Notes under the pieces: generated by a model
The model's input: the letters and a program-made list of their open reading frames with translations, nothing else
Databases searched by the model: none
What the model was told of the DNA's origin: nothing
Made by a program: the position numbers and the translations under genes
Assembly: GCA_031271665.1 (NCBI GenBank)
Contig: JAISVI010000007.1
Location: 1-45,513 of the forward strand
DNA from: Oscillospiraceae bacterium
GTDB lineage: Bacteria; Bacillota; Clostridia; Oscillospirales; UBA929
Direction: 5' to 3'
DNA: 45,513 nt
Shown here: positions 1 through 45,513 of the stretch, in pieces
Position numbering within the stretch: position 1 is the stretch's first letter
How the letters are laid out: the number at the start of each line of letters is the position of its first letter

Positions 1-42
1 TGCTCCCAAAGCAAGTGCGCTACCAAACTGCGCCACGCCCCG
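1..42 (-). tRNA. tRNA-Pro(UGG), 5' part only (cut by the window edge)
   Basis: The reverse complement reads CGGGGCG-TG-GCGC-AGTTTGGTA-GCGC-A-CTTGC-TTTGGGA-GCA. This gives an acceptor stem, U8, a GCGC/GCGC D-stem with a GG D-loop, and an anticodon loop with UGG followed by G37. Confidence 0.75.
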
Positions 43-115
43 ATGTATTTTGTGCCGTAAGATAGCATATCACTTTCTATGGCCGATGTAAAGTTCCCGC
101 AGGAGGTTTTTTGCC

Positions 116-943
116 TTGAAGATTTTCGACGCGCACTGTGACACGCTTTCCGCCGGATTTGACCTTGGGCGCGGCGCGGGGCAGTTTGACACACAGCGCG
201 CAATAGCGCGCGGCGGCGGGGTTCAGGTAATGGCCGCCTTCGGCGCGGATCAGGAGGGGCAGCTTAGGCGGCTTTCCGGGTACGTCACGGACTGCCGCGA
301 GGCGCTTGAGCGCGGCGCGCTTGCGCTTATCCCGGCGCTGGAGGGCGGCGACGCCGTGACCTCGCTTGAAGACGCAGAAAGGCTTATCGGCTTGGGCGTG
401 CGCTTTTTCGGACTTACTTGGAATAATGACAACGCGCTTGGCGGCGGGTGCTTGGGGTCAAGCGGACTTACCGCGCTTGGCCGCGGAGTTACAGAGCTTT
501 GCGAAAACCGGGGCGTAACCGTAGATTTGGCGCACGCGTCGAAGCAGACGTTTTGGGACGTGCTGAACCGCGCAAAGCGCCCCCCCGCCGTCACCCACGC
601 CTGTGCCGAGACCCTCAGGGCGCATATGCGCAATCTGGACGACAGCCAGCTTCGCGCGTTGGGCGAGCGGGGCGGAGTAGTCGGAATCACCTTTTACGTT
701 CCGTTCCTGACGGATACGCCGTCGCTTGCGTTCGACGCGCTTATCGCGCATTTCCGGCACGCCGTAAGCATCGCCGGGGAAGACGCCGTTGGCATAGGCT
801 CGGACTTCGACGGCTGTGACGCGCTTCCGCCGGGGCTTGAGGACACATCGCGCCTGCCCGCGCTTATCGAAAGACTGCCGTTTCCCGGACGGATAAAGGA
901 CAAAATCGCGTACGGCAATTTCCGGCGGCTGATTACGGAATAA
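116..943 (+). CDS. membrane (renal-type) dipeptidase, peptidase M19 family
   Basis: 275-aa ORF with a TTG start. It has N-terminal FDAHCDT plus VDLAH and GSDFDG motifs typical of M19 dipeptidases. Its 3' end overlaps the convergent ATPase gene by 11 nt. Confidence 0.85.
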   Translation: MKIFDAHCDTLSAGFDLGRGAGQFDTQRAIARGGGVQVMAAFGADQEGQLRRLSGYVTDCREALERGALALIPALEGGDAVTSLEDAERLIGLGVRFFGLTWNNDNALGGGCLGSSGLTALGRGVTELCENRGVTVDLAHASKQTFWDVLNRAKRPPAVTHACAETLRAHMRNLDDSQLRALGERGGVVGITFYVPFLTDTPSLAFDALIAHFRHAVSIAGEDAVGIGSDFDGCDALPPGLEDTSRLPALIERLPFPGRIKDKIAYGNFRRLITE

Positions 944-2882
944 GCTGTTCTCCCCACTCGCCAAGCTCCCTTGCGGTAAGAACCTTGTCAAGTTTCGCGT
1001 ACTCCATGCCGACCGCCCGCAAAATTTCTCCCATGCCGATAACGCCGGATCGGGCGGCGGCGATATACGCGGCGGTCAGAACGGTATTGCGTATGGCCGA
1101 GCCGCTTAATTCAAAGGTTTCGGCCAGAAACCGCGCGTCTATGCCGCCGTCAAGCGGCGCGCGGGAGTTTTCCATAAAACTTTTCCAAAGAAGAACGCGG
1201 GTCTCCGCGTCCGGCGCGGGGAACTCCACCCGAAGGTGAATGCGCCGCAGGAACGCGGGGTCCAGGTTGGAGGTAAGGTTTGTCGCGAGCAGCGCCACGC
1301 CGTCGAAACTTTCAAAACGCTGTAAAAGAAACGCCGTTTGCATGTTGGCGTATTTGTCGTGGCTGTCCCGCTGTTCGCCGCGCTTGCCGAACAGCGCGTC
1401 CGCCTCGTCAAAAAACAGCACGCCCGCGCTTTTGGCCGCCTCGGTGAACACGGATTCCAGGTTCTTTTCCGTTTCTCCGATATATTTGCTTACAAGCATG
1501 GCCAGATTAACCGTATACATCTCCATTCCAAGCTCCCGCGCGAGGATTTGCGCGGCCATGGTCTTGCCCGTGCCGGGCGGGCCGGAGAAAAGCGCGCGGA
1601 CGCCGCTTGTGCCGCAGGCGCGCCGGTCAAGCCCCCACGCGCCGCGCACGGTCTCGCCGTACAGTACGCGGTCGCGTATGTGAAAAAGCAGCTCTTTCTG
1701 CTCTTTGGGCAGTATAAGGTCGTCCCAAACATACTCCGAACGCGCCCTCTGCGCGAGCTTGTCCATACCGTGCGTAAGCCGCCCCTTACAGGCGGTGTGC
1801 AGACAGACGGCTGTCACCGCCGCGCCGCCCGCGCGTACGGCGGACTCTCTCGCTTCACGGCAGGCGTCAAGGATTTGCCCGGTCGTGAAGCGATAGCGCG
1901 CGGACATCACGCGCAAATCCTCCGCGTCCGCCTCCGGCATACATGTCCCCCAAATCGCAAGCCGCTGTTCAAAGCCAAGAACTGGCGTTTTAAGTGGGAT
2001 CACCGAGTATCCCTCCGCCGCCGGAAGGCTGGCCTCTTCCCCGCAGGCAAGGAACACGTTCGCCGGGCGCAGCGCGCGCAAAAGCGCTTCCAAAGGTTTC
2101 TCATAATCCCCAACATAGAGGAACGCGCCCGTAAGGGTAAGGAACGCCGCCAGATCGGCCATTGCCTCCGGCTTGCCGAACGCTTCGCCCGGTTCAAGGC
2201 GCGCGCAGATTCCGCCGTGCTCTTGTAAAAAGCGCGTTACCCAAAACTTGCGCCCGGAGCCCTTCGCGCCGCAAAGGCAGAAGACGTTGCCGGACGGCCT
2301 TACGGAAAGCTGCGCCGCGATAAGCCTTGGAATATCGCTGTTTACAAGCGTGGGATAGAGTGGGGCGTCCGGCGTCAGAACCGCGCAGTGTTCCGGGGGC
2401 GCCGCCAAGCCAAGCAGAAAGTCAAAAACGACCGGGCGAAGGCGCAGCGGCGCGCCGCCGCCCGTGTCAGTGAAAAGCAGTCCCGCGGCGCGCTTTTGAC
2501 TTCGCCAAAGGGCGTATAACGAGGAAGCTTCTTCCCGCGAGGCGGAGAAAACCCTTAGCGCAAGGTCAAGCGTAAGCCCCCCGAACGAATCCAGCACGGC
2601 GCGGTATGCCGGAAAAAGCTGCGCGGCAAGCGCAAGCTTTACCGTAAAGAAGCAAAACGGGTCAAGGCGCAGGATTTCCCGCACATCGCGCAGCGAGCCG
2701 CCGGCTTCCTCAAGCGAGGAAACTTCGTCCGCGTACGCCTGCCAAGCCTTTGCGCTGTCCGGCGGGTTTGCTATTTCAAGAAACTCCGCCGCGCGCGCGC
2801 CGCCCCCGCCCTCAAGCGCGAAGGCGTACAGCGGCCATCTAAGCGGCGACAGTTGGGTTGTCAGATACTCGGCCTGCGTCAT
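933..2882 (-). CDS. CIS AAA+ ATPase (Afp15/Pvc15-like)
   Basis: 649 aa. A C-terminal AAA module carries Walker A GPPGTGKT and Walker B VLFFDEADALF, preceded by KYIGETEKNLE. It follows a long non-ATPase N-terminal region. This is the last gene of the CIS operon. Confidence 0.9.
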   Translation of the reverse strand: MTQAEYLTTQLSPLRWPLYAFALEGGGGARAAEFLEIANPPDSAKAWQAYADEVSSLEEAGGSLRDVREILRLDPFCFFTVKLALAAQLFPAYRAVLDSFGGLTLDLALRVFSASREEASSLYALWRSQKRAAGLLFTDTGGGAPLRLRPVVFDFLLGLAAPPEHCAVLTPDAPLYPTLVNSDIPRLIAAQLSVRPSGNVFCLCGAKGSGRKFWVTRFLQEHGGICARLEPGEAFGKPEAMADLAAFLTLTGAFLYVGDYEKPLEALLRALRPANVFLACGEEASLPAAEGYSVIPLKTPVLGFEQRLAIWGTCMPEADAEDLRVMSARYRFTTGQILDACREARESAVRAGGAAVTAVCLHTACKGRLTHGMDKLAQRARSEYVWDDLILPKEQKELLFHIRDRVLYGETVRGAWGLDRRACGTSGVRALFSGPPGTGKTMAAQILARELGMEMYTVNLAMLVSKYIGETEKNLESVFTEAAKSAGVLFFDEADALFGKRGEQRDSHDKYANMQTAFLLQRFESFDGVALLATNLTSNLDPAFLRRIHLRVEFPAPDAETRVLLWKSFMENSRAPLDGGIDARFLAETFELSGSAIRNTVLTAAYIAAARSGVIGMGEILRAVGMEYAKLDKVLTARELGEWGEQLIP

Positions 2883-2893
2883 ATGCGCGCCCC

Positions 2894-5590
2894 CTATACT
2901 GTAAAAAGCGTCTCCGGCGGGGTGTCGGTATTTTGCCGCGCGTGGCTTTGTTTAAGGTATTCCCGGGAAGACGGGTCGTCTTGACCTTTTTTAAGAATCT
3001 CCAGAAACGCGCGCCGCGCCCTTGTATAGTCCGCGCTGTAATAACAGTCAACCCCCTGCCGGAACATATCCAAGGACGCGTCCTTTTTTTGTATCTGCGC
3101 GGCTGTGTCGCCGTCATAGAAATCGTACAGATTTCGCGTTTCGCCGCCGTCACCGATTATGCCAAGTCTGCGAAAGCGGTAGACATTGGCGTTTTCCATC
3201 GCGTCAAACGCGCCCTGCTCGACCATAAGGCGGCATCCGTAGCGCAGTCCGACCGGGCGTATTTCGTCCGCCTTGTGGGAAAAGCGCGAAAACAGCGTCA
3301 TGTTAAGCCGCCCGCCGTCCCCGGCAACCCCCAGAAATGAATCCGCGTAGGCAAGAAGGATACTGCACTCGATTTCCCCGTACGGCGTCCCCGCCGCCTC
3401 TTCGTTAAGGCGGTTTACCGCCGCGAGCATTGAAAGTGCCGCGTCCGCCGCCTTGCTTGGCGCGCAGTCCAAAAGCGCGCGCAGTTCGCGGCTGTTGAAG
3501 CGCTCGGCAACGCCGCCGAATTTTGCGAGCGCCGGAAGTATCCGCGCGTAAAAGCGGTTAAGCGCGACCAGGTGGTCTTCGTGCGTGTCAAAGCTTTCCG
3601 TCATAAGCAAAAGAAACATGGCTCTTGTCTGAATACAGTCCGCGGCGCGCACGTCCCGGATTGACGCTTTGTCCAAAACGGACAGCATTTCGCGCGGAAC
3701 AAATCGGCTGTAGGCGTCGCTTACCGAGCGTATCTCGACAATCGCGTTTTCCACAGAGGCGGCCATGCTGTTGAACGCGCTTGCGATCTCGCCCGTTTCG
3801 TCCAGATTGCGCACGTTCACCCGCGCGCCGTAATCGCCGTCCGCCACGGCAACGGCCCCGCGCCGCAGTCTGCCAAGCGCCCGCATCGTCACGGCGAGGA
3901 CGGCGGCAAGCGCGGCGATAAGCGCCGAAAGCACATAAAGGCAAAGGCGCGTCATCTGGCTTACGACGCTTTCGATGTCCGCGGCCATATCCCATTCCGG
4001 GGTGCTTACCTCTAAAAGCCCGACAAGTGTCTCCCCGTCCAAAACCGGGTACATAAGGGACAGCCACGCCCCCTCGTCGGCGCGGTCATACTGGCGCATA
4101 AAGACGGGCACCGTGCGCTTTTCCAGTAAATAATCCCGTTCCTCGCCCTGCGCAAGCGTGCCGTGGTAGTCCATATCCAGATTGACTATCGAATTGTCGC
4201 ATACCGCCACATAAACGCGTTTCCCTTCCACGCGGTAAAGCCAGTAGTTCATATAAATCGTTGTGACCTGCTCGCCCTGGCTGCCATGTCCCGACGCGTC
4301 GTAGACAGTGCGCTGGTGAAGACCCGACCACCCCCGAAGCTGATTGCGAAGGGAAAGAAAGTACTCGCTTGAGAACGGCTCGTCCCAGTTTATCCGCGCG
4401 AAGCGGGCCGCGTTGATGCCGGAAACCTTCTCCCGCGAGTCGGACAGTATCGCCGCGCGCGCGCTTTCGTACATAAGCGCGCGTATGCGCCCCGCCGATA
4501 CCGCGATAATAACGGCGGTGCCGACGGCGAAAACAGGGACGACGGCAAGCGCAAGCTTCAAAACAAGACTGACCCGGCGGCGTTTGTAAATATGGCGCGC
4601 GGCGCACAGTATAATGACGGCGGCCGCCGCTTCAAGCGCCGCCGGAACAAGCGTCTTTCCCGTCAGCAGAAAGCGCGGCGGTACGCGGACTTCGGGGAAG
4701 TCGCGCGTCTCCCCCGAAACGGATACCCTATAGCCCCCGTCCTTTTTAAGCGCGACCCATGTGTCTTCGCTAAGGGCGTTTACGCGGTAAATGTCGCGTA
4801 TGCCTTCCCGCACGGCTTCAAAGGAATCCGCCCCGGGCGCAAGCTTCAGCAAGGCATCCCCGTTCTCGCTGTCCGCGGCGAACAGGTAAAGCGCGCCGCC
4901 CGCCGTGGAAAGCTGCACGGCGGACATGCTCCCCGGCAGGTAAATATCTTCCCATTCCGCTCCCCGCAAGCGGTATACGCGGGAATCCGGCGACACCGCG
5001 TAAAGCGTTCCGCCGTCGGCCACCGCAAACCATGTAAGCGCGAACGGCAGCGGCGCGGTATCCCAAAGGCGCGTCTCGCCACTTTGTATATCAACGCGGT
5101 AAACGGTTAAAGCGCCGCCTGTTTCCGCGTAGAAAAGCCCGCCTTGGGAAATCCCCCCGGCGATTTCAAGCAAGCCGCCCCGCATTTCGCAAAGTGTGCG
5201 CGTATGCCCGGTGCGCATGTCGCATACGGCGATAAAGCTGTTTTGCGTCTGGGGCGAAGCATAGGGAAGCTCGTTTATACTCAGATAGACAAGTTCGTCC
5301 TCTTCGGCAAGAATATGCACCGTCCGGCGGGTCTTTCCGTCCGCTCCGTTTTTGGAAAAGCCGACAGCCCGCATAAGAGCGCCCTCCGGGGAGATTTCCC
5401 TAAGCGTAAGCGTATCCCCCCGCGCGTCATGGATGTCGCAGACTGTCCCCCGCGCCGTTATCATGCGCTCGGCCGAGCCGCTTACGCCGCGCAGTTCCAG
5501 ACCGCGAAGCCATACGTTAATCGCGGTGATTGCCGCCGTGACAATAAGTAAAAGCGCGATAAACGCGGGCGTGAACATCTTGCCTTTCAT
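2894..5590 (-). CDS. polytopic membrane receptor: two extracytoplasmic domains, HAMP, degenerate class III cyclase-homology domain, TPR-like tail
   Basis: 898 aa with four hydrophobic TM segments. A HAMP-like segment (DETGEIASAFNSMAASV) is followed by FVPREMLSVLDKASIRDV, the usual entry into cyclase-homology domains. The positions expected to hold the metal-binding Asp residues read LLLMTESFDT and FNSRELRALL. Gaps to the neighbouring core genes are 6 and 11 nt. Confidence 0.8.
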   Translation of the reverse strand: MKGKMFTPAFIALLLIVTAAITAINVWLRGLELRGVSGSAERMITARGTVCDIHDARGDTLTLREISPEGALMRAVGFSKNGADGKTRRTVHILAEEDELVYLSINELPYASPQTQNSFIAVCDMRTGHTRTLCEMRGGLLEIAGGISQGGLFYAETGGALTVYRVDIQSGETRLWDTAPLPFALTWFAVADGGTLYAVSPDSRVYRLRGAEWEDIYLPGSMSAVQLSTAGGALYLFAADSENGDALLKLAPGADSFEAVREGIRDIYRVNALSEDTWVALKKDGGYRVSVSGETRDFPEVRVPPRFLLTGKTLVPAALEAAAAVIILCAARHIYKRRRVSLVLKLALAVVPVFAVGTAVIIAVSAGRIRALMYESARAAILSDSREKVSGINAARFARINWDEPFSSEYFLSLRNQLRGWSGLHQRTVYDASGHGSQGEQVTTIYMNYWLYRVEGKRVYVAVCDNSIVNLDMDYHGTLAQGEERDYLLEKRTVPVFMRQYDRADEGAWLSLMYPVLDGETLVGLLEVSTPEWDMAADIESVVSQMTRLCLYVLSALIAALAAVLAVTMRALGRLRRGAVAVADGDYGARVNVRNLDETGEIASAFNSMAASVENAIVEIRSVSDAYSRFVPREMLSVLDKASIRDVRAADCIQTRAMFLLLMTESFDTHEDHLVALNRFYARILPALAKFGGVAERFNSRELRALLDCAPSKAADAALSMLAAVNRLNEEAAGTPYGEIECSILLAYADSFLGVAGDGGRLNMTLFSRFSHKADEIRPVGLRYGCRLMVEQGAFDAMENANVYRFRRLGIIGDGGETRNLYDFYDGDTAAQIQKKDASLDMFRQGVDCYYSADYTRARRAFLEILKKGQDDPSSREYLKQSHARQNTDTPPETLFTV

Positions 5591-5596
5591 ATACCG

Positions 5597-5983
5597 CTAT
5601 CCCACCATGATTGTGGCCTGCCCGGCAAAGCTTACGGTAATCGCGCCGCCCCACATGCACCGGCACTGCGAAGAGTCCGTAAGCGCGGGCTGCCCGCCTA
5701 TCGTTACCGTGGAAGAGCCGGGCGACCAGGGCGCGGCGACGCTTGGCACACAGGGCATCGGCGTAAGCGCGCCCATCGCCGCGGCGGTTGCCGCCGCCAC
5801 CGTGGGATTGCTTATGGAATTGCACATAGCAAACGGCATGATATTCACAAGCGGCTTATTATCCATTATGTTCGCCATCGGCATCATATTAACCACCTTG
5901 TTCTGCGGCAATACGTTAAGGACCGAGGGCGCGGCGCCGAACGGGCATTTCGTCACCGCCCCGCCGCAAACGCCAAACCCCAT
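5597..5983 (-). CDS. DUF4280 (PAAR-like) spike-tip protein
   Basis: 128 aa. GAVTKCPFGAAPSVLNV...NIMPFAMCNSISNPTVAAATAAAMGALTPMPCVP...PWSPGSSTVTIGGQPAL...CRCMWGGAITV matches the DUF4280 pattern almost position for position. Confidence 0.9.
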   Translation of the reverse strand: MGFGVCGGAVTKCPFGAAPSVLNVLPQNKVVNMMPMANIMDNKPLVNIMPFAMCNSISNPTVAAATAAAMGALTPMPCVPSVAAPWSPGSSTVTIGGQPALTDSSQCRCMWGGAITVSFAGQATIMVG

Positions 5984-5998
5984 ACGACCGACTACCTC

Positions 5999-6643
5999 TC
6001 ATAATTCAATTTTCTCTGTCATACCGCCGCGCAGGATATACAAAAGCCGCGCGTTTTCCGGTATCGGCACTCGCGCCGCGCCTTCCCCTATACGGAAAAG
6101 CGGCGTCACGCGGGAACGCGCGGGGAAATCGCGTACCGCCGGCTCCGAAAGGACATACTTTCCCCGTCCGCCTCCGGCGTTTAAGAAAACCGGGGTCTCC
6201 GTCCCGTCCGGGGCAGAGAGTATGTGCATAAGCCCCGACAAATCGGCGTAATCCTCTTTGCGCAGACTTATATCGCGCCCGCCCGCCCGCGTTTCGGCGC
6301 ACAGGGCATAGCCGCCGCGCTCACCGCGAAAGCCGATGTGCGCGCCGCCGTCAAGTTCGTAAACGCGCCCCCTCGCAACATGACGCGCAAGCAGCGCGGC
6401 GCGCAGAAAACCCTCGCCCTCCGAAACGCGCAGGGTAATCCCCGCGTAAAACTCCGACGCGACGGCCACAAGCGCCGGACGCGTTCCCGTGAAGACAAAG
6501 TGTCCGTCTTCCTTGGCCGCCGGGACGCAAAACCCGTCCGCGCCGCGTACGCGCAGCGAACGGTCGCCGGGCCAAACCGGCCTTCCCGTGGCAAAGTCGT
6601 CAAGGCGCACCACAAGCGAAGCCTTTACAAATCGAGCCGTCAT
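5999..6643 (-). CDS. hypothetical CIS-associated protein (N-terminal beta-sandwich, carboxypeptidase-regulatory-like pattern)
   Basis: 214 aa. Its start overlaps the stop of the DUF4255 gene by 4 nt, suggesting translational coupling. The N-terminus (LVVRLDDFATGRPVWPGDRSLRVRG..EDGHFVF) resembles prealbumin-like beta-sandwich domains. No other motif was recognised. Confidence 0.6.
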   Translation of the reverse strand: MTARFVKASLVVRLDDFATGRPVWPGDRSLRVRGADGFCVPAAKEDGHFVFTGTRPALVAVASEFYAGITLRVSEGEGFLRAALLARHVARGRVYELDGGAHIGFRGERGGYALCAETRAGGRDISLRKEDYADLSGLMHILSAPDGTETPVFLNAGGGRGKYVLSEPAVRDFPARSRVTPLFRIGEGAARVPIPENARLLYILRGGMTEKIEL

Positions 6644-7179
6644 ATATCCCGCGTTTCAAGCCCCGCCGCCCCGACGCGGGCGACGGGCGTAAACCTTTGC
6701 GACGCGACCGCGATTGGCGCGCATCGGTAAAACAGGGAAAGGCGGTACGCCGTGCCGGAAAACTGCCATATCTTGCTTACCCTGTCCTCGTCCGGCGAAA
6801 GCAGTTCTATCCGGGGCGCGGGTATGACGGCGGGCTGTACCGCGCCGGAGAAGGGCAGCACGTAAATGTCGGTCCAAAGCCGCATTACCCGTTCCAGAAC
6901 CTTATAGTCGTCCGCCAGACCGGATTTCTTCCCGGCATAGGATGTGACCATAAAGCGCATTTCGGCGCACAGGGGCGGTGCCTCTTTGCCCCCGTCCACG
7001 CGCAGGGCGTCCGTAAGCTGATAGCGCGCGTCCTTTACAAGGCTGTACGGGAACACCCCAAGCAGACATGTCTCGTCCATGTCCGCAGGCGAGCGAAGGC
7101 CGATCTGTCCGGGCTGAAGCAGCGGCGGAAGCCCGGCTCTAAGCGCGGACAGGATTGCCTGTGTAATATCCGAAAGCAT
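6640..7179 (-). CDS. DUF4255 tail terminator/cap protein (Afp16/Pvc16-like)
   Basis: 179 aa. The N-terminus (MLSDITQAILSALRAGLPP...IGLRSPADMD...LGVFPYSL) and the later MRFMVTSYA segment are typical of the DUF4255/Pvc16_N family. Confidence 0.85.
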   Translation of the reverse strand: MLSDITQAILSALRAGLPPLLQPGQIGLRSPADMDETCLLGVFPYSLVKDARYQLTDALRVDGGKEAPPLCAEMRFMVTSYAGKKSGLADDYKVLERVMRLWTDIYVLPFSGAVQPAVIPAPRIELLSPDEDRVSKIWQFSGTAYRLSLFYRCAPIAVASQRFTPVARVGAAGLETRDI

Positions 7180-7221
7180 GGCAAATCCCCCTATTTAACA
7201 CGTTCGGGCGCGGGGATTGTG

Positions 7222-7389
7222 CTAAGAGCCTGTTTACTATCTGTTCGCGGATGGGCTTTTGAGTTAAATTCGATGTGCCGCAAGGAAAAAGCGGAGTGAA
7301 TGCTTTGTGCATTCACGAGCATTTTGACGCGGCGGAACGCGAATTCAGCCAAAAGACCGCCGCACAACAGATAGTAAACAGGCTCTAAG
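7222..7389. mobile_element. 158-bp palindromic (MITE/ERIC-like) element with 19-bp terminal inverted repeats and a 5-bp CTAAG direct duplication
   Basis: The inverted repeat AGCCTGTTTACTATCTGTT (7227-7245) pairs with AACAGATAGTAAACAGGCT (7366-7384). CTAAG occurs at 7222-7226 and 7385-7389. The interior is a long imperfect hairpin with a central GTGAATGC/GCATTCAC stem. Removing the element plus one CTAAG copy restores an 11-nt intergenic gap. Confidence 0.7.
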
Positions 7390-8130
7390 GAATATAACGC
7401 CGCCATCCTCCGACGGGACGGGGTCTTCCGGGGGCGGGGACGTGGATTCCGGCGTGGGTTCGGGCGTCGGTTCCGGCGTGGGCGTGGGCGTTGGCGTGGG
7501 TTCGGGGGACGGCGTTGGGGAAACGGCCGGCTTTCCGTCCGGGCCGTATTCAACCCCGGCCTGCATCCGCGCGCCCTTCAGGTATTTGCCGGAAAAGACG
7601 GGATGCCCGGTTTCGGGGTTATACTCCGTCCCCTCGCCGTCAAAAAGCCCCGCTGAAAATTCGCCCTTATAGCAAACGCTGCCGCCTTCGTAAAGCGTAC
7701 CCTGCCCATGAAACAAATTGGCCTTAAACCCGCCGCTGTATCTGACGAGGCCGTCCGCGCCGTAAAGCGTCCCCGCCCCGTCATACCGGTTTTCCTGAAA
7801 GCCGCCCTCGTACAAAAGCTTTCCGTCTTCGTAAAGCCGCCCCTGTCCGGCGACGACGCCTTTGTCAATCTCGCCTTCGTATACAAGCGTTCCGTCCGGC
7901 GCAAGAAGCCTTGCCCGCCCGGTATACTCCGCAAGATAGGGCGAGTGCACCGAAAACTCCGGCACGGCTTTTTGGGAAATAATAAAGCGTATGACCGCCG
8001 GGTGTATTAAAAGCGCGTACGTGACTGCGGCGGCAAGCAGGGCGCAGGCAAGCCGCCACAGAAAGGCAAGGCTTGCAAAGCGCCGCCCCAGACGGACATA
8101 ACCCTTGATTTTACGGTGTGACGCTTTCAT
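7345..8130 (-). CDS. N-terminally TM-anchored MORN-repeat protein with a Pro/Thr-rich tail
   Basis: 261 aa. A TM segment (LAFLWRLACALLAAAVTYALLI) is followed by about six YEGxFxxxxxxGxGxL MORN-type repeats and then PTPSPEPTPTPTPTPEPTPEPTPE. The last 14 codons lie inside the palindromic element. The start overlaps the upstream gene by 20 nt. Confidence 0.85.
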   Translation of the reverse strand: MKASHRKIKGYVRLGRRFASLAFLWRLACALLAAAVTYALLIHPAVIRFIISQKAVPEFSVHSPYLAEYTGRARLLAPDGTLVYEGEIDKGVVAGQGRLYEDGKLLYEGGFQENRYDGAGTLYGADGLVRYSGGFKANLFHGQGTLYEGGSVCYKGEFSAGLFDGEGTEYNPETGHPVFSGKYLKGARMQAGVEYGPDGKPAVSPTPSPEPTPTPTPTPEPTPEPTPESTSPPPEDPVPSEDGGVIFLRACLLSVVRRSFG

Positions 8131-8962
8131 CTTCCAAAATCACCGTTCCGATTGACTTTATCGCGTTTTCCGGCGGGGGAGGGGCGAATACCGCGCGGCA
8201 GAACATCACCGCCGCAAGCGCAAAGCCCGCGAGAAGCGCCGCGGCCGCGAGAACAGGCGCGGCGCGGGCTTTAAGCGCTTCCGTAAAAGCCTCCGCGCGG
8301 GCGCGAAGCCCCGGCTTTTCCCGTTCCGGCTTTGGCGTAAGCGCCTCAATTTCCCGCGCGTCCCGCAGCGCGGCGGCGTACAGTTCGTCCCAACCGTGTG
8401 CCCTAAGGTCGGTAAGAAGACCGTAAAGCGCGCCCGTGTACGCGTCCGGGTAAATGCTTCTCACGGTTTCGGACAGATACAGCATGGTTTTTATACTGTC
8501 GTGCCGTATGTACTGCGAAGTCAGATAAAGGTCGTAGATAAAGCTTACTTCCCCGGATTCCGAACAGACAAGATTCTCCGGGCGCAGCAGGTCGCGCAGT
8601 ATGGGAAACGGCGTGTTCTGCGTAAGAAGGGCTGCCAGCAGCGACGTAAGCGCGCGGGTGCGCAGGCGCGGCGGCGCTTTGCTTATAACCGCGCAAAGCG
8701 CCCGCGTTTCCGGCGGCGCGCGGTGGCGGAACACGGCGCAAGACCCGCCGTCATACGGAAAAAACTCGACAAAGTCGGTAAACGCCGCGTTTTCAAGGAA
8801 TCCCATAAAGACCGGCGTAAGCTTGCGCGCAAGCGGCGGGTAGTCGGCAATGACAAGCAGGAAAAGCCCCTCTTCGCCGCGCGCTCGCGCGATAAGACGG
8901 CGCTTGTTGCCGCAAAGCCGCGCGAGTACCGTGTATCTGCGCGTCGGCGATTCCACGGTCAT
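8111..8962 (-). CDS. hypothetical membrane protein; possible degenerate protein-kinase-like (pseudokinase) domain plus C-terminal TM
   Basis: 283 aa. LRDLLRPENLVCSESGEVSFIYDL resembles a kinase catalytic loop (HRDLKPEN...DFG) in which the His and the DFG Asp are lost. A C-terminal TM segment (PVLAAAALLAGFALAAVMF) is present. The start overlaps the fibre gene stop by 4 nt. The fold assignment is tentative. Confidence 0.6.
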   Translation of the reverse strand: MTVESPTRRYTVLARLCGNKRRLIARARGEEGLFLLVIADYPPLARKLTPVFMGFLENAAFTDFVEFFPYDGGSCAVFRHRAPPETRALCAVISKAPPRLRTRALTSLLAALLTQNTPFPILRDLLRPENLVCSESGEVSFIYDLYLTSQYIRHDSIKTMLYLSETVRSIYPDAYTGALYGLLTDLRAHGWDELYAAALRDAREIEALTPKPEREKPGLRARAEAFTEALKARAAPVLAAAALLAGFALAAVMFCRAVFAPPPPENAIKSIGTVILEDESVTP

Positions 8963-10242
8963 GGCGGCGGAATTACGACGACAAAGGCGGTTCCCGTCAC
9001 GTCCGGCAGGGACGCGCTCGCGGCGCGCACGGTGTACACGCCCTGCCTGTCGGGCGCGACATAGAAGCCCTCTTTAGTAATGCCGCCGCTGTCCTGATCC
9101 TCGGCATACCAGACTATATCCTGCTTTGACATGCCCCTTGCCTCGGCGGTGAACTGAACGCTTTGCCGGAACGTAAGCCTTACGGAACCGGGCGTTATCA
9201 AAATCTGCGGCGCGGGCGTCGCCGCGCCCGCCCAGGCCGGGTCTGTTTCCGCCGCCCATATAAAGCGCACAACCTCTCCCTCGCTTTCGGTTTTAAGCCG
9301 TACGCCGATTTTGAACGTGCCGCTTTCCTCGTCCGTCTTTGCCGCCCACTCGTATTCGCGCGGGCAGAAGATTGACGGGTTTCCGAAAACCGCGCCCCCG
9401 CCGGTTTGCAGCCCAAGCGTCACGCATACGCCCGTCATGCCAAGCCCGTGTACGATATCGCCCGAGTAGTGCAAAGAACCGTACCGCGAACCCCCGGGGA
9501 TGTCCACCGCCGCCGTGCCGAAGGCGCGGGCGGGCGCGGGCGGCGAGGCAAGCCCATCCCTTGGCGGAGGGGGAAGCGGGCGCTCCGGCGCGGCGGGGGG
9601 CGGCGGCACATGCTCCGGCGCGGAGGGTACGGCGGCTTTCTGACCGAACGGAAGGACATCTATGCCTTCAATCTCAAAGGCGTCCTCCCACCGCGAAAGG
9701 CGGATGCGCGCCAGATAAAGCCGCGTAAGCAAACCGCGTTCCAGCTTGTTTTCAAGGGATTCGCTTCGCGGGTCTTCGGGCGGGGCGCTTATTTCGCGCG
9801 CGTCCGGCTCGCCGTAACGAAGGTAAAGTCTTGCCCTCTCCTCGGCGCGCCCGTACTTCTCTTCGTCAAGGGGCGCGTCGGTAAGCGCGCGCACGGGTTC
9901 GGAAGGCGTTTCGCGGTATTCGGCGCACAGATAGACGTGCTTTTCCGTCCCGTAGTCGTCCCCGAATCCCGCAAGCTCGGAAAGCCGGGCCACAACGGGC
10001 TTGTCAAGCGCCACCTCGCGCCCAAGACCGTCAAACGCAAGCCCCGACTCAACGGCCACCATTATATCGTTAAGCTTCATAACGCCCAATCCGCACACCA
10101 CCCCCGGGCCGTACAGAAGGGCGTTCAGAAGCCGCCGCTTGTTGTTCATATAGGTTTGTTCCGCTTCCATGTCGCGCCCAGTCAGAAGCTTGCCGAAGAA
10201 ATACTTATTGCGCGAAAGCGGGAAAAGTTCCGTGTTCTCCAT
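8959..10242 (-). CDS. CIS fibre-like / distal baseplate protein with Pro-rich linker and C-terminal Ig-like domain
   Basis: 427 aa. The N-terminal RNKYFFGKLLTGRDMEAEQTY motif is one I recall from proteins that follow baseplate genes in CIS loci. A PPPPAAPERPLPPPP linker is followed by a C-terminal Big_2-like segment (ITPGSVRLTFRQSVQFTAEA...GVYTVRAAS). Confidence 0.75.
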   Translation of the reverse strand: MENTELFPLSRNKYFFGKLLTGRDMEAEQTYMNNKRRLLNALLYGPGVVCGLGVMKLNDIMVAVESGLAFDGLGREVALDKPVVARLSELAGFGDDYGTEKHVYLCAEYRETPSEPVRALTDAPLDEEKYGRAEERARLYLRYGEPDAREISAPPEDPRSESLENKLERGLLTRLYLARIRLSRWEDAFEIEGIDVLPFGQKAAVPSAPEHVPPPPAAPERPLPPPPRDGLASPPAPARAFGTAAVDIPGGSRYGSLHYSGDIVHGLGMTGVCVTLGLQTGGGAVFGNPSIFCPREYEWAAKTDEESGTFKIGVRLKTESEGEVVRFIWAAETDPAWAGAATPAPQILITPGSVRLTFRQSVQFTAEARGMSKQDIVWYAEDQDSGGITKEGFYVAPDRQGVYTVRAASASLPDVTGTAFVVVIPPP

Positions 10243-11314
10243 TGTGATTTAAGTCCCCCAACGACGCAAAGTTAAGTCTGCTGCTTATGCCAAGGCACGC
10301 GGCGGGGCAGTCGCTTAAACGCGTATTTATCCCAAGGTACAAACAGTCGGAAAGGCCGGGGCTTTGGTCAAGAATCCTTGCTTTGTATGTAACCCCGCAC
10401 GGAAGAAAGCTTTGCGTCACGCGGTCAAAGCTCTCCGGCTCGGGCGGCGAACGGGCGGCTTGGGGCGGCAGGAAAAGGGTGATTTCACCGCCCGTGTAGT
10501 GCCTGTCGTTTTCCGCGTCCCCGTTCAGCATACGGAAGTTTTCGCATACAAAGGGGCGCAGTCCGGTATACTGCCGCACAAATTCCGCCAGTGCCGAAAT
10601 GCGGCCTTTTCTGCGGTACAGGCCGGAAACAAGCAGTTCGCGAAGGTTTTCCGGTTTCCACAACTCGGCGTGGGGGATACCCATCGCCCCGGCAAGCCAA
10701 TAAAGCATGTCCGGCGGCGCGGCGCGCGGGTCAAAGGTTTCGTAAAGCGCGTCAATCTTTCGTTCAAGTTCCAGATACGGCACGGAAAACAGACGCAGGA
10801 AGCGGTCAAGGAAGCCGTTTTTGTCCGCATATATCTCCGGCAGATACTTTAGAAACGACTCCAGCGCGCAGTACACCTGAATTGAATGTATTACAATGGG
10901 CGGCGTCCCTTCCGGGCGGTAAAGCTCGGCGGACACAACGCAGTAACGCCCGCGCACGGCGTCAAGCAGAAAATCCATTGTGCCGCTTTGCCGAAACACC
11001 TGAAAGGGGGCAAGCGCCTTCATAACGCTTAAAGCGTCTTCGCCTTCCGGAAGGGCGCTTATCTCCCGCGCCTTATCCTCGCGGTCTGCCGCGTAAAACC
11101 GCCAGACAATTTCCGCGCCTTCGGGCAGTTCCGCCTGCGCGCAGAACCGCTGCCATACATTGCCGCTTTCAAGGCTGTCCATAACGGGCGTAATCAAAAC
11201 GCCCGTCTCGGAAGCGTCCATAACGGCGCGGTCATCCCTTGCCTCTATGCCGGACATGCGGCATCCCCGGAACGCCGCCTTATGGTTCAGAATAAAATAG
11301 CGCGTTTCCGTCAA
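10205..11314 (-). CDS. phage tail protein I-like baseplate protein (P2 gpI / Afp12-type domain)
   Basis: 369 aa. LKYLPEIYADKNGFLDRFLRLFS...LDALYETFDPRAAPPDMLYWLAGAMGI...LRELLVSGLYRRKGR is the signature of the gpI-like phage tail protein domain. Confidence 0.85.
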   Translation of the reverse strand: MTETRYFILNHKAAFRGCRMSGIEARDDRAVMDASETGVLITPVMDSLESGNVWQRFCAQAELPEGAEIVWRFYAADREDKAREISALPEGEDALSVMKALAPFQVFRQSGTMDFLLDAVRGRYCVVSAELYRPEGTPPIVIHSIQVYCALESFLKYLPEIYADKNGFLDRFLRLFSVPYLELERKIDALYETFDPRAAPPDMLYWLAGAMGIPHAELWKPENLRELLVSGLYRRKGRISALAEFVRQYTGLRPFVCENFRMLNGDAENDRHYTGGEITLFLPPQAARSPPEPESFDRVTQSFLPCGVTYKARILDQSPGLSDCLYLGINTRLSDCPAACLGISSRLNFASLGDLNHNGEHGTFPAFAQ

Positions 11315-11326
11315 GCCGCTTCCCCC

Positions 11327-12421
11327 TTATACCCTAAGCGCGCGGATTGCGAAATCAAACCCCGCGAGGCGGTACGGCTCTAAATGAAGGCGTATCGCGC
11401 GCTTATGCTCTTCGGCAAGCGCCGCGCCGCGCACTTTCGCGGCGATGACTATAATGCGCGGTCTTCCGCCGCCGGGACGGTTTTCCGGCGCGAATACGCG
11501 CGCGTCCTCTACGCGGGTTCCCGGCGTTTCAAGCACAAGAAGGCGGATATCCTCCGCCGTGACGGCTTGGCGTCTTTCTTCCTCCATGCGCGTAAGCGTC
11601 TCTCCGGGGCTTTCGCGCCGCGCGCCGCCCTGGGCGGGTTTTTCCTGAACAAGCGTAAGAAGGCGTTCCCCCACGCGCATTTCCGTAAGCTGGCCGGAGG
11701 TGATATTGCCACCCTCCCCCCGCGTAAGAGCCATCGAAACGATGCGCACCTCACCCTTGGGCGCAAGCCCCCGGATACCGTCGCCGAAGGAGACAACCCC
11801 GCTTTCGTCGTCAAGCGTAAAATGGGTATCGGCGGAGCCGGAAAGGCGGAAGTCGTCAACCGCCGTCCACGTTTGCGCCCCCGAAAGGCCGCCACTGCCG
11901 GACACGGCGAGCGAAAAGCTTTCATGCAGTACGCTCTGGGCGCGCGTGTCAACGGTAAATGACAGTCCCGGAAAGCCGTCCGCGACCCCCAAAACAGGGC
12001 GTTCCGGCGAGTCAAACAGCCCGCCGAAAACGGTGTGCTTCTGTATCACACGGAAAGAAAGCGCTTTCCCCGGACAGGCGGGGATGTCCGCCGCCGTTTC
12101 AAAGCGTATGTCCTCGGCCATGACCGGTGTGCCGGACGGTATGCGCACCGGAGTTCCGTGGGGAAGCGTGACCTCCGCCACAGCGGGGCGCGCCCTGCGG
12201 GGCGTTATGCCAAGCAGCGGGAAGAACGCGTCCGCGCGCTCGCTTGCGGACATGTGAAAGCGCTGTGCCTCGGTAAGCCACGCCATAAGGTCGATAAGCG
12301 TAACGCCGGGGTCGTGGGTGTTGAAATCGCTCCATTCGGGAAGCAGGTTCGCCGCGTCCAACCGGGCTTGCGACACAATCTCGGGGAAGCGCTCGTCGTC
12401 CGGATTATTCTGTCTAAGCAT
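11327..12421 (-). CDS. baseplate J-like protein (short paralogue)
   Basis: 364 aa. The N-terminus (NTHDPGVTLIDLMAWLTEAQRF) and the C-terminal segment (RQAVTAEDIRLLVLETPGTRVEDARV) are typical of the baseplate J/gp47 family. Confidence 0.75.
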   Translation of the reverse strand: MLRQNNPDDERFPEIVSQARLDAANLLPEWSDFNTHDPGVTLIDLMAWLTEAQRFHMSASERADAFFPLLGITPRRARPAVAEVTLPHGTPVRIPSGTPVMAEDIRFETAADIPACPGKALSFRVIQKHTVFGGLFDSPERPVLGVADGFPGLSFTVDTRAQSVLHESFSLAVSGSGGLSGAQTWTAVDDFRLSGSADTHFTLDDESGVVSFGDGIRGLAPKGEVRIVSMALTRGEGGNITSGQLTEMRVGERLLTLVQEKPAQGGARRESPGETLTRMEEERRQAVTAEDIRLLVLETPGTRVEDARVFAPENRPGGGRPRIIVIAAKVRGAALAEEHKRAIRLHLEPYRLAGFDFAIRALRV

Positions 12422-12423
12422 GA

Positions 12424-14856
12424 CTAGGCCACCCGGAAGGCAATCTCGTGCGTCCCGTCCGCAGGAAGGGCAAAGGGTTCTCTGACGGCGCGCGCGTAAT
12501 CCGCGTAGGCGTGGTTTATCTTATAGACGGCCTTCACGCCGTAAAGCGAAGCAATACCGGGAACGGTACGCAAAACGGCGGCAATGTCCTCCGGGGACGG
12601 AAGAGTTCCGAGTTGCCAGCCGCCCTCCGGTCCGCCGCGCGCGGCGTCCAGATAAAGCGAAAGGGTTTCCAGTATCCGGCGCTTGACATTAAGGGCTTCC
12701 TCCGGCGCGGAAATTGCCGCGTGTACCGTAACATTTACGTCTACAAACCGTGCCGCCGCGACGCAAAGCCTTCCCGCGCCAAGCGGGCGGCGCGGCGCGA
12801 CGAAAGCAAGCGCGGCGCGCCCAATCGCGCCGAAATCCCCGCGTCCGCCGTGCGCGGACAAAAGCGCCAGACAGTCGCAGTCCGGGTTCTCCGCTCCGTC
12901 TTCGCCGGTACGGCAGTAAAGACGCGCCCGCAGGACAAGCGGCGAGGACTCAAGCGCCAGTTCCTCGCAGTCACGCGCGCTTACGGCGCGTCCGCCGTGG
13001 CAAAGCCCGGCGGTCAGACGCCGGATTACGCCTTGCTCGTCCTCCTCCGAGACTCCCCCGGCGCAAGCCGTGGGGTTAAACACGGCGGAAATCCCCGCCA
13101 CGGGCGCAAGCAGGGAACTGAACGCCCCGGAGGGCAGATTGGACGCAACCCCCGGCGTCCTTGCCGTCGCGGAGACGGCGTTTTCAAAAATCCCCAGAAG
13201 GCGCGGCCCGGACTGCGTGAAGCGCCCGAAAGTATTGTCCGCGTCGCATACGCGCATCCAATACCCCTCGCGCCCGAAAAGCCGGGTTTTCGCGCACGGC
13301 AAAGGCGCCTGATAGGTAAGGATGCCCGTTTGGGAAAGGTTTTTCGTGCCGTCATGTACGTCAAGCGCCGCCCACCCGCCCCCGACGGCATACTCCCAGC
13401 GCGCTTTGAACGCCTGTCCCGGCGTAAGATGAAATAGAATGCCGCCCTGTGAAAACGGCATGGCGAACGCGAAGTATACCGCCCCGGGGGTATCCAATGC
13501 CCCGCGTAAAGGCACGGGAGTCCCGTCCAAAGCGACCGCGCGGCTTTCCATATGCTCGTAAACCTCGGCTTCAGGCACGGGGAACTCCCCGGCGTACCTT
13601 ATCCGCAGACCGGATATCACCGGTGTGCGGTAATGCCCGCGCATACGGAAAAGGTTGTTTACGCCAAGTATGCGCGCCCGTATAAACGGCAGCTCATGCG
13701 CCCCCCAGACGGCGAAAGCCATATCCTCCGGGCATGTAAAGCTTACGGCGCGCCTTCTTGACGGGCCGCTTGAAAACATGCCCGGCTCTCCGGCGGGCAG
13801 GACGGCCCAGCCTGTCCCGTTGAAATACTCCCAGACAGTTTCGGAAATGTCAATCACATACTCGGCGGGCGGCGCAAGTTCCTCGGCCTTCATAAGCTTT
13901 TTCATGCGTATCTGCACGTCGGGGTATCCCTCTATCGGAAAATCCTCGAAGTCAAGGTGAAAAGAAACCTCTATACGCGCGCCCGGCTTGCCGAACGCGT
14001 CGGCGCAGGCGATATAAAAGCACAGCCCCGGTATAAAGCGCCTGTCAAACGGGTACACCCGGTCGCCGGACTGCTGGGTGTCCCCGGCGTAAACCGCGTC
14101 CGGGAACAGCGCGTTCTCGCTTGGCATCGCCGTAACGGCGCGAAGCGCGGCGCTTTCGCGCTGTCCGCCGGGAAGCGTTATGCGCAGCGCGCGTCCGCCC
14201 CGATTTTGCGCAAGCAGAATATCGCCGCCGTCCGGGCGCGCGTCAATTTGCGTCCACTCTTCCCCGTCCCCGGACTCCCAAAGTACGCCGCCCCCGCAAA
14301 GATCCGCAACGTCCGCGTTATCCAGTCTTATGTTAAGCCGCAGGGCGGCGTTCTGCGAAACGCAGAAGGCGTACGGGTGATAAAGCGTCCAGACATGGGG
14401 CGCGGGCTGTGCCAGACCGAACAGGGTGATGTTTTCCCGTCCGTTATAAAGCGTTAAAATATCACGCTGCGGAAACGCGCAATAGATTGCCCCGATAACG
14501 GCGGGGGACACAATAAGTTCCGCGTCCGTTTCCATAACGGCCTGCGGGTCTTCCGGACACGCCGCGCCCGTTCCGGCGGGGACGCAAATAATCCCGCCGT
14601 CCTCGGCCGCAGACTGAAACGCAAGGTATCCGCGCGCCGGAAGGGGCTTTCTCGGCACTGAACCGATAACGTCAAGCAGCGCGCGGCGGCAGTTGTCGGG
14701 CAGACGCCCGAAGCGTTCAAGCGTGCCGGAAAACATCCCGCACCAAACGGACGCAAGCACCGCCCCGGCGTCCGGCGAGGCGGGGTTAAAGCGCCATTCC
14801 GGGACATAATACGGCGCGCGTCCGGCAATCTCCTCAAGAAGCCTCTCTTTTTCCAT
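12424..14856 (-). CDS. large baseplate assembly protein (baseplate J/gp6-like, Afp11-type)
   Basis: 810 aa. It has the N-terminal PEWRFNPASPDAGAVL pattern and the C-terminal GGRAVSARDCEELALESSPLVLRARL baseplate-J motif. There is a 0-nt gap to the gp25-like gene. Confidence 0.85.
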   Translation of the reverse strand: MEKERLLEEIAGRAPYYVPEWRFNPASPDAGAVLASVWCGMFSGTLERFGRLPDNCRRALLDVIGSVPRKPLPARGYLAFQSAAEDGGIICVPAGTGAACPEDPQAVMETDAELIVSPAVIGAIYCAFPQRDILTLYNGRENITLFGLAQPAPHVWTLYHPYAFCVSQNAALRLNIRLDNADVADLCGGGVLWESGDGEEWTQIDARPDGGDILLAQNRGGRALRITLPGGQRESAALRAVTAMPSENALFPDAVYAGDTQQSGDRVYPFDRRFIPGLCFYIACADAFGKPGARIEVSFHLDFEDFPIEGYPDVQIRMKKLMKAEELAPPAEYVIDISETVWEYFNGTGWAVLPAGEPGMFSSGPSRRRAVSFTCPEDMAFAVWGAHELPFIRARILGVNNLFRMRGHYRTPVISGLRIRYAGEFPVPEAEVYEHMESRAVALDGTPVPLRGALDTPGAVYFAFAMPFSQGGILFHLTPGQAFKARWEYAVGGGWAALDVHDGTKNLSQTGILTYQAPLPCAKTRLFGREGYWMRVCDADNTFGRFTQSGPRLLGIFENAVSATARTPGVASNLPSGAFSSLLAPVAGISAVFNPTACAGGVSEEDEQGVIRRLTAGLCHGGRAVSARDCEELALESSPLVLRARLYCRTGEDGAENPDCDCLALLSAHGGRGDFGAIGRAALAFVAPRRPLGAGRLCVAAARFVDVNVTVHAAISAPEEALNVKRRILETLSLYLDAARGGPEGGWQLGTLPSPEDIAAVLRTVPGIASLYGVKAVYKINHAYADYARAVREPFALPADGTHEIAFRVA

Positions 14857-15261
14857 TTAGACTCCCTCCGTCAGAAAGAACGGGTATACCAAATTAAACG
14901 GGCTGTTTGTGCTGCGCACCGTGTACTTGATGTCCAGACGGAAACCGCCGCTTGAGCCTTGCGGGAAATCCGCCTCGGCCTCGATGTTTGTGATGCGCGG
15001 TTCCCACAGGCCAAGCGCCTCTTCCGCCGCCTCGCGTATCCTGGCGCGCGTGCCGTAACTGTCGGCGGCGAAGACATACTCGTGAAGCCTTGAGCCGAAT
15101 TCCGGGCGCATAAGCCGCTCGCCAAGCCGCGTGGACAGGATTATGTGTATGGCCTGCTTGATGTCCTGTTCGTAAAGCGCAAGCCTTACGCGTCCGCTTG
15201 CTTTGTCCGTTCCCACCGGGAAGGCAAGACCGCCGCCCAAAAAGTCCTTGGTGTAATCCAT
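14857..15261 (-). CDS. GPW/gp25-family baseplate wedge protein (Afp9-like)
   Basis: 134 aa. DIKQAIHIILSTRLGERLMRPEFGSRLHEYVF is the classic gp25 motif. Confidence 0.9.
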   Translation of the reverse strand: MDYTKDFLGGGLAFPVGTDKASGRVRLALYEQDIKQAIHIILSTRLGERLMRPEFGSRLHEYVFAADSYGTRARIREAAEEALGLWEPRITNIEAEADFPQGSSGGFRLDIKYTVRSTNSPFNLVYPFFLTEGV

Positions 15262-15269
15262 TGCCGCCC

Positions 15270-15448
15270 CCCCTTAGTTCAGAGCTTGCTGAATAAGCGC
15301 ACTGTTACGCTTCACAACTTTTTTCGACCGGCAAATTCGGAATTTTTCGCTTTGGTTTCTGCGAAACAAAGCTCCAAAATTCTGAATTTGACAACTCGCG
15401 CCTTCGGTGCTTCGGGTCGAAAAAAAGTTGTTCAGCAGCCCCTTAGTT
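15270..15448. mobile_element. about 159-bp palindromic (MITE/ERIC-like) element flanked by a direct repeat of up to 10 bp (CCCCTTAGTT)
   Basis: CCCCTTAGTT occurs at 15270-15279 and 15439-15448. The interior folds as a long imperfect hairpin: CACAACTTTTTTCGACC/GGTCGAAAAAAAGTTGT, AAATTCGGAATTTT/AAAATTCTGAATTT, and a central GCTTTGGTTTC/GAAACAAAGC stem. Removing it restores a 12-nt gap between the spike and gp25 genes. Confidence 0.65.
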
Positions 15449-16162
15449 TATCTTCGTCATAGAACCCTTCAGCGTCAGTATGCCGCTGCTTTCCACTTTG
15501 ACGTTCGCGCCGGTAAGCTCGGCGCTTTGCGCGTTAAGCTTCGCCGTACTGCCGTCAAGCTTTACCTGCTTGCCTTTAAGGGTAAGGGCGTTTTCCGCGT
15601 CAAGCGTCACGGACTGCCCTTTAAGCGTTATCTTGCCGGTGATTGTAATTGTTTCCGCCTTGATGTCAAGCTTATCCCCGGACTCCAGTTTGACGGACGT
15701 GCCGTTTTCGTCCAGTTCAAGCTTCTGCTTCCCGTCATTCGTTTGTATTTTTATTTTTTTTGCCTTCTCGTCAATCTCGATGACATGCCCGGATTCGCTC
15801 TTAACGGTTATCTTCCCGTCGTCGCCGTCTTTAAGCGTGATGCTATGCTTTCCCTTGGTGACAAACTTCCGTATAAGGTTGTCTTTGTCGGCGGTTTCCG
15901 CCGGGACGGTGTTCTTCGTGTTCCAAAGACTGCCAAGGACGACCGCGCAGTGCGCGTCCCCGCCGATAAACCCCACTATAACCTGCGCGCCCTTTTCCGG
16001 CAGAAGGTACACGCCGTAATCCTTCCCCGCATACGGCGCGGCCACGCAAAGCCATTCGGTCGCGCGTCCCTCGGCGTCAAAGGAGGGGAAGGACACCCTC
16101 ACCATGCCGGGGTGCTTGGCGTCGTAGTTCTCGGTAACGGTTCCAAGTATAAGTCCGTTCAC
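15443..16162 (-). CDS. gpV/VgrG-like central spike (Afp8-like)
   Basis: 239 aa. The N-terminus (GTVTENYDAKHPGMVRVSFPS...EWLCVAAPYAGKDYGVYLLPEKGAQVIVGFIGGD) is a gpV/gp5 OB-fold signature. The C-terminus consists of repetitive beta-helix-like K/T/L-rich repeats. Confidence 0.9.
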   Translation of the reverse strand: MNGLILGTVTENYDAKHPGMVRVSFPSFDAEGRATEWLCVAAPYAGKDYGVYLLPEKGAQVIVGFIGGDAHCAVVLGSLWNTKNTVPAETADKDNLIRKFVTKGKHSITLKDGDDGKITVKSESGHVIEIDEKAKKIKIQTNDGKQKLELDENGTSVKLESGDKLDIKAETITITGKITLKGQSVTLDAENALTLKGKQVKLDGSTAKLNAQSAELTGANVKVESSGILTLKGSMTKIN

Positions 16163-16169
16163 CGCTTTT

Positions 16170-17201
16170 CTAACCTCCTATGCCGATTTCCGTGACGAAG
16201 CCGTCTTCGCTGTTCATGCGGTGATGCACGGAAACGACGGTAAATCTGTCCCCGGTAAGCGCGGCGAAGGGGCATTTGTTAATCTTGATTTTCTGCCCAA
16301 GCTTCACTTCCGGTATGCCCCGGCAGTATACGCGGCCGGCGACCGCTTCGCGCTTGGCGGCGTCCGCAGCCGCCGCCACCACGGCCTTGCCCGCGTCGCC
16401 AAGCAAGTGCGGCGGCAACGGTATGATGCGCGTGACCGCAAGAAGATTTTTCTGCGTTCCCTTCGCGTCCTTTTGCGAGGAGAATTCTTCCATCTTGGCG
16501 TGGTCGTAACCCATGCCGGTAATTTTCAAATCCACATACCTTGCGCCAAGTTCCAGTTCCGTGTCGGGCCAGTCAAACTCCACGCAGACCGTGTCCTTCG
16601 CGCCGCCCACATACGCCTTGCCGCAGTCGATGTAAAAGTAATGCCCGCGCAAATCGGCAGCGTCCTGAATAAAGTCCAAATCGCCGCCCGCCTGCGTCAC
16701 GCAGACCTCTTTCTCAAGCGCCGCGAGGGTGACTTCCTTGGCGCTTACCAACGGGCTGTACAGATCCAGAAGGCTTTCGGCGATATTCTGAACGGTTTTC
16801 CCCTTCGCGGCGGTATAGCGCGCGCCAAGGCGCATAAGCGCGCGGGCGTCCAGGCATACGGCGCTTAGGCAGATGTTTTCGCCGTCAAAGCGCATGGCAA
16901 GCTCGTCGACATACCCCGAGAACACTTCGCTTACGCTGCTTCCGTAGCCAAGGGAAAGCGAAATACGGCTGCCCGGTTTAAGCTTGTCAAGCGCGGTTTG
17001 CGAGAACTGGCCGGAACCGTGTTCATATACGTCGTGAACCGTGAAGGCGCACGCCCCTGCGGTTTTGCCCATGCCGTTATCCACCGTGATGCCGTCAATC
17101 ATAAACTCGCTTCTTGAAAGCTCGCTGCCCGCGCCGAAGACCTTGTACGCGGGGACGGTGAAGCCGCCGTATGCCGTCCTTAAATCGGAATACTTGCTCA
17201 T
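16170..17201 (-). CDS. late control gene D-like baseplate hub protein (Afp7-like)
   Basis: 343 aa. Its size, its position immediately upstream of the spike gene and its pattern (F.V.V.G......F....V.......A..C.F.V) fit the gpD family. It overlaps the LysM gene by 4 nt. Confidence 0.8.
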   Translation of the reverse strand: MSKYSDLRTAYGGFTVPAYKVFGAGSELSRSEFMIDGITVDNGMGKTAGACAFTVHDVYEHGSGQFSQTALDKLKPGSRISLSLGYGSSVSEVFSGYVDELAMRFDGENICLSAVCLDARALMRLGARYTAAKGKTVQNIAESLLDLYSPLVSAKEVTLAALEKEVCVTQAGGDLDFIQDAADLRGHYFYIDCGKAYVGGAKDTVCVEFDWPDTELELGARYVDLKITGMGYDHAKMEEFSSQKDAKGTQKNLLAVTRIIPLPPHLLGDAGKAVVAAAADAAKREAVAGRVYCRGIPEVKLGQKIKINKCPFAALTGDRFTVVSVHHRMNSEDGFVTEIGIGG

Positions 17202-17836
17202 CGCTTTTCAATGGGCGGGATTTTCAGCACCATGCCCGCCTGTACGCGGCGCGGGTTGCGTATGCCGTTGGCTGCGGCGATACGCCGCCACTCCCCGCAG
17301 TCGTTATAGGCGTCAAAAGCCACAAGGTAAAGCGGCGTATCCGGCCCAAGCACCCGCCGTTTGGTGCGGTCGGGCGATTCAAGCCCCGGCTTCGCGCCCT
17401 TCTTGCCCTGAATCGTTATGCTGACCGTGGCGCGAACCGGCTTCCCCTCGGCGGTGAACATGGTGAAATTGACGTTCAAGGCGGTTATGTGGCCGCTGTA
17501 TTTGGTGGTTCCCCACTCGAAGGTACAGCCGGGGGGCTTATGCAAATCCGGCTTTATCCGCACAAGCTCGCGAAGCGCCTTGACCTTGCCGGAGATGTCT
17601 TTGGCGTCCTTTTCGCTTGCGGAGTTTGCCGGAAAGCCGTCAAGCGTCATTTTAAGGGAAAGGGTGCTGCTTCCCTCGCCGATGAATTCCGTCTTTCCCT
17701 GCGCGTCGGCAACGCCCTTGGCGTCCGCGTACTTGGGGGCGTAATCCACCGTGAAATCCGCGGGGTTAAAATCAAAGTTTATGCGGCTTGTCTCTTTCTC
17801 CTTGTCGTCCAAAACGACAATGCACGCTTTCTCCAT
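17198..17836 (-). CDS. CIS tube-initiator protein with C-terminal LysM domain (Afp5/Pvc5-type)
   Basis: 212 aa. The N-terminal FDFNPADFTV... tube-like fold is followed by a C-terminal LysM (YLVAFDAYNDCGEWRRIAAANGIRNPRRVQAGMVLKIP). Confidence 0.85.
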   Translation of the reverse strand: MEKACIVVLDDKEKETSRINFDFNPADFTVDYAPKYADAKGVADAQGKTEFIGEGSSTLSLKMTLDGFPANSASEKDAKDISGKVKALRELVRIKPDLHKPPGCTFEWGTTKYSGHITALNVNFTMFTAEGKPVRATVSITIQGKKGAKPGLESPDRTKRRVLGPDTPLYLVAFDAYNDCGEWRRIAAANGIRNPRRVQAGMVLKIPPIEKR

Positions 17837-17839
17837 GCC

Positions 17840-18292
17840 CTACCCCCGCCGTCTTGTTTCGTATTCCGCTTCCCGCCGGATTTGCGCGCGCGTTTCGCGC
17901 ATGTTTTTGCGGGTCAGTCCGCGCGCCTCGGCGCGCAGCTCTTCGCCCATTTTTACAAGGCGGCCGTCGGTATAGCGCCGCTCGTCTTTAAGTCTGCGCT
18001 CGGCGGCCGCGAAAAAAAGCTCGGTCTGGCGCTTTGCGCGGCGCGAGGAGTCAAGCCAGCGCGTTTCGGCGGTATTTATCCGCCTGTGCCAGTCGTCGGA
18101 AAGGCGCTTTATGTCGCGCCCGACAGTCTGAAGGATGCCCCGCTCTAAACTCTGCCGCGCGAAGGCCGCCCTCTGCGCGGTCTTTTTGGCGTCCGCCCGG
18201 TGGGAAAGCGTGAACAGGTTATTAAACCCCGGCTCGCGCGCGTAGCGTTCGGACACGGTATGAAGCAAATCTGTCACTTTGACGGCCTGCAA
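17840..18292 (-). CDS. short Arg/Glu/Ala-rich helical protein; only tape-measure (Afp14-like) candidate
   Basis: 150 aa with a predicted all-helical composition and no recognised domain. It lies between the tube paralogue and the tube-initiator, and overlaps the upstream gene by 19 nt. The function is inferred from position only. Confidence 0.5.
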   Translation of the reverse strand: MQAVKVTDLLHTVSERYAREPGFNNLFTLSHRADAKKTAQRAAFARQSLERGILQTVGRDIKRLSDDWHRRINTAETRWLDSSRRAKRQTELFFAAAERRLKDERRYTDGRLVKMGEELRAEARGLTRKNMRETRAQIRREAEYETRRRG

Positions 18293-18699
18293 AGCGCAAT
18301 CCCGCCGTGAAATACCGAAAAGGTTTCAATCAGCACCGAGGAATCCTGCGCGTCCAGTTTGGACAGCTCGATTGACTCCACAACGGGTGACGCAACGCTG
18401 TAGGAAACGCTTGCCTCTCCGTTTTCGTTAAGGATGTCGATTTGCATTTCGTCGGCGATCTTTTCGCCGGGGCGGAAATTGCTTAAAGCACCCGCCGGGG
18501 ACACGCCACGCTCCATCACAAGCTTTCCGGGTTCTTTGACGGGTATGGCAAGCATAACGGGGGCGTCGTTCTGCCCGCCGACCTGAAGCGGCTCGAAAGA
18601 AGCCGACAGCTTTATTCCGCTTATCGAGCGGAAACCAAGGGCGCTTCCCCGTATCATAACGGCAAAGCGGCAGGAGGCAAGAAGGCCTTCTCTTCTCAT
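18274..18699 (-). CDS. second tail-tube paralogue (T4 gp19 family)
   Basis: 141 aa. FAVMIRGSALGFRSISGIKLS...LVMERGV pattern parallels the main tube protein. Confidence 0.8.
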   Translation of the reverse strand: MRREGLLASCRFAVMIRGSALGFRSISGIKLSASFEPLQVGGQNDAPVMLAIPVKEPGKLVMERGVSPAGALSNFRPGEKIADEMQIDILNENGEASVSYSVASPVVESIELSKLDAQDSSVLIETFSVFHGGIALCRPSK

Positions 18700-18717
18700 G
18701 GCACACCTCGAACAGTT

Positions 18718-18745
18718 CCCTCTAAAACCACGGGTTTTTAGAGGG
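18718..18745 (-). promoter_or_regulatory. intra-operon RNA hairpin overlapping the stop of the small ORF
   Basis: CCCTCTAAAACC-ACG-GGTTTTTAGAGGG forms a 12-bp stem with one bulged T. It lies between the abundant sheath/tube genes and the baseplate genes. No U-tract follows it on the sense strand. Confidence 0.3.
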
Positions 18746-18884
18746 CCTCGAACAGGTTGTCCGGCGCGCCGGACTGCTCTTTGTTAATGGCGGAAACGCG
18801 GGCGCACCACTCATGGCGCTCGCCGTGCGCAAGGGTCATCAGTTCCTCACGCGGCCAGTGCAGGTAATACGCAAGAAAGGCCAT
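18738..18884 (-). CDS. small conserved CIS-associated ORF (DUF6760-like motif), ATG-initiated minimum version; possibly expressed as a -1 frameshift extension of the chaperone
   Basis: This ORF falls below the length cut-off of the ORF track. The -1 frame reads ..VITYPASRLYEEMAFLAYYLHWPREELMTLAHGERHEWCARVSAINKEQSGAPDNLFEAL*. The YEE.AF.AY..HW....L..L.H.ER..W motif is one I recall from about 60-aa proteins in CIS loci. No canonical start codon occurs before the ATG at 18884. Confidence 0.5.
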   Translation of the reverse strand: MAFLAYYLHWPREELMTLAHGERHEWCARVSAINKEQSGAPDNLFEAL

Positions 18885-18895
18885 TTCCTCGTAAA

Positions 18896-18941
18896 GGCGG
18901 GACGCGGGATATGTGATTACCGCCCCGCCCGCAGAAAATTT
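18896..18941 (-). promoter_or_regulatory. candidate -1 ribosomal frameshift signal (slippery A_AAT_TTT plus downstream stem-loop)
   Basis: The heptamer AAATTTT (18935-18941) lies in the X_XXY_YYZ register of the chaperone frame (GTA AAT TTT). After a 5-nt spacer there is a 9-bp GC stem GGCGGGGCG/CGTCCCGCC (18896-18929). Confidence 0.35.
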
Positions 18942-19288
18942 ACCGGAATCGACACCTTTTCCCCGCAGACCGGGCAGTGTTCCTCATAGCAGGGGCTTTC
19001 CGTCTGGTTTACGCGGTTATACAAATCCTGCAGATAAGCAAGGTCTTGGACGAAAAGCCCTTCTATAACCGCCTCTCCAAGCTGTTTCACCGTCCCAAGC
19101 GAAGTGACCACGCGGGCAAGGATAAGGATTATAAGATACTCCGGGTTTTCCTTCACGCGCGGGTCGCGAAGCGGAAGGATTTCGTCCGCCGCCGTCGCGA
19201 GGCGCATTTTCCCGGCGCGGTGAAGCGTACCGTCCGAATCCGCGTAGCCGCGCGGCAGGCAAAAGTCATATTCTGTCTGAAGCATCAT
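18917..19288 (-). CDS. tail assembly chaperone-like protein (P2 gpE / Mu gp41-like) with C-terminal CxxC
   Basis: 123 aa. DGTLHRAGKMRLATAADEILPLRDPRV resembles the gpE/gp41 chaperone motif (G....v.LR.pt..De). The C-terminus has CPVCGEKVS. It overlaps the tube gene by 4 nt (ATGA). Confidence 0.65.
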   Translation of the reverse strand: MMLQTEYDFCLPRGYADSDGTLHRAGKMRLATAADEILPLRDPRVKENPEYLIILILARVVTSLGTVKQLGEAVIEGLFVQDLAYLQDLYNRVNQTESPCYEEHCPVCGEKVSIPVNFLRAGR

Positions 19289-19713
19289 TTGGTTCTGGTC
19301 ATTCCCTCGTGGGCCAGTTCAAGTTGCTCTATGGCCACCTCGCTGGCCGTGGCGTTGAACTCGGGGCCGGTGTACTTGACCGGCCACGCCTGGACAATCT
19401 GCCAGGCCGCGACTTCGTCGCCGTTCTCGTTAAGAAGCGTCACCGACACGGTTTTGCGCACGATGTCCTTTTCAAAACTGGGACTCATCCAGTCATAGGC
19501 GGCCTTGCTTGCCGTAAGACCCCATTTGAAGACAATGTTGCTGTATTTGCGCAGCCCCGGAAGCTTAATCGGCGTGGGGGGCATCATGTTGCCCTCGCGG
19601 TATTCAACCACGTCGATGCTGGCGTCAAAACCGGTGATTTCGGAAAACCCGGCTTCCGCGCCGCCAAAGTCCACCTTGTACTTAAACCTTGTAAACGGGT
19701 ATGTATTCGGCAT
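19285..19713 (-). CDS. CIS tail tube protein (Afp1-like, T4 gp19 family)
   Basis: 142 aa. FKYKVDFGGAEAGFSEITGFDASIDVVEYREGN...KLPGLRKYSNIVFKWGL is the canonical tube signature. A strong RBS (AGGAGGGGAG) precedes it. Confidence 0.95.
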   Translation of the reverse strand: MPNTYPFTRFKYKVDFGGAEAGFSEITGFDASIDVVEYREGNMMPPTPIKLPGLRKYSNIVFKWGLTASKAAYDWMSPSFEKDIVRKTVSVTLLNENGDEVAAWQIVQAWPVKYTGPEFNATASEVAIEQLELAHEGMTRTK

Positions 19714-19727
19714 AGTATGCTCCCCTC

Positions 19728-21443
19728 CTATTCAGTGGCGGTTTTCTGCGTAAGGCGGAAGATGACAAATTCGGCGGGCTTGACCGGCGCGATGCCGATA
19801 ACGCAGATCAGCCGCCCGTTGTCAATGTCCCCCTGCGACATGGTAGAGTGCCCCACCTGAACGTAAAACGCCTCTGCCGAAGACGCGCCCGCAAGCGCCC
19901 CGTCGCGCCACAGGCCGGACAGGAACACCTCGATAGTGCGCTGTACGCGCGTCCAAAGCGTTTCGTCGTTCGGCTCGAACACGACCCAGTTTGTGTTTGC
20001 CTTGATACTTTCCTCGACAAAAATGAAAAGGCGGCGCACGTTTATGTATTTCCAAAGCCCGTTCGAGCTTGCGGTGCGCGCGCCCCAGACGTTTATGCCC
20101 TGGCCGGGGAACGAGCGGATAAGGTTGACGCCGCGCGGGTTAAGGATGTCCTGCTCGCCCTTGTTATACTGAACGCTTAGTCCGGCGCAGGCGCGCACAA
20201 CCTCGTTCGCGGGGGCCTTATGCACGCCGCGCGTGGCGTCGCTGCGCGCGTATATGCCGATAACCGAACCCGAGGGCGGGATATGGATGTTTTTCTGGTC
20301 AAGCGGGTCAAACACCGAAAGCCAAGGGTGGTACAGCGCGGCGTACTGGGTGTTGAAAAGCTCGCGGTGCGCAATAAGCTCGTCCGTCTTGGCAAGTTCC
20401 TTGGGCATGTCAAGCACCGCGAAGCGCGAGGCAAGGGTTTCGCAGTGCGCGACAAGGGTAAGCTGTACGTTCGCGTCGGTAATCCCCGGCACGGCCATAA
20501 TACTGCATACGGGATTGTCGATAAACGCCTGAATGCCCGTGCGCTTGCCGGGGCCGTTATCCTCGCCGATGAAGGTGCCGGCGGAAACGCTGTCGGCGGT
20601 ACCGCTTGACCCGCCCGCGAAGCCGATTGTCAGTTCCTGTGTCTCATCCCCCGCGATAAGCTTAAACGGCGGCTCCGCGCCCTCGGGTATGTCGCCAAGC
20701 GTGACGCGGACAAGTTCGGATCTGGCCATTTTCTTGACGATATGGTTCGGGATTGCGGGGTTCAGCGAAAGGTTTCCATAGTTCTCGGCCACATCGTCAT
20801 GATAGACGTCCAGATTGAACTCGCAGGTATACAAAAGCTTTTTCGGCACAATTGCGTCGTCGGCGTCGCCCTCGTCAAGCGCCTCGGCAAACTCCAGTAC
20901 ATTGTCCTGGGATTTGACCACGCGGTTATACTTCTTCTCTTCGCCGTCGGAAAGCATCACAATGTCCCCGGCGTAAAAGCCCGCGCCGCTTTTTACCGCC
21001 GCCCGCGTCGGCTCGAGCAGCTTCATAATCTGCGTTTTGGCCTTGCTTGCGGGGGTGATGACCGCCTTCAGGTCGTTGCCCCACGCGCCCGCGCTTGCGG
21101 CGGTCAGTTTAAGGGGGGATTCGTGCGCCGCTTCGGCAATTTTCGCGTCGGAGGGGATGACGCGGCTTATAAAGGCGCGGGTTCCGCCGTTGATAAAGAA
21201 ATGCTCTGCCGCATAGGCAAGATACCGGTAATCGCCGAACTCAAGCGCGCTTAAATAACCGCCGTATTTGCGTTTGTAATCCGCAATCCCCGTTACAAGC
21301 TGGGGAATGCCGCCGACAGGGCCTTTTGCCGCAAGTCCGACAAACCCCGCCGTGGAAGTCCCCACACCTTCCATCGGCACGGGGCCGCTGTCAAATTCCT
21401 CGACGTAAACGCCCGGGGACAGGTATTCGGGCATACTGCTCAT
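19728..21443 (-). CDS. CIS contractile sheath protein (Afp2-4-like)
   Basis: 571 aa. The N-terminus (MPEYLSPGVYVEEFDSGPVPMEGVGTSTAGFVG) is canonical for tail sheaths. The true start is probably the second ATG at 21434, which lies 9 nt after the GGGAGG RBS. Confidence 0.95.
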   Translation of the reverse strand: MSSMPEYLSPGVYVEEFDSGPVPMEGVGTSTAGFVGLAAKGPVGGIPQLVTGIADYKRKYGGYLSALEFGDYRYLAYAAEHFFINGGTRAFISRVIPSDAKIAEAAHESPLKLTAASAGAWGNDLKAVITPASKAKTQIMKLLEPTRAAVKSGAGFYAGDIVMLSDGEEKKYNRVVKSQDNVLEFAEALDEGDADDAIVPKKLLYTCEFNLDVYHDDVAENYGNLSLNPAIPNHIVKKMARSELVRVTLGDIPEGAEPPFKLIAGDETQELTIGFAGGSSGTADSVSAGTFIGEDNGPGKRTGIQAFIDNPVCSIMAVPGITDANVQLTLVAHCETLASRFAVLDMPKELAKTDELIAHRELFNTQYAALYHPWLSVFDPLDQKNIHIPPSGSVIGIYARSDATRGVHKAPANEVVRACAGLSVQYNKGEQDILNPRGVNLIRSFPGQGINVWGARTASSNGLWKYINVRRLFIFVEESIKANTNWVVFEPNDETLWTRVQRTIEVFLSGLWRDGALAGASSAEAFYVQVGHSTMSQGDIDNGRLICVIGIAPVKPAEFVIFRLTQKTATE

Positions 21444-21594
21444 CCTCCCTTTATGTACTTTATTTTGCGATATTTGCCGAAAATTGTCTTTATTTCAACA
21501 TGGTACTACGTTATAATAGAAAAATCTACCGCACATTCGCGGGGATCGCGTTTTTTATTTGAACACCCCGAATAAAGGGTGAACGGCAGAGGGG
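21444..21594. promoter_or_regulatory. AT-rich divergent control region between the CIS operon and its putative regulator
   Basis: This is the only AT-rich stretch near the operon. The plus strand has TTTATT-N17-TATAAT ahead of the regulator gene. The minus strand has TTGAAA-N17-AAATAT ahead of the sheath gene. Both are weak matches, so the boundaries are approximate. Confidence 0.3.
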
Positions 21595-24048
21595 ATGGCT
21601 CGCATGAGGCCTAATATGTTTTCGCCGCCGACGCAGGACGCGTTTTCCGTCGAGCGCAAGGCCGCCGTCGCGGAAATGGAGTCTGTTCCAAGACGGTGCA
21701 TTGTATACATACACGCGCCCGCCGGCTTCGGCAAGACGGCCGCGTGCGCGCAGTGGCTTTCGGGAAGAAAAACCGCGTGGTTCACTTTGGACGGGTATAC
21801 CGCGGACGCGGCGCGCTTCTGCGGCGGGGTTTTGGACGCGCTTTCGGCGGGAGTCCCGGCGGGCGCGGTTACTTCAGATGTTTTTGCGGAAGCCTTGCGG
21901 GGCGTAACCGTCTGGCCCTCGGCGCTTGTAATCGACGACTTCCACCTTTGTACGGACACGCGGGCGCAGAAAGCGCTTCTCCTTCTCCGCGCGCGTATGC
22001 CGGGGGAAACGTCGCTTGCGGTTATAAGCCGCGCCGCGCCGCCGGAAGCTCTGCGCGCGCAACTTGTCAAGGGGGCGCTGCGCCCCGTGACCGGCCTTGC
22101 GTTCAGCAGTGAGGAGATTTCGGCGCTTGCGCGGAAAATGGGCAGTCCCGTTACACAATACTTTTCCGGGTTTCTTTTTAAGCAGACCGGGGGCTGCGCG
22201 GCCGCGCTCGCGCAGATACTGCATTCCGGCGACGGCGGCTATTGCGGCGTTCCGGGGCGCGAAAGCCTTAACGCGTATATGCGGGGTCTTGTCTTTGACG
22301 CGGAGTATTTCGGCGCGCTTAAAAAATGCGCCGTCTGCGACACATTGAATCCTTCCCTCTGCGCCGCGATTACCGGAACGCACGGCATCTGGGCGCATAT
22401 CTGCACCCTTGCCGGGAAGACGGGGCTTATTGCCGGGCTTCCCGGCGGGGAGTGGCGTTTCCATACGCTTCTGCGCGACTATCTTGAATACGAGCTTCTG
22501 CGCGACGGCACGATAGACAAACCCGCGCTTTTTAAGGCGGCGGCGGCGTGGCATATGGAAAACGGGGACTTGCTGCGCGCCCTTGATATGGCCGCGAAAA
22601 GCGGCGACCTTGCTTTTGCGGACGGGCTTTCCGATATTCCGCAAAACAAAAAAGCCCCTGTAAGCGCGGCGCGGTACGCGGCGCTTATAGAGGCAAGTTT
22701 CCTTTCAATACCCATGGGCGTCACGCGCGATTACCCGCGTTTGGCCAATCACTGCTTCGCGGCGGCGCTGCTGGCGCGCCCGCTGCGGGAAGCCCTTCGC
22801 TGGGCGGACATTATGGAAGGGCATATGTCCGGCGGGACTTTGCGCGGGGAGGACAAAACCCGCGCCGCGTTCTTTCTTTCGGCGGATACCCGTCATTCAA
22901 GCTGGCATGTGCCGGGGCAGATTGGGCGGCTTGCCGCAAGCCCTCTCGCCGCGAACCTGCCGACGCTTACCTGCAATCTGCCGTTCTTCCACAAGGCACA
23001 GCGGGACTTTTCGGATATCGCCCCAAAACTTCGCGAGTATACCGCCGCGCTGAAACAGCGGATTGGGGAAGAACCGCCCCCGCCGCTTGGTGCGCTTGTC
23101 TCGCTTATAGAGGCGGGCGTACGCTTCGAGCGCGGAGAACTTGCCGAGGCCGAAAACGCCGCGCGTGATCTCTGCGCGCTGTCCGAACACCTATGCCCCG
23201 AAATTTTCTTCTGCGTCCACGCGCTGTATTCCGAGATAAGGCGCGTACAGGGGAAGAAGGCCGAGCCGGAGAGAATCGGTGAAATGATCGCGCGCAAGGA
23301 CGCCCTTTTCCTGCGTGACAATTACGCCGCGTTCCTTACGGAAACGCGGCTTTACGTCGCTGACCGGGCAAGCGCGGAACTTTGGCTTGGCCGCGCGGGG
23401 CCGGAGGGGCCGGTACGGCTTCACAACCTATACGTATACTTTGTAAAGGCGCGCGCGCTGTTGGTTTTAAACAGGCTTTACGAGGCGGAAACACTTTTTG
23501 AAGAGCTGGCCGCCTTCGCGCGCGAGTACCGCAGGAACGCCGACTTTATCTCTGCGCACTGCCTTTTGGCTGTTTGCAGATGGCGCATGAAAAGGCCGTC
23601 GGAGGCCGTCGAGGCCGCCGTCCCCGCGCTTTTAAAAGCCGCCGAGCTTGGGCTTGTCATGCCCGTCGCCCGGGAGGGCGGCGGTATGCTGCCAGTTCTG
23701 CGTAAGGTTATTAACCGTCTTAAATACGGCTATGACCCGCAGCGGCTTGACAGGGCGTTTCTGGGGGTGCTGTACCGCCATACGGCAAGCGTTGCCTGCG
23801 GCGTACCCGGACTATTCGCCGGGCATACGGAAAGACCGGTAAGCCTTTCTCCAAGACAGAGCGAAGTGCTTGGGTGTCTTGAAAACAACCTTAGCTACCG
23901 GGAAATCGCGCGCCGCCTTGGCATATCTCCCGCGACGGTGGACGACCATATACGCCGCCTGCACGAAAAGCTTAACGCCACTAGCACCCGGGAAGCGCTT
24001 AACCGCGCGCGGGAACTTGGTATCCGGACGGGGGTGAGAAAAATATAA
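21595..24048 (+). CDS. MalT/LAL-type STAND ATPase regulator with C-terminal LuxR HTH
   Basis: 817 aa. The N-terminal P-loop (IHAPAGFGKTAACAQWL) is followed by a long helical/TPR-like middle region and a C-terminal LuxR-type HTH (LSPRQSEVLGCLENNLSYREIARRLGISPATVDDHIRRLHEKL). An alternative start exists at 21604. Confidence 0.9.
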   Translation: MARMRPNMFSPPTQDAFSVERKAAVAEMESVPRRCIVYIHAPAGFGKTAACAQWLSGRKTAWFTLDGYTADAARFCGGVLDALSAGVPAGAVTSDVFAEALRGVTVWPSALVIDDFHLCTDTRAQKALLLLRARMPGETSLAVISRAAPPEALRAQLVKGALRPVTGLAFSSEEISALARKMGSPVTQYFSGFLFKQTGGCAAALAQILHSGDGGYCGVPGRESLNAYMRGLVFDAEYFGALKKCAVCDTLNPSLCAAITGTHGIWAHICTLAGKTGLIAGLPGGEWRFHTLLRDYLEYELLRDGTIDKPALFKAAAAWHMENGDLLRALDMAAKSGDLAFADGLSDIPQNKKAPVSAARYAALIEASFLSIPMGVTRDYPRLANHCFAAALLARPLREALRWADIMEGHMSGGTLRGEDKTRAAFFLSADTRHSSWHVPGQIGRLAASPLAANLPTLTCNLPFFHKAQRDFSDIAPKLREYTAALKQRIGEEPPPPLGALVSLIEAGVRFERGELAEAENAARDLCALSEHLCPEIFFCVHALYSEIRRVQGKKAEPERIGEMIARKDALFLRDNYAAFLTETRLYVADRASAELWLGRAGPEGPVRLHNLYVYFVKARALLVLNRLYEAETLFEELAAFAREYRRNADFISAHCLLAVCRWRMKRPSEAVEAAVPALLKAAELGLVMPVAREGGGMLPVLRKVINRLKYGYDPQRLDRAFLGVLYRHTASVACGVPGLFAGHTERPVSLSPRQSEVLGCLENNLSYREIARRLGISPATVDDHIRRLHEKLNATSTREALNRARELGIRTGVRKI

Positions 24049-24076
24049 AAATTCGCCGCGCGGCGCGCCCGGCGGC

Positions 24077-24272
24077 GCGAAGCAAGTACCCGCTGACGCA
24101 TGAATGTCCAATTTGCGCAGACTAAATGTAGGGGCGGTCGTCCCCGACCGCCCGTAACCCCGGAAAATCCCGCAGGCGCGGGCGACCGAGGACGGTCGCC
24201 CCTACATGAGGATGCCGGTTTTTGTGCATTCTGTGTCTTCATGCGTCAACCGTGGCGAAGCAAGTACCCGCT
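24077..24272. repeat. 160-bp palindromic element flanked by an 18-bp direct repeat (GCGAAGCAAGTACCCGCT)
   Basis: The direct repeat occurs at 24077-24094 and 24255-24272. Terminal inverted repeats are GACGCATGAA and TTCATGCGTC. Two nested GC hairpins are present: ATGTAGGGGCGGTCGTCCCCGACCGCCC and GGGCGACCGAGGACGGTCGCCCCTACAT. It shares the 11-mer TTTGTGCATTC with the element at 7227-7384. Confidence 0.6.
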
Positions 24273-24333
24273 ATGGACAAATCTGGCACGGCATGTTACA
24301 ATATGCGAAGATTTAATTGTGGGAGGCGCTTGA

Positions 24334-25371
24334 ATGGTTGGATTTCCGGGACTTGGGATTGAAAAACTTACGCTTGAAAGCTATATCTTCAAAATCGGCG
24401 GGTTCGGGCTTACGTGGTACGGGCTTATAATCGCCGTGGGGTTTCTCGCGGCGGTGCTTTACTGCATGAAACGCGCGACGATTTTTAAGGTTTCGCAGAA
24501 CGAAATTATAGACATGCTTATTTTTGCCGTGCCGTCCGCGATAGTCGGATTGCGGCTTTATGAGGTTGTTTTTAACTGGCAGTATTACAGCAAGGATTTT
24601 TGGGCCGTCTTCCGCATTTGGGAGGGCGGTATAGCCATATACGGCGGCATTATCGGCGCGTTTATCGCGGCGGCGATATTCTGCAAAGTCCGGCGCATAC
24701 ACGCCGGCGCGATGCTTGACCTTGGCGTTTTGGGTCTGCTTATCGGACAGGCGGTCGGACGGTGGGGCAATTTCGTGAATGTAGAGCTTTACGGCGGGGA
24801 AACCGCGCTGCCGTGGCGTATGCGGGTATACAGCGACGGTATGCAGACGTTTAATCCGCCCATAGACGTACACCCGCTTTTCCTTTACGAATCCCTTTGG
24901 AACGTGCTTGGGTTCGTACTTTTGCATCTTCTGGCGAAGAAGCGCAAATTCAACGGACAGCTTGTCCTTATGTACGTGGCGTGGTACGGGCTTGGGCGCG
25001 GCGTTCTGGAGGGAATGCGCCGGCCGGAGTTCTCTTTAAGCATCGGCGCGGATATAAGGGTAAGCCAGTATTTGGCCTTTATAAGCGCGGGGGTCGCGCT
25101 TCTTATACTGGGATACATGCTGTTTTTCAAAAAACACGCGCCGGATACGCTTACACAGTGGACGCTCGCGCGGGACAAGCGGCTTGACGCCAAGACCGGG
25201 GCAAAACCCGATACCGCCGTTACAGCCGAAGAAGCGCCGCCGGAAGAAACCGACGAAAGCGAAGTGTCCGAGGAGACCGAAACCCGTGACGAAACAGAAA
25301 CCCTTGAGGAAACCGAAACCCCAGATGAAACAGACGGAGAGGAGACGCAAAGCGATGGCGGTGATTCTTGA
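24334..25371 (+). CDS. lgt: prolipoprotein diacylglyceryl transferase with an acidic C-terminal tail
   Basis: 345 aa. WYGLIIAVGF, IWEGGIAIYGGIIGA and GQAVGRWGNFVNVELYG are Lgt signatures. The last roughly 60 aa are Glu/Thr/Asp-rich. Confidence 0.95.
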   Translation: MVGFPGLGIEKLTLESYIFKIGGFGLTWYGLIIAVGFLAAVLYCMKRATIFKVSQNEIIDMLIFAVPSAIVGLRLYEVVFNWQYYSKDFWAVFRIWEGGIAIYGGIIGAFIAAAIFCKVRRIHAGAMLDLGVLGLLIGQAVGRWGNFVNVELYGGETALPWRMRVYSDGMQTFNPPIDVHPLFLYESLWNVLGFVLLHLLAKKRKFNGQLVLMYVAWYGLGRGVLEGMRRPEFSLSIGADIRVSQYLAFISAGVALLILGYMLFFKKHAPDTLTQWTLARDKRLDAKTGAKPDTAVTAEEAPPEETDESEVSEETETRDETETLEETETPDETDGEETQSDGGDS

Positions 25372-26215
25372 CGGCAAGGCGCTTGCCGCCGAAATCAAGG
25401 CAAACCTTTCCGGCCGGGCGCAAACCCTTCGCGAGAAGGGCGTTACGCCGTGTCTGGCCGTTGTGCTTGTGGGAAACGACAGCGCCTCGGTGATATATGT
25501 GCGCAACAAGAAGAAGGACTGCGAGGAAAGCGGCATAAAAAGCCTTGCGTTCGAGCTTCCCGAAGAGACAAGCCAAAGCGGGCTGATTTCCCTTATAAAT
25601 GACCTTAACGCCCGCGCCGACGTTCACGGGATACTGGTGCAGATGCCGCTGCCGGGGCATATTAACGAGAAGGAAATCCTTCTGGCGGTTGACCCGCGCA
25701 AGGACGTGGACGCGTTCCACCCCGAAAACGTCGGGCTTATCACCCAGGGGCAGCCGCGCTTCGCGCCGTGTACCCCGGCGGGCGTTATGGCGCTTCTTGA
25801 CAAATACGCGATTGACCCCAAGGGCAAAGAGTGCGTGGTCGTGGGCCGTTCGGACATCGTGGGAAAGCCGATGGCGCTTCTTCTGCTGCACAGGCACGCC
25901 ACCGTTACAATCGCGCACAGCCGCACCCCCGACCTTGCGGCGGTGTGCCGCCGCGCGGACATTCTTGTGTCCGCCGTGGGCAGGCTTGGGCTTATCACCG
26001 GGGATATGGTGAAGCCGGGCGCAGTTGTGGTTGACGTGGCGATGAACAGGAAACCCGACGGGAAGCTTGCGGGCGACGTGGTGTTTGCCGAGGCCGAGCC
26101 GAAGGCATCGTATATCACCCCCGTACCTGGCGGCGTCGGGCCGATGACACGGGCAATCCTTATGCAAAACACGATAACCGCCGCAGAGTGGGCACAAACA
26201 CAAATGAAAGGTTAA
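25355..26215 (+). CDS. folD: bifunctional methylene-THF dehydrogenase / methenyl-THF cyclohydrolase
   Basis: MAVILDGKALAAEIK..., VGNDSASVIYVRNKKK, GILVQMPLP, VVVGRSDIVGKPMALLL and PVPGGVGPMT. The ATG at 25355 is preceded by GGAGAGGAG. The longer ORF starting at 25184 was rejected. Confidence 0.95.
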   Translation: MAVILDGKALAAEIKANLSGRAQTLREKGVTPCLAVVLVGNDSASVIYVRNKKKDCEESGIKSLAFELPEETSQSGLISLINDLNARADVHGILVQMPLPGHINEKEILLAVDPRKDVDAFHPENVGLITQGQPRFAPCTPAGVMALLDKYAIDPKGKECVVVGRSDIVGKPMALLLLHRHATVTIAHSRTPDLAAVCRRADILVSAVGRLGLITGDMVKPGAVVVDVAMNRKPDGKLAGDVVFAEAEPKASYITPVPGGVGPMTRAILMQNTITAAEWAQTQMKG

Positions 26216-26219
26216 GTTT

Positions 26220-27824
26220 ATGAAGGACATAGAAATTGCGCAAAGCGCGCGTCTCGCGCCGATAGAGGAAATCGCCCGCGCCGTCGGTCTTGCGGAAGAC
26301 GAGTGGGAGTCGTACGGCAGATATAAGGCGAAGGTGAGTAAAAAGCCCGGCGCGCCAAGGGGCGCGTTGGTTCTTGTGACCGCCGTCTCGCCGACACCGA
26401 TGGGCGAGGGGAAGACCACGGTAAGCGTCGGCCTTGCCGACGGACTGCGCCGTCTTGGGAAAAACACGATGCTTTGCCTGCGCGAACCGTCCCTTGGTCC
26501 GGTGTTCGGCATAAAGGGCGGCGCGGCGGGCGGCGGATATGCCCAAGTTGTCCCGATGGAGGATCTTAACCTTCACTTCACGGGCGACATACACGCGGTT
26601 ACCGCCGCGAACAACCTGCTCGCGGCGGCGGTTGACAACCATCTTCAGCAGGGCAACACCCTTGGCATTGACCCGCGCCGGATTACATGGAAACGCTGTA
26701 TGGATATGAACGACCGCGCCCTGCGCGGCCTTGCCATCGGCCTTGGCGGCGCGGCAAACGGCGTTCCGCGTGAGGACGGCTTTGACATTACCGCCGCAAG
26801 CGAGATAATGGCCGTGCTTTGTTTAAGCGAGGATTTGTCCGATTTGCGCGCGCGCCTTGCCCGCCTTGTCGTCGGAAGCCGCGCGGACGGAAAGCGCGTC
26901 ACCTGCGGCGACCTTGGGGTTCATGGCGCGATGGCCGCGCTTCTGCGCGACGCGATGAAACCAAACCTTGTCCAGACGCTTGAACATACCCCGACGTTTA
27001 TCCACGGCGGGCCGTTCGCCAATATCGCCCACGGGTGCAGCAGCCTTGCCGCCACGCGCCTTGCGCTTTCGCTTTCGGACATTGTCGTTACCGAGGCGGG
27101 CTTCGGCGCGGATTTGGGCGCGGAGAAATTTATCGACATCAAATGCCGCGCGGGCGGGCTTAAACCCTCGGCCTGCGTTATCGTGGCAACGGCGCGTTCT
27201 GTCGCCTATAACGGCGGCACGGACAATTTGCGGGCGCATATCGAGAACATGACGCGCAAATTCGGGTTGCCCGCGGTTGTGGCCATAAACCGGTTCGCGG
27301 CGGACACGCCCGAACAGCTTAATGAAATCGCCCGCGTCTGCGAGGAGGCGGGCGCGCGCCACGCCCTTTGCGAGGTTTGGGCAAAAGGCGGCGAGGGGGG
27401 CGAGGCGCTTGCCGCCGAAGTGCTTAACGCCGTCGGAAACGGGGACAATAAGCTTAGATTCCTTTACCCGGACGATATGCCGCTTAAAACGAAAATCGAA
27501 ACGCTCGCGCGTGAAATCTACGGCGCGGACGGCACGGAGTTTGCGCCCGCCGCCGCGAAAGAGCTTGACGCGCTTACCGCGGACGGGTACGGCAATCTTC
27601 CCGTCTGCGTCGCGAAAACGCAGTATTCGCTGTCCGACGACCCCAAAAAATTGGGAAGACCCGCCGGTTTCACCCTGCGAGTCTCCCGCGTGAAGCTGTC
27701 GGCCGGCGCCGGATTCGTTGTGGTTTATACCGGCGAGATAATGACGATGCCCGGCCTTCCCCGCGTCCCCGCGTACGAGTCGGTGGACGTAGACGCAAAC
27801 GGCCTTATCTCGGGACTGTTTTGA
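26220..27824 (+). CDS. fhs: formate--tetrahydrofolate ligase
   Basis: 534 aa. DIEIAQSA...VTAVSPTPMGEGKTTVSVGLADGL and FANIAHGCSS are canonical. Confidence 0.95.
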   Translation: MKDIEIAQSARLAPIEEIARAVGLAEDEWESYGRYKAKVSKKPGAPRGALVLVTAVSPTPMGEGKTTVSVGLADGLRRLGKNTMLCLREPSLGPVFGIKGGAAGGGYAQVVPMEDLNLHFTGDIHAVTAANNLLAAAVDNHLQQGNTLGIDPRRITWKRCMDMNDRALRGLAIGLGGAANGVPREDGFDITAASEIMAVLCLSEDLSDLRARLARLVVGSRADGKRVTCGDLGVHGAMAALLRDAMKPNLVQTLEHTPTFIHGGPFANIAHGCSSLAATRLALSLSDIVVTEAGFGADLGAEKFIDIKCRAGGLKPSACVIVATARSVAYNGGTDNLRAHIENMTRKFGLPAVVAINRFAADTPEQLNEIARVCEEAGARHALCEVWAKGGEGGEALAAEVLNAVGNGDNKLRFLYPDDMPLKTKIETLAREIYGADGTEFAPAAAKELDALTADGYGNLPVCVAKTQYSLSDDPKKLGRPAGFTLRVSRVKLSAGAGFVVVYTGEIMTMPGLPRVPAYESVDVDANGLISGLF

Positions 27825-27825
27825 A

Positions 27826-27916
27826 TAATTGACAATGTACAATTGACAATTGACAATTATTTGACGACAAAAACCGGACTATAATTGACAATTGTTCATT
27901 GTCAATTGTCAATTGC
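27826..27916. repeat. array of palindromic CAATTG hexamers / TTGACAAT units in inverted blocks between the convergent fhs and spoIIID genes
   Basis: CAATTG occurs at 27840, 27847, 27889, 27903 and 27910, with 7-bp phasing inside each block. The left block (27827-27858) and the right block (27883-27915) are mutually complementary and could form a long hairpin. The right block encodes the last residues (AIDN) of SpoIIID. Confidence 0.6.
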
Positions 27917-28165
27917 CTCGTCTCCCTTGTATTTGCGCCGCGTGGCCATGCCGCCGCGCAGGTGGCGTTCCGCTTTGTTCTCTTCAAGCACCTCCTTGAC
28001 GGCAAGGTAAAGCGAGTGGTTATAAGTCTTTAAGCGCTCGCTAAGATCCTTATGTACGGTGGATTTTGAAATACCGAACTTCGCCGCAGCGGCGCGTACC
28101 GTCGCCTTGGTTTCTATGATGTAGACAGCTACCTCGCAGGCGCGTTCCTCAATGTTTCCCTTCAA
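27902..28165 (-). CDS. spoIIID: stage III sporulation protein D (mother-cell transcription factor)
   Basis: 87 aa with a TTG start after GGGAGGGGG. IEERACEVAVYIIETKATVRAAAAKFGISKSTVHKDLSERL is the SpoIIID HTH signature. Confidence 0.9.
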   Translation of the reverse strand: MKGNIEERACEVAVYIIETKATVRAAAAKFGISKSTVHKDLSERLKTYNHSLYLAVKEVLEENKAERHLRGGMATRRKYKGDEAIDN

Positions 28166-28263
28166 AGGTCAGCCCCCTCCCACTCAATTCTCTACATTTA
28201 TATGCGGCGGGGCGGGGATTAGAACGATACGCGCGATTCACTGAAAGGGGGGTGGACTCGGCC

Positions 28264-29403
28264 ATGAAGAAAGTAAAAATTCTGTTAATCGCGGCAATGA
28301 TGCTGTGTTTATTAACGCTGCCTTCGTGCGGGCTTCTGTGGGAGCAGATATTCGGTGAAGCGGAGGAGACGGGCGAACCGACCGCCTCGCCTCCGCCCAA
28401 TTATTTCGAACCCACGGACAACAGATACGCCGCCGCGCGCGAGGGTTATGTCCTTGCCGCGAACGTACAGCTTCTGTCACGCAATTATATCGCGTCCATG
28501 CTTCCCGCGCAGACGCCGCCGCCTTCACAAGACGCGCCGCCGGAGGGAGAAACCGCCGCCTCCGAACAGCCGGCGCAGCCGACGGAAACCATACCGGAGT
28601 TCGAGGAGATCGAGGTTCTTGAAAAGGACGAACTGGTAACGCTGCTTGGCACGGATATTGACGATCTCTACTATGTGGCGCTTACCCAGCGCGGAACATC
28701 GGGCTATATCCGGGCGGATTCTGTCGCGGAGTACGACCCGGAAACCATGTACACCGTGGCGCATATACCCGACGAGGGAGTTAACCAGGCGACCCTTGTC
28801 CTTCTTGAAACCGTCGTGCCGGGCATAAAGACTGATCAGCGCCTTGCGCAGGAGGGCAACTATCTGCGAAGGCTTACCGATCCGGAGGCGGAGAAGCACC
28901 CGCCCTATCTCGCAAAAGACTGGGTTCTTGTCGATAAAAAGGCCGCGCTTAAACTTGCAAAGGCGCGTTCGGCGCTTGCGGCAGAGGGATACGACCTTGC
29001 GGTCGTGGGCGGCTATTATCCGCAAAGTATTCAGTATACGCTTTATAACGCAATCGGCGACCCGGATATTGTGCCGAACCCGAAAGACGTTTCTAGAAGC
29101 GCCCAAGGCGCGGCGGTAGACGTGGTTCTGCTTGACGCGCGCGGGGAACAGCTTGATTTCCCGACGCCGGTTCACACCTTTACAAAAGCCGCCGCGCGTC
29201 CCTTTGCACAGGCGGGACAGTCGCAGCGGCAAAACGCGCAGATTCTTCTCCGCGCCATGCAGGACGCGGGGTTTACGGCGGCGGAAGAAAACTGGTGGCA
29301 GTTCTACGACGCGGAAAGCGGCTTTATCATATCGAATATACGCTATGAAAGCATGACGCTTAAAGCCGCGCCGATAGACTGGACTGCCGCGCCGGAGGAA
29401 TAG
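28264..29403 (+). CDS. lipoprotein with SH3-like region and a VanX/DdpX-like (peptidase M15D) domain carrying substituted catalytic residues
   Basis: It has a signal peptide and lipobox (MKKVKILLIAAMMLCLLTLPSCG). The C-terminal domain aligns by eye to VanX: GYDLAVVGGYYP, SRSAQGAAVD and ENWWQF against VanX GYGLLLWDGYRP, SSHSRGSAID and LEWWHY. Confidence 0.8.
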   Translation: MKKVKILLIAAMMLCLLTLPSCGLLWEQIFGEAEETGEPTASPPPNYFEPTDNRYAAAREGYVLAANVQLLSRNYIASMLPAQTPPPSQDAPPEGETAASEQPAQPTETIPEFEEIEVLEKDELVTLLGTDIDDLYYVALTQRGTSGYIRADSVAEYDPETMYTVAHIPDEGVNQATLVLLETVVPGIKTDQRLAQEGNYLRRLTDPEAEKHPPYLAKDWVLVDKKAALKLAKARSALAAEGYDLAVVGGYYPQSIQYTLYNAIGDPDIVPNPKDVSRSAQGAAVDVVLLDARGEQLDFPTPVHTFTKAAARPFAQAGQSQRQNAQILLRAMQDAGFTAAEENWWQFYDAESGFIISNIRYESMTLKAAPIDWTAAPEE

Positions 29404-30002
29404 GATTCCAAAAGCTTTAAAAACTCGTCAACAAGCGGTTTGTATACAGTCACTAAAAGCGGGTATCTGTCCAAAAACAAAAGCCCGGCGAACAGGCAGA
29501 CAAACGCCGCCACCGCCGCCGGACGCGGTGCAGTATAAGACACTTTTGTACGGTACTTCGAGTCCCAGAAGGTACCCCCGCGCAGCTTTATCCCGCGATA
29601 GCACAGAAAAAGCGCGAGTACGGTAAATTCATTGAGAATCATCATCGCCGTTCCGACAACGAAACTTGTAACGGTGCGCTTATAAGCGGCGGTGAAGGCG
29701 ACCTTGCCGCCGTCCGCGCGGCTTACCGAACAGCCGAGAAGCGCCTTCCCCGCCGTAGTACCCCAAGTGCGCGTTGTAAACGCCATAAGGGGCAGAGAGG
29801 TGACAATCATCATCAGCGACCCGCCAAGACTGAAAAACCCGAAGACGAAATTCGTATAAAGATCCGGGGAATAAAGAAACAATACGAACTTTATCGGCGC
29901 GGTAAGAAGCAGAGTGTCAAATAAAAAGGCAAAAAGCCGCAGCCAAGGGCGCGGGCGGTCTTTGCCCGCCGCTTCCTGCCCGTACGGTTCCGGGTTCGTC
30001 AT
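29343..30002 (-). CDS. RDD-family integral membrane protein
   Basis: RPWLRLFAFLFDTLLLTAPIKF followed by several TM segments fits the RDD domain. The start was chosen at the ATG that overlaps the nadA stop (ATGA). The 3' end overlaps the convergent M15-like gene by 61 nt. Confidence 0.65.
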   Translation of the reverse strand: MTNPEPYGQEAAGKDRPRPWLRLFAFLFDTLLLTAPIKFVLFLYSPDLYTNFVFGFFSLGGSLMMIVTSLPLMAFTTRTWGTTAGKALLGCSVSRADGGKVAFTAAYKRTVTSFVVGTAMMILNEFTVLALFLCYRGIKLRGGTFWDSKYRTKVSYTAPRPAAVAAFVCLFAGLLFLDRYPLLVTVYKPLVDEFLKLLESYSSGAAVQSIGAALSVMLS

Positions 30003-30928
30003 GCCCGCGCTTCCCGTCTGCCAAGCCGGATCATCTCGTCGATACATTTGCGCGCGGTCTTCATAGTGTCGGGCGGCAAGACGATTTCGTCCCCCGCGCC
30101 GTTTACGGCGTAGCAGACGTCGTTAAGCGTTGTAAGGCGCATGTTGGGGCAAATCAGCTTTTTCCCAAGCACATGGAAACGCTTGTCCGGGCAGGCGTAT
30201 TGCAGATGCGACGCGATACTTGATTCCGTACCTATTATAAACTCTCTTGCGTCTGAATTTTTTGCATATTCCATTATCGCCGAGGTCGAGCCGACAAAAT
30301 CCGCCGCCCTGACGACGTCGGGGACGCATTCGGGGTGTACCAAAAGCAGCGCGCCGGGGTGGGTCCGCCTCGCGTCTGACACGTCCGCCGCCCCTACGGC
30401 GGCGTGTATGGGACACCCGCCGTCAAGGAACGCAAAGTTTTTTTCCGGAATCTGACGCGCAACATAGTCGCCAAGGTTTTTGTCGGGGATAAACAGGATA
30501 TTCGGATTATCAAGCTTTCTTACTATCTCAACCGCCGTGGACGATGTTACGCAAACGTCGCAATGCGCCTTAAGCGCGGCGGTGGTGTTGATATAGGCGA
30601 CCACGGCATAGTCCGGGTAAAGCCGCTTTGCCTCGATAAGCGCCTCGGGCGTAAGCTGGTCTGCCATCGGACAGCCCGCCTTCGGATTGGCGAGGTAAAC
30701 GGCCTTTTCCGGGGACAGCAGCTTCACCGTTTCCGCCATGAAGCGTACTCCGGCCATAACCACGGTATTTTGCGCGGTTTTGGCGGCCATTTCGCTAAGG
30801 GCGAAGGAATCCCCGGTGAAGTCGGCAATCTCAAGGATTTCCTTTGACTGATAGCTGTGCGCCAGTACGCACACATCTCTCTCCCGTTTAAGGCGGAGTA
30901 TTTTTTCCTGCGTTTCGCAGATTGTCAT
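29999..30928 (-). CDS. nadA: quinolinate synthase
   Basis: 309 aa. ILRLKRERDVCVLAHSYQ, ADFTGDSFALS, VMAGVRFMAET, CPMADQ and LLVHPEC are NadA signatures. Confidence 0.95.
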   Translation of the reverse strand: MTICETQEKILRLKRERDVCVLAHSYQSKEILEIADFTGDSFALSEMAAKTAQNTVVMAGVRFMAETVKLLSPEKAVYLANPKAGCPMADQLTPEALIEAKRLYPDYAVVAYINTTAALKAHCDVCVTSSTAVEIVRKLDNPNILFIPDKNLGDYVARQIPEKNFAFLDGGCPIHAAVGAADVSDARRTHPGALLLVHPECVPDVVRAADFVGSTSAIMEYAKNSDAREFIIGTESSIASHLQYACPDKRFHVLGKKLICPNMRLTTLNDVCYAVNGAGDEIVLPPDTMKTARKCIDEMIRLGRREARA

Positions 30929-31012
30929 AGGTCACCTCCGGTAAAGGTAATATGCTGAGTATATCACAACCCCCGGGTATGTCAAGAAAAGGTATTAGGA
31001 AGGACGCGGCAG

Positions 31013-31753
31013 ATGGGCGACGTTAAAATTGACGTTCTGGGCGTGCGTTTCGACGCCTTTACAATGGAAAGCGCGCTTGACAGGGCGAAAGCGTGGCTCT
31101 GCGACCCGAAGCCGCGCTTTGCCGTGACCCCGAACGCGGAAATCACCTTTGCCGCGCAGAAAGACGCGTCGCTTCGCGATACGCTTAACGCCGCGGACAT
31201 GGTTTTGGCGGACGGCGTCGGCGTCGTCAAGGCGGCAAAGCGTCTTGGGCGACCGCTTCCCGGGCGCTTGCCGGGCGTTGAGTTCGCCCAGGCGCTGCTT
31301 GCGGTTATGGAAGAGAAGGGCAAGTCCCTTTATCTGCTTGGCGGGAAGCCGGGCGTGGCGCGGGCGGCGGCGGACAGGGTCAAGGGAACTCACCCCGCCC
31401 TTCGGGTAAGCGGCGTACGCGACGGCTATTACGAAGATGAAAGCGCGGTGACGCGCCATATCCGCGAATGCGCGCCGGACGTTATCTTCGTATGTCTGGG
31501 CGCGCCGAAACAGGAAATGTGGATGGGGCGAAATCTTGAAAACGTCGGCCCGGCGCTTATGCTTGGGCTTGGCGGAACGGTGGATATTCTGGCCGGGAAG
31601 ACAAAACGCGCCCCGGCGATTTTCCGAAGGCTTGGGCTTGAATGGCTGTACCGCGTGGCCTTCCACCCCTCGCGCTGGGCGCGGGCGATGAAACTGCCGC
31701 GCTTTATGCTTGCCGTGCGCAGGCAAAGGCGGAGGGCGAAAAATGGCGTTTGA
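31013..31753 (+). CDS. WecB/TagA/CpsF-family glycosyltransferase
   Basis: 246 aa. IDVLGVRFDAFTMESALD, VTPNAEI, ADMVLADGVGVV, FVCLGAPKQEMWM and EWLYR. Confidence 0.9.
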   Translation: MGDVKIDVLGVRFDAFTMESALDRAKAWLCDPKPRFAVTPNAEITFAAQKDASLRDTLNAADMVLADGVGVVKAAKRLGRPLPGRLPGVEFAQALLAVMEEKGKSLYLLGGKPGVARAAADRVKGTHPALRVSGVRDGYYEDESAVTRHIRECAPDVIFVCLGAPKQEMWMGRNLENVGPALMLGLGGTVDILAGKTKRAPAIFRRLGLEWLYRVAFHPSRWARAMKLPRFMLAVRRQRRRAKNGV

Positions 31754-32462
31754 TGTGCGCCGCGCGTCTAGGAACGACGATTTGCGCGAATTATGGCGCG
31801 TTTGCTTTAATGAGGACTGGGGCGCGTTTGAACGTGAGTACGACCCAGACCGCGCGTTTGTCGCGGCGGAAGACGGCAAAAACCCCGTTTCGACGCTTCA
31901 CTTTATCCCGCAGACGATTAACTTGCCGCATCAAGAGATAAGCGCCGCGTATATCCTTGGCGTGGCCACATTGCCGGAATACAGGGGGCGTGGGCTTGCC
32001 GGGGCGCTTGTGGAGAAGGCGCTTGACGGGCTTTGCCTGCGGGGCGTCGCCCTTGCCTTCCTGATTCCGGCAAGCGCCGGCCTTGCGCGGTTCTACGCGC
32101 GCTTCGGATTCGCGCAGACCGGGCTTATGCCCGCGCAAGCAAGCCCGCCGGAAGGCGGCGGGCGCGTGCTTGACGGGGTGACGCCGGAGGACGCAAAGGC
32201 TTTGGACGCGCTGTACGGGCGGATGTGCGCCGATACCGCGCACCCAAGGCGCGACGCGGCGCGCTGGGACATAATCGCGCGAAGCTATACCCTTAAACTT
32301 TACGAAGACCGCTATCAGGCGCTTGACGCGCGGCGCGTTCTCGAGGATTCGGCGGGCGGGCTTGTCCGCTCGGACACGGGGGCGTGTGTAAAATTTTTGG
32401 GGGCGGCAGAGAAAATGTTCGCGCCGGGACTTCCAATGTATGCGAATTTACTGTATAATTAG
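31743..32462 (+). CDS. GNAT-family N-acetyltransferase
   Basis: GVATLPEYRGRGLAGALVEKAL is GNAT motif A. The ATG at 31743 overlaps the end of the upstream gene. The longer ORF starting at 31710 is less likely. Confidence 0.8.
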   Translation: MAFDVRRASRNDDLRELWRVCFNEDWGAFEREYDPDRAFVAAEDGKNPVSTLHFIPQTINLPHQEISAAYILGVATLPEYRGRGLAGALVEKALDGLCLRGVALAFLIPASAGLARFYARFGFAQTGLMPAQASPPEGGGRVLDGVTPEDAKALDALYGRMCADTAHPRRDAARWDIIARSYTLKLYEDRYQALDARRVLEDSAGGLVRSDTGACVKFLGAAEKMFAPGLPMYANLLYN

Positions 32463-32485
32463 CGGCGGGCATATAGGAGGGCTTT

Positions 32486-33040
32486 ATGGTATACATTCTG
32501 CTTGCGGACGGTTTTGAAACAATCGAGGCGCTTGCGCCCGCGGACATTCTCCGGCGGGCGGAGATCCCTGCCGCGCTTGCCGCGGTAAGCGGCGAAGCCG
32601 CCGTATCCTCGCACGGTATCGCGGTAAAGGCGGATATGTCGCTTGACGGGGTGCGCCCTGCCGACCTTGCCGAGGGGGATATGATTATGTTGCCCGGCGG
32701 CGGCGAGGGCGTGAAAAACCTTGCGGGAACTCCCGCCGTGGCGGAACTTATACGTGCGGCGAACGGATGTGGGGCGTTTTTGGCCGCGATATGCGCCGCG
32801 CCGTCGATACTCGCGGATATGGGGCTTTTGAAGGGGCGCAGCGCGGTAAGCCACCCTTCGGTAAAGGACGCGCTTATAAAAGGCGGCGCGGTGTATGTCG
32901 AGGACGCGCGCGTCGTGACCGACGGCAGGATTATTACCGCGAAAGCCGCCGGAAACAGCATAGATTTCGGTCTTACTCTTGCCGAGGTGTTAAAAACCGC
33001 GCAAACAGCCCAGAATATAAAAAGCGACATCTTTTATTGA
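32486..33040 (+). CDS. DJ-1/PfpI family protein
   Basis: 184 aa. LLADGFETIEALAPADILRRA, AICAAPSILADMGLL (nucleophile-elbow Cys) and RVVTDGRIITAKAAG. Confidence 0.9.
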   Translation: MVYILLADGFETIEALAPADILRRAEIPAALAAVSGEAAVSSHGIAVKADMSLDGVRPADLAEGDMIMLPGGGEGVKNLAGTPAVAELIRAANGCGAFLAAICAAPSILADMGLLKGRSAVSHPSVKDALIKGGAVYVEDARVVTDGRIITAKAAGNSIDFGLTLAEVLKTAQTAQNIKSDIFY

Positions 33041-33045
33041 AATGG

Positions 33046-33073
33046 CTTAAGACCGTCACTTGACGGCCTTAAG
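33046..33073. terminator. 13-bp stem hairpin between a convergent gene and a small ORF (possible bidirectional terminator)
   Basis: CTTAAGACCGTCA-CT-TGACGGCCTTAAG (12/13 paired) starts 6 nt after the DJ-1 stop. A weak T-run (CCATTTC) is present only on the minus-strand side. Confidence 0.4.
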
Positions 33074-33106
33074 CGGGAATCCGCGGATTGGGCTTTCAAT
33101 TGGCGA

Positions 33107-33190
33107 TTAGTCGCAGCAGCACATCAGGACGACTAAGATCAGCGCGATCCAAATAAGGTTGTCGCCGTTGAGAATCCCTTTCAGACACAT
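33107..33190 (-). CDS. candidate 27-aa Cys-rich hydrophobic micro-protein
   Basis: ATG is preceded by GAGGTGA with a 7-nt spacer. The peptide is MCLKGILNGDNLIWIALILVVLMCCCD: one TM helix and a terminal CCC cluster. It is followed by the hairpin at 33046-33073. It is not in the ORF track because it is too short. Confidence 0.4.
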   Translation of the reverse strand: MCLKGILNGDNLIWIALILVVLMCCCD

Positions 33191-33421
33191 GTGAATGTCA
33201 CCTCGCATATAGATTTGACGCCCGGCCGCGTCGCGCAGCCTAACATCTGCCGTATCCTATGCAAGGTGGAACAGATTGGTTACTGAAACGGAAGAAGAGC
33301 GCCCCGCCCGATGTCAAAATACCCGCCGACTGCGGTCGGCATCCTCTTTTCTAAAGAGGGTGTAGAGCGCGACGCACTCGGCGCGCCATCTGAACCACGG
33401 GCAGGAAGGAGAACGCGGATT

Positions 33422-34834
33422 ATGCCGGATACGCCGGAAAAAAGACCGTCGGAGTTCACGCGCAAAGGAATAGAATTTAATCCGCCCGCTTCCCCTGCGG
33501 CAAAGCGCCCGGAGGGGCGGACGGAAAGCGCTGCCGCGCCCAAACCGCCTGTGCCAAGGCAGACGGTATCCAAGCCGTCCGCGCCAAGGCAGCCGGTATC
33601 CAAGCCGCCCGCGCGGCGTTCGGTGCTTCCAAAGGGGTTTTTACAGTCGCCGGCAACGAAAAGCGCCAAGCCCGCAACCCCCCCCTTGCCCGAGTCACAG
33701 GCAGATATCGCGGAAACACCCGCGCCCGCAACGGCGGGCGGGAAGGCGGCGCAGAAACCCCCGCGCGTTGTGATGCGTCGCAGACCGCGTTCGTTCGTGG
33801 GTTTTATGGTGGGCATTGTTTATGTAATCGGTGTGCTTGTCGTTTCTTTTGTGCTTGGCTCTAATTTATGGGCATACGCGCGGGATATACTGGCCATCCA
33901 GAAAACGCCCGTGTCCGCCACGATTGAGTACACGCCGGATATGACCATTGACGATCTGGCCGTTCTTCTGAAGGAGAAAGGGCTTATCGAGTATGACTGG
34001 CTTTTTAAGCTTTACTGCGGCTTTTCCGACGCCGAGGCGAAAATGGCGCCGGGTAAATACGACCTTGTGTCAACGGATTACCGCGCGCTTGTGTACTCGA
34101 TAAACGAGCGCTCGGAGTTCCGAACCCCCATCATGGTGACGCTGCGCGAGGGGCTTACAGCAGCCCAGATGTTTGACCTGCTCGCGGAGAATGAAGTTGC
34201 CGACGTTGAAGAGCTTGAAGAGGCCGCCGCAACCACAAACTGGCGGTATGGCTATTTGAAGAACTTCTCCGCCGTTCCGGGGAGGGTGGAAGGGTATCTC
34301 TTCCCGAACACCTATGAGTTTCTCGTAAACGAGTCGCCCGTCGCCGTCCTTCAGAAAATGGTCGTCGAGTTCGACAATAGATTTACCGCCGATATGCGAA
34401 GGCGCGCGGACACTATGGGCTATACCATGCACGAAATACTGACGGTGGCGTCAATGATCGAGCAAGAGTCCGGCGCGGACATGGAAGAGCGCAGGAATAT
34501 CGCGTCGGTTATCTATAACCGCCTTGAAAACCGCCAGGGGAGGTGGGAAACGCGCCTTCTGCAAATTGACGCCACCCTGCTTTATTACATGGAGGGGCGG
34601 CGCGAAATCACCCAAGAGGACATGGAGACGGACAATCCCTATAATACCTATATCCACCCCGGACTGCCGCCCGGCCCTATTTGCAACCCGGGGATAGACT
34701 CTATAAACGCGGCGCTTCGTCCCAATTCCACAAACTACTTCTACTACCTTCTTAACGACGAAAATGAAACGGAGTTCTTCACCAACTACAACGACTTCTT
34801 AGAGGCACGGCAGAGTTATGACAGATATGACTAA
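33422..34834 (+). CDS. mltG: endolytic murein transglycosylase (YceG/MltG) with a long Pro-rich N-terminal region
   Basis: ASMIEQE, IASVIYNRL, LQIDATLLY and NTYIHPGLPPGPICNPG are MltG signatures. The ATG at 33422 follows GGAAGGAG. The ORF is open from 33311. The N-terminal region contains a near-tandem PRQ(T/P)VSKP(S/P)A repeat. Confidence 0.9.
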   Translation: MPDTPEKRPSEFTRKGIEFNPPASPAAKRPEGRTESAAAPKPPVPRQTVSKPSAPRQPVSKPPARRSVLPKGFLQSPATKSAKPATPPLPESQADIAETPAPATAGGKAAQKPPRVVMRRRPRSFVGFMVGIVYVIGVLVVSFVLGSNLWAYARDILAIQKTPVSATIEYTPDMTIDDLAVLLKEKGLIEYDWLFKLYCGFSDAEAKMAPGKYDLVSTDYRALVYSINERSEFRTPIMVTLREGLTAAQMFDLLAENEVADVEELEEAAATTNWRYGYLKNFSAVPGRVEGYLFPNTYEFLVNESPVAVLQKMVVEFDNRFTADMRRRADTMGYTMHEILTVASMIEQESGADMEERRNIASVIYNRLENRQGRWETRLLQIDATLLYYMEGRREITQEDMETDNPYNTYIHPGLPPGPICNPGIDSINAALRPNSTNYFYYLLNDENETEFFTNYNDFLEARQSYDRYD

Positions 34835-34867
34835 CGCTGCCTCTCGGCGTTTCTTGGGTGTGAATGT

Positions 34868-35260
34868 ATGATGAATAAATCCGCGTATTGGCTTGATTTG
34901 GCAGAATATGATCTTTCCGCCGCCGCAGTTATGCTGAACGGCAAGAGATTTATTTATGTCGGATTTATGTGCCACCAGACGATCGAGAAGGCGCTTAAAG
35001 CGGTAATTGCCCGCGACTGTAAGGAAGATGAGAGTCCCCCGAAAACACATGATTTATCAAAGCTTGCCATCGCGGCAGGGCTTATAGATGTCATGTCGGA
35101 GGAGCAGATAAAATTTCTTGAGTATCTTAATCCGCTTAACATAGAAGCCCGTTACCCGGAATTCAGACAGCGGCTTCTGTCGGTGCTTTCGGTTGAAAGA
35201 TGCAGGCGAATTATGGCGGAAACGGAGGATTTGCTGTGTTGGATAAAGAATCGGTTATAA
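34868..35260 (+). CDS. HEPN domain protein (partner of the adjacent minimal nucleotidyltransferase)
   Basis: 130 aa. AEYDLSAAAVMLNGKRFIYVGFMCHQTIEKALKAVI...THDLSKL is the HEPN pattern. Confidence 0.85.
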   Translation: MMNKSAYWLDLAEYDLSAAAVMLNGKRFIYVGFMCHQTIEKALKAVIARDCKEDESPPKTHDLSKLAIAAGLIDVMSEEQIKFLEYLNPLNIEARYPEFRQRLLSVLSVERCRRIMAETEDLLCWIKNRL

Positions 35261-35550
35261 AAACCGTGGAGTTATACGCCGAGGCTGTGAGAAAAGAGTT
35301 TTCTCCCGAATCTATTGTCCTTTACGGCTCTTACGCAAAAGGGTCGGCGGGAGATAACAGCGACATAGACGTGGCAGTTATTTTCAACGGCTTTTCCGGT
35401 GATTGGTTAGAGGCTTCTTCAAGGCTTTGGCGGCTGCGCCATGGGGTAAGCCTTGATATTGAGCCGATACTGCTTGACAGCAGTGACGATAAAAGCGGTT
35501 TTGTTCAAAATGTATATAAAACCGGCCAGATTATTTATGCTATAAACTAG
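35236..35550 (+). CDS. minimal nucleotidyltransferase (MNT) domain protein
   Basis: The GTG start follows GGAGGA. IVLYGSYAKGSAGDNSDIDVAVIF is the pol-beta NTase G[SG]..(D/E)xD motif. It overlaps the HEPN gene by 25 nt. Confidence 0.85.
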   Translation: MLDKESVIKTVELYAEAVRKEFSPESIVLYGSYAKGSAGDNSDIDVAVIFNGFSGDWLEASSRLWRLRHGVSLDIEPILLDSSDDKSGFVQNVYKTGQIIYAIN

Positions 35551-35563
35551 GAGGAAGCCCCCC

Positions 35564-38176
35564 ATGCAAAACCTTGGACTTAACGAAATCCGCGAAAAAT
35601 ACCTGTCCTTTTTTGAAAGCAAGGATCACCTGCGTATGCCAAGCTTTTCGCTTATCCCGGAAAGCGACGCGTCGCTGCTTCTGATAAACTCCGGCATGGC
35701 GCCGCTTAAACCGTACTTTTCGGGACAGGCCGTCCCCCCGGCGAAGCGTGTGACCACATGCCAGAAATGTGTGCGCGTTATAGATATAGACCGCGTGGGA
35801 AAGACCGACCGCCACTGTACTTTTTTCGAGATGCTTGGCCATTTCTCATTCGGGGACTACTTCAAAAGAGAGGCCATCGCCTGGACATGGGAGTTTTTTA
35901 CGAAGGTGATGGGGATTGACCCGGCGAAGCTTTACTGCTCGGTCTATATAGAGGACGACGAGGCTTGGGACATCTGGACGAAGGAGATCGGCGTCCCGGA
36001 GTCGCATATGGTGCGCCTTGGCAAAGAGGATAACTTTTGGGACATCGGCTCCGGCCCGTGCGGCCCGTGTTCGGAGATATACTTTGACCGCGGCCCGGAA
36101 AACGGCTGCGGGAAGCCGGACTGCGCCCCGGGCTGTGACTGCGACAGGTTTGTAGAGGTCGGCAACAATGTCTTCACGCAGTTTAACAACGACGGCGCGG
36201 GCAACTATACCCCGCTTGCGCAAAAGAACATCGACTTCGGCATGGGGCTGGAGCGCCTTGCCTGCGTGGTACAGGGCGTTGCGAACGTGTTCGAGGTGGA
36301 TTCCATAACGCGCATACGCCGCCAGGTAAGCGCGCTCTCCGGCGTGGAGTACGGCAGTTCCGCGCGCAGCGACGTGTCCTTGCGCATTGTAACCGACCAT
36401 ATCCGCTCGACCACGATGCTTGTGTGCGACGGTGTGCTTCCAAGCAACGAGGGGCGCGGCTATGTCCTGCGCCGTCTGCTTCGCCGCGCGGCGCGCCACG
36501 GGCGGCTTTTGGGGATAAAGGAACCCTTTCTTGCAAAGCTTTGCCAAACCGTTATAGAGGAAAGCGGCGGGGCGTATCCCGACTTGGTGCGTAAGCGCGA
36601 CTTTATAACGCGCGTAATCGGACACGAGGAAGAGAAATTCTCGCTTACAATCGACGCGGGAAGCCGCCTGCTTGCCGAGGAAATCGGGCGCACGGTTGAA
36701 TCCGTGGCAAGCGTGCTTGACGGCGCGACTGCGTTTAAGCTTTACGACACCTTCGGCTTCCCGCTTGAGCTTACGCTGGAGGTGCTTTCCGAAAACGGCC
36801 TTACCCTTGACCAAGGCGGCTTTGACAGCCAGATGAAAGCCCAGCGCGAACGCGCGCGCAGCGCCCGCGCGGCATTGGGCGATATGTCCTGGCAAAGTCT
36901 TGACCTTGGGATTGACAAAGAGAAGAAAACCCTCTTCACCGGCTATGCGCCCCGCCCCGAAAAGGCCGAGGTGTGGGCCGCGATAGCGGACGGAAATAAC
37001 CTTACGGTGGTGCTTGACAAAACGCCGTTTTACGCCGAGAGCGGCGGTCAGACCGCCGACCGCGGGCGTATCTATAACGACATGTTTGAAATGCGCGTCA
37101 CGGACGTGCGCAAAACCGGGGACGGCAAATACCTTCACATCGGGGAAGCCCTGTCGGGCGAGATTTCCGCCGGGGACAGCGTGACCGCCGAGATAGATAT
37201 TTCCCGCCGCGCGGCGACCGCCCGCGCCCACAGCGCCACGCACCTTCTTCAAAAGGCGCTGCGCGACGTCCTTGGAAACCATGTCGAACAGGCGGGCTCG
37301 CTTGTCGAGCCGGATAACCTCAGGTTTGACTTCACCCATTTCTCGGCGCTTACCGCCGAGGAAATCGCGCGGGTCAACCGCATCGTCAACGAAAAAATAC
37401 TTGCCGGGCTTGACGTTACAGTCCGCGAAATGCGCCTTGAAGAGGCAAAGGAGCAGGGCGCGACTGCGCTTTTCGGCGAGAAATACGGCGAAACCGTGCG
37501 CACCGTGCGCATGGGCGACTATTCCTTCGAGCTTTGCGGCGGTACGCACCTTGTAAACACGGCGCTTGCCGGCGCGTTCCACTTCAGAAGCGAGGCGTCG
37601 GTCGCCTCCGGCGTACGCCGAATCGAGGCCGTGACTGGCTTTGCGCTTTTAGAGAAGCTGGAGGACGCGCAGCGCGCGCTGCACCTTGCCGCCGAGACGC
37701 TTAAAACCTCGCCCTCGGAGCTGGAGGCGCGGTTGGAGGCGCATGTCAACGCGGCCAAGGACGTTCAGAGAGAACTTATGAAATATAAGGCCGTTGCCGC
37801 GCGCGCGGAGGCGGACCGTACAGCCGCCGCGCCGCGCGCCGTGAATGGCGTAAGCGTCGTGACGGGGGCGTCGGCGGACTGGGACGCCGAGGCGCTTCGT
37901 ACTATGGGCGATTACCTGCGCGACAAGAACCCGGACATGGTGGCTGTTCTTGCGGCTTTGGACGGGGACAAAATAACGTTTCTCGCCGTCTGCGGCGCGC
38001 GGGCGCTTTCCAAGGGCGCGCATGCGGGCAACATTATAAAAGCCGTCTCGAAGGCGTGCGGCGGTTCCGGCGGCGGCAAGCCCGACTCGGCTATGGGCGG
38101 CGGCAGGGACGCGAAGCTTCTTGAAAGCGCGCTTGCCCTTGTGGAAGGGCTTGTTGAACAGACGGTTAAAGCGTAG
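35564..38176 (+). CDS. alaS: alanine--tRNA ligase
   Basis: 870 aa. IREKYLSFFESKDHLRMPSFSLIP, FFEMLGHFSFGDYFK, the editing-domain HSATHLL..CGGTH motif and a C-terminal DHHA1-like GGGKPDSAMGGG. Confidence 0.97.
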   Translation: MQNLGLNEIREKYLSFFESKDHLRMPSFSLIPESDASLLLINSGMAPLKPYFSGQAVPPAKRVTTCQKCVRVIDIDRVGKTDRHCTFFEMLGHFSFGDYFKREAIAWTWEFFTKVMGIDPAKLYCSVYIEDDEAWDIWTKEIGVPESHMVRLGKEDNFWDIGSGPCGPCSEIYFDRGPENGCGKPDCAPGCDCDRFVEVGNNVFTQFNNDGAGNYTPLAQKNIDFGMGLERLACVVQGVANVFEVDSITRIRRQVSALSGVEYGSSARSDVSLRIVTDHIRSTTMLVCDGVLPSNEGRGYVLRRLLRRAARHGRLLGIKEPFLAKLCQTVIEESGGAYPDLVRKRDFITRVIGHEEEKFSLTIDAGSRLLAEEIGRTVESVASVLDGATAFKLYDTFGFPLELTLEVLSENGLTLDQGGFDSQMKAQRERARSARAALGDMSWQSLDLGIDKEKKTLFTGYAPRPEKAEVWAAIADGNNLTVVLDKTPFYAESGGQTADRGRIYNDMFEMRVTDVRKTGDGKYLHIGEALSGEISAGDSVTAEIDISRRAATARAHSATHLLQKALRDVLGNHVEQAGSLVEPDNLRFDFTHFSALTAEEIARVNRIVNEKILAGLDVTVREMRLEEAKEQGATALFGEKYGETVRTVRMGDYSFELCGGTHLVNTALAGAFHFRSEASVASGVRRIEAVTGFALLEKLEDAQRALHLAAETLKTSPSELEARLEAHVNAAKDVQRELMKYKAVAARAEADRTAAAPRAVNGVSVVTGASADWDAEALRTMGDYLRDKNPDMVAVLAALDGDKITFLAVCGARALSKGAHAGNIIKAVSKACGGSGGGKPDSAMGGGRDAKLLESALALVEGLVEQTVKA

Positions 38177-38181
38177 GAGGC

Positions 38182-38532
38182 ATGACGATGGACTGTATAT
38201 TCTGTGCCATTATCGCGGGGACGATCCCGTCGGCAAAGCTTTACGAGGACGAGAAAATGCTTGTGTTCCGCGACAATGCGCCGCAGGCGGTTTTCCACGC
38301 GCTTGCGGTTCCCAAGGCGCATATCGCCTCGGCGGCGGACATTGCTTCCGCAGAGGGCGGCGCGGAGATTGTGGGGCATATCTTCACCGTTATCTCGCAA
38401 AAATACGCCGAGTGGGGGCTTCAGGGCGGCTTCCGCGTAATCACAAACAGCGGGTCAAACGCCGCGCAGTCCGTCGGACATCTGCACTTTCACATTCTGG
38501 GCGGCCAACCGCTTCCCGCCAACTTGGCGTAA
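38182..38532 (+). CDS. HIT-family (Hint-like) nucleotide hydrolase
   Basis: 116 aa. CIFCAII...histidine triad HLHFHILGG. Confidence 0.9.
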   Translation: MTMDCIFCAIIAGTIPSAKLYEDEKMLVFRDNAPQAVFHALAVPKAHIASAADIASAEGGAEIVGHIFTVISQKYAEWGLQGGFRVITNSGSNAAQSVGHLHFHILGGQPLPANLA

Positions 38533-38550
38533 GAAGGGCGGGCGCATTGC

Positions 38551-38793
38551 CTACCTCTTTAACCACTCCTTTGCCTGCTCCCAAGTATCAAAGCGGTGAT
38601 ATTCGCTGTCGGCGGGCGGCTCTCCTGTCGGTTCGGCGATTATCTCATCAATCGGAAGCCTTCGTTGGATTACAGACTGTTTGAGAAACAAATTCACGGC
38701 GGCCGACATAGACAGACCCATACTTTTAAAAAGCTCGTCAGCTTCCTTGCGAACACGGGAGTCAATGCGGATGTTATATGTCGTATTAGCCAT
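38551..38793 (-). CDS. RelB/DinJ-family antitoxin-like protein, no adjacent toxin gene
   Basis: NIRIDSRVRKEADELFKSMGLSMSAAVNLFLKQSV is the DinJ ribbon-helix-helix signature. The ATG at 38793 follows GGAGGTG. It has a C-terminal extension of about 30 aa. Confidence 0.8.
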   Translation of the reverse strand: MANTTYNIRIDSRVRKEADELFKSMGLSMSAAVNLFLKQSVIQRRLPIDEIIAEPTGEPPADSEYHRFDTWEQAKEWLKR

Positions 38794-38941
38794 TTGATTC
38801 ACCTCCGGTTATATTGTAACATAGGCGCGAATCGCCGGTTCGCGAATGCGAAATGGTATATCTTTAAAAGATAATATCTGCTGCACGGATATTATATCGC
38901 AAATTCACCGCAAACGCAACACAAAAAAGGGGGCGGGCGCT

Positions 38942-39412
38942 TTGAATATACATGCCGGGACACAGCTTGCGCCGCGCGCCTTGCCGCCGCGCCCGGAAGC
39001 GCCGCGCTTCGCGCCGCCGCCCAAGACGCGGAAGCAGGAAAAGCCGCCCGACACGCTTAGGCCGGACAATAACGCCAAGCCCAAGGGGCTTTGCCAGACC
39101 TGCGCAAGCCGGAAGTATAAGGATCAGTCCGGCGACGCGGGCGTGTCCTTTAAGGGCGGCGCGAAGGCGGCACCCTCCATCGCAGCGAGCCTTGTTCACG
39201 CGCACGAAAAAGAGCATGTGGCAATCGCGGAGCAAAAGGGGCGCGAGACGGGCGCGAACGTCCAGACTAAGGTGCGCCTGCATGCCGGAATCTGCCCGGA
39301 GTGCAAGAAAGTTTACATATCCGGCGGCACAACCGAGGTTACCATATCAAAGCCAAGCAGCGCCGAACAGGACGGGCAGGGGAAGGGCGGCATTTTTGAC
39401 GCGGCGATATAG
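38942..39412 (+). CDS. SprA-related (putative metalloprotease-like) family protein
   Basis: CQTCASRKYKDQSGDAGVSFKGG...AHEKEHV...HAGICPECKKVYISGGTT matches my memory of the SprA-related family. The start is uncertain: either TTG at 38942 after GGGGG, or ATG at 38846. Confidence 0.65.
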   Translation: MNIHAGTQLAPRALPPRPEAPRFAPPPKTRKQEKPPDTLRPDNNAKPKGLCQTCASRKYKDQSGDAGVSFKGGAKAAPSIAASLVHAHEKEHVAIAEQKGRETGANVQTKVRLHAGICPECKKVYISGGTTEVTISKPSSAEQDGQGKGGIFDAAI

Positions 39413-39417
39413 AGTCT

Positions 39418-41454
39418 ATGCGAAAGTATGTTAAACGCGTCCTCTTTGCGCTTCTGGCGGCGCTTGTCTATATCGGTTGGCGAGCCGCTCACCACGCCTT
39501 ATTCCTGCGCGAGGCCTATGCCAAGGACGGCGAAACGCTTTACTGCGAGATAGAAATTTCATCATTCCCCCGCGAAAGCGCCTACGGCTTTATGTTCGAG
39601 GGGCGCGCGTTTGGCGTCACCGCGACCGTATACACCGACGCGGCCGCCGAGCTGAAGCCCGGCGACAGGGTAAGGGGCGAGTTCCGCTTTCGCGCGGGAT
39701 ACTCTTACGGAAGCCATCTTACCGCGTCGCAGCAGGGTGATTTGGAACGCGTCCCGGCGGAAGGCGTTCCCCTGCGGCACAGACCCGCGTACTGGGCGCA
39801 AAGCGTAAGGGAGCGGATTTACAGTCTGTTCCCGCCCGAACAGGCCGCGTTTATAAACGGTCTTTTGACCGGGGACAAGTCCGGTTTCACCGTTAAAACT
39901 ACGGATAACCTGTTCCGCGCGGGTATGAGCCATGTGGCGGCGGTATCGGGTCTGCACATCTCGATGCTTGCGGGGTTCGCGGCGCTTTTCTTCCGGAAGC
40001 GCTGGCTTTCGCTTATTTTCTGCATTCCGTTGATTTTCTTATATACGGCCATTGCCGGATTCCCGCTTTCTGCGATACGCGCGGGTCTTATGTATGCGCT
40101 TTTGCTTCTTGCCCCGGTGCTTATGCGGGAATACAAGTCCATAAACGCGCTGTGCGCCGCCGCGGCGATAATATTGACAGCAGAGCCGTACGCCTTGCAT
40201 GACGTGAGGTTTTTGCTTTCGGTATCCTCCACGCTTGGGATTGTGCTGTTCGCGGGTAAGCTTGGGGCTTTGTTTCTGGCAAAGTGCGAAAAGGCGCGCA
40301 TTATCCGCCGCCTTCCCGCCGGGGTAAGGCGGGCGGGCTGCCTGGCGCTTGCGTCCTCGCTTGCCGCAATGGTATTCTCTACGCCCATAGCGGCGCTTGA
40401 GTTCGACGGTATATCGGTTATCGCTCCGTTTTGCAACGCGCTTCTGCTTTGGGCCGTAACGGCCATATTTATTCTCTCCGCCGCGGCGCTTGGGCTGTCG
40501 GCGGTCTACTGGCCGCTTGGGTACTACGCGGCCTTTCCGGCGCGGTGGATTCTCGCGTTCTTCCTGGGGGCGGTTGACCTTGCGGCGCGTATCCCGTTTG
40601 CGGCGGTCTATACGCGCAATGTCCTTTTTGCCGCGTGGCTTGTCTTTCTGTACGCCTGTCTGCTTACGGGGATTATGCGCAAATCCTGGAAACAGCCCGC
40701 CGCGTTCGCGCTTTCCGCCTTTGTGCTTATGCTTGCGCTTTCGCGGTGGCGAGAAGGGCGGTGGGGGCTTACGGTAAGCGTCCTTGACGTGGGGCAGGGG
40801 CAGTGCGTGATAGTGCGCTCGCAGGGGGAAACCGCCGTTATCGACTGCGGCGGAAGCGCGGGCGCGGGGCGCGCGGCATACGGTTTTCTCCGCGCGGAGG
40901 GCGAGACGGAGATAGATTTTCTTCTGCTTACCCACGCGCACGAGGATCATACAAACGGCGTTGACGAGCTTAATTTGCTTATGCCCGCCGGAAGCACGTT
41001 CCTTCCCGCTACGCAGGAGATTTTGTCCGCGCCGCCGGACTTCGCGTTCTCCGCCGTGCGTGAACCGGAAGAACTTACGCTTGGCAAGGCTAGGATAAGC
41101 CTTATCCCCGCGCAGTGGATGCCGGGAATGAACGAGCAGTGCATGGCGGTCATAGTGGAGTACGACGGTTTTTCCTTTGTGACGACCGGGGATATGGACG
41201 CGGCTTCCGAGCGCTGGCTTCTCCGCGCGGCACAGTTCCCAAGCGGAGGGGTGCTGCTTGCCGGACATCACGGCTCGAACACTTCCGGCTCGGAGGAGTT
41301 TCTGGCGGCGCTTACGCCCAAGACCGTGATGGTGTCCGTCGGGCGCAACACGTACGGACACCCTTCGCCGGAGGCGATGCGCAGATTTGAGGACATCGGC
41401 GCGCAGGTATATGACACGCGCACATACGGGGATATAACGGTACACGTACCGTAG
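39418..41454 (+). CDS. comEC: DNA internalization competence protein ComEC/Rec2 with metallo-beta-lactamase domain
   Basis: 678 aa. A polytopic competence domain (FRAGMSHVAAVSGLHISML) is followed by a C-terminal MBL fold (LTHAHEDHTNG..GHHGS). Confidence 0.9.
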   Translation: MRKYVKRVLFALLAALVYIGWRAAHHALFLREAYAKDGETLYCEIEISSFPRESAYGFMFEGRAFGVTATVYTDAAAELKPGDRVRGEFRFRAGYSYGSHLTASQQGDLERVPAEGVPLRHRPAYWAQSVRERIYSLFPPEQAAFINGLLTGDKSGFTVKTTDNLFRAGMSHVAAVSGLHISMLAGFAALFFRKRWLSLIFCIPLIFLYTAIAGFPLSAIRAGLMYALLLLAPVLMREYKSINALCAAAAIILTAEPYALHDVRFLLSVSSTLGIVLFAGKLGALFLAKCEKARIIRRLPAGVRRAGCLALASSLAAMVFSTPIAALEFDGISVIAPFCNALLLWAVTAIFILSAAALGLSAVYWPLGYYAAFPARWILAFFLGAVDLAARIPFAAVYTRNVLFAAWLVFLYACLLTGIMRKSWKQPAAFALSAFVLMLALSRWREGRWGLTVSVLDVGQGQCVIVRSQGETAVIDCGGSAGAGRAAYGFLRAEGETEIDFLLLTHAHEDHTNGVDELNLLMPAGSTFLPATQEILSAPPDFAFSAVREPEELTLGKARISLIPAQWMPGMNEQCMAVIVEYDGFSFVTTGDMDAASERWLLRAAQFPSGGVLLAGHHGSNTSGSEEFLAALTPKTVMVSVGRNTYGHPSPEAMRRFEDIGAQVYDTRTYGDITVHVP

Positions 41455-41464
41455 AGGTTTATTT

Positions 41465-42082
41465 ATGAGCATAATAGATATTTCGCATACTCTGGGAAAC
41501 GAAACGCCGGTCTATCCGGGCGACATTCCACTGTCGCTTGCAAAGCACAGGGCGTTTGAGGCGGACGGGCATACATCTTACCTGCTGAAATCCGGCCTGC
41601 ATACGGGTACGCATGTCGATATGCCGATGCATATGACGGGCGATTTAAGAACCTGCCGCGACTTTCCGGCGCAATGCTTTGCCGGGCGCGGCGTGCTGCT
41701 TGACGCGCGCGGCGAAGAAATCATCTCCATGAAGCCCTTTTACCGGGATGCCGTCACGCGGGACGATATAGTGCTTTTGTATACGGGTTTCGACGCGAAA
41801 TACGGCGAAGAGGAATATTTTACAAAGCACCCGGCAGTAAGTAAAGAGCTTTATGACTTTCTGATTTCCCGCGGAATCAGGATGCTGGGGATAGACATGC
41901 CGGGCCCCGATTTCGCGCCGTTTGAGTGCCACAGGGCGCTTTTGTCAAACGGGATTTTTATACTTGAAAATTTGTGCGGCCTTGGGGCGATGCTTGGAAA
42001 AGAAAGCTTTGAAGTGTTCGCGCTGCCGCTTAAAATACAGGCCGAGGCCAGTTTTGTAAGGGCGGTTTGCACAGTCGCGTAG
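41465..42082 (+). CDS. cyclase-family protein (kynurenine formamidase-like)
   Basis: 205 aa. IDISH.....PVYPGD and HTGTHVDMPMH are motifs of the putative cyclase/arylformamidase family. Confidence 0.85.
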   Translation: MSIIDISHTLGNETPVYPGDIPLSLAKHRAFEADGHTSYLLKSGLHTGTHVDMPMHMTGDLRTCRDFPAQCFAGRGVLLDARGEEIISMKPFYRDAVTRDDIVLLYTGFDAKYGEEEYFTKHPAVSKELYDFLISRGIRMLGIDMPGPDFAPFECHRALLSNGIFILENLCGLGAMLGKESFEVFALPLKIQAEASFVRAVCTVA

Positions 42083-42121
42083 AGCGCCGGAGAGCGTCGC
42101 GGGGTACTGCCATTATTTGTA

Positions 42122-42150
42122 TTGCATGTCCAACCGAGACGTGCTAATAT
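42122..42150 (+). promoter_or_regulatory. sigma-A-type promoter candidate for pduL-glgB-glgC
   Basis: TTGCAT (42122-42127), a 17-nt spacer, then TAATAT (42145-42150). It lies about 40 nt upstream of the pduL start. Confidence 0.45.
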
Positions 42151-42192
42151 ATAGGCGCGGAATGATATCTTAATTAAGAACGGGGTGGTCTT

Positions 42193-42765
42193 GTGGACGG
42201 CACAATACTTATAGAGGGGTCCGCGCGCCATGTGCATGTGACGCAGGCGGATCTGGAAACGCTTTTCGGCGCGGGTTACGCGCTTACCGTCAAGCGGATG
42301 CTAAGCCAGCCGGGCGAGTTTTTAAGCGAGGAAAAACTGCGTGTCGAGGGGCCGCGCGGCGCCATTGACCGCGTTTCAATCCTTGGACCCGTGCGCAAGG
42401 CGACACAGGCCGAGATTTCCATGACAGACGCGCGCTCGCTTGGCTTGGAAGCGCCGGTGCGCGAAAGCGGCGACGTCGCGGGCAGCGCCCCCGTTAAGCT
42501 TATCGGTCCGGCGGGCGAGCTTTCGCTTCCCCAAGGCGCGATTGTCGCAAAGCGCCACATCCATCTGCGCCCCTCGGACGCGCAGGAGCTTGGCGTTACC
42601 AACAGACAGCTTGTAAGCGTAAAGCTGCCCGGGGAACGCGCCCTTACGTTTCACGAGGTGGTGGTGCGCGTGCATGAAAACTTTATGCCCGCCATGCATA
42701 TAGATTTTGACGAGATGAACGCCGCCGGACTGTCGGGTGAAACATACGGCACGATAATCAGATAG
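42193..42765 (+). CDS. pduL: phosphate propanoyltransferase (PduL family)
   Basis: 190 aa with two PduL repeats: SARHVHVTQADLETLFG and AKRHIHLRPSDAQELGV. Confidence 0.85.
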   Translation: MDGTILIEGSARHVHVTQADLETLFGAGYALTVKRMLSQPGEFLSEEKLRVEGPRGAIDRVSILGPVRKATQAEISMTDARSLGLEAPVRESGDVAGSAPVKLIGPAGELSLPQGAIVAKRHIHLRPSDAQELGVTNRQLVSVKLPGERALTFHEVVVRVHENFMPAMHIDFDEMNAAGLSGETYGTIIR

Positions 42766-42774
42766 GAGCGTCTT

Positions 42775-44700
42775 ATGCCGAAAATCGATAAAAGCGCCGG
42801 AAACGTTCCGGCGTCCGCCAAGACGGTTTCCGACGAGAAAAAAGCGCCCGACCAGCTTTACTTTTTCCACGAGGGCAGCGACTGCCGCGCCTATCAGATT
42901 TTGGGGGCGCACCCGGAAAAACGCGGCGGCAAGGATGGCTGGATGTTCCGCGTCTGGGCGCCGGAGGCGCAAAGCGTGGGCGTTATCGGAGATTTCAACG
43001 CTTGGGACGAAAGCGCGCACCGGATGAAAAAAATCTCGGTCGGCGTGTGGGAACTTTTTATTCCCGGGCTTGGGGAATTTGAAAGCTATAAATACGCCGT
43101 ACGTACGCCGTACGGGACAGTTAACGAAAAGGCCGACCCGTACGCCTTCCATGCCGAGACGCGCCCGAAAACCGCCTCGAAGACCTTTGACATTTCGGGT
43201 TACGAATGGGGCGACGGCGAGTATATGGCCGGGCGCGCCGACGTTTACTCAAAACCGGTGAACATATACGAGCTTCACCTTGGCTCGTGGAAGCGCGGCG
43301 AAGGAAACCGCGAACTTAGTTATTTGGAAACGGCGGAAAGCCTTGTCGGCTATGTGTCGGACATGGGCTATACCCATATCGAGCTTATGCCGGTCATGGA
43401 GCATCCTCTTGACGCCTCCTGGGGGTATCAGGTGACGGGTCACTTCGCCCCGACAAGCCGCTTCGGCACACCGAAAGAGTTTATGCGCTTTGTTGACCTT
43501 TGCCATCAGGCGGGCATCGGCGTGATTCTGGACTGGGTTCCCGCGCATTTTCCCAAGGACGGCTTCGGGCTTATAAGCTTTGACGGTTCCTGCTGCTATG
43601 AGTATTCCGACCCCTCGCGCCGCGAACAGAAGGACTGGGGTACGCTTATGTTCGACTACGGGCGCAACGAGGTGCGCTCGTTCCTTATGAGTTCGGCGAT
43701 GTTTTGGCTTGACATGTACCACGCGGACGGTCTGCGTGTGGACGCGGTGGCGTCGATGCTTTACCTTGACTATGCCAGACAGGGTTCGTATGTCCCAAAT
43801 ATTTACGGCGGACGCGAAAATCTGGAGGCTGTGTCCTTCTTCCGCAAACTTAATGAACAGATTTACGCCGCGTTTCCCCACACGCTTATGATCGCAGAAG
43901 AAAGCACGGCGTGGCCGATGGTCACGAAGCCCGCCTATCTGGGCGGACTTGGCTTTAACTTCAAATGGAGCATGGGGTGGATGAACGACACGCTTCACTA
44001 TATGAAGCTTGACCCCATCTACCGCCAGCACAGCCACACCGACCTTACCTTCTCGATGATGTATGCGTTTTCCGAGAACTACATACTCCCCATATCGCAC
44101 GACGAGGTCGTACACGGAAAATGCTCGCTTATAGAGAAGATGCCGGGATATTACCCGGACAAATTCGCCGGGGTTCGGGCATATCTTTCGTATATGATCG
44201 CCCATCCGGGCAAGAAGCTTACCTTTATGGGCACGGAGTTCGGCCAGTTTATCGAGTGGAACGAGGCGCAAAGCCTTGACTGGCATCTTAAAGAATATGA
44301 GATGCACGCAAAACTTAGCAATTACGTCAGAACGCTTAACCGCTTTTACCTCGCACACCCCGAGCTTTGGGAAAACGACCAGGACTGGGGCGGCTTTTCG
44401 TGGATTGTCTCCGGAGATTATCAGGGCAATACCCTTGCGTTTTCGCGATATGACAGGCATGGCAAAGAGATCGTCTGCGTGTTCAACTTCTCGCCCGTGG
44501 CGAGAAACGGCTACCGCGTCGGCGCATCGGAACCGGGTACATACCGAGAACTTTTGAATTCAAACGCGGGCGAGTTCGGCGGTTGGGGTCATGTCAACAA
44601 CTATGACATGCACACTACTCCGGGCATATGCGACGGCAGAGAACAAAGCTTTATGATGGATTTGCCGCCGTACTCCGCCGTATTTCTACAAAGGGTGTGA
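42775..44700 (+). CDS. glgB: 1,4-alpha-glucan branching enzyme
   Basis: 641 aa. GH13 motifs are present: DWVPAHF, GLRVDAVASMLY, MIAEEST and SHDEVVHGK. The N-terminus has a CBM48-like FRVWAP segment. Confidence 0.95.
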   Translation: MPKIDKSAGNVPASAKTVSDEKKAPDQLYFFHEGSDCRAYQILGAHPEKRGGKDGWMFRVWAPEAQSVGVIGDFNAWDESAHRMKKISVGVWELFIPGLGEFESYKYAVRTPYGTVNEKADPYAFHAETRPKTASKTFDISGYEWGDGEYMAGRADVYSKPVNIYELHLGSWKRGEGNRELSYLETAESLVGYVSDMGYTHIELMPVMEHPLDASWGYQVTGHFAPTSRFGTPKEFMRFVDLCHQAGIGVILDWVPAHFPKDGFGLISFDGSCCYEYSDPSRREQKDWGTLMFDYGRNEVRSFLMSSAMFWLDMYHADGLRVDAVASMLYLDYARQGSYVPNIYGGRENLEAVSFFRKLNEQIYAAFPHTLMIAEESTAWPMVTKPAYLGGLGFNFKWSMGWMNDTLHYMKLDPIYRQHSHTDLTFSMMYAFSENYILPISHDEVVHGKCSLIEKMPGYYPDKFAGVRAYLSYMIAHPGKKLTFMGTEFGQFIEWNEAQSLDWHLKEYEMHAKLSNYVRTLNRFYLAHPELWENDQDWGGFSWIVSGDYQGNTLAFSRYDRHGKEIVCVFNFSPVARNGYRVGASEPGTYRELLNSNAGEFGGWGHVNNYDMHTTPGICDGREQSFMMDLPPYSAVFLQRV

Positions 44701-44704
44701 TTAA

Positions 44705-45513
44705 GTGAAAAAGGAAATCGTTGCAATGCTGCTTGCCGGGGGGCAGGGTTCGCGCCTTTATGTGCTTACCACAAACGTCGCAAAGCCCGCCGTTCCGTTC
44801 GGCGGGAAATACCGCATAATCGACTTTCCCCTTTCAAACTGCGTAAACTCCGACATAGACACCGTCGGGGTTCTTACGCAGTACCAGCCGCTTGAGCTTA
44901 ACGCCTATATCGGCAACGGACAGCCATGGGATCTTGACCGCCTTGACGGCGGCGTACACGTCCTGCCGCCGTACATGCACGGCAAGGGCGGGCAGTGGTA
45001 CAAGGGTACGGCCAACGCGATTTATCAGAACATGCGCTTTGTTGACAACTATGACCCGGAATACGTGCTTATCCTGTCCGGCGACCATATCTACAAAATG
45101 GACTATGCCGAAATGCTCGATAAGCACAAGCGCGCCGGGGCGGAGTGTACGATCGCGGTCATATCGGTTTCGCTTCAGGAAGCTTCGCGCTTCGGTATTC
45201 TGAACACGAACGACGACGACACCGTTTACGAATTTGAGGAGAAACCCAAGAACCCCAAAAGCACGCTTGCCTCGATGGGCATATACATATTCAACTGGCA
45301 GACGCTTCGCCGCTATTTGATAGAGGACGAGGAAACGCCCGGTTCAAGCAACGATTTCGGCAAGAACATTATCCCGGAAATGCTTGCCGCCGGGGAAAAG
45401 ATGTCGGTATACCGCTTCTCGGGCTATTGGAAGGACGTCGGGACTATTGACAGTCTGTGGGACGCGAACATGGACATGCTTTCCGCCACGAACAAACTTG
45501 ATTTGTTCGACCC
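44705..45513 (+). CDS. glgC: glucose-1-phosphate adenylyltransferase (3' end outside the window)
   Basis: GTG start. [55 protein letters not shown] and [12 protein letters not shown]. The frame stays open to the window edge. Confidence 0.9.

Follow-up and report, generated by a model that had tools for sequence, protein, structure and literature searches.

The window, i.e., the whole stretch of 45,513 nucleotides that was analysed, harbours at positions 933-21443 an operon of 21 genes, all of them co-directional on the minus strand: 20 open reading frames (ORFs) of at least 120 aa and one conserved ORF of 48 aa. Gene junctions range between an overlap of 38 nt (10205-10242) and a gap of 15 nt (5984-5998), the same extremes as in the original prediction, and three intergenic gaps are larger: (i) 7180-7344 (165 nt); (ii) 15262-15442 (181 nt); and (iii) 18700-18916 (217 nt). 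As had also been proposed, two of them hold long imperfect palindromes and one a real small gene (18738-18884). The first palindromic element (7207-7404, unstranded) is about 200 nt long with 55-nt arms, overlaps the final 19 codons of the MORN gene described below and has an RNA fold z of -8.1. The second, of about 120 nt (approximately 15310-15430, unstranded; RNA fold z = -4.5), lies between the spike and gp25 genes, a gap of just about 60 nt in the related locus L001. The ORF at 7191-7553 was rejected as a gene, as it is an artefact of reading the Pro/Thr-rich linker in the MORN gene in an alternative frame.

Housekeeping genes lie on both sides of the operon, as stated beforehand: an M19 dipeptidase on one side and lgt, folD, fhs, nadA, alaS, comEC and glgB on the other; these flanks are not syntenic with those of the relatives' loci. 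Divergent from the sheath gene, on the plus strand, lies a gene (21595-24048) for a MalT-like STAND ATPase with TPR and a LuxR/GerE helix-turn-helix (Pfam GerE, 7e-13, and TPR_MalT; NCBIfam MalT, 3e-40). It also adjoins the locus in the relatives L001 and L003, at 50-53% identity, and its product is likely the regulator of the operon; GerE regulators flank 25.8% of eCIS loci (PMC8213781).

Structural genes

Family assignments were judged by Pfam cut-offs, with further profiles from NCBIfam/TIGRFAM and PHROG, plus PDB matches. The cut-offs were passed by the sheath, both tube proteins, CIS_tube, base_V, gp25, both Baseplate_J proteins, Pvc16_N, DUF4280 and AAA and, besides these core families, by HAMP and MORN. 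Judged from its sequence, the product of the operon is a class-II contractile injection system (CIS) of a Clostridia-type bacterium, a complete one of the eCIS/Afp-PVC superfamily, with cap, AAA+ ATPase and DUF4280 protein. The claim of completeness holds for the core, every part of which is encoded, but not for the accessory MORN gene, which is without a C-terminal domain of about 150 aa.

The sheath protein (Cis2; 19728-21443) combines Phage_sheath_1 (1.6e-17) with Phage_sheath_1C and matches, in the PDB, haloarchaeal Cis2 (9ezm, 1.1e-109), the Streptomyces sheath (8bky, 4e-104), Pvc2/Afp2-3 (about 1e-49) and the pyocin (3j9q) and 8kee sheaths (about 1e-15). Two tube proteins, Cis1a (19285-19713; Phage_T4_gp19, 4e-42) and the Cis1b/Afp5-like one (18274-18699; Phage_T4_gp19, 7e-11), are accompanied by a Cis7/Afp7-like tube initiator (17198-17836; CIS_tube, 1e-30), whose C-terminal LysM scores 20.3 bits, slightly under the 20.9 cut-off. 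All four are predicted to polymerise on the baseplate. The tape-measure slot (17840-18292), assigned by position, is occupied by a highly charged helical protein of 150 aa with no family match in profile searches; it could be a short ruler or cargo. In relatives, the gene in this slot is either short (12 loci; about 150-230 aa) or long (25 loci; about 850-2100 aa).

At the centre of the predicted baseplate stand (i) a gpD/gp27-like spike hub (16170-17201), found by Phage_GPD at 29.7 bits (4.7e-07), under the 30.1 cut-off, and also matching VgrG chain 9rce_F in the PDB (8e-6); (ii) a gpV/gp5 OB-fold spike with a beta-helical C-terminus (15443-16162; Phage_base_V, 1e-22); and (iii) a DUF4280 PAAR-like spike tip (5597-5983; DUF4280, 3.4e-33; IglG PAAR-like, 9e-11). 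The spike carries no toxin extension and the tip no extension domain. They would be surrounded by (i) a gp25-like wedge, Cis9 (14857-15261; GPW_gp25, 1e-21); (ii) an 810-aa Baseplate_J protein, Cis11a (12424-14856; Baseplate_J, 5e-8), with Streptomyces Cis11 (9gtp, 2e-16) as best PDB match; (iii) a second, 364-aa Baseplate_J-like protein, Cis11b (11327-12421; Baseplate_J, 2.4e-6; TIGR02243, 5.5e-42), also matching the phrog_6 baseplate wedge; (iv) a Tail_P2_I/Cis12-like adaptor (10205-11314; TIGR02242, 63.6 bits, cut-off 51.85; CIS12_fam, 6.7e-25), on which the Tail_P2_I profile scores 16.5 bits, under its 20.6 cut-off; and (v) a Cis13-like baseplate-periphery or "fibre" protein (8959-10242). 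The last one has a conserved N-domain (CIS13_fam of NCBIfam, 6.8e-23, residues 9-151), kept in 66 of 80 loci, followed by a Pro-rich linker and a variable beta/Ig-like C-terminus; it had been called an Ig-domain fibre-like protein, but the Ig match is weak (Ig_3, E 0.036). Together with the Tail_P2_I gene it fits the eBAP3 + Tail_P2_I architecture, a "fibre" arrangement reported to be common in Bacillota whose baseplate type has been described as TssK/TssG-like; furthermore, PVC particles can be retargeted with an eBAP3 fibre from Paenibacillus (PMC12923769).

The tube would be ended by a Pvc16_N/DUF4255 cap (Cis16; 6640-7179; Pvc16_N, 5.3e-15, 56 bits versus a cut-off of 27), and the machine accompanied by an AAA+ ATPase in the Cis15/Afp15 position (933-2882; AAA, 1.2e-28). 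The ATPase has a single AAA domain (431-555) after a long N-terminal region with no assigned family, and only generic CDC48/p97 matches in the PDB. Its link to the CIS locus is conserved, although the gene lies upstream of the sheath gene in L007, L008, L012, L013 and L032. Between tip and cap, a 214-aa all-beta protein of two domains (5999-6643; AF2 pLDDT 73) has a transthyretin/CarboxypepD_reg-like N-domain; Foldseek returned 5aq0 and 9hfj (TM 0.64-0.74 over about 80 residues) with no match at or below 1e-3, and neither an enzyme fold nor a sequence family was found.

Tail-assembly chaperone and -1 frameshift

The gene at 18917-19288 encodes a tail-assembly-chaperone-like protein of 123 aa with a C-terminal CxxC, 57-84% identical across its clade. 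Its earlier description as a gpE-like chaperone draws little from the PHROG match (phrog_508, E 0.0048) but is strongly supported by a conserved -1 frameshift cassette. A slippery heptamer, A_AAT_TTT (18935-18941), lies in frame at the 3' end of the gene, at the identical position in 44/44 related loci, and 5-6 nt 3' of it follows a stem-loop (approximately 18896-18929, minus strand) whose stem is paired in 86% of cells, with little covariation. The -1 frame (18738-18938) encodes a DUF6760 domain (PF20546): the 48-aa ORF at 18738-18884 matches it at 4.5e-10, the score rises to 47.5 bits once the match takes in the -1-frame residues that precede the ATG, and in 29 of the 44 loci this frame has no start codon. 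DUF6760 is thus predicted to be a C-terminal extension of the chaperone made by programmed -1 ribosomal frameshifting, which would yield a G/GT-type pair, one member being the 123-aa protein alone and the other carrying DUF6760 as well. The arrangement resembles lambda G/GT and P2 E/E+E' in the small chaperone-like gene between tube gene and tape-measure slot, the X_XXY_YYZ heptamer, the -1-frame extension and the downstream hairpin; unlike in those phages, the extension is a DUF6760 domain and the frameshift a prediction. No description of such a frameshift for a CIS was found in the literature searched.

Membrane module

The remaining slots had been assigned to membrane and signalling-type proteins, and three such proteins were indeed found, which form a conserved, syntenic membrane module. 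The first (8111-8962; 283 aa) is a putative membrane-anchored pseudokinase, with a cytoplasmic kinase-fold domain and one C-terminal transmembrane (TM) helix (about 232-262), beyond which a short, conserved "IGTV" tail is extracellular. Its model is of moderate confidence (AF2 pLDDT 68, TM 0.25-0.5); the best Foldseek match is the YukC/EssB pseudokinase 9qks_C (1.9e-5, TM 0.52), then more than 160 kinases. Kinase matches at the sequence level are below significance (E about 0.2), and the catalytic residues are not conserved. The family counts 93 representatives, almost all of 270-305 aa. Like YukC/EssB, the membrane scaffold of the Firmicute T7SSb (PDB 9qks, 6z0f; PMC12637312), it places an N-terminal cytoplasmic pseudokinase before a TM helix and is encoded within a secretion-machine operon; nevertheless, identity is only 13% and sequence homology is not significant, the extracellular domain is large in YukC versus about 20 residues here, and no other T7SS parts are present.

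The second protein (7345-8130; MORN, 3.4e-8) has an N-terminal TM anchor, MORN repeats and a Pro/Thr linker. It is syntenic in 63/80 loci, with an N-terminal TM helix in 58 of those 63. Compared with its closest homologues, one MORN unit and the C-domain are missing in this gene, and the module may be impaired here because of this truncation. The third is a four-TM sensor-type protein (2894-5590; HAMP, 7.5e-9) with two extracellular domains, HAMP, a degenerate class III cyclase-homology domain and a TPR-like tail. Its profile matches the adenylyl cyclase bPAC (1e-10) and other class III cyclases in the PDB, and in 7/7 aligned members other residues stand in place of both metal-binding Asp and of the Asn/Arg, so that the cyclase is predicted to be catalytically dead. 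An output consisting of dead cyclase and TPR suggests that the protein serves as a scaffold or switch and does not make cNMP. The pseudokinase is syntenic in 11/80 loci and the HAMP-cyclase-like protein occurs in 11/80, its C-terminal half being syntenic in 9 distant loci; these counts are low partly because flanks were cut at 10 kb, and perhaps the two proteins are not universal.

Comparison with known contractile systems

Among solved structures, the top sheath match is the CIS of the haloarchaeon Halogeometricum borinquense (the "archaeal T6SS", clade IIa; PMC11566945), which shares the split Cis11a/b-type baseplate genes and a conserved membrane protein associated with the cluster. In contrast, its anchor candidate is a 6-TM protein with a cytoplasmic domain of about 150 aa, instead of pseudokinase, MORN protein and HAMP-pseudocyclase; it has toxin-immunity pairs, absent here; and its envelope is an S-layer rather than a Gram-positive wall. 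Streptomyces coelicolor CIS-Sc (subtype IId; PMC12237407) gives the second-best sheath and the best Cis11 match and has a similar single-protein Pvc16-type cap. Nevertheless, its adaptor CisA is not a pseudokinase but combines a disordered N-terminus with a substrate-binding-like domain in the periplasm; CIS-Sc is without the fibre and tape-measure genes seen here as the Cis13-like and tape-measure-slot genes; and it is associated with DUF4157 proteins (Sle2, PMC13277306). Membrane adaptors are required or proposed in both relatives, namely CisA (PMC12237407) and haloarchaeal Hbor_38620.

AFP, PVC and AlgoCIS share the general parts list, including cap, AAA+ ATPase, LysM tube initiator and PAAR-like tip, but sheath similarity is far lower (about 1e-45 to 1e-50). 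Their sheath comes in three paralogues, their VgrG is fused, their fibres are adenovirus-like and of Afp13 type, and their toxins are 3'-terminal; the present operon has one sheath, hub and spike as separate proteins, a baseplate of the Tail_P2_I/eBAP3 type and membrane proteins of its own, but no toxins.

Mode of action

By calling the particle eCIS-type, the original prediction implied that it is extracellular, which is not established: the best solved relatives are membrane-bound (haloarchaeal) or cytoplasmic (Streptomyces). It is estimated at about an even chance that the CIS is cell-bound and recruited to the membrane. The divergent MalT/LuxR protein would switch on the operon, and the particle would be assembled in the cytoplasm and, rather than being simply released as a toxin-loaded extracellular syringe, be brought to the cytoplasmic membrane, or triggered there, by (i) the tail-anchored pseudokinase resembling the T7SSb scaffold; (ii) the TM+MORN protein, presumably translationally coupled to it; and (iii) the sensor-HAMP protein, as scaffold or switch. 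The CIS might fire outward, T6SS-like, as the haloarchaeal one does, or into the membrane of its own cell, as in Streptomyces, and the payload could be the puncture itself or an unrecognised or distantly encoded cargo.

Several observations favour this membrane-recruited CIS: its nearest characterised relatives are cell-bound, with sheath matches far above those of PVC/AFP; the three membrane proteins are conserved and syntenic far beyond close relatives; their large cytoplasmic domains are protein-interaction pseudo-enzymes; the baseplate is of the TssK/TssG-like type; and no toxin domain, DUF4157 marker or lysis cassette was found within or adjoining the operon in the window. Against it stand the combination of cap, AAA+ ATPase and Cis13-like protein with variable Ig-like C-terminus, which also marks released eCIS; the moderate pseudokinase model, the presence of pseudokinase and HAMP proteins in few loci and the truncated MORN gene; and the thick Gram-positive wall, an obstacle to outward firing. 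Moreover, the membrane proteins could regulate expression instead of anchoring. The "toxin-less" label is correct as regards recognisable toxins in cis, but the 150-aa gene might encode cargo, and genes for effectors may lie elsewhere in the genome.

Clearly less probable is an extracellular CIS of the classical kind, whose particles would assemble in the cytoplasm and leave when a subpopulation lyses. It would bind its target through the variable Ig-like C-terminus of the Cis13-like protein, contract, and kill by tailocin-like puncture or deliver cargo encoded elsewhere; the membrane proteins, on this reading, would be sensors controlling expression only. The hallmark set of Pvc16_N cap, AAA+ ATPase and DUF4280, the eBAP3 "fibre" architecture after the Tail_P2_I gene, the typical signalling parts (HAMP, LuxR, MalT) and the toxicity to E. 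coli of Firmicute eCIS-associated proteins (PMC8213781) speak for release. Besides the cell-bound relatives and the missing lysis genes, toxin and DUF4157 marker, this is opposed by the dead cyclase and kinase domains, which suit scaffolding better than signalling to a transcription factor, and by the position of the membrane genes among structural genes (Cis13-cap, tip-ATPase), at overlapping or near-abutting junctions.

Unlikely, in turn, is an intracellular CIS resembling that of Streptomyces, which upon stress or in development, e.g., sporulation, would fire into the membrane of the producing cell and cause regulated cell death, with toxin and target recognition being unnecessary. The high similarity of sheath and Cis11 to CIS-Sc, the absence of a toxin and a sensor-type protein that could report envelope stress agree with it; the Cis13-like Ig-like protein, the short tape-measure-slot gene and the lack of a DUF4157/Sle2 homologue do not, and it overlaps the membrane-recruited CIS, differing in firing direction only.

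Diffocin is an R-type tailocin. Like R-type tailocins such as pyocin R2, a toxin-less particle could kill by contraction; tailocins have lysis cassettes and lack Pvc16 cap and AAA+ ATPase, the reverse of the situation here. In profile searches, no ORF matched capsid, portal, terminase, integrase or holin/endolysin, and none the TssB/C/K/M family, which upholds the exclusion of a T6SS. Since head and lysis genes are absent, housekeeping genes flank the operon, and 2.9 million viral contigs (IMG/VR) contain almost no members of the Cis11 family versus 327 matches in species genomes, the operon is not a prophage tail, as had been argued. A prophage tail module, diffocin-like tailocin or decaying remnant is thus very improbable, although the parts are phage-derived, including the G/GT-type chaperone, and decay could explain two palindromic insertions and a truncated accessory gene, given that none of the 20 large ORFs is disrupted, that their coupling is tight and that the sheath matches pyocin R2 (3j9q) and the sheath entry 8kee at only about 1e-15.

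Distribution

The lineage is widespread yet experimentally unstudied. The 327 stretches with Cis11 relatives come from species-representative genomes, mostly of gut and rumen Clostridia, which contradicts the rarity first implied; the attribution to an endospore-former finds no support within the window. The affiliation is derived from the CIS relatives, which are Clostridia/Oscillospiraceae MAGs, and Firmicute eCIS loci adjoined by GerE/LuxR regulators have already been catalogued (PMC8213781, PMC12923769, PMC11566945).

Components of the Contractile Injection System

The contractile injection system (CIS) is encoded on the minus strand at 933-21443, within a window of approximately 60% G+C, by 20 ORFs of at least 120 aa and one conserved 48-aa ORF. 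Pfam and NCBIfam profile searches of these ORFs bear out the list of components that had first been read from the translations. The following Pfam assignments were obtained: sheath, gp19 tube (two genes), CIS_tube plus LysM, Phage_base_V, gp25, Baseplate_J (two genes), Pvc16_N, DUF4280, AAA, HAMP and MORN. Borderline calls are backed independently, as for the gpD hub, which matches the VgrG chain 9rce_F (8e-6). The P2-I-like protein (the Cis12 adaptor) lies above the TIGR02242 cut-off and also matches CIS12_fam. The N-terminal 150 residues of the 427-aa protein (the Cis13 periphery or "fibre" protein) match CIS13_fam (6.8e-23) and its C-terminal Ig signal is weak; against the PDB, this Cis13-like protein gives insignificant matches only (E 0.029 or worse). 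PDB sequence searches with the chaperone, the cap and p214 (a protein encoded at 5999-6643) returned no matches. The ATPase (933-2882) has an AAA domain and its linkage to the locus is conserved, its PDB matches being generic CDC48/p97 entries only. The DUF4280 tip matches the PAAR-like IglG, which is the sole match in the operon that bears a T6SS name.

With respect to the eCIS superfamily, the operon contains (i) a phage-type sheath and a gp19-type tube; (ii) a baseplate with gp25 and Baseplate_J, a hub/spike and a PAAR-like tip; and (iii) a Pvc16_N (DUF4255) cap, which scores 56 bits against a cut-off of 27. A 3'-terminal toxin or DUF4157, a marker linked to many eCIS effectors, was not found, as no ORF matched a toxin or DUF4157. 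The system had been described as toxin-less, and this holds only in the sense that there is no recognisable effector in cis. On homology, the machine itself (baseplate, hub/spike/tip, initiator, tube, sheath, cap and ATPase) can be regarded as a well supported prediction.

The gene between the second tube and the LysM initiator (17840-18292), which occupies the slot of a tape measure, encodes a charged protein of 150 aa. In related loci, the lengths in this slot are bimodal: approximately 150-230 aa in 12 loci and 850-2100 aa in 25. If this gene is the ruler, particle length is expected to vary several-fold between species.

Relatives and Distribution

The best solved relative of the sheath is the Halogeometricum borinquense Cis2 (9ezm, 1.1e-109), described in its source paper as part of a membrane-bound, T6SS-like CIS of clade IIa, followed by two Streptomyces CIS sheaths, 8bky and 8bl4 (approximately 1e-104 and 1e-101, respectively). 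Matches to the sheaths of PVC, AFP, tCIS and AlgoCIS are some 60 orders of magnitude weaker, and those to pyocin R2 (3j9q) and the sheath entry 8kee stand at approximately 1e-15. No identical sequence turned up when the sheath protein was looked up exactly. The best match of the window Cis11 (Baseplate_J) is the Streptomyces Cis11 (9gtp). From sheath and Cis11, the subtype would be expected to be IIa.

A profile of Cis11 homologues, run against 185,579 species-representative genomes, finds 327 stretches that encode relatives. The best 80 of these belong almost all to Clostridia MAGs and isolates, with Lachnospiraceae, Oscillospiraceae, Ruminococcus, Ruminiclostridium, Enterocloster, Flavonifractor and Syntrophomonadaceae among the taxa, and the nearest relatives (62-64% identity) come from "Clostridiales bacterium UBA929" and a termite-gut Oscillospiraceae MAG. 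Cultivable relatives with a syntenic locus are Flavonifractor sp. An92 (L015), Anaeromicropila populeti 743A (L057) and Lachnospiraceae bacterium ZAX-1 (L021); another locus, L066, stems from a MAG of Enterocloster bolteae, a species with cultured strains. The same profile yields a single weak, partial match in 2.9 million viral contigs and, in consequence, this lineage is cellular, widespread and already known from bioinformatics. Actually, Firmicute eCIS loci, the GerE/LuxR regulators that lie beside 25.8% of loci, and a Bacillota baseplate type with eBAP3 and Tail_P2_I have all been published, so that the rarity implied by the original prediction does not hold. Its label "endospore-forming" is not supported either: nothing in the window bears on sporulation and no sporulation genes were found there. 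Neither an experimentally characterised CIS from Clostridia or Bacillota, nor an imaged or functionally tested member of this Clostridia lineage, was found in the searchable literature (subscription journals not covered).

The resemblance to the nearest characterised systems is not complete. Haloarchaeal clade IIa membrane-bound CIS have a candidate anchor of the Hbor_38620 type, with six TM helices and a cytoplasmic domain, whereas the window encodes no 6-TM protein and its membrane proteins have one, one and four TM helices (pseudokinase, MORN protein and HAMP protein, respectively). Their clusters also carry toxin-immunity pairs, and none was found in the window operon. The cytoplasmic CIS of Streptomyces (subtype IId), in turn, have DUF4157 partner proteins, which are lacking in the window, and a CisA-type adaptor, while the bitopic protein of the window is a pseudokinase of which hardly anything lies outside the cell.

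A Predicted Frameshifted Assembly Chaperone

The 48-aa ORF (18738-18884, minus strand) corresponds to a DUF6760 domain, read in the -1 frame relative to the chaperone-like gene (18917-19288). Both form part of a predicted programmed -1 frameshift cassette that spans 18738-18941 on the minus strand and is shared with 43 related loci (for instance, 6059-6256 in L001, the closest relative). All 44 loci have an in-frame A_AAT_TTT heptamer 24 nt before the end of the chaperone stop codon. A GC-rich hairpin follows 5-6 nt after the heptamer; counted by hand, it is paired in 86% of cells with little covariation, in a region that is doubly coding, and RNAalifold predicts no consensus structure there.

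The peptide encoded in the -1 frame between the heptamer and the "first Met" of DUF6760 is conserved (YPAxxIYEE), and with it the DUF6760 match improves from 39.9 to 47.5 bits. Furthermore, in 29 of the 44 loci the DUF6760 frame has no start codon at all. The cassette thus bears the signature of a chaperone pair of the G/GT or E/E+E' type, for which a fusion is predicted whose trans-frame junction peptide would read ...SIPVNF followed directly by SAGGAVITYPASR... These sequence features imply that DUF6760 would be a frameshift extension of the CIS tail assembly chaperone. The finding gives this domain a putative role and corrects the annotation of a seemingly "start-less" small gene in these loci; frameshifting of CIS chaperones was not found described in the searchable literature, subscription journals not being covered.

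Conserved Gene Order and Membrane Module

When all window proteins were compared by tblastn with the 80 related loci, a conserved order emerged: sheath, tube, chaperone, DUF6760, second tube, tape-measure slot, LysM initiator, hub, spike and gp25, continued by Cis11a, Cis11b, Cis12, Cis13, pseudokinase, MORN protein, cap, (p214), DUF4280 and HAMP protein. The ATPase gene closes this order in some loci and directly precedes the sheath gene in others. The order includes a conserved membrane module, previously undescribed, with three proteins: (i) a pseudokinase; (ii) a MORN protein; and (iii) a HAMP protein.

The pseudokinase (8111-8962, minus strand; 283 aa) has no signal peptide, a single TM helix at residues ~232-262 and a tail of about 20 residues with a conserved "IGTV" motif. 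Its AlphaFold model, built from six sequences and of moderate confidence (pLDDT 68), shows a kinase-like beta-rich N-lobe and a helical C-lobe. In Foldseek, this model gives 168 PDB matches at 1e-3 or better; the YukC/EssB pseudokinase domain from the T7SSb core of B. subtilis (9qks, chain C) ranks first, and the remaining 49 of those listed are protein kinases. A bilobal kinase fold is therefore assigned at the confidence of the model, and a profile of the family sequences gives non-significant kinase matches (E ~0.2). In nine aligned homologues, the catalytic Lys, the HRD Asp and the DFG Asp are not conserved and, hence, the protein is considered a pseudokinase. The family is small and uniform, with 93 representatives that are almost all 270-305 aa long.

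The MORN protein (7345-8130, minus strand; 261 aa) begins with a basic N-terminus and a single TM helix and continues with MORN repeats and a Pro/Thr linker; the start of its gene and the stop of the pseudokinase gene overlap by 20 nt. By the positive-inside rule, the repeats are predicted to face outward. Homologues occupy the same position in 63 of the 80 loci, 58 of them with an N-terminal TM helix; a link between MORN proteins and CIS was not found in the searchable literature (again, subscription journals are not covered). Compared to its two closest homologues (L001:16591-17796 and L002:5465-6700), the window protein lacks one MORN unit and the whole C-terminal domain of ~150 aa, and its final 19 codons fall within a palindromic element (7207-7404). 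This accessory gene may be impaired in the window.

In the HAMP protein (2894-5590, minus strand; 898 aa), four TM segments and two extracellular domains precede the HAMP domain. The C-terminal 320 residues, combined with six homologues into a profile, match class III adenylyl cyclases in the PDB (bPAC, 1e-10; CyaC-type, 2e-8; and others), and the last 60 residues match TPR proteins weakly. The cyclase-like region is seen solely by this family profile against the PDB, as Pfam on the region alone returns nothing even at E 5, Guanylate_cyc included. Since the two metal-binding Asp and the transition-state Asn/Arg are all replaced in the protein and its six aligned homologues, it can be classed as a pseudo-cyclase, expected to make neither cAMP nor cGMP. 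Distant loci have, at the same position, a shorter version with two TM helices.

Regarding the remaining non-core proteins, p214 is all-beta and made up of two domains, of which the N-terminal one is transthyretin-like, and it shows no enzyme fold. None of the pseudokinase, the MORN protein, the HAMP protein, p214 and the 150-aa charged protein is a recognisable toxin.

Mode of Action

The original prediction of an eCIS-type particle stands as regards CIS identity. Its "extracellular" label is not supported, the nearest solved relatives being cell-bound. The two nearest characterised systems act from inside the cell, membrane-bound in haloarchaea and cytoplasmic in Streptomyces. We see an even chance that the CIS of the window stays cell-bound and is either recruited to the cytoplasmic membrane or triggered there, leaving the direction of firing open. 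This reading is based on the following: (i) in the nearest characterised systems, the CIS is cell-bound and depends on membrane adaptors; (ii) three membrane proteins sit among the structural genes and are conserved across the clade; (iii) their cytoplasmic domains are pseudo-enzymes of the scaffold kind, as in YukC; (iv) a published comparison draws a parallel between the Tail_P2_I/eBAP3 baseplate type and TssG/TssK; and (v) lysis genes, toxins and DUF4157 are all lacking.

The main rival, which we consider possible but rather improbable, is a released particle that is targeted via the variable C-terminus of the Cis13-like protein and kills by puncture or by a cargo whose genes lie elsewhere. 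In its favour are the signature of cap plus ATPase and what has been published on a Paenibacillus eBAP3 fibre, and the conserved membrane proteins and the lack of lysis genes point to the cell-bound reading instead.

Two other readings can be rejected, as had been argued from the sequence for the T6SS and the prophage tail. A canonical T6SS is discarded because the TssB/TssC sheath pair, the TssJLM membrane complex, TssK/F/G and ClpV have no Pfam or NCBIfam match. An R-type tailocin or prophage tail is discarded given the lack of a lysis cassette, the presence of cap and ATPase, the lack of close similarity to myophage tails and the near absence from viral contigs. Actually, no ORF within the 45.5-kb window matches capsid, portal, terminase, integrase, holin/endolysin or T6SS-specific families, the view beyond the ATPase end of the operon being limited to 0.9 kb.

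Within the cell-bound reading, the pseudokinase/MORN/HAMP-pseudocyclase module provides concrete candidates for docking and triggering in a monoderm envelope. Speculatively, the CIS might be a Gram-positive counterpart of type VI-like secretion, docked at the membrane of monoderm Clostridia by a YukC-like platform of these three proteins, conserved across hundreds of gut and rumen species, and firing outward through the wall upon an envelope signal; we regard this as a tentative and rather improbable proposal. In any case, hundreds of Clostridia species carry a CIS of this lineage, and many of them are dominant commensals of gut and rumen (Lachnospiraceae, Oscillospiraceae, Ruminococcus, Enterocloster). 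If their systems are cell-bound, they would give Gram-positive gut bacteria either a weapon that depends on contact or a device for regulated death, with consequences for gut community structure.

Intergenic Elements and Genomic Context

As had been noted, operon junctions range from a 38-nt overlap to a 15-nt gap, with three larger gaps. The gap at 18700-18916 contains a genuine small gene, that of DUF6760 (18738-18884). The gap at 7180-7344, between the MORN and cap genes, contains an inverted-repeat element of ~200 nt (7207-7404; 55-nt arms; RNA fold z = -8.1) which contributes the last 19 MORN codons and looks like a MITE- or REP-type insertion. An ORF at 7191-7553 was rejected as a gene, as it is an alternative frame of the Pro/Thr-rich linker of the MORN gene. 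The gap at 15262-15442, between the spike and gp25 genes, contains an AT-rich palindrome of ~120 nt (15310-15430; z = -4.5), and in L001 the corresponding gap measures just ~60 nt. The two palindromes bear no sequence relation to each other; for that at 15310-15430, an attenuator, an RNA stability element or a mobile element are candidate roles. Across the whole window, neither Rfam at the gathering threshold nor a tRNA scan gave a match.

On the ATPase side, the operon is flanked by an M19 dipeptidase gene, convergent with the ATPase gene. On the sheath side, a divergent MalT/LuxR regulator is followed by lgt, folD, fhs, a VanX-like dipeptidase gene, nadA, mltG (YceG), a HEPN/NTase pair, alaS, a HIT protein gene, comEC and glgB. 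No synteny of these flanks was found between the window and its relatives, and the housekeeping proteins are singletons at 90% identity, none having a relative at or above that level. In UBA929, the operon is followed by a same-strand gene of ~1,390 aa (L082:18875-20825) with purple-acid-phosphatase and metallophosphoesterase domains, which was considered as an effector and set aside as phosphatase/metallophosphoesterase-like, with no obvious effector character. With the convergent dipeptidase gene in the window and this phosphatase-like gene in UBA929, the CIS-plus-regulator block occupies different genomic contexts.

Between the LuxR regulator and lgt, where no tRNA or Rfam family was found, a 30-nt sequence is present in two copies (24071-24100 and 24249-24278) that are 70% identical. 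Directly after the fhs stop, in the region between fhs and the VanX-like gene, a cluster of direct and inverted repeats of the TTGACAATTGACAATT type (27825-27914) looks like an operator array. Finally, the overlapping HEPN (130 aa) and nucleotidyltransferase (116 aa) genes just upstream of alaS (34868-35550) are a typical HEPN/MNT toxin-antitoxin module, with no relation to the CIS operon.

Follow-up and report, generated by a model that had tools for sequence, protein, structure and literature searches.

Outside the T6SS, it is still an open question what tells intracellularly assembled contractile injection systems (CIS), phage-tail-like machines, where and when to fire; among accessory membrane factors, a requirement has to our knowledge been demonstrated so far for CisA alone. 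The locus analyzed here bears on this question: in a 45,513-nt stretch of DNA from an Oscillospiraceae bacterium (contig JAISVI010000007.1; hereafter, the window), a CIS operon includes a gene for a HAMP-containing transmembrane (TM) protein with a cyclase-like cytoplasmic part. What would such a protein do in a CIS operon, and does its cyclase part still produce a nucleotide signal?

A receptor gene inside a CIS operon

The receptor gene (positions 2894-5590, minus strand) starts with ATG and encodes an 898-aa protein with four TM segments and two ectodomains, in which TM1, a predicted six-bladed β-propeller, a TM2/TM3 hairpin, a PAS/Cache-like domain, TM4, a HAMP domain, a cyclase-transducer element, a catalytically dead cyclase-homology domain (CHD), and a helical tail follow one another. 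The stop codon of the gene directly upstream, which encodes a DUF4280 protein, the PAAR-like spike tip (5597-5983, minus strand; Pfam E = 3.4e-33), is separated from it by 6 nt, and 11 nt lie between its end and the start of the gene directly downstream, which encodes an Afp15-type AAA+ ATPase (933-2882, minus strand; Pfam AAA, E = 1e-28) and is the last of the operon. The initial annotation of this DNA had described an operon-internal ORF of 898 aa with these spacings; the ORF coordinates agree and supply the strand that was left unstated there, namely minus. The possibility that the gene is isolated by a promoter and terminator of its own found no support either: no terminator-like site was detected on the minus strand at the two junctions of the receptor gene, the terminator count being that of shuffled sequence, and the promoter-like matches near the receptor were weak (9/12 only) and lay inside the DUF4280 gene. 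On the plus strand, a convergent Peptidase_M19 gene (116-943) overlaps the 3' end of the ATPase gene.

Upstream of the DUF4280 gene, the minus strand carries, in an order kept in all loci, the conserved orf214 (5999-6643) and a Pvc16_N cap gene (6640-7179; Pfam E = 5e-15). These are followed by the gene for a MORN-repeat membrane protein (7345-8130, minus strand), which is present in all loci and consists of an N-terminal TM segment (peak at residue 18), Pfam MORN repeats, and a Pro/Thr-rich linker, and by orf283 (8111-8962, minus strand), whose product has a cytoplasmic domain resembling kinases and is anchored by a TM segment at the C-terminus (hydropathy peak of 2.51 at residue 237). The family profile of orf283 matches PDB protein kinases (CDKL5, E = 1e-4) over the HRDxKPENL-like stretch RDLLRPENL. 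Both proteins are conserved besides the receptor, so that the operon encodes three membrane proteins, and the two additional ones suggest an envelope-associated machine. The rest of the operon (8959-21443, minus strand) encodes, according to Pfam and NCBIfam, the sheath, gp19-type tubes, tube-LysM, gpD-like, VgrG, gp25, two Baseplate_J-like, P2_I-like, and CIS13-like proteins. The CIS13-like protein has a conserved N-terminus and a variable C-terminus, and eCIS_core (DUF4157) proteins are found in neighboring loci.

Divergent from the sheath gene is a gene for a MalT/LuxR-type STAND regulator (21595-24048, plus strand; matches to GerE, TPR_MalT, and AAA_22), a candidate regulator of the operon. 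The same arrangement occurs in UBA929, and in another locus (L017) an XRE-type HTH gene takes its place. Its presence brings up an alternative in which the pseudo-cyclase controls production of the machine, sequestering and releasing either the STAND regulator or the AAA+ ATPase and thereby governing transcription, the assembly of particles, or the loading of cargo. Fusions of cyclase domains to STAND-LuxR modules, as in the mycobacterial protein Rv0386, lend it some appeal, as do the divergent regulator gene and the position of the ATPase gene as the usual downstream neighbor of the receptor. However, the MalT/LuxR gene is not conserved, the ATPase gene is not always adjacent, and the receptor is encoded inside the very operon that it would control, and we therefore regard control of production as improbable. 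Signaling specifically to the MalT/LuxR regulator is weakened by the presence of the latter in two of the three loci with a visible operon start.

Topology and ectodomains

Hydropathy analysis delineated four hydrophobic segments in the receptor, at residues ~6-28, 311-331, 340-364, and 547-568. Stretches rich in Lys and Arg are located at the N-terminus, in the loop between segments 2 and 3 (KRRR), and after TM4, a distribution consistent with a cytoplasmic N-terminus (N-in) and two domains outside the cytoplasm. TM1 (residues 6-28; 5507-5575, minus strand, as for all parts of the receptor gene below) is preceded by the basic N-terminus MKGK, has a hydropathy peak of 2.41, and is modeled as a helix spanning residues 8-34. 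The TM2/TM3 hairpin (residues 311-364; 4499-4660) shows peaks of 2.10 and 2.68 on the two sides of the cytoplasmic KRRR loop, which has a charge of +5, and TM4 (residues 547-568; 3887-3952), with a peak of 2.69, is followed by RALGRLRRG.

Ectodomain 1 (residues ~38-300; 4691-5479) is predicted to form a six-bladed β-propeller: its AF2 model contains 24 strands (pLDDT 82, pTM 0.81), Foldseek retrieves Kelch-type propellers (E = 1e-7), and the family profile matches PQQ-type and designed 'Cake' propellers (E = 5e-9). This is the least conserved part of the receptor (24-49% identity), and more distant family members have unrelated sequence in its place. Ectodomain 2 (residues 366-545; 3956-4495) consists of a stalk helix and an α/β domain which, from the order of secondary structure elements in the model, is probably a PAS/Cache-like sensor domain. 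Its sequence matches are weak (PAS_4 and dCache_3, E = 0.04-0.13), and Foldseek, with a match list filled by propellers, gave no confirmation of the fold; ectodomain 2 belongs to the core that is common to the more distant family members (query residues ~330-880). Hydropathy and the AF2 model together reproduce the succession first read from the translation, with TM1, an ectodomain of ~300 aa with a β-repeat pattern, a TM2/TM3 hairpin, a second ectodomain, and TM4. Among close homologs, the cytoplasmic parts are 57-77% identical and the ectodomains 35-58%, a pattern of sequence divergence that appears sensor-like.

The same features bear on the alternative that the protein is not a part of the machine at all, being instead a cargo or effector carried on the DUF4280 tip, or an immunity or self-recognition protein of the cell surface. 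In T6SS loci, genes for effectors and immunity proteins are often found behind those for PAAR proteins, and the receptor gene is immediately downstream of a PAAR-like gene and encodes fast-evolving ectodomains. Nevertheless, the four-TM HAMP topology of this ~900-aa protein, with its positive-inside loops, points to insertion into the membrane of the producer itself, searches against Pfam and NCBIfam found no toxin domain, and the cytoplasmic half is the most conserved, which is the opposite of what is seen in polymorphic effectors. An effector or immunity function is, in our estimate, quite unlikely.

A class III cyclase-homology domain without its catalytic set

The HAMP domain (residues 568-614; 3749-3889) matches PF00672 with 36.2 bits against a cut-off of 25 (E = 7.5e-9). 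It lies directly behind TM4 on the cytoplasmic side, and the basic residues that follow TM4 complete the layout of a HAMP transmembrane receptor; sequence matches in the PDB include the HAMP region of HtrII. Downstream is the cyclase-transducer element (residues 625-647, DAYSRFVPREMLSVLDKASIRDV; 3650-3718), which is conserved in dead and live relatives alike, with F630, V631, P632, and L639 at least 96% conserved in both within the motif Y.RFVP.E....L. A HAMP segment and a lead-in to a cyclase domain had both been proposed from the translation; the former passes the Pfam cut-off, and the latter (FVPREML...) aligns to the transducer element.

The domain behind this element (residues 651-825; 3116-3640) is a class III CHD. 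The homology emerged with a two-sequence profile only. In an exhaustive search, the profile of residues 615-898 had 5,005 matches at E ≤ 1e-3, of which 2,826 reached E ≤ 1e-10, and it matched PF00211-carrying proteins (E = 3.5e-19). The top 50 Foldseek matches of the C-terminal part are class III cyclases throughout (probability 1.0), with TM-scores of just 0.3-0.47, and the AF2 model of this part is of moderate quality (pLDDT 64.5). The fold expected from the outset is thus identified by both profile search and Foldseek, but is missed by the Pfam cyclase model: PF00211 (Guanylate_cyc) does not match residues 615-898 or the orthologous segment even at E ≤ 10, and NCBIfam provided no cyclase match for the C-terminal 284 aa. 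The helical tail (residues 826-898; 2897-3115), which active relatives also possess, is modeled with the highest confidence within the C-terminal part (pLDDT 77-93). Its residues K836, F843, Y850, A858, F862, D872, and Y878 are common to live cyclases, and conservation of V847, R859, K867, and E877 is confined to the dead family. The tail had been described as TPR-like; the model does contain four confident helices, and to the eye the pattern G846..Y850..A858..F862..P873 recalls a single TPR motif, but the tail had no match to a TPR HMM.

Three segments of the CHD, LLLMTESFDT, FNSRELRALL, and FSRFSHKADE, align, in this order, to ..FADIRxFT.., ..YIGDxxMALF.., and ..GDxVNxAxRxE.. of active relatives. 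In place of the first metal-binding Asp is M663 (HMM alignment) or T664 (MAFFT alignment), the position of the second is occupied by R701, and H772 and E776 stand where the transition-state Asn and Arg, respectively, would be expected. The alignment accordingly bears out the loss of these four residues postulated in the initial annotation and gives no sign that they are present after all. Across the family, the Asn position is occupied by H, Y, N, or S and the Arg position by E, D, N, S, R, K, or F. The position of the substrate-specifying Lys is R697 in the receptor, with Arg found there in 52% of the dead family and Lys in 97% of the live relatives; at the substrate-specifying Asp/Thr position, Thr765 is retained in the receptor, and close relatives have I, L, or M. 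Both metal Asp residues are missing in 47 of the best 150 cluster representatives (50% identity), and among the 29 proteins of ~870-1070 aa for which three to five TM segments are predicted N-terminal to the CHD, none has the complete pair and 27 have neither residue. Moreover, ~35 positions that are at least 80% conserved in 99 live relatives vary among the 31 dead ones, indicating that the whole active site has been relaxed rather than re-specialized. The dead family retains the fold glycines, R761, R807, and the tail, where the residues conserved specifically in this family cluster. Judging from the alignment, the fold, the HAMP domain, the transducer element, and the tail are kept across the 31 relatives while the active site varies.

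Two alternatives are to be weighed here. The CHD might still handle nucleotides, through allosteric binding of ATP, GTP, or a cyclic nucleotide or through non-canonical catalysis, as could be read from the 97% conservation of the phosphate-binding Arg (R761) in the dead family and from the acidic residue that often follows the conserved Phe (D668). Given that neither the metal Asp pair nor the DIR motif, the glycine of IGD, or the transition-state residues Asn and Arg have been retained, and that the replacements vary between members, so that no new catalytic set has been fixed, we find this very unlikely. Alternatively, the protein could be a passive membrane anchor that tethers the CIS, or its spike and baseplate, with the receptor-like parts being leftovers that transmit no signal. 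Loss of catalysis would then mean that the ancestral function was abandoned, and structural anchors exist in other CIS, such as the baseplate extensions of tCIS and the T6SS membrane complex (PMC12237407). However, the HAMP domain and the transducer element would be superfluous in a pure anchor and yet are conserved to the same degree as in active cyclases, and two elaborate ectodomains are maintained, the first of which has been swapped between lineages. A purely passive role hence seems rather improbable.

Conserved linkage to CIS genes

A word-index search with the full receptor returned a single homolog, and an exhaustive search was required; a metagenome scan with a five-sequence alignment yielded one new locus. 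The homologs are full-length at 25-60% identity, so that chance is not an issue for the receptor. All 13 distinct receptor genes, down to 25% identity, lie in CIS operons, and all of these loci are metagenome-derived. The DUF4280 gene is directly upstream in 12 of the 12 loci with upstream sequence, its products being 64-82% identical, and in 11 of these the junction ranges from a 4-nt overlap to 34 nt. The AAA ATPase gene directly follows the receptor gene in seven loci; in L016, the receptor gene is the last one, with no ATPase gene after it, and in L010 and L011 other genes intervene, showing that the ATPase is not an obligatory neighbor. In a distant sister operon (L014/L015), DUF4280 and the receptor are both absent at the site, which implies that the two are present or absent together. 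The co-occurrence anticipated in the initial annotation is kept at every related locus examined. Loci found through the receptor cannot gauge the fraction of operons without it, and look-ups with a baseplate protein gave three loci with the receptor and one without. Scans of viral contigs with the DUF4280 and C-terminal profiles had no matches, indicating that such operons are not represented in IMG/VR.

These data contradict the idea that the receptor gene is an unrelated passenger that came to lie in the operon by chance. HAMP proteins are indeed not enriched in eCIS operons overall (ratio 0.49, 37 occurrences; Geller et al. 2021, PMC8213781, supplement), but the same position in 13 distinct loci, with tight or overlapping junctions and no terminator, makes a passenger scarcely credible.

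Relation to known systems

The closest functional parallel is CisA of Streptomyces coelicolor (SCO4242), a cluster-encoded membrane protein that is required for contraction and firing, is not stably retained in purified particles, and has been put forward by its authors as a possible sensor or checkpoint (PMC12237407). Like the receptor, CisA is membrane-bound and encoded in the CIS cluster; its cytoplasmic part is proposed to contact the machine, and it has an extracytoplasmic domain of a ligand-binding type (PMC12237407). In contrast to the receptor, with its four TM segments, two ectodomains, and folded HAMP-CHD module, CisA spans the membrane once, its cytoplasmic N-terminus is for the most part unstructured, its C-terminal domain is solute-binding-like, and it has no HAMP or cyclase fold (PMC12237407). 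Furthermore, the cisA gene occupies the usual place of the tail-fiber gene, whereas the receptor gene is located between the spike-tip and ATPase genes. The initial statement that no CIS with an operon-internal transmembrane receptor had been described was therefore too strong, given CisA, although it holds for receptors of the HAMP/cyclase type: our searches of the literature on HAMP or cyclase parts of CIS and on bacterial pseudo-cyclases retrieved nothing relevant and no published description of the receptor.

Active HAMP class III (IIIb-type) receptor cyclases (relatives P0034-P0055) have the same order of TM, HAMP, transducer, CHD, and tail and the same fold, with homology to the receptor at E values down to 1e-30. 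HAMP-containing class III receptor cyclases also include the mycobacterial enzymes of the Rv3645/Rv1319c type. The receptor differs from the active enzymes in the lost catalytic set, in an extra N-terminal TM1-propeller-TM2 module, and in being fixed in CIS operons.

In the T6SS, the baseplate and spike dock on a membrane assembly (TssJ/L/M) before firing (PMC12237407). The likeness to the proposed role of the receptor is conceptual, docking by the receptor being hypothetical, and the host, in contrast, is of the Clostridia type and presumably monoderm; no TssL, TssM, or TssJ family member was found among the operon proteins with Pfam and NCBIfam. As in Afp and PVC operons, genes for the sheath, tubes, VgrG, gp25, baseplate J/I, Pvc16 cap, and Afp15-type ATPase are joined in one operon; the differences are the PAAR-like gene at the 3' end, paired with the receptor gene, and the three membrane proteins. 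No HAMP or cyclase component of Afp or PVC is reported in the literature found. A possible cultured model, Ruminiclostridium cellulolyticum H10, was set aside, its eCIS gene order being different (afp15 and afp16 first), and none of the entries listed for its eCIS operon genes in the supplement carries a HAMP annotation (PMC8213781).

A candidate signal-transducing membrane adaptor

Taken together, the CHD devoid of catalytic residues and the conserved operon linkage make a sensor or scaffold, rather than a nucleotide producer, the best reading of the receptor, as was initially proposed. Specifically, it would be a signal-transducing membrane adaptor with a CisA-like role and an unrelated architecture. 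Whether the protein is in fact a dimeric, polytopic receptor of the cytoplasmic membrane that serves as a dedicated accessory of clostridial CIS and gates them by protein contact is, in our assessment, an evenly balanced proposition.

Under such a mechanism, the fast-evolving β-propeller and PAS/Cache-like ectodomains would perceive an envelope-associated or extracellular cue, and TM4, the HAMP domain, and the cyclase-transducer element would relay the signal to the CHD dimer. Because this dimer would make no cyclic nucleotide, its output would be a conformational change read through direct protein contact; the pseudo-cyclase thus suggests that an outside signal reaches the machine by contact and not via a second messenger. 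The likeliest partners would be the adjacent gene products, the DUF4280 spike tip and/or the Afp15-type AAA+ ATPase, with a baseplate protein as another candidate. Binding of this kind would anchor the machine to the membrane and act as a gate on its assembly or firing; we infer dimerization, the partner, and the direction of control, and the role may accordingly be that of a tether, a firing gate, or an assembly gate. Several observations count against this adaptor model: the receptor and DUF4280 genes could be neighbors because co-translation is favored on other grounds, the ATPase gene is not a constant neighbor, the C-terminal model is of moderate quality, and the CIS13-like and eCIS_core features fit a released extracellular CIS, which has no obvious need of a membrane dock.

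A more far-reaching proposal, which we consider conceivable but doubtful, is that three signaling proteins, the receptor, the kinase-like protein, and the MORN-repeat protein, jointly form a dock at the envelope that would be equivalent, in a monoderm cell, to the T6SS membrane complex. In it, the pseudo-cyclase dimer would hold the DUF4280 tip and let the machine go or fire only upon detection of a specific external cue by its ectodomains. The membrane-anchored kinase-like protein may have lost catalysis as well. If this proposal is true, the operon would encode a ligand-gated injection system.

More generally, the receptor family places a recognizable transduction chain, with a putative ligand-binding ectodomain, HAMP domain, transducer, and output dimer, in a CIS operon, and offers a clear case of a bacterial CHD kept as a pseudoenzyme, in at least 47 clusters at 50% identity. 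Because the Pfam cyclase model misses these dead-cyclase proteins, they are annotated just as 'HAMP domain-containing protein'.

The receptor gene lies within a contractile injection system operon

Pfam- and NCBIfam-type family matches of the window ORFs delineate a contractile injection system (CIS) operon of ~20 kb on the minus strand, inside which lies the gene for a four-transmembrane (TM) HAMP/pseudo-cyclase protein (hereafter, the receptor). The ORF claimed in the initial annotation is real and comprises 898 codons (2894-5590, minus strand). The operon starts with the sheath gene (19728-21443), followed by genes for gp19-type tube proteins, a tube-LysM protein, a gpD-like protein, VgrG (15443-16162), gp25 (14857-15261), two Baseplate_J-like proteins, a P2_I-like protein and a CIS13-like protein. 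Then come orf283 (8111-8962), a MORN-repeat protein (7345-8130), the Pvc16_N cap (6640-7179), orf214, the PAAR-like spike-tip gene DUF4280 (5597-5983), the receptor and, last, an Afp15-type AAA+ ATPase (933-2882), all on the minus strand. The junctions are as tight as had been proposed, with the DUF4280 stop located 6 nt before the receptor ATG and the receptor stop 11 nt before the ATPase ATG. No terminator-like sites were found on the coding strand at either receptor junction, and the terminator count equaled that of shuffled sequence. A convergent Peptidase_M19 (membrane dipeptidase) gene on the plus strand (116-943) shares 11 nt with the 3' end of the ATPase gene, so that the ATPase gene closes the operon.

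The remainder of the window, which has a GC content of 59%, is ordinary chromosome encoding, among others, Lgt, formate-THF ligase, NadA, MltG/YceG, AlaRS, ComEC and GlgB. Divergent from the sheath gene is a gene for a MalT/LuxR-type STAND regulator (AAA_22, TPR_MalT and GerE domains; 21595-24048, plus strand). The same arrangement occurs in a related metagenomic locus of UBA929 (L013, 1136-3379), and at another locus (L017) its place is taken by a small gene of the XRE HTH type; the related loci do not conserve the MalT/LuxR regulator.

Receptor topology and extracytoplasmic domains

The four TM segments were recovered by hydropathy at residues 6-28, 311-331, 340-364 and 547-568. Basic residues cluster at the N-terminus, in the loop between the second and third segments (KRRR) and after TM4, and this placement implies an N-in topology with two extracytoplasmic domains. 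The HAMP segment that had been assigned downstream of TM4 is intact, with residues 568-614 clearing the Pfam threshold. Modeling of residues 1-570 with AF2, on the basis of 12 family sequences, gave a structure of good quality (pLDDT 82, pTM 0.81). In this model, the first ectodomain (residues ~38-300) is a six-bladed beta-propeller with 24 strands; its Foldseek matches are Kelch-type propellers (E about 1e-7), and the family profile matches PQQ-type and designed propellers (E 5e-9). The second ectodomain (residues ~366-545) is modeled as an alpha/beta unit preceded by a long stalk helix, and the modeled strand order, together with weak PAS_4 and dCache_3 matches, suggests a putative PAS/Cache sensor. 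Among close homologs, the cytoplasmic parts of the receptor are 57-77% identical, whereas the ectodomains are 35-58% identical; more distant members share only the region from TM3 onward and have a different first ectodomain. A fixed cytoplasmic part combined with variable ectodomains is the usual pattern of sensors, in which the input varies and the output is fixed.

The C-terminal domain is a cyclase-homology domain without the catalytic residues

Although PF00211 does not match residues 615-898 even at E<=10, a profile built from this segment and an orthologue matches PF00211-carrying proteins (E 3.5e-19), and an exhaustive HMMER search with a profile of the same residues yielded 5,005 matches at E<=1e-3, and 2,826 at E<=1e-10, among 1.84 billion representatives. 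The best 50 Foldseek matches in the PDB, obtained with a query model of moderate quality (pLDDT 64.5), are all class III adenylyl/guanylyl cyclases, each at a probability of 1.0, and include Cya2, CyaC, bPAC, OaPAC, sAC and CyaB. In alignments with active relatives, the first metal-binding Asp corresponds to M663 of the receptor (HMM alignment) or T664 (MAFFT alignment), the second to R701, the substrate Lys to R697, and the transition-state Asn and Arg to H772 and E776, respectively. Profile, Foldseek and alignment results thus bear out the proposal that the receptor ends in a class III cyclase-homology domain (CHD) missing the metal Asp and transition-state Asn/Arg residues, and from its sequence this domain is predicted to be non-catalytic.

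The full D-D-N-R set is present in 96 and both Asp residues are missing in 47 of the 150 best cluster representatives. At least one metal Asp is missing from each of the 29 proteins that measure ~870-1070 aa and have 3-5 predicted TM segments ahead of the CHD, and 27 of them have neither. We made a column-by-column comparison of 31 dead four-TM proteins and 99 live relatives. Common to both groups are residues of the transducer element, which is intact in the receptor (F630, V631, P632, L639), of the scaffold (G693, G754, G757, R761, R807) and of the tail (K836, F843, Y850, A858, F862, D872, Y878). Conversely, ~35 positions that are at least 80% conserved in the live enzymes are variable in the dead group, including the DIR and IGD motifs, G743, G745, D769, R776, K782 and K815; the few positions conserved solely in the dead group map mostly to the tail (D823, V847, R859, K867, E877). 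Retention of the scaffold with relaxation of the positions conserved in live enzymes indicates that the active site was abandoned rather than re-tooled, and selection still acts on the CHD fold and tail as well as on the input helices.

Neither PF00211 nor NCBIfam matches the pseudo-cyclase family (window 2897-3748, minus strand), and hence public annotation reads merely 'HAMP domain-containing protein', the sole source name supplied for a receptor homolog. The profile matches also include a second class of dead-CHD proteins, of ~565 aa and with just two TM segments (P0028, P0033, P0098, P0105, P0115, P0119, P0121 and P0139), which score on par with many live cyclases. Four other matched proteins (P0011, P0018, P0021 and P0048) are soluble or polytopic and have two or three cyclase domains in tandem. 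At least one degenerate copy is next to an intact one in P0011, P0021 and P0048, and the N-terminal copy of P0018 deviates at the transition-state Arg only.

The receptor is strictly linked to the spike-tip gene in CIS operons

Thirteen distinct receptor genes, including that of the window, were recovered, a small sample of exclusively metagenomic loci. In this count, L001 and L002 (Oscillospiraceae MAG) are one gene, as are L003 and L013 (Clostridiales UBA929) and L004 and L005 (same protein); L006-L012, L016 and L017 complete it. The homologs are from 60% to about 25% identical to the receptor of the window. The association of the receptor with CIS genes is conserved, tblastn with all operon proteins revealing that the loci all share one CIS gene order. 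Sequence upstream of the receptor is available for 12 loci, and in each of them DUF4280 is the adjacent gene on that side, with a junction between a 4-nt overlap and a 34-nt gap in 11 of these. The ATPase gene directly follows the receptor in seven loci and is not its constant neighbor. In L010 (13092-15377), a 761-aa SLH-domain (cell-wall-binding) protein is encoded between the two, and L011 (13221-17397) has two genes there, one for a 758-aa product and one for a product of 627 aa with a weak PI3_PI4_kinase match. A shorter, 768-aa receptor in L016 (14933-17239), overlapping the DUF4280 stop by 4 nt, ends its operon and is followed by a convergent Dus gene, with no ATPase.

A sister CIS lineage (L014 and L015) was found through a baseplate protein with 28% identity. 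Here, the cap gene is followed by that for a 259-aa protein and then directly by an AAA ATPase gene (L014, 19238-21219; L015, 17014-18995); DUF4280 and the receptor are both absent, and the two thus act as one module. Look-ups through the baseplate protein found the receptor present three times and absent once, loci found through the receptor itself being unable to measure the rate at which the lineage lacks it. In the UBA929 operon, the sheath and tube proteins are 90-94% identical to those of the window and DUF4280 81%, and the receptor (56%) is among the most diverged components, along with orf214 (53%) and orf283 (56%). Several related operons are flanked by genes for eCIS_core proteins (PF13699/DUF4157), a marker of eCIS-associated toxins (L004, 14036-15124; L013, 771-1133; L017, 1013-1993); no such protein turned up in the scanned ORFs of the window.

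Relation to known systems and a possible mode of action

HAMP and CHD modules are normally homodimeric, and the receptor would likewise be a homodimer. An extracytoplasmic cue would change the conformation of the pseudo-cyclase dimer and its tail, and a CIS component could read this change by contact, with DUF4280 as the first candidate partner and the ATPase or one of the baseplate proteins next. The outcome would be control of membrane docking and of assembly or firing. The presence of a CIS13-like protein, and of eCIS_core genes nearby, suggests that the particles may instead be released, as in eCIS, in which case control of production or loading would fit better than docking. The inconstant adjacency of the ATPase gene and the lack of conservation of the MalT/LuxR regulator are further points to be weighed against this scheme.

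The Streptomyces protein CisA is cluster-encoded, membrane-bound and required for contraction; it is predicted to bind the baseplate protein Cis11 and has been suggested to be a sensor (PMC12237407). CisA is a precedent for a CIS-encoded membrane factor, although its architecture is unrelated to that of the receptor. The initial statement that no CIS with an operon-internal transmembrane receptor had been described therefore needs narrowing: it holds for the HAMP/cyclase type, no CIS with such a component having emerged from literature searches, but not for cluster-encoded membrane proteins at large. Membrane adaptors or sensors that serve as CIS accessories are known already; the construction from a pseudo-cyclase receptor is new. 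In the eCIS survey by Geller et al. (PMC8213781), HAMP is counted 37 times in eCIS operons with a ratio of 0.49, indicating that it is not enriched there, and HAMP is not discussed in that paper.

Other membrane proteins of the operon

Both orf283 and the MORN-repeat protein are conserved in all loci, including the receptor-less ones, the L014/L015 lineage retaining orf283-like and MORN proteins. In orf283, a cytoplasmic domain of ~235 aa precedes a strong C-terminal TM helix and a short external tail that is conserved (..IGTV..). The orf283 family profile matches PDB entries of eukaryotic-type protein kinases (CDKL5, E 1e-4), the aligned region spanning an HRDxKPENL-like motif, 'RDLLRPENL'; with no obvious Gly-loop or VAIK lysine in orf283, the match points to a kinase-like protein, possibly a pseudokinase, and orf283 may be a membrane-anchored one. 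After a basic N-terminus, the MORN protein has an N-terminal TM helix, then its MORN repeats and a linker rich in Pro and Thr; the window copy is 261 aa long, against 401 aa in L013 and up to 868 aa in L010, and is missing ~140 aa of the C-terminal domain found in its relatives.

Follow-up and report, generated by a model that had tools for sequence, protein, structure and literature searches.

The window (the whole stretch of 45,513 nucleotides that was analysed) contains a contractile injection system (CIS) operon on the minus strand (933–21443, −), flanked by housekeeping genes. The operon comprises sheath, tube, LysM-tube, hub, spike, baseplate, Cis12/Cis13-like, cap, DUF4280 and AAA+ genes; the presence of sheath, tube, spike, baseplate (Cis11/12), Pvc16 cap and AAA+ ATPase in one cluster identifies it as an Afp/PVC-like contractile injection system. 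Following the minus strand, the gene for a 427-aa Cis13-like ('fibre-like') protein (8959..10242, −; assigned from NCBIfam and synteny) leads directly into a gene encoding a 283-aa protein with a pseudokinase domain and a transmembrane (TM) helix (8111..8962, −; open reading frame, AF2 model, Foldseek and profile matches). This is followed by a gene encoding a 261-aa TM-MORN protein (7345..8130, −; open reading frame, Pfam MORN and orthologues), and directly downstream of the pair lies the cap gene (6640..7179, −), assigned by Pfam to Pvc16_N (PF14065), which we take to be DUF4255. Residues 9–151 of the Cis13-like protein match the NCBIfam family CIS13_fam (E 6.8e-23, below the equivalog cut-off), and its C-terminus is weakly Ig-like.

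The three consecutive reading frames overlap. The stop codon of the Cis13-like gene and the start codon of the pseudokinase gene share the 4 nt ATGA (8959..8962, −), and the same 4-nt overlap occurs in the related loci L001, L004, L012 and L016. The end of the pseudokinase gene overlaps the start of the MORN gene (ATG at 8130) by 20 nt (8111..8130, −), a putative translational coupling; overlaps of 11–35 nt at this junction are kept in L001, L004, L006, L009, L012 and L013. Inspection of the open reading frames showed both minus-strand genes, with their 4-nt and 20-nt overlaps, to be as an earlier sequence-only reading had described them. The pair is predicted to be co-transcribed with the gene of the Cis13-like protein, a component of the baseplate periphery, and its translation is probably coupled with that of the same gene.

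The 283-aa protein is divided into a kinase-like domain (residues ~1–210), a helix comprising the juxtamembrane segment and the TM helix (219–259), and an outside tail (260–283). It has full-length relatives at 41–62% identity, and its family comprises 93 clusters at 50% identity, almost all of 270–300 aa. The sequence alone has no match in Pfam (the Pkinase family included), PHROGs or NCBIfam. The AF2 model calculated from a 60-sequence alignment (pLDDT 91.8, pTM 0.76) is bilobal, with a β-sheet and αC in the N-lobe and a helical C-lobe carrying the catalytic-loop strands. When this model was compared with the PDB using Foldseek the top 50 matches were all Hanks-type protein kinases (E 5e-5 to 7e-4); the TM-scores of these matches span 0.32–0.48. 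The modest scores to kinases (0.40–0.48) are due in part to the long TM helix and the compact C-lobe. The best structural matches include the membrane-anchored bacterial kinases YabT (6g4j_A, E 5.9e-5) and PknB (3ork, E 6.6e-5), and in a library of viral structures almost all the matches are also kinases. The predicted fold is thus kinase-like rather than unrelated to kinases. The family profile agrees. With 60 members it matches the PDB sequences of MNK1 (E 8e-5), CDPK1 (E 2.8e-4) and MNK2 (E 1.7e-3), while a 6-sequence profile searched against the same sequences found none. The alignment of profile and kinases spans the region from αC to the catalytic loop, placing LRPEN opposite HRDLKPEN of MNK1 (HRDLKPENILC).

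The elements required for catalysis are degenerate throughout. The Gly-rich loop GxGxxG is absent; the window protein has ARLCGNKRRL, and no conserved glycine pattern is found in the 60 sequences of the family. The position of the β3 lysine (VAIK) is occupied by Asp40, and in the family by Lys in 30 and Arg in six of the 60 sequences. The segment running from the degenerate catalytic loop to the 'DFG' region is LRDLLRPENLVCSESGEVSFIYDL (residues 122–145; 8528..8599, −; HMM alignment to MNK1 and column counts). In the profile alignment the histidine of the HRD site corresponds to Arg123 and the catalytic aspartate to Leu125, with Asn130 retained. The position just ahead of the HRD aspartate site is acidic (Asp124 in the window protein, Asp or Glu in 46/60), so that a small possibility of a register shift at this site in the alignment has to be allowed for. 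The DFG motif is replaced by F-x-Y-x-L, in which Tyr143 is invariant and lies at or next to the DFG position, and Asp144 is present in only 21/60. Lacking the Gly-rich loop, the β3 lysine and both the HRD and DFG aspartates, the 283-aa protein is classed as a pseudokinase. This bears out the suggestion, made from the sequence by eye, of a kinase catalytic loop and DFG region that had lost its key His and Asp. Half of the wider family keeps the β3 lysine, and there is the acidic residue before the HRD aspartate site, so nucleotide binding or residual activity is possible in some members. The family also has a signature of its own, FTDFVEFF (residues 61–68; 8759..8782, −), in the β4 region, of which F61, D63 and F68 are nearly invariant.

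The kinase-like domain is connected to a single TM helix (residues 237–259; 8186..8254, −), evident from hydropathy and forming part of the continuous helix 219–259 of the model. Exactly one such segment is present in 87/97 members of the family. The tail that follows is 24 aa long, in agreement with the one C-terminal TM helix and tail of about 25 aa proposed earlier. From the alignment, it contains the extracytoplasmic motif IGTVIL (residues 271–276; 8135..8152, −), of which Ile271 and Gly272 are invariant (60/60); the motif IG(T)V is found in 77/97 family members.

YabT of B. subtilis has a C-terminal TM helix and a short tail following its kinase domain, with no sensor domain, and the 283-aa protein shares this layout. 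PknB/PrkC are arranged as kinase, TM helix and PASTA repeats, an order mimicked by the fused relative P0057 (kinase, TM, outside repeats; see below). YabT and PknB/PrkC differ in being active kinases with Gly-rich loop, VAIK, HRD and DFG intact, all of which are degenerate in the 283-aa protein, and they are not encoded in CIS operons.

A resemblance to EssB/YukC of type VII secretion had also been proposed, and this holds for the architecture and the general fold but not for membership of the sequence family. The top Foldseek match of a first AF2 model (6 sequences, pLDDT 68) was B. subtilis YukC/EssB (9qks_C), a chain of 221 residues that corresponds to YukC residues 1–225 (PMC12637312). YukC was not reproduced as the top match with the pLDDT-92 model, so no specific relationship to it is claimed. 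The Pfam YukC model gave no match at E values up to 10 with the window protein and five close relatives, and searches of PDB sequences with two family profiles did not return YukC. The pseudokinases of YukC (PMC12637312) and of TraF from the pIP501 T4SS (PMC13037476) are interaction hubs. Like the 283-aa protein, EssB/YukC and TraF are membrane proteins of Bacillota in which an N-terminal cytoplasmic pseudokinase precedes a TM helix, and they serve as catalytically inactive hubs of large envelope machines. They also differ. With the high-confidence model active Hanks kinases outscore YukC. In YukC and TraF a large outside domain belongs to the pseudokinase chain itself; here that chain has only a 24-aa tail, and the outside domain is supplied by a separate protein, or is fused only in relatives such as P0057. 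The genetic context is a CIS, not a T7SS (EssC/YukB ATPase, WXG100 substrates) or a T4SS.

The 261-aa protein begins with a basic N-terminus, MKASHRKIKGYVRLGRR, that precedes a signal-anchor TM helix (residues ~18–42; 8005..8079, −), recognised from charge and hydropathy; the net charge is +6 over the 15 residues that precede the helix and +1 behind it. The MORN units (residues 84–195; 7546..7881, −) are predicted to lie outside the membrane, from the topology of the fusion P0057. They are five in number from Pfam and alignment, starting at residues 84, 107, 131, 154 and 179, with 23–25 residues each. The match to Pfam MORN (PF02493) scores 33.4 bits against a cut-off of 22.5, and those of orthologues 59–93 bits. 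A Pro/Thr/Glu-rich linker follows (residues 204–244; 7399..7521, −), encoded partly by 24-nt direct repeats. The chain ends with a VIFLR motif and 12 residues specific to the window that are encoded by the arm of an inverted repeat (7348..7398, −); VIFLR is kept in orthologues as (I/V)(L/V)F(L/I)(R/K). The layout of short N-terminus, one TM helix, MORN repeats and Pro/Thr-rich tail is therefore as first read, with five units in place of about six. The orthologues of this protein share 37–64% identity with it. The closest have 401–411 aa and possess a C-terminal domain (CTD) that is conserved, has ~150 residues and is missing from the window protein. The hairpin element at the end of the gene was considered as the cause of the short window protein and rejected. 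The protein of L009 also lacks the CTD though that locus has no such element, and the hairpin element thus explains at most the last 12 residues. The only Rfam hit in the hairpin region was to a plant miRNA; it scored far under the threshold and is spurious.

In several relatives the two proteins, or parts of them, are joined. Natural fusions of the forms pseudokinase-TM-MORN, pseudokinase-TM-CTD and pseudokinase-TM-LysM occur, and the genes of the pair are fused in L015 and L016. In P0057 the pseudokinase, one TM helix and the MORN repeats lie on a single chain, and in P0086 the pseudokinase, TM helix and IGTV tail are followed by LysM (27.2 bits, cut-off 20.9). These fusions indicate the topology and connect the two proteins, and together with the conserved overlapping frames they point to a functional connection between pseudokinase and MORN protein. 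A bitopic topology is predicted for both, with the N-terminus in and the C-terminus out, from the charge bias at both TM helices, the single TM helix of P0057 and the LysM fusion P0086. The same single-TM and LysM fusions support the idea that the pair would have a domain on either side of the membrane. The modules on the outside are very variable, differing in the number of MORN units, the presence or absence of the CTD and the occurrence of LysM. Given this variability, and the missing CTD of the window protein, the outside part may be dispensable.

All 13 of the independent related Clostridia CIS loci that were recovered have the pair in this position, at identities down to 21%; it travels with CIS operons in these bacteria. 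The gene order is Cis13-like, pseudokinase, MORN or fusion, and cap; the Cis13-like gene is the immediate upstream neighbour of the pseudokinase gene in each of the 12 loci that include upstream DNA. The sources of the 13 loci are Oscillospiraceae, Clostridiales UBA929, Eubacteriales Family XIII and the Lachnospiraceae isolate Anaeromicropila populeti. Scans of genome contigs and metagenome contigs gave only three and two loci respectively, because a single degenerate pattern was used. Relative to L004, for example, the identity is 62% for the pseudokinase, 62% for the MORN protein, 62% for the Cis11-like protein and 69% for the Cis13-like protein; the pair diverges at the rate of the baseplate genes. 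A strain-specific insertion is ruled out by this co-divergence and the synteny of the 13 loci. The two genes had been described as non-core and inserted between fibre and cap. The position is correct, but they are a long-standing, co-diverging part of this CIS lineage and not an insertion. No relative of the pair was found in IMG/VR, INPHARED phages or PLSDB plasmids, and an origin from phage or plasmid was rejected on that basis.

Since the pair adjoins the fibre-like gene, and MORN arrays are protein-binding modules, the two proteins could be taken for cargo, in the sense of an effector, or for an immunity pair; they could also be structural components of the released particle, for instance accessories of the fibre. 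Effectors of extracellular CIS (eCIS) are variable and usually encoded downstream of the ATPase. Here sequence and position are conserved in 13 loci across families of Clostridia at the rate of baseplate genes, both proteins have a hydrophobic TM helix, and no toxin or immunity family was matched. We regard this explanation as highly improbable, and the cargo option raised by the sequence-only reading is judged unlikely on the evidence of TM helices, conserved synteny and co-divergence.

Another explanation would make the pair a release device, holin-like or lysis-accessory, that weakens or opens the envelope of the producer for the escape of an extracellular CIS. Released eCIS need lysis of the producer (PMC12237407), and no recognisable holin or endolysin was matched among the scanned open reading frames of the operon and its flanks. 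Some relatives carry the wall-binding LysM. Against release, neither protein resembles holins, endolysins or spanins, with no lysis matches in PHROGs, and a folded cytoplasmic pseudokinase domain of ~210 aa is without precedent in lysis cassettes. Moreover the genes lie between baseplate and cap, coupled to cis13, and not in a late lysis cassette. A role in release is therefore improbable, if less so than one as cargo.

The position of the pair is also that of a known membrane protein. CisA (SCO4242) of the cytoplasmic CIS of Streptomyces coelicolor is bitopic, with the N-terminus in and the C-terminus out, and is required for firing; its gene comes immediately behind those of the baseplate, a place that in eCIS is usually taken by fibre genes (PMC12237407). 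Recruitment of the particle to the membrane and a checkpoint role in firing have been proposed for it, its function having been shown genetically (PMC12237407). The pair is likewise encoded after baseplate genes at the place of the fibre gene, in a monoderm host, and the overall layout of CisA recurs in the fused relative P0057. The proteins also differ. Compared by its description, CisA has a largely disordered N-terminus where here there is a folded pseudokinase. Its outside domain resembles solute-binding proteins, in place of the MORN repeats and Pro/Thr linker. CisA is one polypeptide, and the present proteins are encoded by two overlapping genes. Neither protein matched any NCBIfam or Pfam family except MORN. 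The pair may be a functional analogue of CisA, built upon a pseudokinase like those of EssB and TraF. Other contractile machines are fixed to membranes by the T6SS TssJLM trans-envelope complex and by the thylakoid anchoring of the cyanobacterial tCIS (PMC12237407). These resemble the pair as dedicated components that fix a contractile machine to the membrane of the producer. The proteins are unrelated and the hosts diderm, and the tCIS anchors by baseplate extensions, not by separate bitopic proteins.

The reading we favour, with moderate confidence, is that each gene encodes one half of an accessory complex of Clostridia CIS, bitopic and membrane-spanning, that recruits the particle to the membrane and licenses firing. 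In this complex the first protein is predicted to contribute a cytoplasmic, degenerate domain of the Hanks kinase type, one TM helix and, on the outside, a short tail that is conserved. The second is predicted to be signal-anchored, with its MORN β-repeat array and Pro/Thr linker facing the cell wall. The two TM helices, or the outside tails, or both, would associate with each other. By analogy with EssB/YukC and TraF the pseudokinase domain would be a catalytically dead docking platform for a component of the baseplate, with the Cis13-like protein the first candidate. The MORN repeats with their linker, joined in relatives by the CTD or LysM, would tie the complex to the wall or sense it. As suggested by the parallel with CisA, the complex would recruit the cytoplasmic particle to the cytoplasmic membrane and license its firing. 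Against this reading, the Ig-like C-terminus of the Cis13-like protein and the eCIS_core/DUF4157 gene of L016 both fit a released, extracellular CIS, for which a membrane anchor is not an obvious need. The anchoring function of the pair is one that we infer.

The pair could instead be a signalling module rather than a physical anchor. Together with a HAMP protein and a regulator of LuxR/MalT type, it would sense a signal from the envelope or from cell contact and govern expression, assembly or firing, with no docking of the particle. The HAMP protein (898 aa; 2894..5590, −) is a multi-pass membrane protein conserved in the operon, and may be a partner or sensor of the pair. Its C-terminal domain has no Pfam or PDB-sequence match; by eye it looks like a candidate degenerate class III cyclase domain. 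In A. populeti a SpoIIE-type PP2C phosphatase occupies the position of the HAMP protein, and in the window a divergent gene for a LuxR/MalT-like regulator is located at 21595–24048. Part of the pseudokinase family keeps the β3 lysine, and many pseudokinases act as allosteric regulators. On the other side, the pair is tightly coupled to a structural gene, cis13, and lies amid the structural block, and no kinase partner, receiver domain or phospho-acceptor domain was found in the operon of the window. Signalling is also compatible with the adaptor reading, CisA itself having been proposed as both adaptor and sensor. As a replacement for docking we consider it unlikely, though less so than release.

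Of the factors by which Gram-positive CIS come into contact with a membrane, CisA in Streptomyces is the only one characterised. In at least one other bacterium with a CIS, Roseiflexus, close homologues of CisA are reported to be lacking (PMC12998442). A literature search combining 'contractile injection system' with 'pseudokinase' returned no paper. With 'MORN' the papers returned were irrelevant by title, and those examined had no MORN-repeat content; thus no description of such a pseudokinase/MORN adaptor was found in the literature searched. The pair constitutes an accessory module of another kind, found in Clostridia of the gut and of termites, one that is lineage-wide, with natural fusion variants and a clear domain logic of cytoplasmic pseudokinase platform, two TM helices and wall-facing repeat array. 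It is carried by the cultured isolate Anaeromicropila populeti DSM 5832, so the adaptor hypothesis is directly testable. The module would extend an emerging theme, that pseudokinase-TM proteins of Bacillota act as assembly hubs for envelope machines. A broader proposal, which we offer tentatively and rate only a little above the signalling alternative, is that this CIS lineage of Clostridia is a membrane-docked, outward-firing machine of monoderms, a Gram-positive counterpart of the T6SS, whose envelope complex is formed by the pseudokinase-TM hub and the wall-spanning MORN protein. If this is true, Bacillota independently recruited dead-kinase TM scaffolds for three envelope nanomachines: EssB in the T7SSb, TraF in the T4SS, and the present protein in the CIS.

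A complete contractile injection system (CIS) operon occupies the minus strand of the window between about 21443 and 933. Starting with the sheath gene (19728-21443), the operon passes through the tube proteins and a tube-LysM protein (17198-17836) to the hub (16170-17201) and a VgrG-like spike (15443-16162), and then continues with the Baseplate_J protein (810 aa) and the baseplate proteins of the TIGR02243 (364 aa) and CIS12-like/Tail_P2_I (369 aa) types. The 427-aa protein that follows (8959-10242) matches NCBIfam CIS13_fam over its first 150 residues; this Cis13-like gene had been called fibre-like in the sequence-only reading. Between it and the Pvc16_N cap gene (6640-7179) lie a pseudokinase gene (8111-8962) and then a MORN gene (7345-8130). 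After the cap the strand encodes a 214-aa protein, a DUF4280 PAAR-like protein, a multi-pass HAMP membrane protein of 898 aa (2894-5590) and finally an AAA+ ATPase. Housekeeping genes border the operon, that of an M19 dipeptidase at one end and those of Lgt, formate-tetrahydrofolate ligase and AlaRS at the other, so it is chromosomal. No obvious effector gene follows the ATPase within positions 1-943, the next gene being that of the M19 dipeptidase on the opposite strand. In relatives this place is occupied by an eCIS_core/DUF4157 gene (L016:14919-16007) or an ORF of ~1,400 aa (L001:18875-20825). At 21595-24048 on the plus strand is the gene for an 817-aa protein of the LuxR/GerE family, which contains a TPR region like that of MalT and matches AAA weakly. 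The gene for this LuxR/MalT-type regulator adjoins the operon, divergent from the sheath gene, and its product is a candidate regulator of the operon.

Both genes of the pair are genuine and lie at the coordinates originally proposed, the first overlapping the cis13-like stop codon as ATGA and the second overlapping the first by 20 nt, and all the sequence features quoted for their products were found. Full-length relatives of the 283-aa pseudokinase protein share 41-62% identity with it, and an exhaustive profile search places it in a family of 93 clusters at 50% identity, nearly all of 270-300 aa. Exactly one C-terminal hydrophobic helix is found in 87 of 97 family members, with a tail beyond it that is mostly 18-52 aa. 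The 261-aa MORN protein scores above the Pfam gathering score, and its orthologues score far higher.

The pair keeps its position in related CIS loci. Thirteen independent loci were recovered (L001, L004, L006, L009, L010, L011, L012, L013, L015, L016, L017, L018 and L019). The relatives belong to Oscillospiraceae and other Clostridia, and many stem from termite-gut samples. In each of the 12 loci whose sequence reaches upstream, the gene immediately before the pseudokinase gene is Cis13-like. A TM-MORN gene directly follows the pseudokinase gene in nine loci, and the cap gene comes next after the pair wherever the contig reaches that far. The range takes in a cultured Lachnospiraceae isolate, Anaeromicropila populeti, with a pseudokinase that is only 21% identical. 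Small gene overlaps are retained in the closer loci, and the identity of the pair to its orthologues follows that of the baseplate genes. The conserved position and baseplate-like divergence indicate a lineage-wide accessory module. A strain-specific insertion, for which absence of the pair from orthologous CIS loci would have spoken, is ruled out by the common position across the 13 loci and by the tracking of baseplate identity; the pair is present in the lineage. No relatives of the pair were found in phage, plasmid or IMG/VR collections.

The 283-aa protein is kinase-derived and predicted to be inactive, on the agreement of structure, family profile and motif counts. Single-sequence searches with this protein found nothing. 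A weak AF2 model (pLDDT 68), built on six sequences, already matched YukC of B. subtilis (9qks_C; the entry holds YukC residues 1-225, consistent with the 221-residue chain; PMC12637312) and then >160 protein kinases. Modelled on 60 aligned sequences, the protein scored pLDDT 91.8 and pTM 0.76; the best 50 PDB matches of this model are all Hanks-type kinase domains, YabT and PknB among them, and its matches in a viral structure library are almost exclusively Ser/Thr kinases. The family profile matches MNK1 (E 8e-5), and also CDPK1 and MNK2, over alphaC, beta4-beta5, the hinge, alphaE and the catalytic loop, where the family 'LkpeNll' is paired with 'HRDLKPENIL'. Motif counts in the 60-sequence alignment show the Gly-rich loop to be absent. 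At the beta3-lysine position the window protein has Asp40, and 36 of 60 relatives have Lys or Arg. The HRD aspartate is replaced by Leu, with an acidic residue one position before; Asn130 is retained in 49/60, and F-x-Y-x-L, including the invariant Tyr143, stands in place of DFG. Fold, MNK1 match and degenerate HRD and DFG motifs thus bear out the proposal of a kinase-like catalytic region that has lost its key residues. The suggested likeness to EssB/YukC holds in that both share a pseudokinase-TM solution, but the protein is not a member of EssB/YukC by sequence. The Anaeromicropila populeti family member (P0072; L010:10001-10855) is labelled 'Serine/threonine protein kinase' in UniRef and hypothetical by NCBI; the UniRef label probably over-states its activity because the kinase motifs are degenerate.

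The N-terminus of the 261-aa protein is short, with a net charge of +6, and leads into one TM helix. After a conserved juxtamembrane stretch (PEFS..SPYL..Y.G.ARL) the chain runs through five MORN units into a Pro/Thr/Glu linker, and ends with a conserved VIFLR motif; this is essentially the layout first described. The closest orthologues are longer, at 401-411 aa (L001:10809-12014, L004:5465-6700 and L012:5169-6383). They have one or two more MORN units, and a conserved domain of ~150 residues, assigned to no family, between the Pro/Thr linker and ILFLR. This C-terminal domain (CTD) is missing from the window protein and likewise from that of L009 (413 aa), so the window layout is one among several natural variants. 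In L016 the CTD is present without MORN units, and these differences indicate that outside modules are shuffled within the lineage.

An inverted repeat (7207-7404) lies where the MORN gene meets the spacer that leads to the cap gene. Its arms are 55 nt long (7207-7261 and 7350-7404), and their perfect 21-nt core is found nowhere else in the window. The repeat covers the stop codon and last 12 codons of the MORN gene, the corresponding residues being window-specific, and most of the 165 nt that separate this gene from the cap gene. As RNA the region folds into a long hairpin (dG -94 kcal/mol, z -8.5) with a terminator-like stem and T-run at its apex (7296-7316, minus strand). The repeat is absent from orthologous loci, and since spacers there are only 0-45 nt it is probably an insertion specific to this genome; it may be MITE-like or an intra-operon attenuator.

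Three natural fusions occupy the operon position of the pair. In P0057 (L015:3258-5333, 691 aa) a single TM helix links pseudokinase and MORN array within one chain. P0010 (L016:8001-9302, 433 aa) runs from the pseudokinase into the N-terminal part and TM helix of the MORN protein and on to the CTD, with no MORN units. P0086 (L017:551-1735, 394 aa) comprises pseudokinase, TM, IGTV tail, charged linker and a LysM domain that is above the Pfam cut-off. No hydrophobic segment precedes the C-terminal TM helix in the N-terminal pseudokinase domain, and in the fusions one TM helix separates the modules; together this predicts a cytoplasmic pseudokinase, with the MORN, CTD or LysM modules on the outer side. 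The predicted topology, with one domain on each side of the membrane as envisaged earlier, is therefore backed by the fusions, which likewise speak for joint action of the two proteins of the window. That the pair is cargo or a component of the particle seems very improbable.

Beyond the kinase-like domain, conservation is strongest in the short outside tail with its IGTV motif, where Ile271 and Gly272 are invariant. The predicted topology puts two short, highly conserved hydrophobic motifs outside the membrane: IGTV(I/V)L in the tail of the pseudokinase (8135-8152; I and G invariant in 60/60) and (I/V)(L/V)F(L/I)(R/K) at the MORN protein's C-terminus (7384-7398). These motifs are candidate sites at which the proteins could pair by strands. 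The L010 locus has the IGTV motif and lacks the other, so co-occurrence is not strict.

The HAMP protein has ~4 TM segments and a HAMP domain at residues 568-614. Its C-terminal ~280 aa have no match in Pfam or PDB sequences; by eye they resemble a degenerate class III cyclase domain with a TPR-like end. It is kept between the DUF4280 and ATPase genes in L001, L004, L009, L015 and L016, and is replaced in Anaeromicropila populeti by a 341-aa TM/TPR protein and a SpoIIE-type PP2C phosphatase. A purely signalling role for the pair, together with these HAMP or PP2C proteins, is unlikely. This CIS may be cytoplasmic, membrane-docked or released; the end of the window Cis13-like protein is Ig-like and L016 has a DUF4157 gene, both consistent with a released system. 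A function of the pair itself in release or lysis is improbable, if less so than cargo.

We consider the chances about even that the pair forms a two-part membrane adaptor or firing-licence complex for the CIS, a model based on two precedents. CisA is bitopic, encoded at the usual fibre position and needed for contraction (PMC12237407), with close homologues absent from Roseiflexus, outside Streptomyces (PMC12998442); EssB/YukC and TraF are pseudokinase hubs (PMC12637312, PMC13037476). In the library searched, no paper combines a pseudokinase with a contractile injection system, and nothing relevant, judged mostly by title, turned up for 'contractile injection system' with 'MORN'. The sequences predict a dead-kinase domain in the cytoplasm and a MORN/linker array on the outside, with one TM anchor for each, and co-expression with a gene of the baseplate periphery. 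The two proteins would form a heteromer, in which the pseudokinase would dock a baseplate component, the Cis13-like protein being the first candidate, and the outside part would contact the wall. The complex might then carry the particle to the membrane, license firing, or both. Compared with CisA, the pair would be a CIS-associated membrane adaptor made of different parts, one that arrives by convergence at the pseudokinase-TM design used in T7SSb and the Gram-positive T4SS.

What the first reader, a model, noticed from the sequence alone, without database searches (positions are those of the whole stretch)
18738..18941. Candidate -1 programmed frameshift fusing the tail chaperone to a conserved small ORF that lacks its own start codon
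On the minus strand the 123-aa chaperone ORF ends ...CCG GTA AAT TTT CTG CGG GCG GGG CGG TAA. The heptamer A_AAT_TTT (18935-18941) fits the X_XXY_YYZ slippery pattern in the correct register. Five nucleotides downstream lies a 9-bp GC-rich stem (GGCGGGGCG/CGTCCCGCC, 18896-18929) with a 16-nt loop.

The -1 frame is open from just upstream of the heptamer to the TAA at 18738-18740. It encodes FSAGGAVITYPASRLYEEMAFLAYYLHWPREELMTLAHGERHEWCARVSAINKEQSGAPDNLFEAL. This carries the YEE.AF.AY..HW...L..L.H.ER..W motif that I recall from small CIS-linked proteins (DUF6760-like).

That frame has no ATG, GTG or TTG before the internal ATG at 18884. Starting there would remove the YPxxRLYEE part of the motif.

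The site lies after the tube gene and before the tape-measure candidate. This is the position where lambda G/GT and P2 E/E+E' use a conserved -1 frameshift. I am not aware of this being documented for eCIS loci.
Basis: partly seen in the sequence, partly recalled or inferred. Interest (0 to 1): 0.7.

Follow-up and report, generated by a model that had tools for sequence, protein, structure and literature searches.

The report
Frameshift-fused assembly chaperone in injection-system locus
A phage-tail-like injection system gene cluster very probably makes a short and a long form of a small assembly protein by a programmed one-base backward ribosome slip, as phages do. Comparison with about 170 related loci shows the signal is conserved across bacteria and archaea, yet it is annotated nowhere.

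Summary

On the minus strand a 123-aa ORF follows the tube gene of a genuine contractile injection system (CIS) locus. It ends 5 codons after an in-register A_AAT_TTT heptamer. A DUF6760 ORF (Pfam E=1e-12) lies in the -1 frame and has no ATG, GTG or TTG ahead of its conserved motif.

- **Frame:** in 86/86 related Clostridia-type loci, 73/73 soil metagenome loci and 8 plasmid loci, DUF6760 is in the -1 frame.
- **Slippery site:** 82/86 Clostridia-type loci carry A_AAT_TTT or T_TTT_TTR in register. The Val/Ile codon before AAT always ends in A (55/55, against a 22% background).
- **Hairpin:** a hairpin with compensatory changes starts 6 nt downstream in both heptamer classes.
- **Start codon:** 54/82 loci have no start codon between the heptamer and the domain.
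- **Other phyla:** they carry G_GGG_GAR (the GAA form is the actinophage chaperone slip site) or G_GGA_AAY at the same spot.
- **Natural fusions:** one eCIS lineage encodes the fusion as a single ORF.

RefSeq annotates two genes, sometimes with ATA or truncated starts. I found no paper describing this. It is a new member of the lambda G/GT and P2 E/E+E' kind. Function as an assembly chaperone is inferred.

The parts
19285..19713 (-). Tube gene (142 aa), directly upstream. Its TGA overlaps the ATG of the next ORF.
   Evidence: Pfam Phage_T4_gp19, E=4e-42; ORF list.
18917..19288 (-). 0-frame ORF giving the short product (123 aa). It is a tail/hub-assembly-protein-like domain with a C-terminal CPxC zinc-ribbon-like hairpin.
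   Evidence: Translation. AlphaFold2 mean pLDDT 90.8. BFVD matches to 'Baseplate hub assembly protein, T4-like', E 3e-8 to 1e-6. phrog_508 tail assembly chaperone, E=0.005. RefSeq names homologues 'phage tail assembly protein'.
18935..18941 (-). Slippery heptamer A_AAT_TTT. Asn (AAT) sits in the P site and Phe (TTT) in the A site.
   Evidence: Sequence. Conserved in 55 related loci, with the preceding codon always GTA or ATA. H_HH.U_UU.Y motifs, which include A_AAU_UUU, are among the most efficient in E. coli (PMC4066793).
18896..18929 (-). Downstream stem-loop, the putative frameshift stimulator. The family-wide register is a 6-nt spacer, then GCGGGG (18923-18928) paired with TCCCGC (18904-18909) across a 13-nt loop. 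The window clade can also form the longer GGCGGGGCG/CGTCCCGCC stem.
   Evidence: Fold. Across 45 distinct orthologous sequences 87% of cells pair, 3 of 6 pairs show compensatory changes, and 0/500 shuffles reach the covariation score.
18917..18919 (-). 0-frame stop TAA, five codons after the heptamer, inside the hairpin loop.
18738..18935 (-). -1-frame segment translated after the slip. It holds a 10-residue linker (SAGGAVITYP...), a three-helix DUF6760 domain and the stop TAA 18738-18740. Joined to 18936-19288 it gives a 183-aa long product with the junction ...SIPVNF|SAGGAV....
   Evidence: AlphaFold2 of the fusion has pLDDT 86.9, a low-confidence linker at 119-128 and helices at 129-173.
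18882..18884 (-). Internal ATG used by gene callers (48-aa product P0002). It is probably not the physiological start.
   Evidence: Only 31/86 orthologues have ATG here; most of the others have non-start codons such as GCN or ACN. Starting here removes the conserved YPxxRLYEE segment.
18274..18699 (-). Second tube-like gene (141 aa), the next gene downstream. Context only.
   Evidence: Pfam Phage_T4_gp19, E=7e-11.

Best explanation
**Mechanism.** Ribosomes translating the 123-aa ORF reach A_AAU_UUU with tRNA-Asn in the P site and tRNA-Phe in the A site. A GC-rich hairpin starting about 6 nt downstream resists unwinding. In a fraction of ribosomes both tRNAs slip back one base, to AAA and UUU.

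**Products.** Ribosomes that do not slip stop five codons later and make the 123-aa short form. Ribosomes that slip read TCT GCG GGC... and add a flexible linker plus the three-helix DUF6760 domain. This gives a 183-aa long form with the same N-terminal domain.

**What is shown (comparatively).**
- the slip site;
- the hairpin;
- the fixed frame relation;
- the lack of a start codon;
- the existence of natural in-frame fusions.

**What is inferred.** By analogy with lambda G/GT and P2 E/E+E', the two forms would act in a fixed ratio as assembly chaperones. The shared domain would hold a hub or tape-measure-like component. DUF6760 would recruit another tail part, perhaps tube subunits. Neither form would remain in the finished particle. 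The frameshift efficiency is unknown.
For: **In the window**
- Heptamer, register, short 0-frame tail and an open start-less -1 ORF that matches DUF6760.
- The locus is a real CIS: sheath, two tube genes, CIS_tube/LysM, gpD-like, gpV-like, gp25, Baseplate_J, CIS12, CIS13, Pvc16_N cap, AAA ATPase and DUF4280.

**In 86 related loci** (27 clusters at 80% chaperone identity)
- DUF6760 is always in the -1 frame.
- 55 loci have A_AAT_TTT and 27 have T_TTT_TTN in register. The background rate is 0.056% per codon.
- The codon before AAT is GTA (42 loci) or ATA (13 loci), against 22-23% usage. AAT and TTT are invariant. The neighbouring Pro codon uses all four third bases. Treating the 16 clusters as independent gives P of about 3e-11.
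- Hairpins with a 6-nt spacer occur in both heptamer classes, with compensatory pairs.
- 31 loci have no start codon at all, 23 have one only upstream of the heptamer, and 28 have one between the heptamer and the domain, at varying positions.
- Two loci with a 57-codon linker keep the heptamer and an open, conserved -1 frame.

**In other phyla**
- Soil high-GC loci are 73/73 in the -1 frame with CTG GGG GAA.
- Nostoc, Rhizobium and Streptomyces have G_GGG_GAA. Burkholderia and Ralstonia have G_GGG_GAG. Rhodococcus has G_GGG_GGA. Haloarchaea have G_GGA_AAY.
- GGGGGAA is the slip motif of about a thousand annotated actinophage frameshift cases in the SEA-PHAGES data (PMC10885494).

**Fusions and structure**
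- In-frame fusions P0059, P0159 and P0160 (80-88% identical) sit in an eCIS locus and align to both halves of the predicted product.
- The fold of the short form matches T4-like hub assembly proteins.
Against: - There is no proteomic, ribosome-profiling or reporter evidence, so the long product has never been seen.
- 28/82 Clostridia-type loci have GTG, ATG or TTG between the heptamer and the domain.
- Most high-GC, proteobacterial and haloarchaeal loci have a GTGA or ATGA stop-start overlap. Ordinary translational coupling could therefore also produce free DUF6760 there.
- Stop-start overlaps of the ATGA and TAATG types also give a '-1' frame relation, so frame constancy alone does not discriminate.
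- The window hairpin is not exceptional by energy alone (z = -1.8).
- Part of the nucleotide conservation reflects dual coding.
- The chaperone role is weakly anchored. There is no Pfam or NCBIfam hit. The profile search of PDB sequences found nothing, and the fold search of PDB gave only a weak match to the XkdN-type chaperone YqbN (TM 0.47).
- No tape measure is identified next door.
Confidence: 0.82

Rival explanations
1. There are two ordinary genes. DUF6760 is made as a free protein of about 60 aa by termination-reinitiation (translational coupling) at the chaperone stop. In this window it would use a non-canonical start such as ATC 18914-18916, as RefSeq implies with its ATA start in Nostoc.
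For: - RefSeq annotates two CDSs everywhere.
- ATGA or GTGA overlaps occur in Burkholderia, Rhizobium, haloarchaea and most high-GC loci.
- 28/82 Clostridia-type loci have a start codon near the stop.
Against: - The start is not conserved in presence, type or position, and 54/82 loci have none after the heptamer.
- The model does not explain the synonymous-site conservation of the heptamer, the hairpin at 6-nt spacing with covariation, or the replacement of one slippery motif by another at the same site across phyla.
- It also does not explain the natural in-frame fusions.
- It may coexist with frameshifting in some lineages.
Confidence: 0.1
2. DUF6760 starts at the internal ATG 18882-18884, giving the 48-aa protein that gene callers predict (P0002).
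For: - ATG is present, with GAGGAA just upstream.
- Gene callers chose it here and in P0008 and P0009.
Against: - Only 31/86 orthologues have ATG at this codon; most of the others have GCN, ACN or other non-start codons.
- It removes the conserved YPxxRLYEE segment that Pfam positions 7-17 cover.
- The GAGGAA encodes the conserved EE and lies only 1-2 nt from the ATG.
Confidence: 0.04
3. It is an artefact or decay: an assembly indel or a pseudogenised start codon, or the shift arises through transcriptional slippage rather than ribosomal slippage.
For: The window is a single unverified assembly. T6-T7 runs in the T_TTT_TTN class could in principle allow polymerase slippage.
Against: - The same arrangement appears in 166 independent assemblies from many phyla.
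- The -1 ORF is under clear purifying selection at 62-80% amino-acid identity.
- The A3T4 run in this window is too short for efficient transcriptional slippage (established knowledge).
Confidence: 0.03

Closest known systems
Phage lambda gpG/gpGT and the conserved tail-assembly-chaperone frameshift of long-tailed phages (Xu, Hendrix & Duda 2004; own knowledge, cited in PMC3711429)
   Same: - Two overlapping ORFs lie just after the tube (major tail) gene.
- A -1 slip at an X_XXY_YYZ heptamer occurs a few codons before the 0-frame stop.
- The second ORF has no start of its own.
- The result is a short form and a C-terminally extended form.
   Different: - There is no detectable sequence similarity to G or T.
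- The host system is a chromosomal CIS, not a virus, and tblastn finds no homologue in 50,697 phage records.
- The extension is a small three-helix DUF6760 domain.
- A conserved hairpin stimulator is present.
- The next gene is a second tube-like gene, not a recognisable tape measure.
Phage P2 gpE/gpE+E' (and Mu gp41/gp42, R-type pyocins) in contractile tails
   Same: - The gene order is sheath, tube, then the frameshifted pair.
- The T_TTT_TTG heptamer of P2 (own knowledge: Christie et al. 2002) is exactly the motif used by 27 related Clostridial loci in place of A_AAT_TTT.
- JGI names one homologue 'phage FluMu protein gp41'.
   Different: - The window protein has no Pfam Phage_TAC family hit.
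- Its fold matches T4 gp26-like proteins rather than any solved E-type chaperone.
Actinobacteriophage tail assembly chaperone frameshift on GGGGGAA (PRFect / SEA-PHAGES data, PMC10885494)
   Same: High-GC, cyanobacterial, alphaproteobacterial and methanogen relatives of this locus carry xxG GGG GAA in register at the homologous position.
   Different: - This window uses A_AAT_TTT.
- In the GGGGGAA loci a GTGA or ATGA overlap often coexists, so the evidence there is less clean.
T4 gp26-type 'baseplate hub assembly protein'
   Same: It gives the best structural matches to the 123-aa domain (Foldseek E 3e-8 to 1e-6, probability 1.0, TM about 0.6 on the query). Per its database name it is an assembly factor for the hub and tube base.
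   Different: - The phage proteins are about 250-270 aa and match only through one domain.
- They do not share DUF6760.
- I know of no frameshift for them.
B. subtilis PBSX/skin XkdN/YqbN tail assembly chaperone (PDB 3klu)
   Same: It is a small protein encoded after the tube gene of a contractile phage-like particle, and it is the only relevant PDB fold match.
   Different: The match is weak (E=1.4, TM 0.47, rmsd 5.5 A), so it is not evidence of homology.

Membership tests
Tail assembly chaperone pair with programmed -1 frameshift (G/GT, E/E+E' type) | Two overlapping ORFs immediately downstream of the tube (major tail) gene | tested here: met
   Tube gene 19285-19713, ORF 18917-19288, -1 ORF 18738-18935+. 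The order is the same in all related loci.
Tail assembly chaperone pair with programmed -1 frameshift (G/GT, E/E+E' type) | The pair lies immediately upstream of the tape measure gene | tested here: inconclusive
   The next genes are a second gp19-like tube gene and a 150-aa ORF with no Pfam, NCBIfam or PHROG match. The ORF at that position varies from 143 to more than 500 aa among relatives. That fits a length-determining protein but is not shown.
Tail assembly chaperone pair with programmed -1 frameshift (G/GT, E/E+E' type) | Slippery X_XXY_YYZ heptamer in register within the overlap, conserved among relatives | tested here: met
   A_AAT_TTT at 18935-18941. 82/86 relatives carry A_AAT_TTT or T_TTT_TTN, with synonymous-site conservation. 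Other phyla carry G_GGG_GAR, G_GGG_GGA or G_GGA_AAY.
Tail assembly chaperone pair with programmed -1 frameshift (G/GT, E/E+E' type) | Downstream ORF in the -1 frame without its own initiation signal | tested here: met
   There is no ATG, GTG or TTG in the window. The frame is -1 in 167/167 loci. No start lies after the heptamer in 54/82 loci. Not universal: 28/82 do have one.
Tail assembly chaperone pair with programmed -1 frameshift (G/GT, E/E+E' type) | Both short and long proteins are produced, and both are needed for tail assembly | not testable with these tools
   This needs western blot or mass spectrometry, and genetics.
Tail assembly chaperone pair with programmed -1 frameshift (G/GT, E/E+E' type) | Homology to a described chaperone family | tested here: inconclusive
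   No Pfam or NCBIfam hit. phrog_508 'tail assembly chaperone' E=0.005. Profile search of PDB sequences found nothing. Fold match to YqbN is TM 0.47. Strong fold match to T4-like hub assembly proteins. RefSeq and JGI names are 'phage tail assembly protein' and 'FluMu gp41'.
DUF6760 (Pfam PF20546) | Score above the Pfam gathering threshold | tested here: met
   48.3 bits against 27, E=1.1e-12, profile positions 7-49 of 89.
Contractile injection system (eCIS/CIS) locus, not a prophage | Sheath, tube, baseplate (gp25, J-like, CIS12), spike, Pvc16-type cap and AAA+ ATPase are present. No capsid or terminase genes. | tested here: met
   No capsid or terminase family appears among the ORFs scanned. 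tblastn of the fusion finds nothing in 50,697 phage records. Not every ORF of the 45-kb window was scanned.

The most novel reading that the evidence does not exclude
The -1 frameshift is an ancestral, near-universal core feature of a large CIS lineage spanning Firmicutes, Actinobacteria, Proteobacteria, Cyanobacteria, methanogens and haloarchaea. The slippery motif has been swapped to suit each host: A_AAU_UUU, U_UUU_UUR, G_GGG_GAR, G_GGA_AAY. The long chaperone-DUF6760 protein would then be an essential assembly factor missing from every published gene map of these systems, including models such as the Streptomyces CIS. It might be part of the length-setting machinery in systems said to lack a typical tape measure (PMC10066040).
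Probability: 0.5. Interest if true: 0.72.

Novelty: new member of a known kind. Interest (0 to 1): 0.62.

Why it matters
**A missing protein.** CIS loci are being mined and engineered as protein-delivery devices. Their assembly factors are poorly known, and several lineages are said to lack a typical tape measure (PMC10066040). A conserved recoding signal means one protein of the system, the 183-aa long form, is absent from all annotations.

**An explanation for odd annotations.** It gives DUF6760 a context as the C-terminal module of a frameshifted chaperone. It also explains annotation oddities:
- ATA start codons;
- truncated 47-48-aa ORFs;
- spurious long overlaps.

**Evolution.** The phage G/GT logic appears to be retained in non-viral machines of both bacteria and archaea, using unrelated protein families.

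**Testability.** The claim can be tested in tractable organisms, because Streptomyces and Nostoc plasmids carry the same arrangement.

Tried and rejected
- **Family and sequence-profile searches on the 123-aa ORF.** Pfam and NCBIfam gave nothing. A profile search of PDB sequences gave nothing.
- **RNA families.** Rfam found nothing at the site.
- **In-frame DUF6760 in long homologues.** I checked ten 172-214-aa homologues (P0032 and others) and found none.
- **Garbled fusions.** P0024, P0040, P0130 and P0137 look like fusions, but their middles read as out-of-frame sequence. I treated them as assembly or gene-call artefacts and did not use them.
- **Broad alignment for the genome scan.** I used A2 instead.
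- **Fold search with the fused model.** It added no match for the DUF6760 domain, so that domain's partner remains unknown.
- **Literature.** Searches for DUF6760, for CIS with frameshift, and for CIS with tail assembly protein or chaperone found nothing relevant. The Streptomyces CIS papers do not mention it.
- **Frame constancy as proof.** I rejected it as sufficient, because ATGA and TAATG overlaps give the same frame relation.
- **S. coelicolor.** I did not establish whether its own cluster carries the pair.

Full report
**1. The observation**

- **0-frame ORF.** ORF 18917-19288 encodes 123 aa ending ...SIPVNFLRAGR*.
- **Heptamer.** A_AAT_TTT lies at 18935-18941 with AAT and TTT as 0-frame codons.
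- **0-frame stop.** TAA lies five codons further on.
- **-1 frame.** It is open from 64 nt upstream of that stop to TAA 18738-18740. It has no ATG, GTG or TTG before ATG 18882-18884.
- **Family.** The -1 product is a DUF6760 protein (PF20546, 48.3 bits against a cut-off of 27).
- **Stem.** The described 9-bp stem exists. Folding gives a 10-bp version at -21.9 kcal/mol, which alone is only z = -1.8.

**2. Context**

The genes on this strand form a genuine contractile injection system:

| Coordinates | Gene or family |
|---|---|
| 19728-21443 | sheath |
| 19285-19713 | tube |
| 18917-19288 | the 123-aa ORF |
| 18738-18935 | DUF6760 (-1 frame) |
| 18274-18699 | second tube-like gene |
| 17840-18292 | 150-aa unknown |
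| 17198-17836 | CIS_tube/LysM |
| 16170-17201 | gpD-like |
| 15443-16162 | gpV-like spike |
| 14857-15261 | gp25 |
| 12424-14856, 11327-12421 | Baseplate_J-like |
| 10205-11314 | CIS12-like |
| 8959-10242 | CIS13-like |
| 6640-7179 | Pvc16 cap |
| 5597-5983 | DUF4280 |
| 933-2882 | AAA+ ATPase |

A MalT/LuxR-type regulator is transcribed divergently. No capsid or terminase genes appeared among the ORFs scanned.

**3. Close relatives**

Nine close DUF6760 proteins were found.
- Some are called from GTG or ATG at the stop overlap.
- Some are called from spurious upstream ATGs in the -1 frame, and so keep 'KFSAGGAVITYP'.
- Some, like the window, are truncated to 47-48 aa.

Their DNA all carries (G/A)TA AAT TTT, five codons, then a stop.

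**4. Systematic comparison**

A genome scan with a chaperone alignment returned 80 loci. Most are Oscillospiraceae, Lachnospiraceae and other Clostridia. The set also includes Paenibacillus, Cohnella, a Bacteroidales MAG, Methanosarcina and Methanoperedens.

- **Frame.** With the earlier loci and the window, DUF6760 lay downstream in 86 of 87 loci, always in the -1 frame.
- **Heptamers.** 55 loci have A_AAT_TTT and 27 have T_TTT_TT(A/G/T), all in register and inside the open -1 frame. Four have neither.
- **Background.** In-register heptamers of any kind occur at 0.6% of codons in long ORFs of these loci. These two types occur at 0.056%.
- **Synonymous sites.** The codon before AAT is GTA (42 loci) or ATA (13 loci), although GTA and ATA make up only 22-23% of Val and Ile codons. 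AAT (53% usage) and TTT (58% usage) are invariant. The Pro codon just upstream uses all four third bases.
- **Independence.** Counting only the 16 clusters at 80% identity gives P of about 3e-11 for the third-position A alone.

**5. Stimulator**

*A_AAT_TTT class.* A 6-bp stem starts 6 nt after the heptamer and has a 13-nt loop containing the stop codon.
- The stem is GCCGGN/NCCGGC in most loci and GCGGGG/YCCCGC in the window clade.
- Over 45 distinct sequences 87% of cells pair.
- Three of six pairs show changes on both sides, for example C-G to G-C at the third pair.
- No shuffle of 500 reaches the covariation score, and slid registers pair at only 23-49%.

*T_TTT_TTN class.* A different 10-bp hairpin, also 6 nt downstream, includes the TAG stop.
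- 86% of cells pair.
- Four pairs show compensatory changes.

Two different heptamers, each followed at canonical spacing by its own covarying hairpin, are hard to explain other than as frameshift cassettes.

**6. Start codons**

Of the 82 loci with a heptamer:

| Category | Loci |
|---|---|
| No ATG, GTG or TTG anywhere in the open -1 frame before the conserved motif | 31 |
| A start only upstream of the heptamer, inside the chaperone body | 23 |
| A start between heptamer and motif (mostly GTG/TTG, at positions 0, -3 or -6) | 28 |

The window's internal ATG is ATG in only 31/86 loci.

Three loci have a linker of about 47 extra codons.
- Two of them (L067, L072) keep T_TTT_TTG and an open -1 frame through the insertion, with conserved amino acids.
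- The third (L052) has only the T_TTT tetramer.

The one locus without a downstream DUF6760 (L077) also lacks the T6 run.

**7. Other phyla**

A metagenome scan seeded with high-GC homologues gave 80 soil loci.
- 73/73 scorable loci are in the -1 frame.
- They share an almost invariant CGC CTG GGG GAA TCG TGA CGT AC. A few have G_GGG_GGA or G_GGG_GGG.

tblastn of the fused product found no phage record among 50,697. It found 46 plasmid records, always as two pieces in different frames.

| Organism | Slip motif in register |
|---|---|
| Nostoc, Rhizobium, Streptomyces | G_GGG_GAA |
| Burkholderia, Ralstonia | G_GGG_GAG |
| Rhodococcus | G_GGG_GGA |
| Halogeometricum | G_GGA_AAT |
| Haloferax | G_GGA_AAC |

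- GGGGGAA is reported as the slip motif of about a thousand annotated frameshift cases in the SEA-PHAGES actinophage data, re-pairing through G:U (PMC10885494).
- H_HH.U_UU.Y motifs, which include A_AAU_UUU, are among the most efficient in E. coli (PMC4066793).
- In these other phyla a GTGA or ATGA overlap often coexists. A 14-15-bp hairpin covers the GTG in the high-GC loci. Coupling is therefore a real alternative or addition there.

**8. Natural fusions**

The exhaustive representative search with the conceptual 183-aa product found 1248 relatives.
- Several are clean single-ORF proteins carrying the chaperone N-domain, a short linker and DUF6760: P0059, P0061 and P0031.
- P0059 has two relatives at 88% and 80% identity.
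- Their genes sit in an eCIS locus between tube genes and Pvc16/AAA/eCIS_core.
- They align with both halves of the predicted frameshift product. They omit only the zinc-ribbon hairpin that carries the slip site.

**9. What the proteins are**

- **Short form.** It folds confidently (pLDDT 90.8). Its best structural relatives are phage 'baseplate hub assembly protein, T4-like' entries (E 3e-8 to 1e-6). The only relevant PDB match is the XkdN-type chaperone YqbN, and it is weak.
- **Weaker labels.** PHROG 508 (tail assembly chaperone) matches at E=0.005. RefSeq and JGI call homologues 'phage tail assembly protein' and 'FluMu gp41'.
- **Long form.** The model has a low-confidence linker (residues 119-128) and a three-helix DUF6760 domain. 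That domain has no structural match among viral proteins.
- **Role.** The assembly-chaperone role is an inference from position, fold and analogy. It is consistent with the cryoEM model of the Streptomyces CIS particle, which is built from Cis1a/1b/2/7/8/9/11/12/16 only (PMC12237407). I did not verify that this cluster carries the pair.

**10. Annotation and literature**

RefSeq annotates two separate CDSs.
- The Nostoc DUF6760 CDS is given an ATA start.
- The Rhodococcus one is truncated to an internal TTG.

No paper in the searchable library mentions DUF6760 or links CIS with frameshifting. Casu et al. note only 'additional proteins of unknown function' and no typical tape measure.

**11. 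Verdict**

- The most likely mechanism is a programmed -1 ribosomal frameshift giving 123-aa and 183-aa forms (confidence about 0.8).
- It is the CIS counterpart of lambda G/GT and P2 E/E+E', built from different protein families.
- It is a new member of a known kind, apparently undocumented, widely conserved and easy to test.

Noticed in passing
window 2894-5590 (-): An 898-aa ORF whose only Pfam hit is a HAMP domain. It lies just upstream of the AAA+ ATPase, where Afp14-type tape measures sit in Afp/PVC loci (own knowledge). It is a possible length-determining protein, and a better tape-measure candidate than the 150-aa ORF next to the frameshift site.
   Followed up: no
window 17840-18292 (-) and the equivalent ORFs in L001-L006, L169, L170: The ORF between the second tube gene and the CIS_tube/LysM gene has no family match. 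Its length varies widely among relatives: 143-212 aa in Clostridia, 321 aa in Burkholderia, 524 aa in Nostoc. It occupies the position of P2 gene T.
   Followed up: partly
L087-L166 (soil metagenome loci), e.g. L088 around the chaperone stop: High-GC relatives have a very strong 14-15-bp hairpin (GTGACGTACGCGRCC / GGTCGCGTACGTCGC). It starts 2-3 nt after GGGGGAA and buries the GTG of the GTGA overlap. It could stimulate frameshifting or gate coupled initiation.
   Followed up: partly
L070, L081, L083 (Methanosarcina, Methanoperedens, Methanosarcinales); L171, L175 (haloarchaea): Archaeal CIS loci have the same chaperone/DUF6760 arrangement. The methanogens have G_GGG_GAA TAA and no start codon. 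The haloarchaea have G_GGA_AAY plus an ATGA overlap.
   Followed up: partly
P0010, P0014, P0017, P0055: Some homologues are tandem duplications of the chaperone domain (about 230-250 aa). Their 0-frame tails (…GESLATLSTASTRR) run on over the region that encodes the start of DUF6760 in the -1 frame.
   Followed up: no
P0103, P0153: Two database proteins begin with the DUF6760 N-terminal motif (…YPxxxLYEEMAFIAHHFHWS…) and continue directly into the middle of the chaperone domain. They may be chimeric assemblies, or rearranged or tandem loci.
   Followed up: no
L077 3300-3522: This is the one related locus with no DUF6760 downstream. Its chaperone ends GTG GAT TTT ATG AAA CGG TGA, so it has lost the T6 slippery run as well. 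It may be a decayed locus.
   Followed up: partly
window 21595-24048 (+): A MalT-like TPR/LuxR (GerE) regulator is transcribed divergently from the sheath gene. The same neighbour is present in relatives L001 and L006, so it is a likely dedicated regulator of the CIS operon.
   Followed up: no
window 18953-18957 (-): A Shine-Dalgarno-like AGGTG lies 11 nt upstream of the heptamer, similar to the upstream stimulator of the dnaX frameshift. It falls in the conserved CPxCGE codons, and I did not test its conservation as an RNA signal.
   Followed up: no
window 7345-8130 (-) and 5597-5983 (-): A MORN-repeat protein and a DUF4280 (PAAR-like) protein are encoded inside the CIS operon. They may be tip or effector-associated components.
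   Followed up: no
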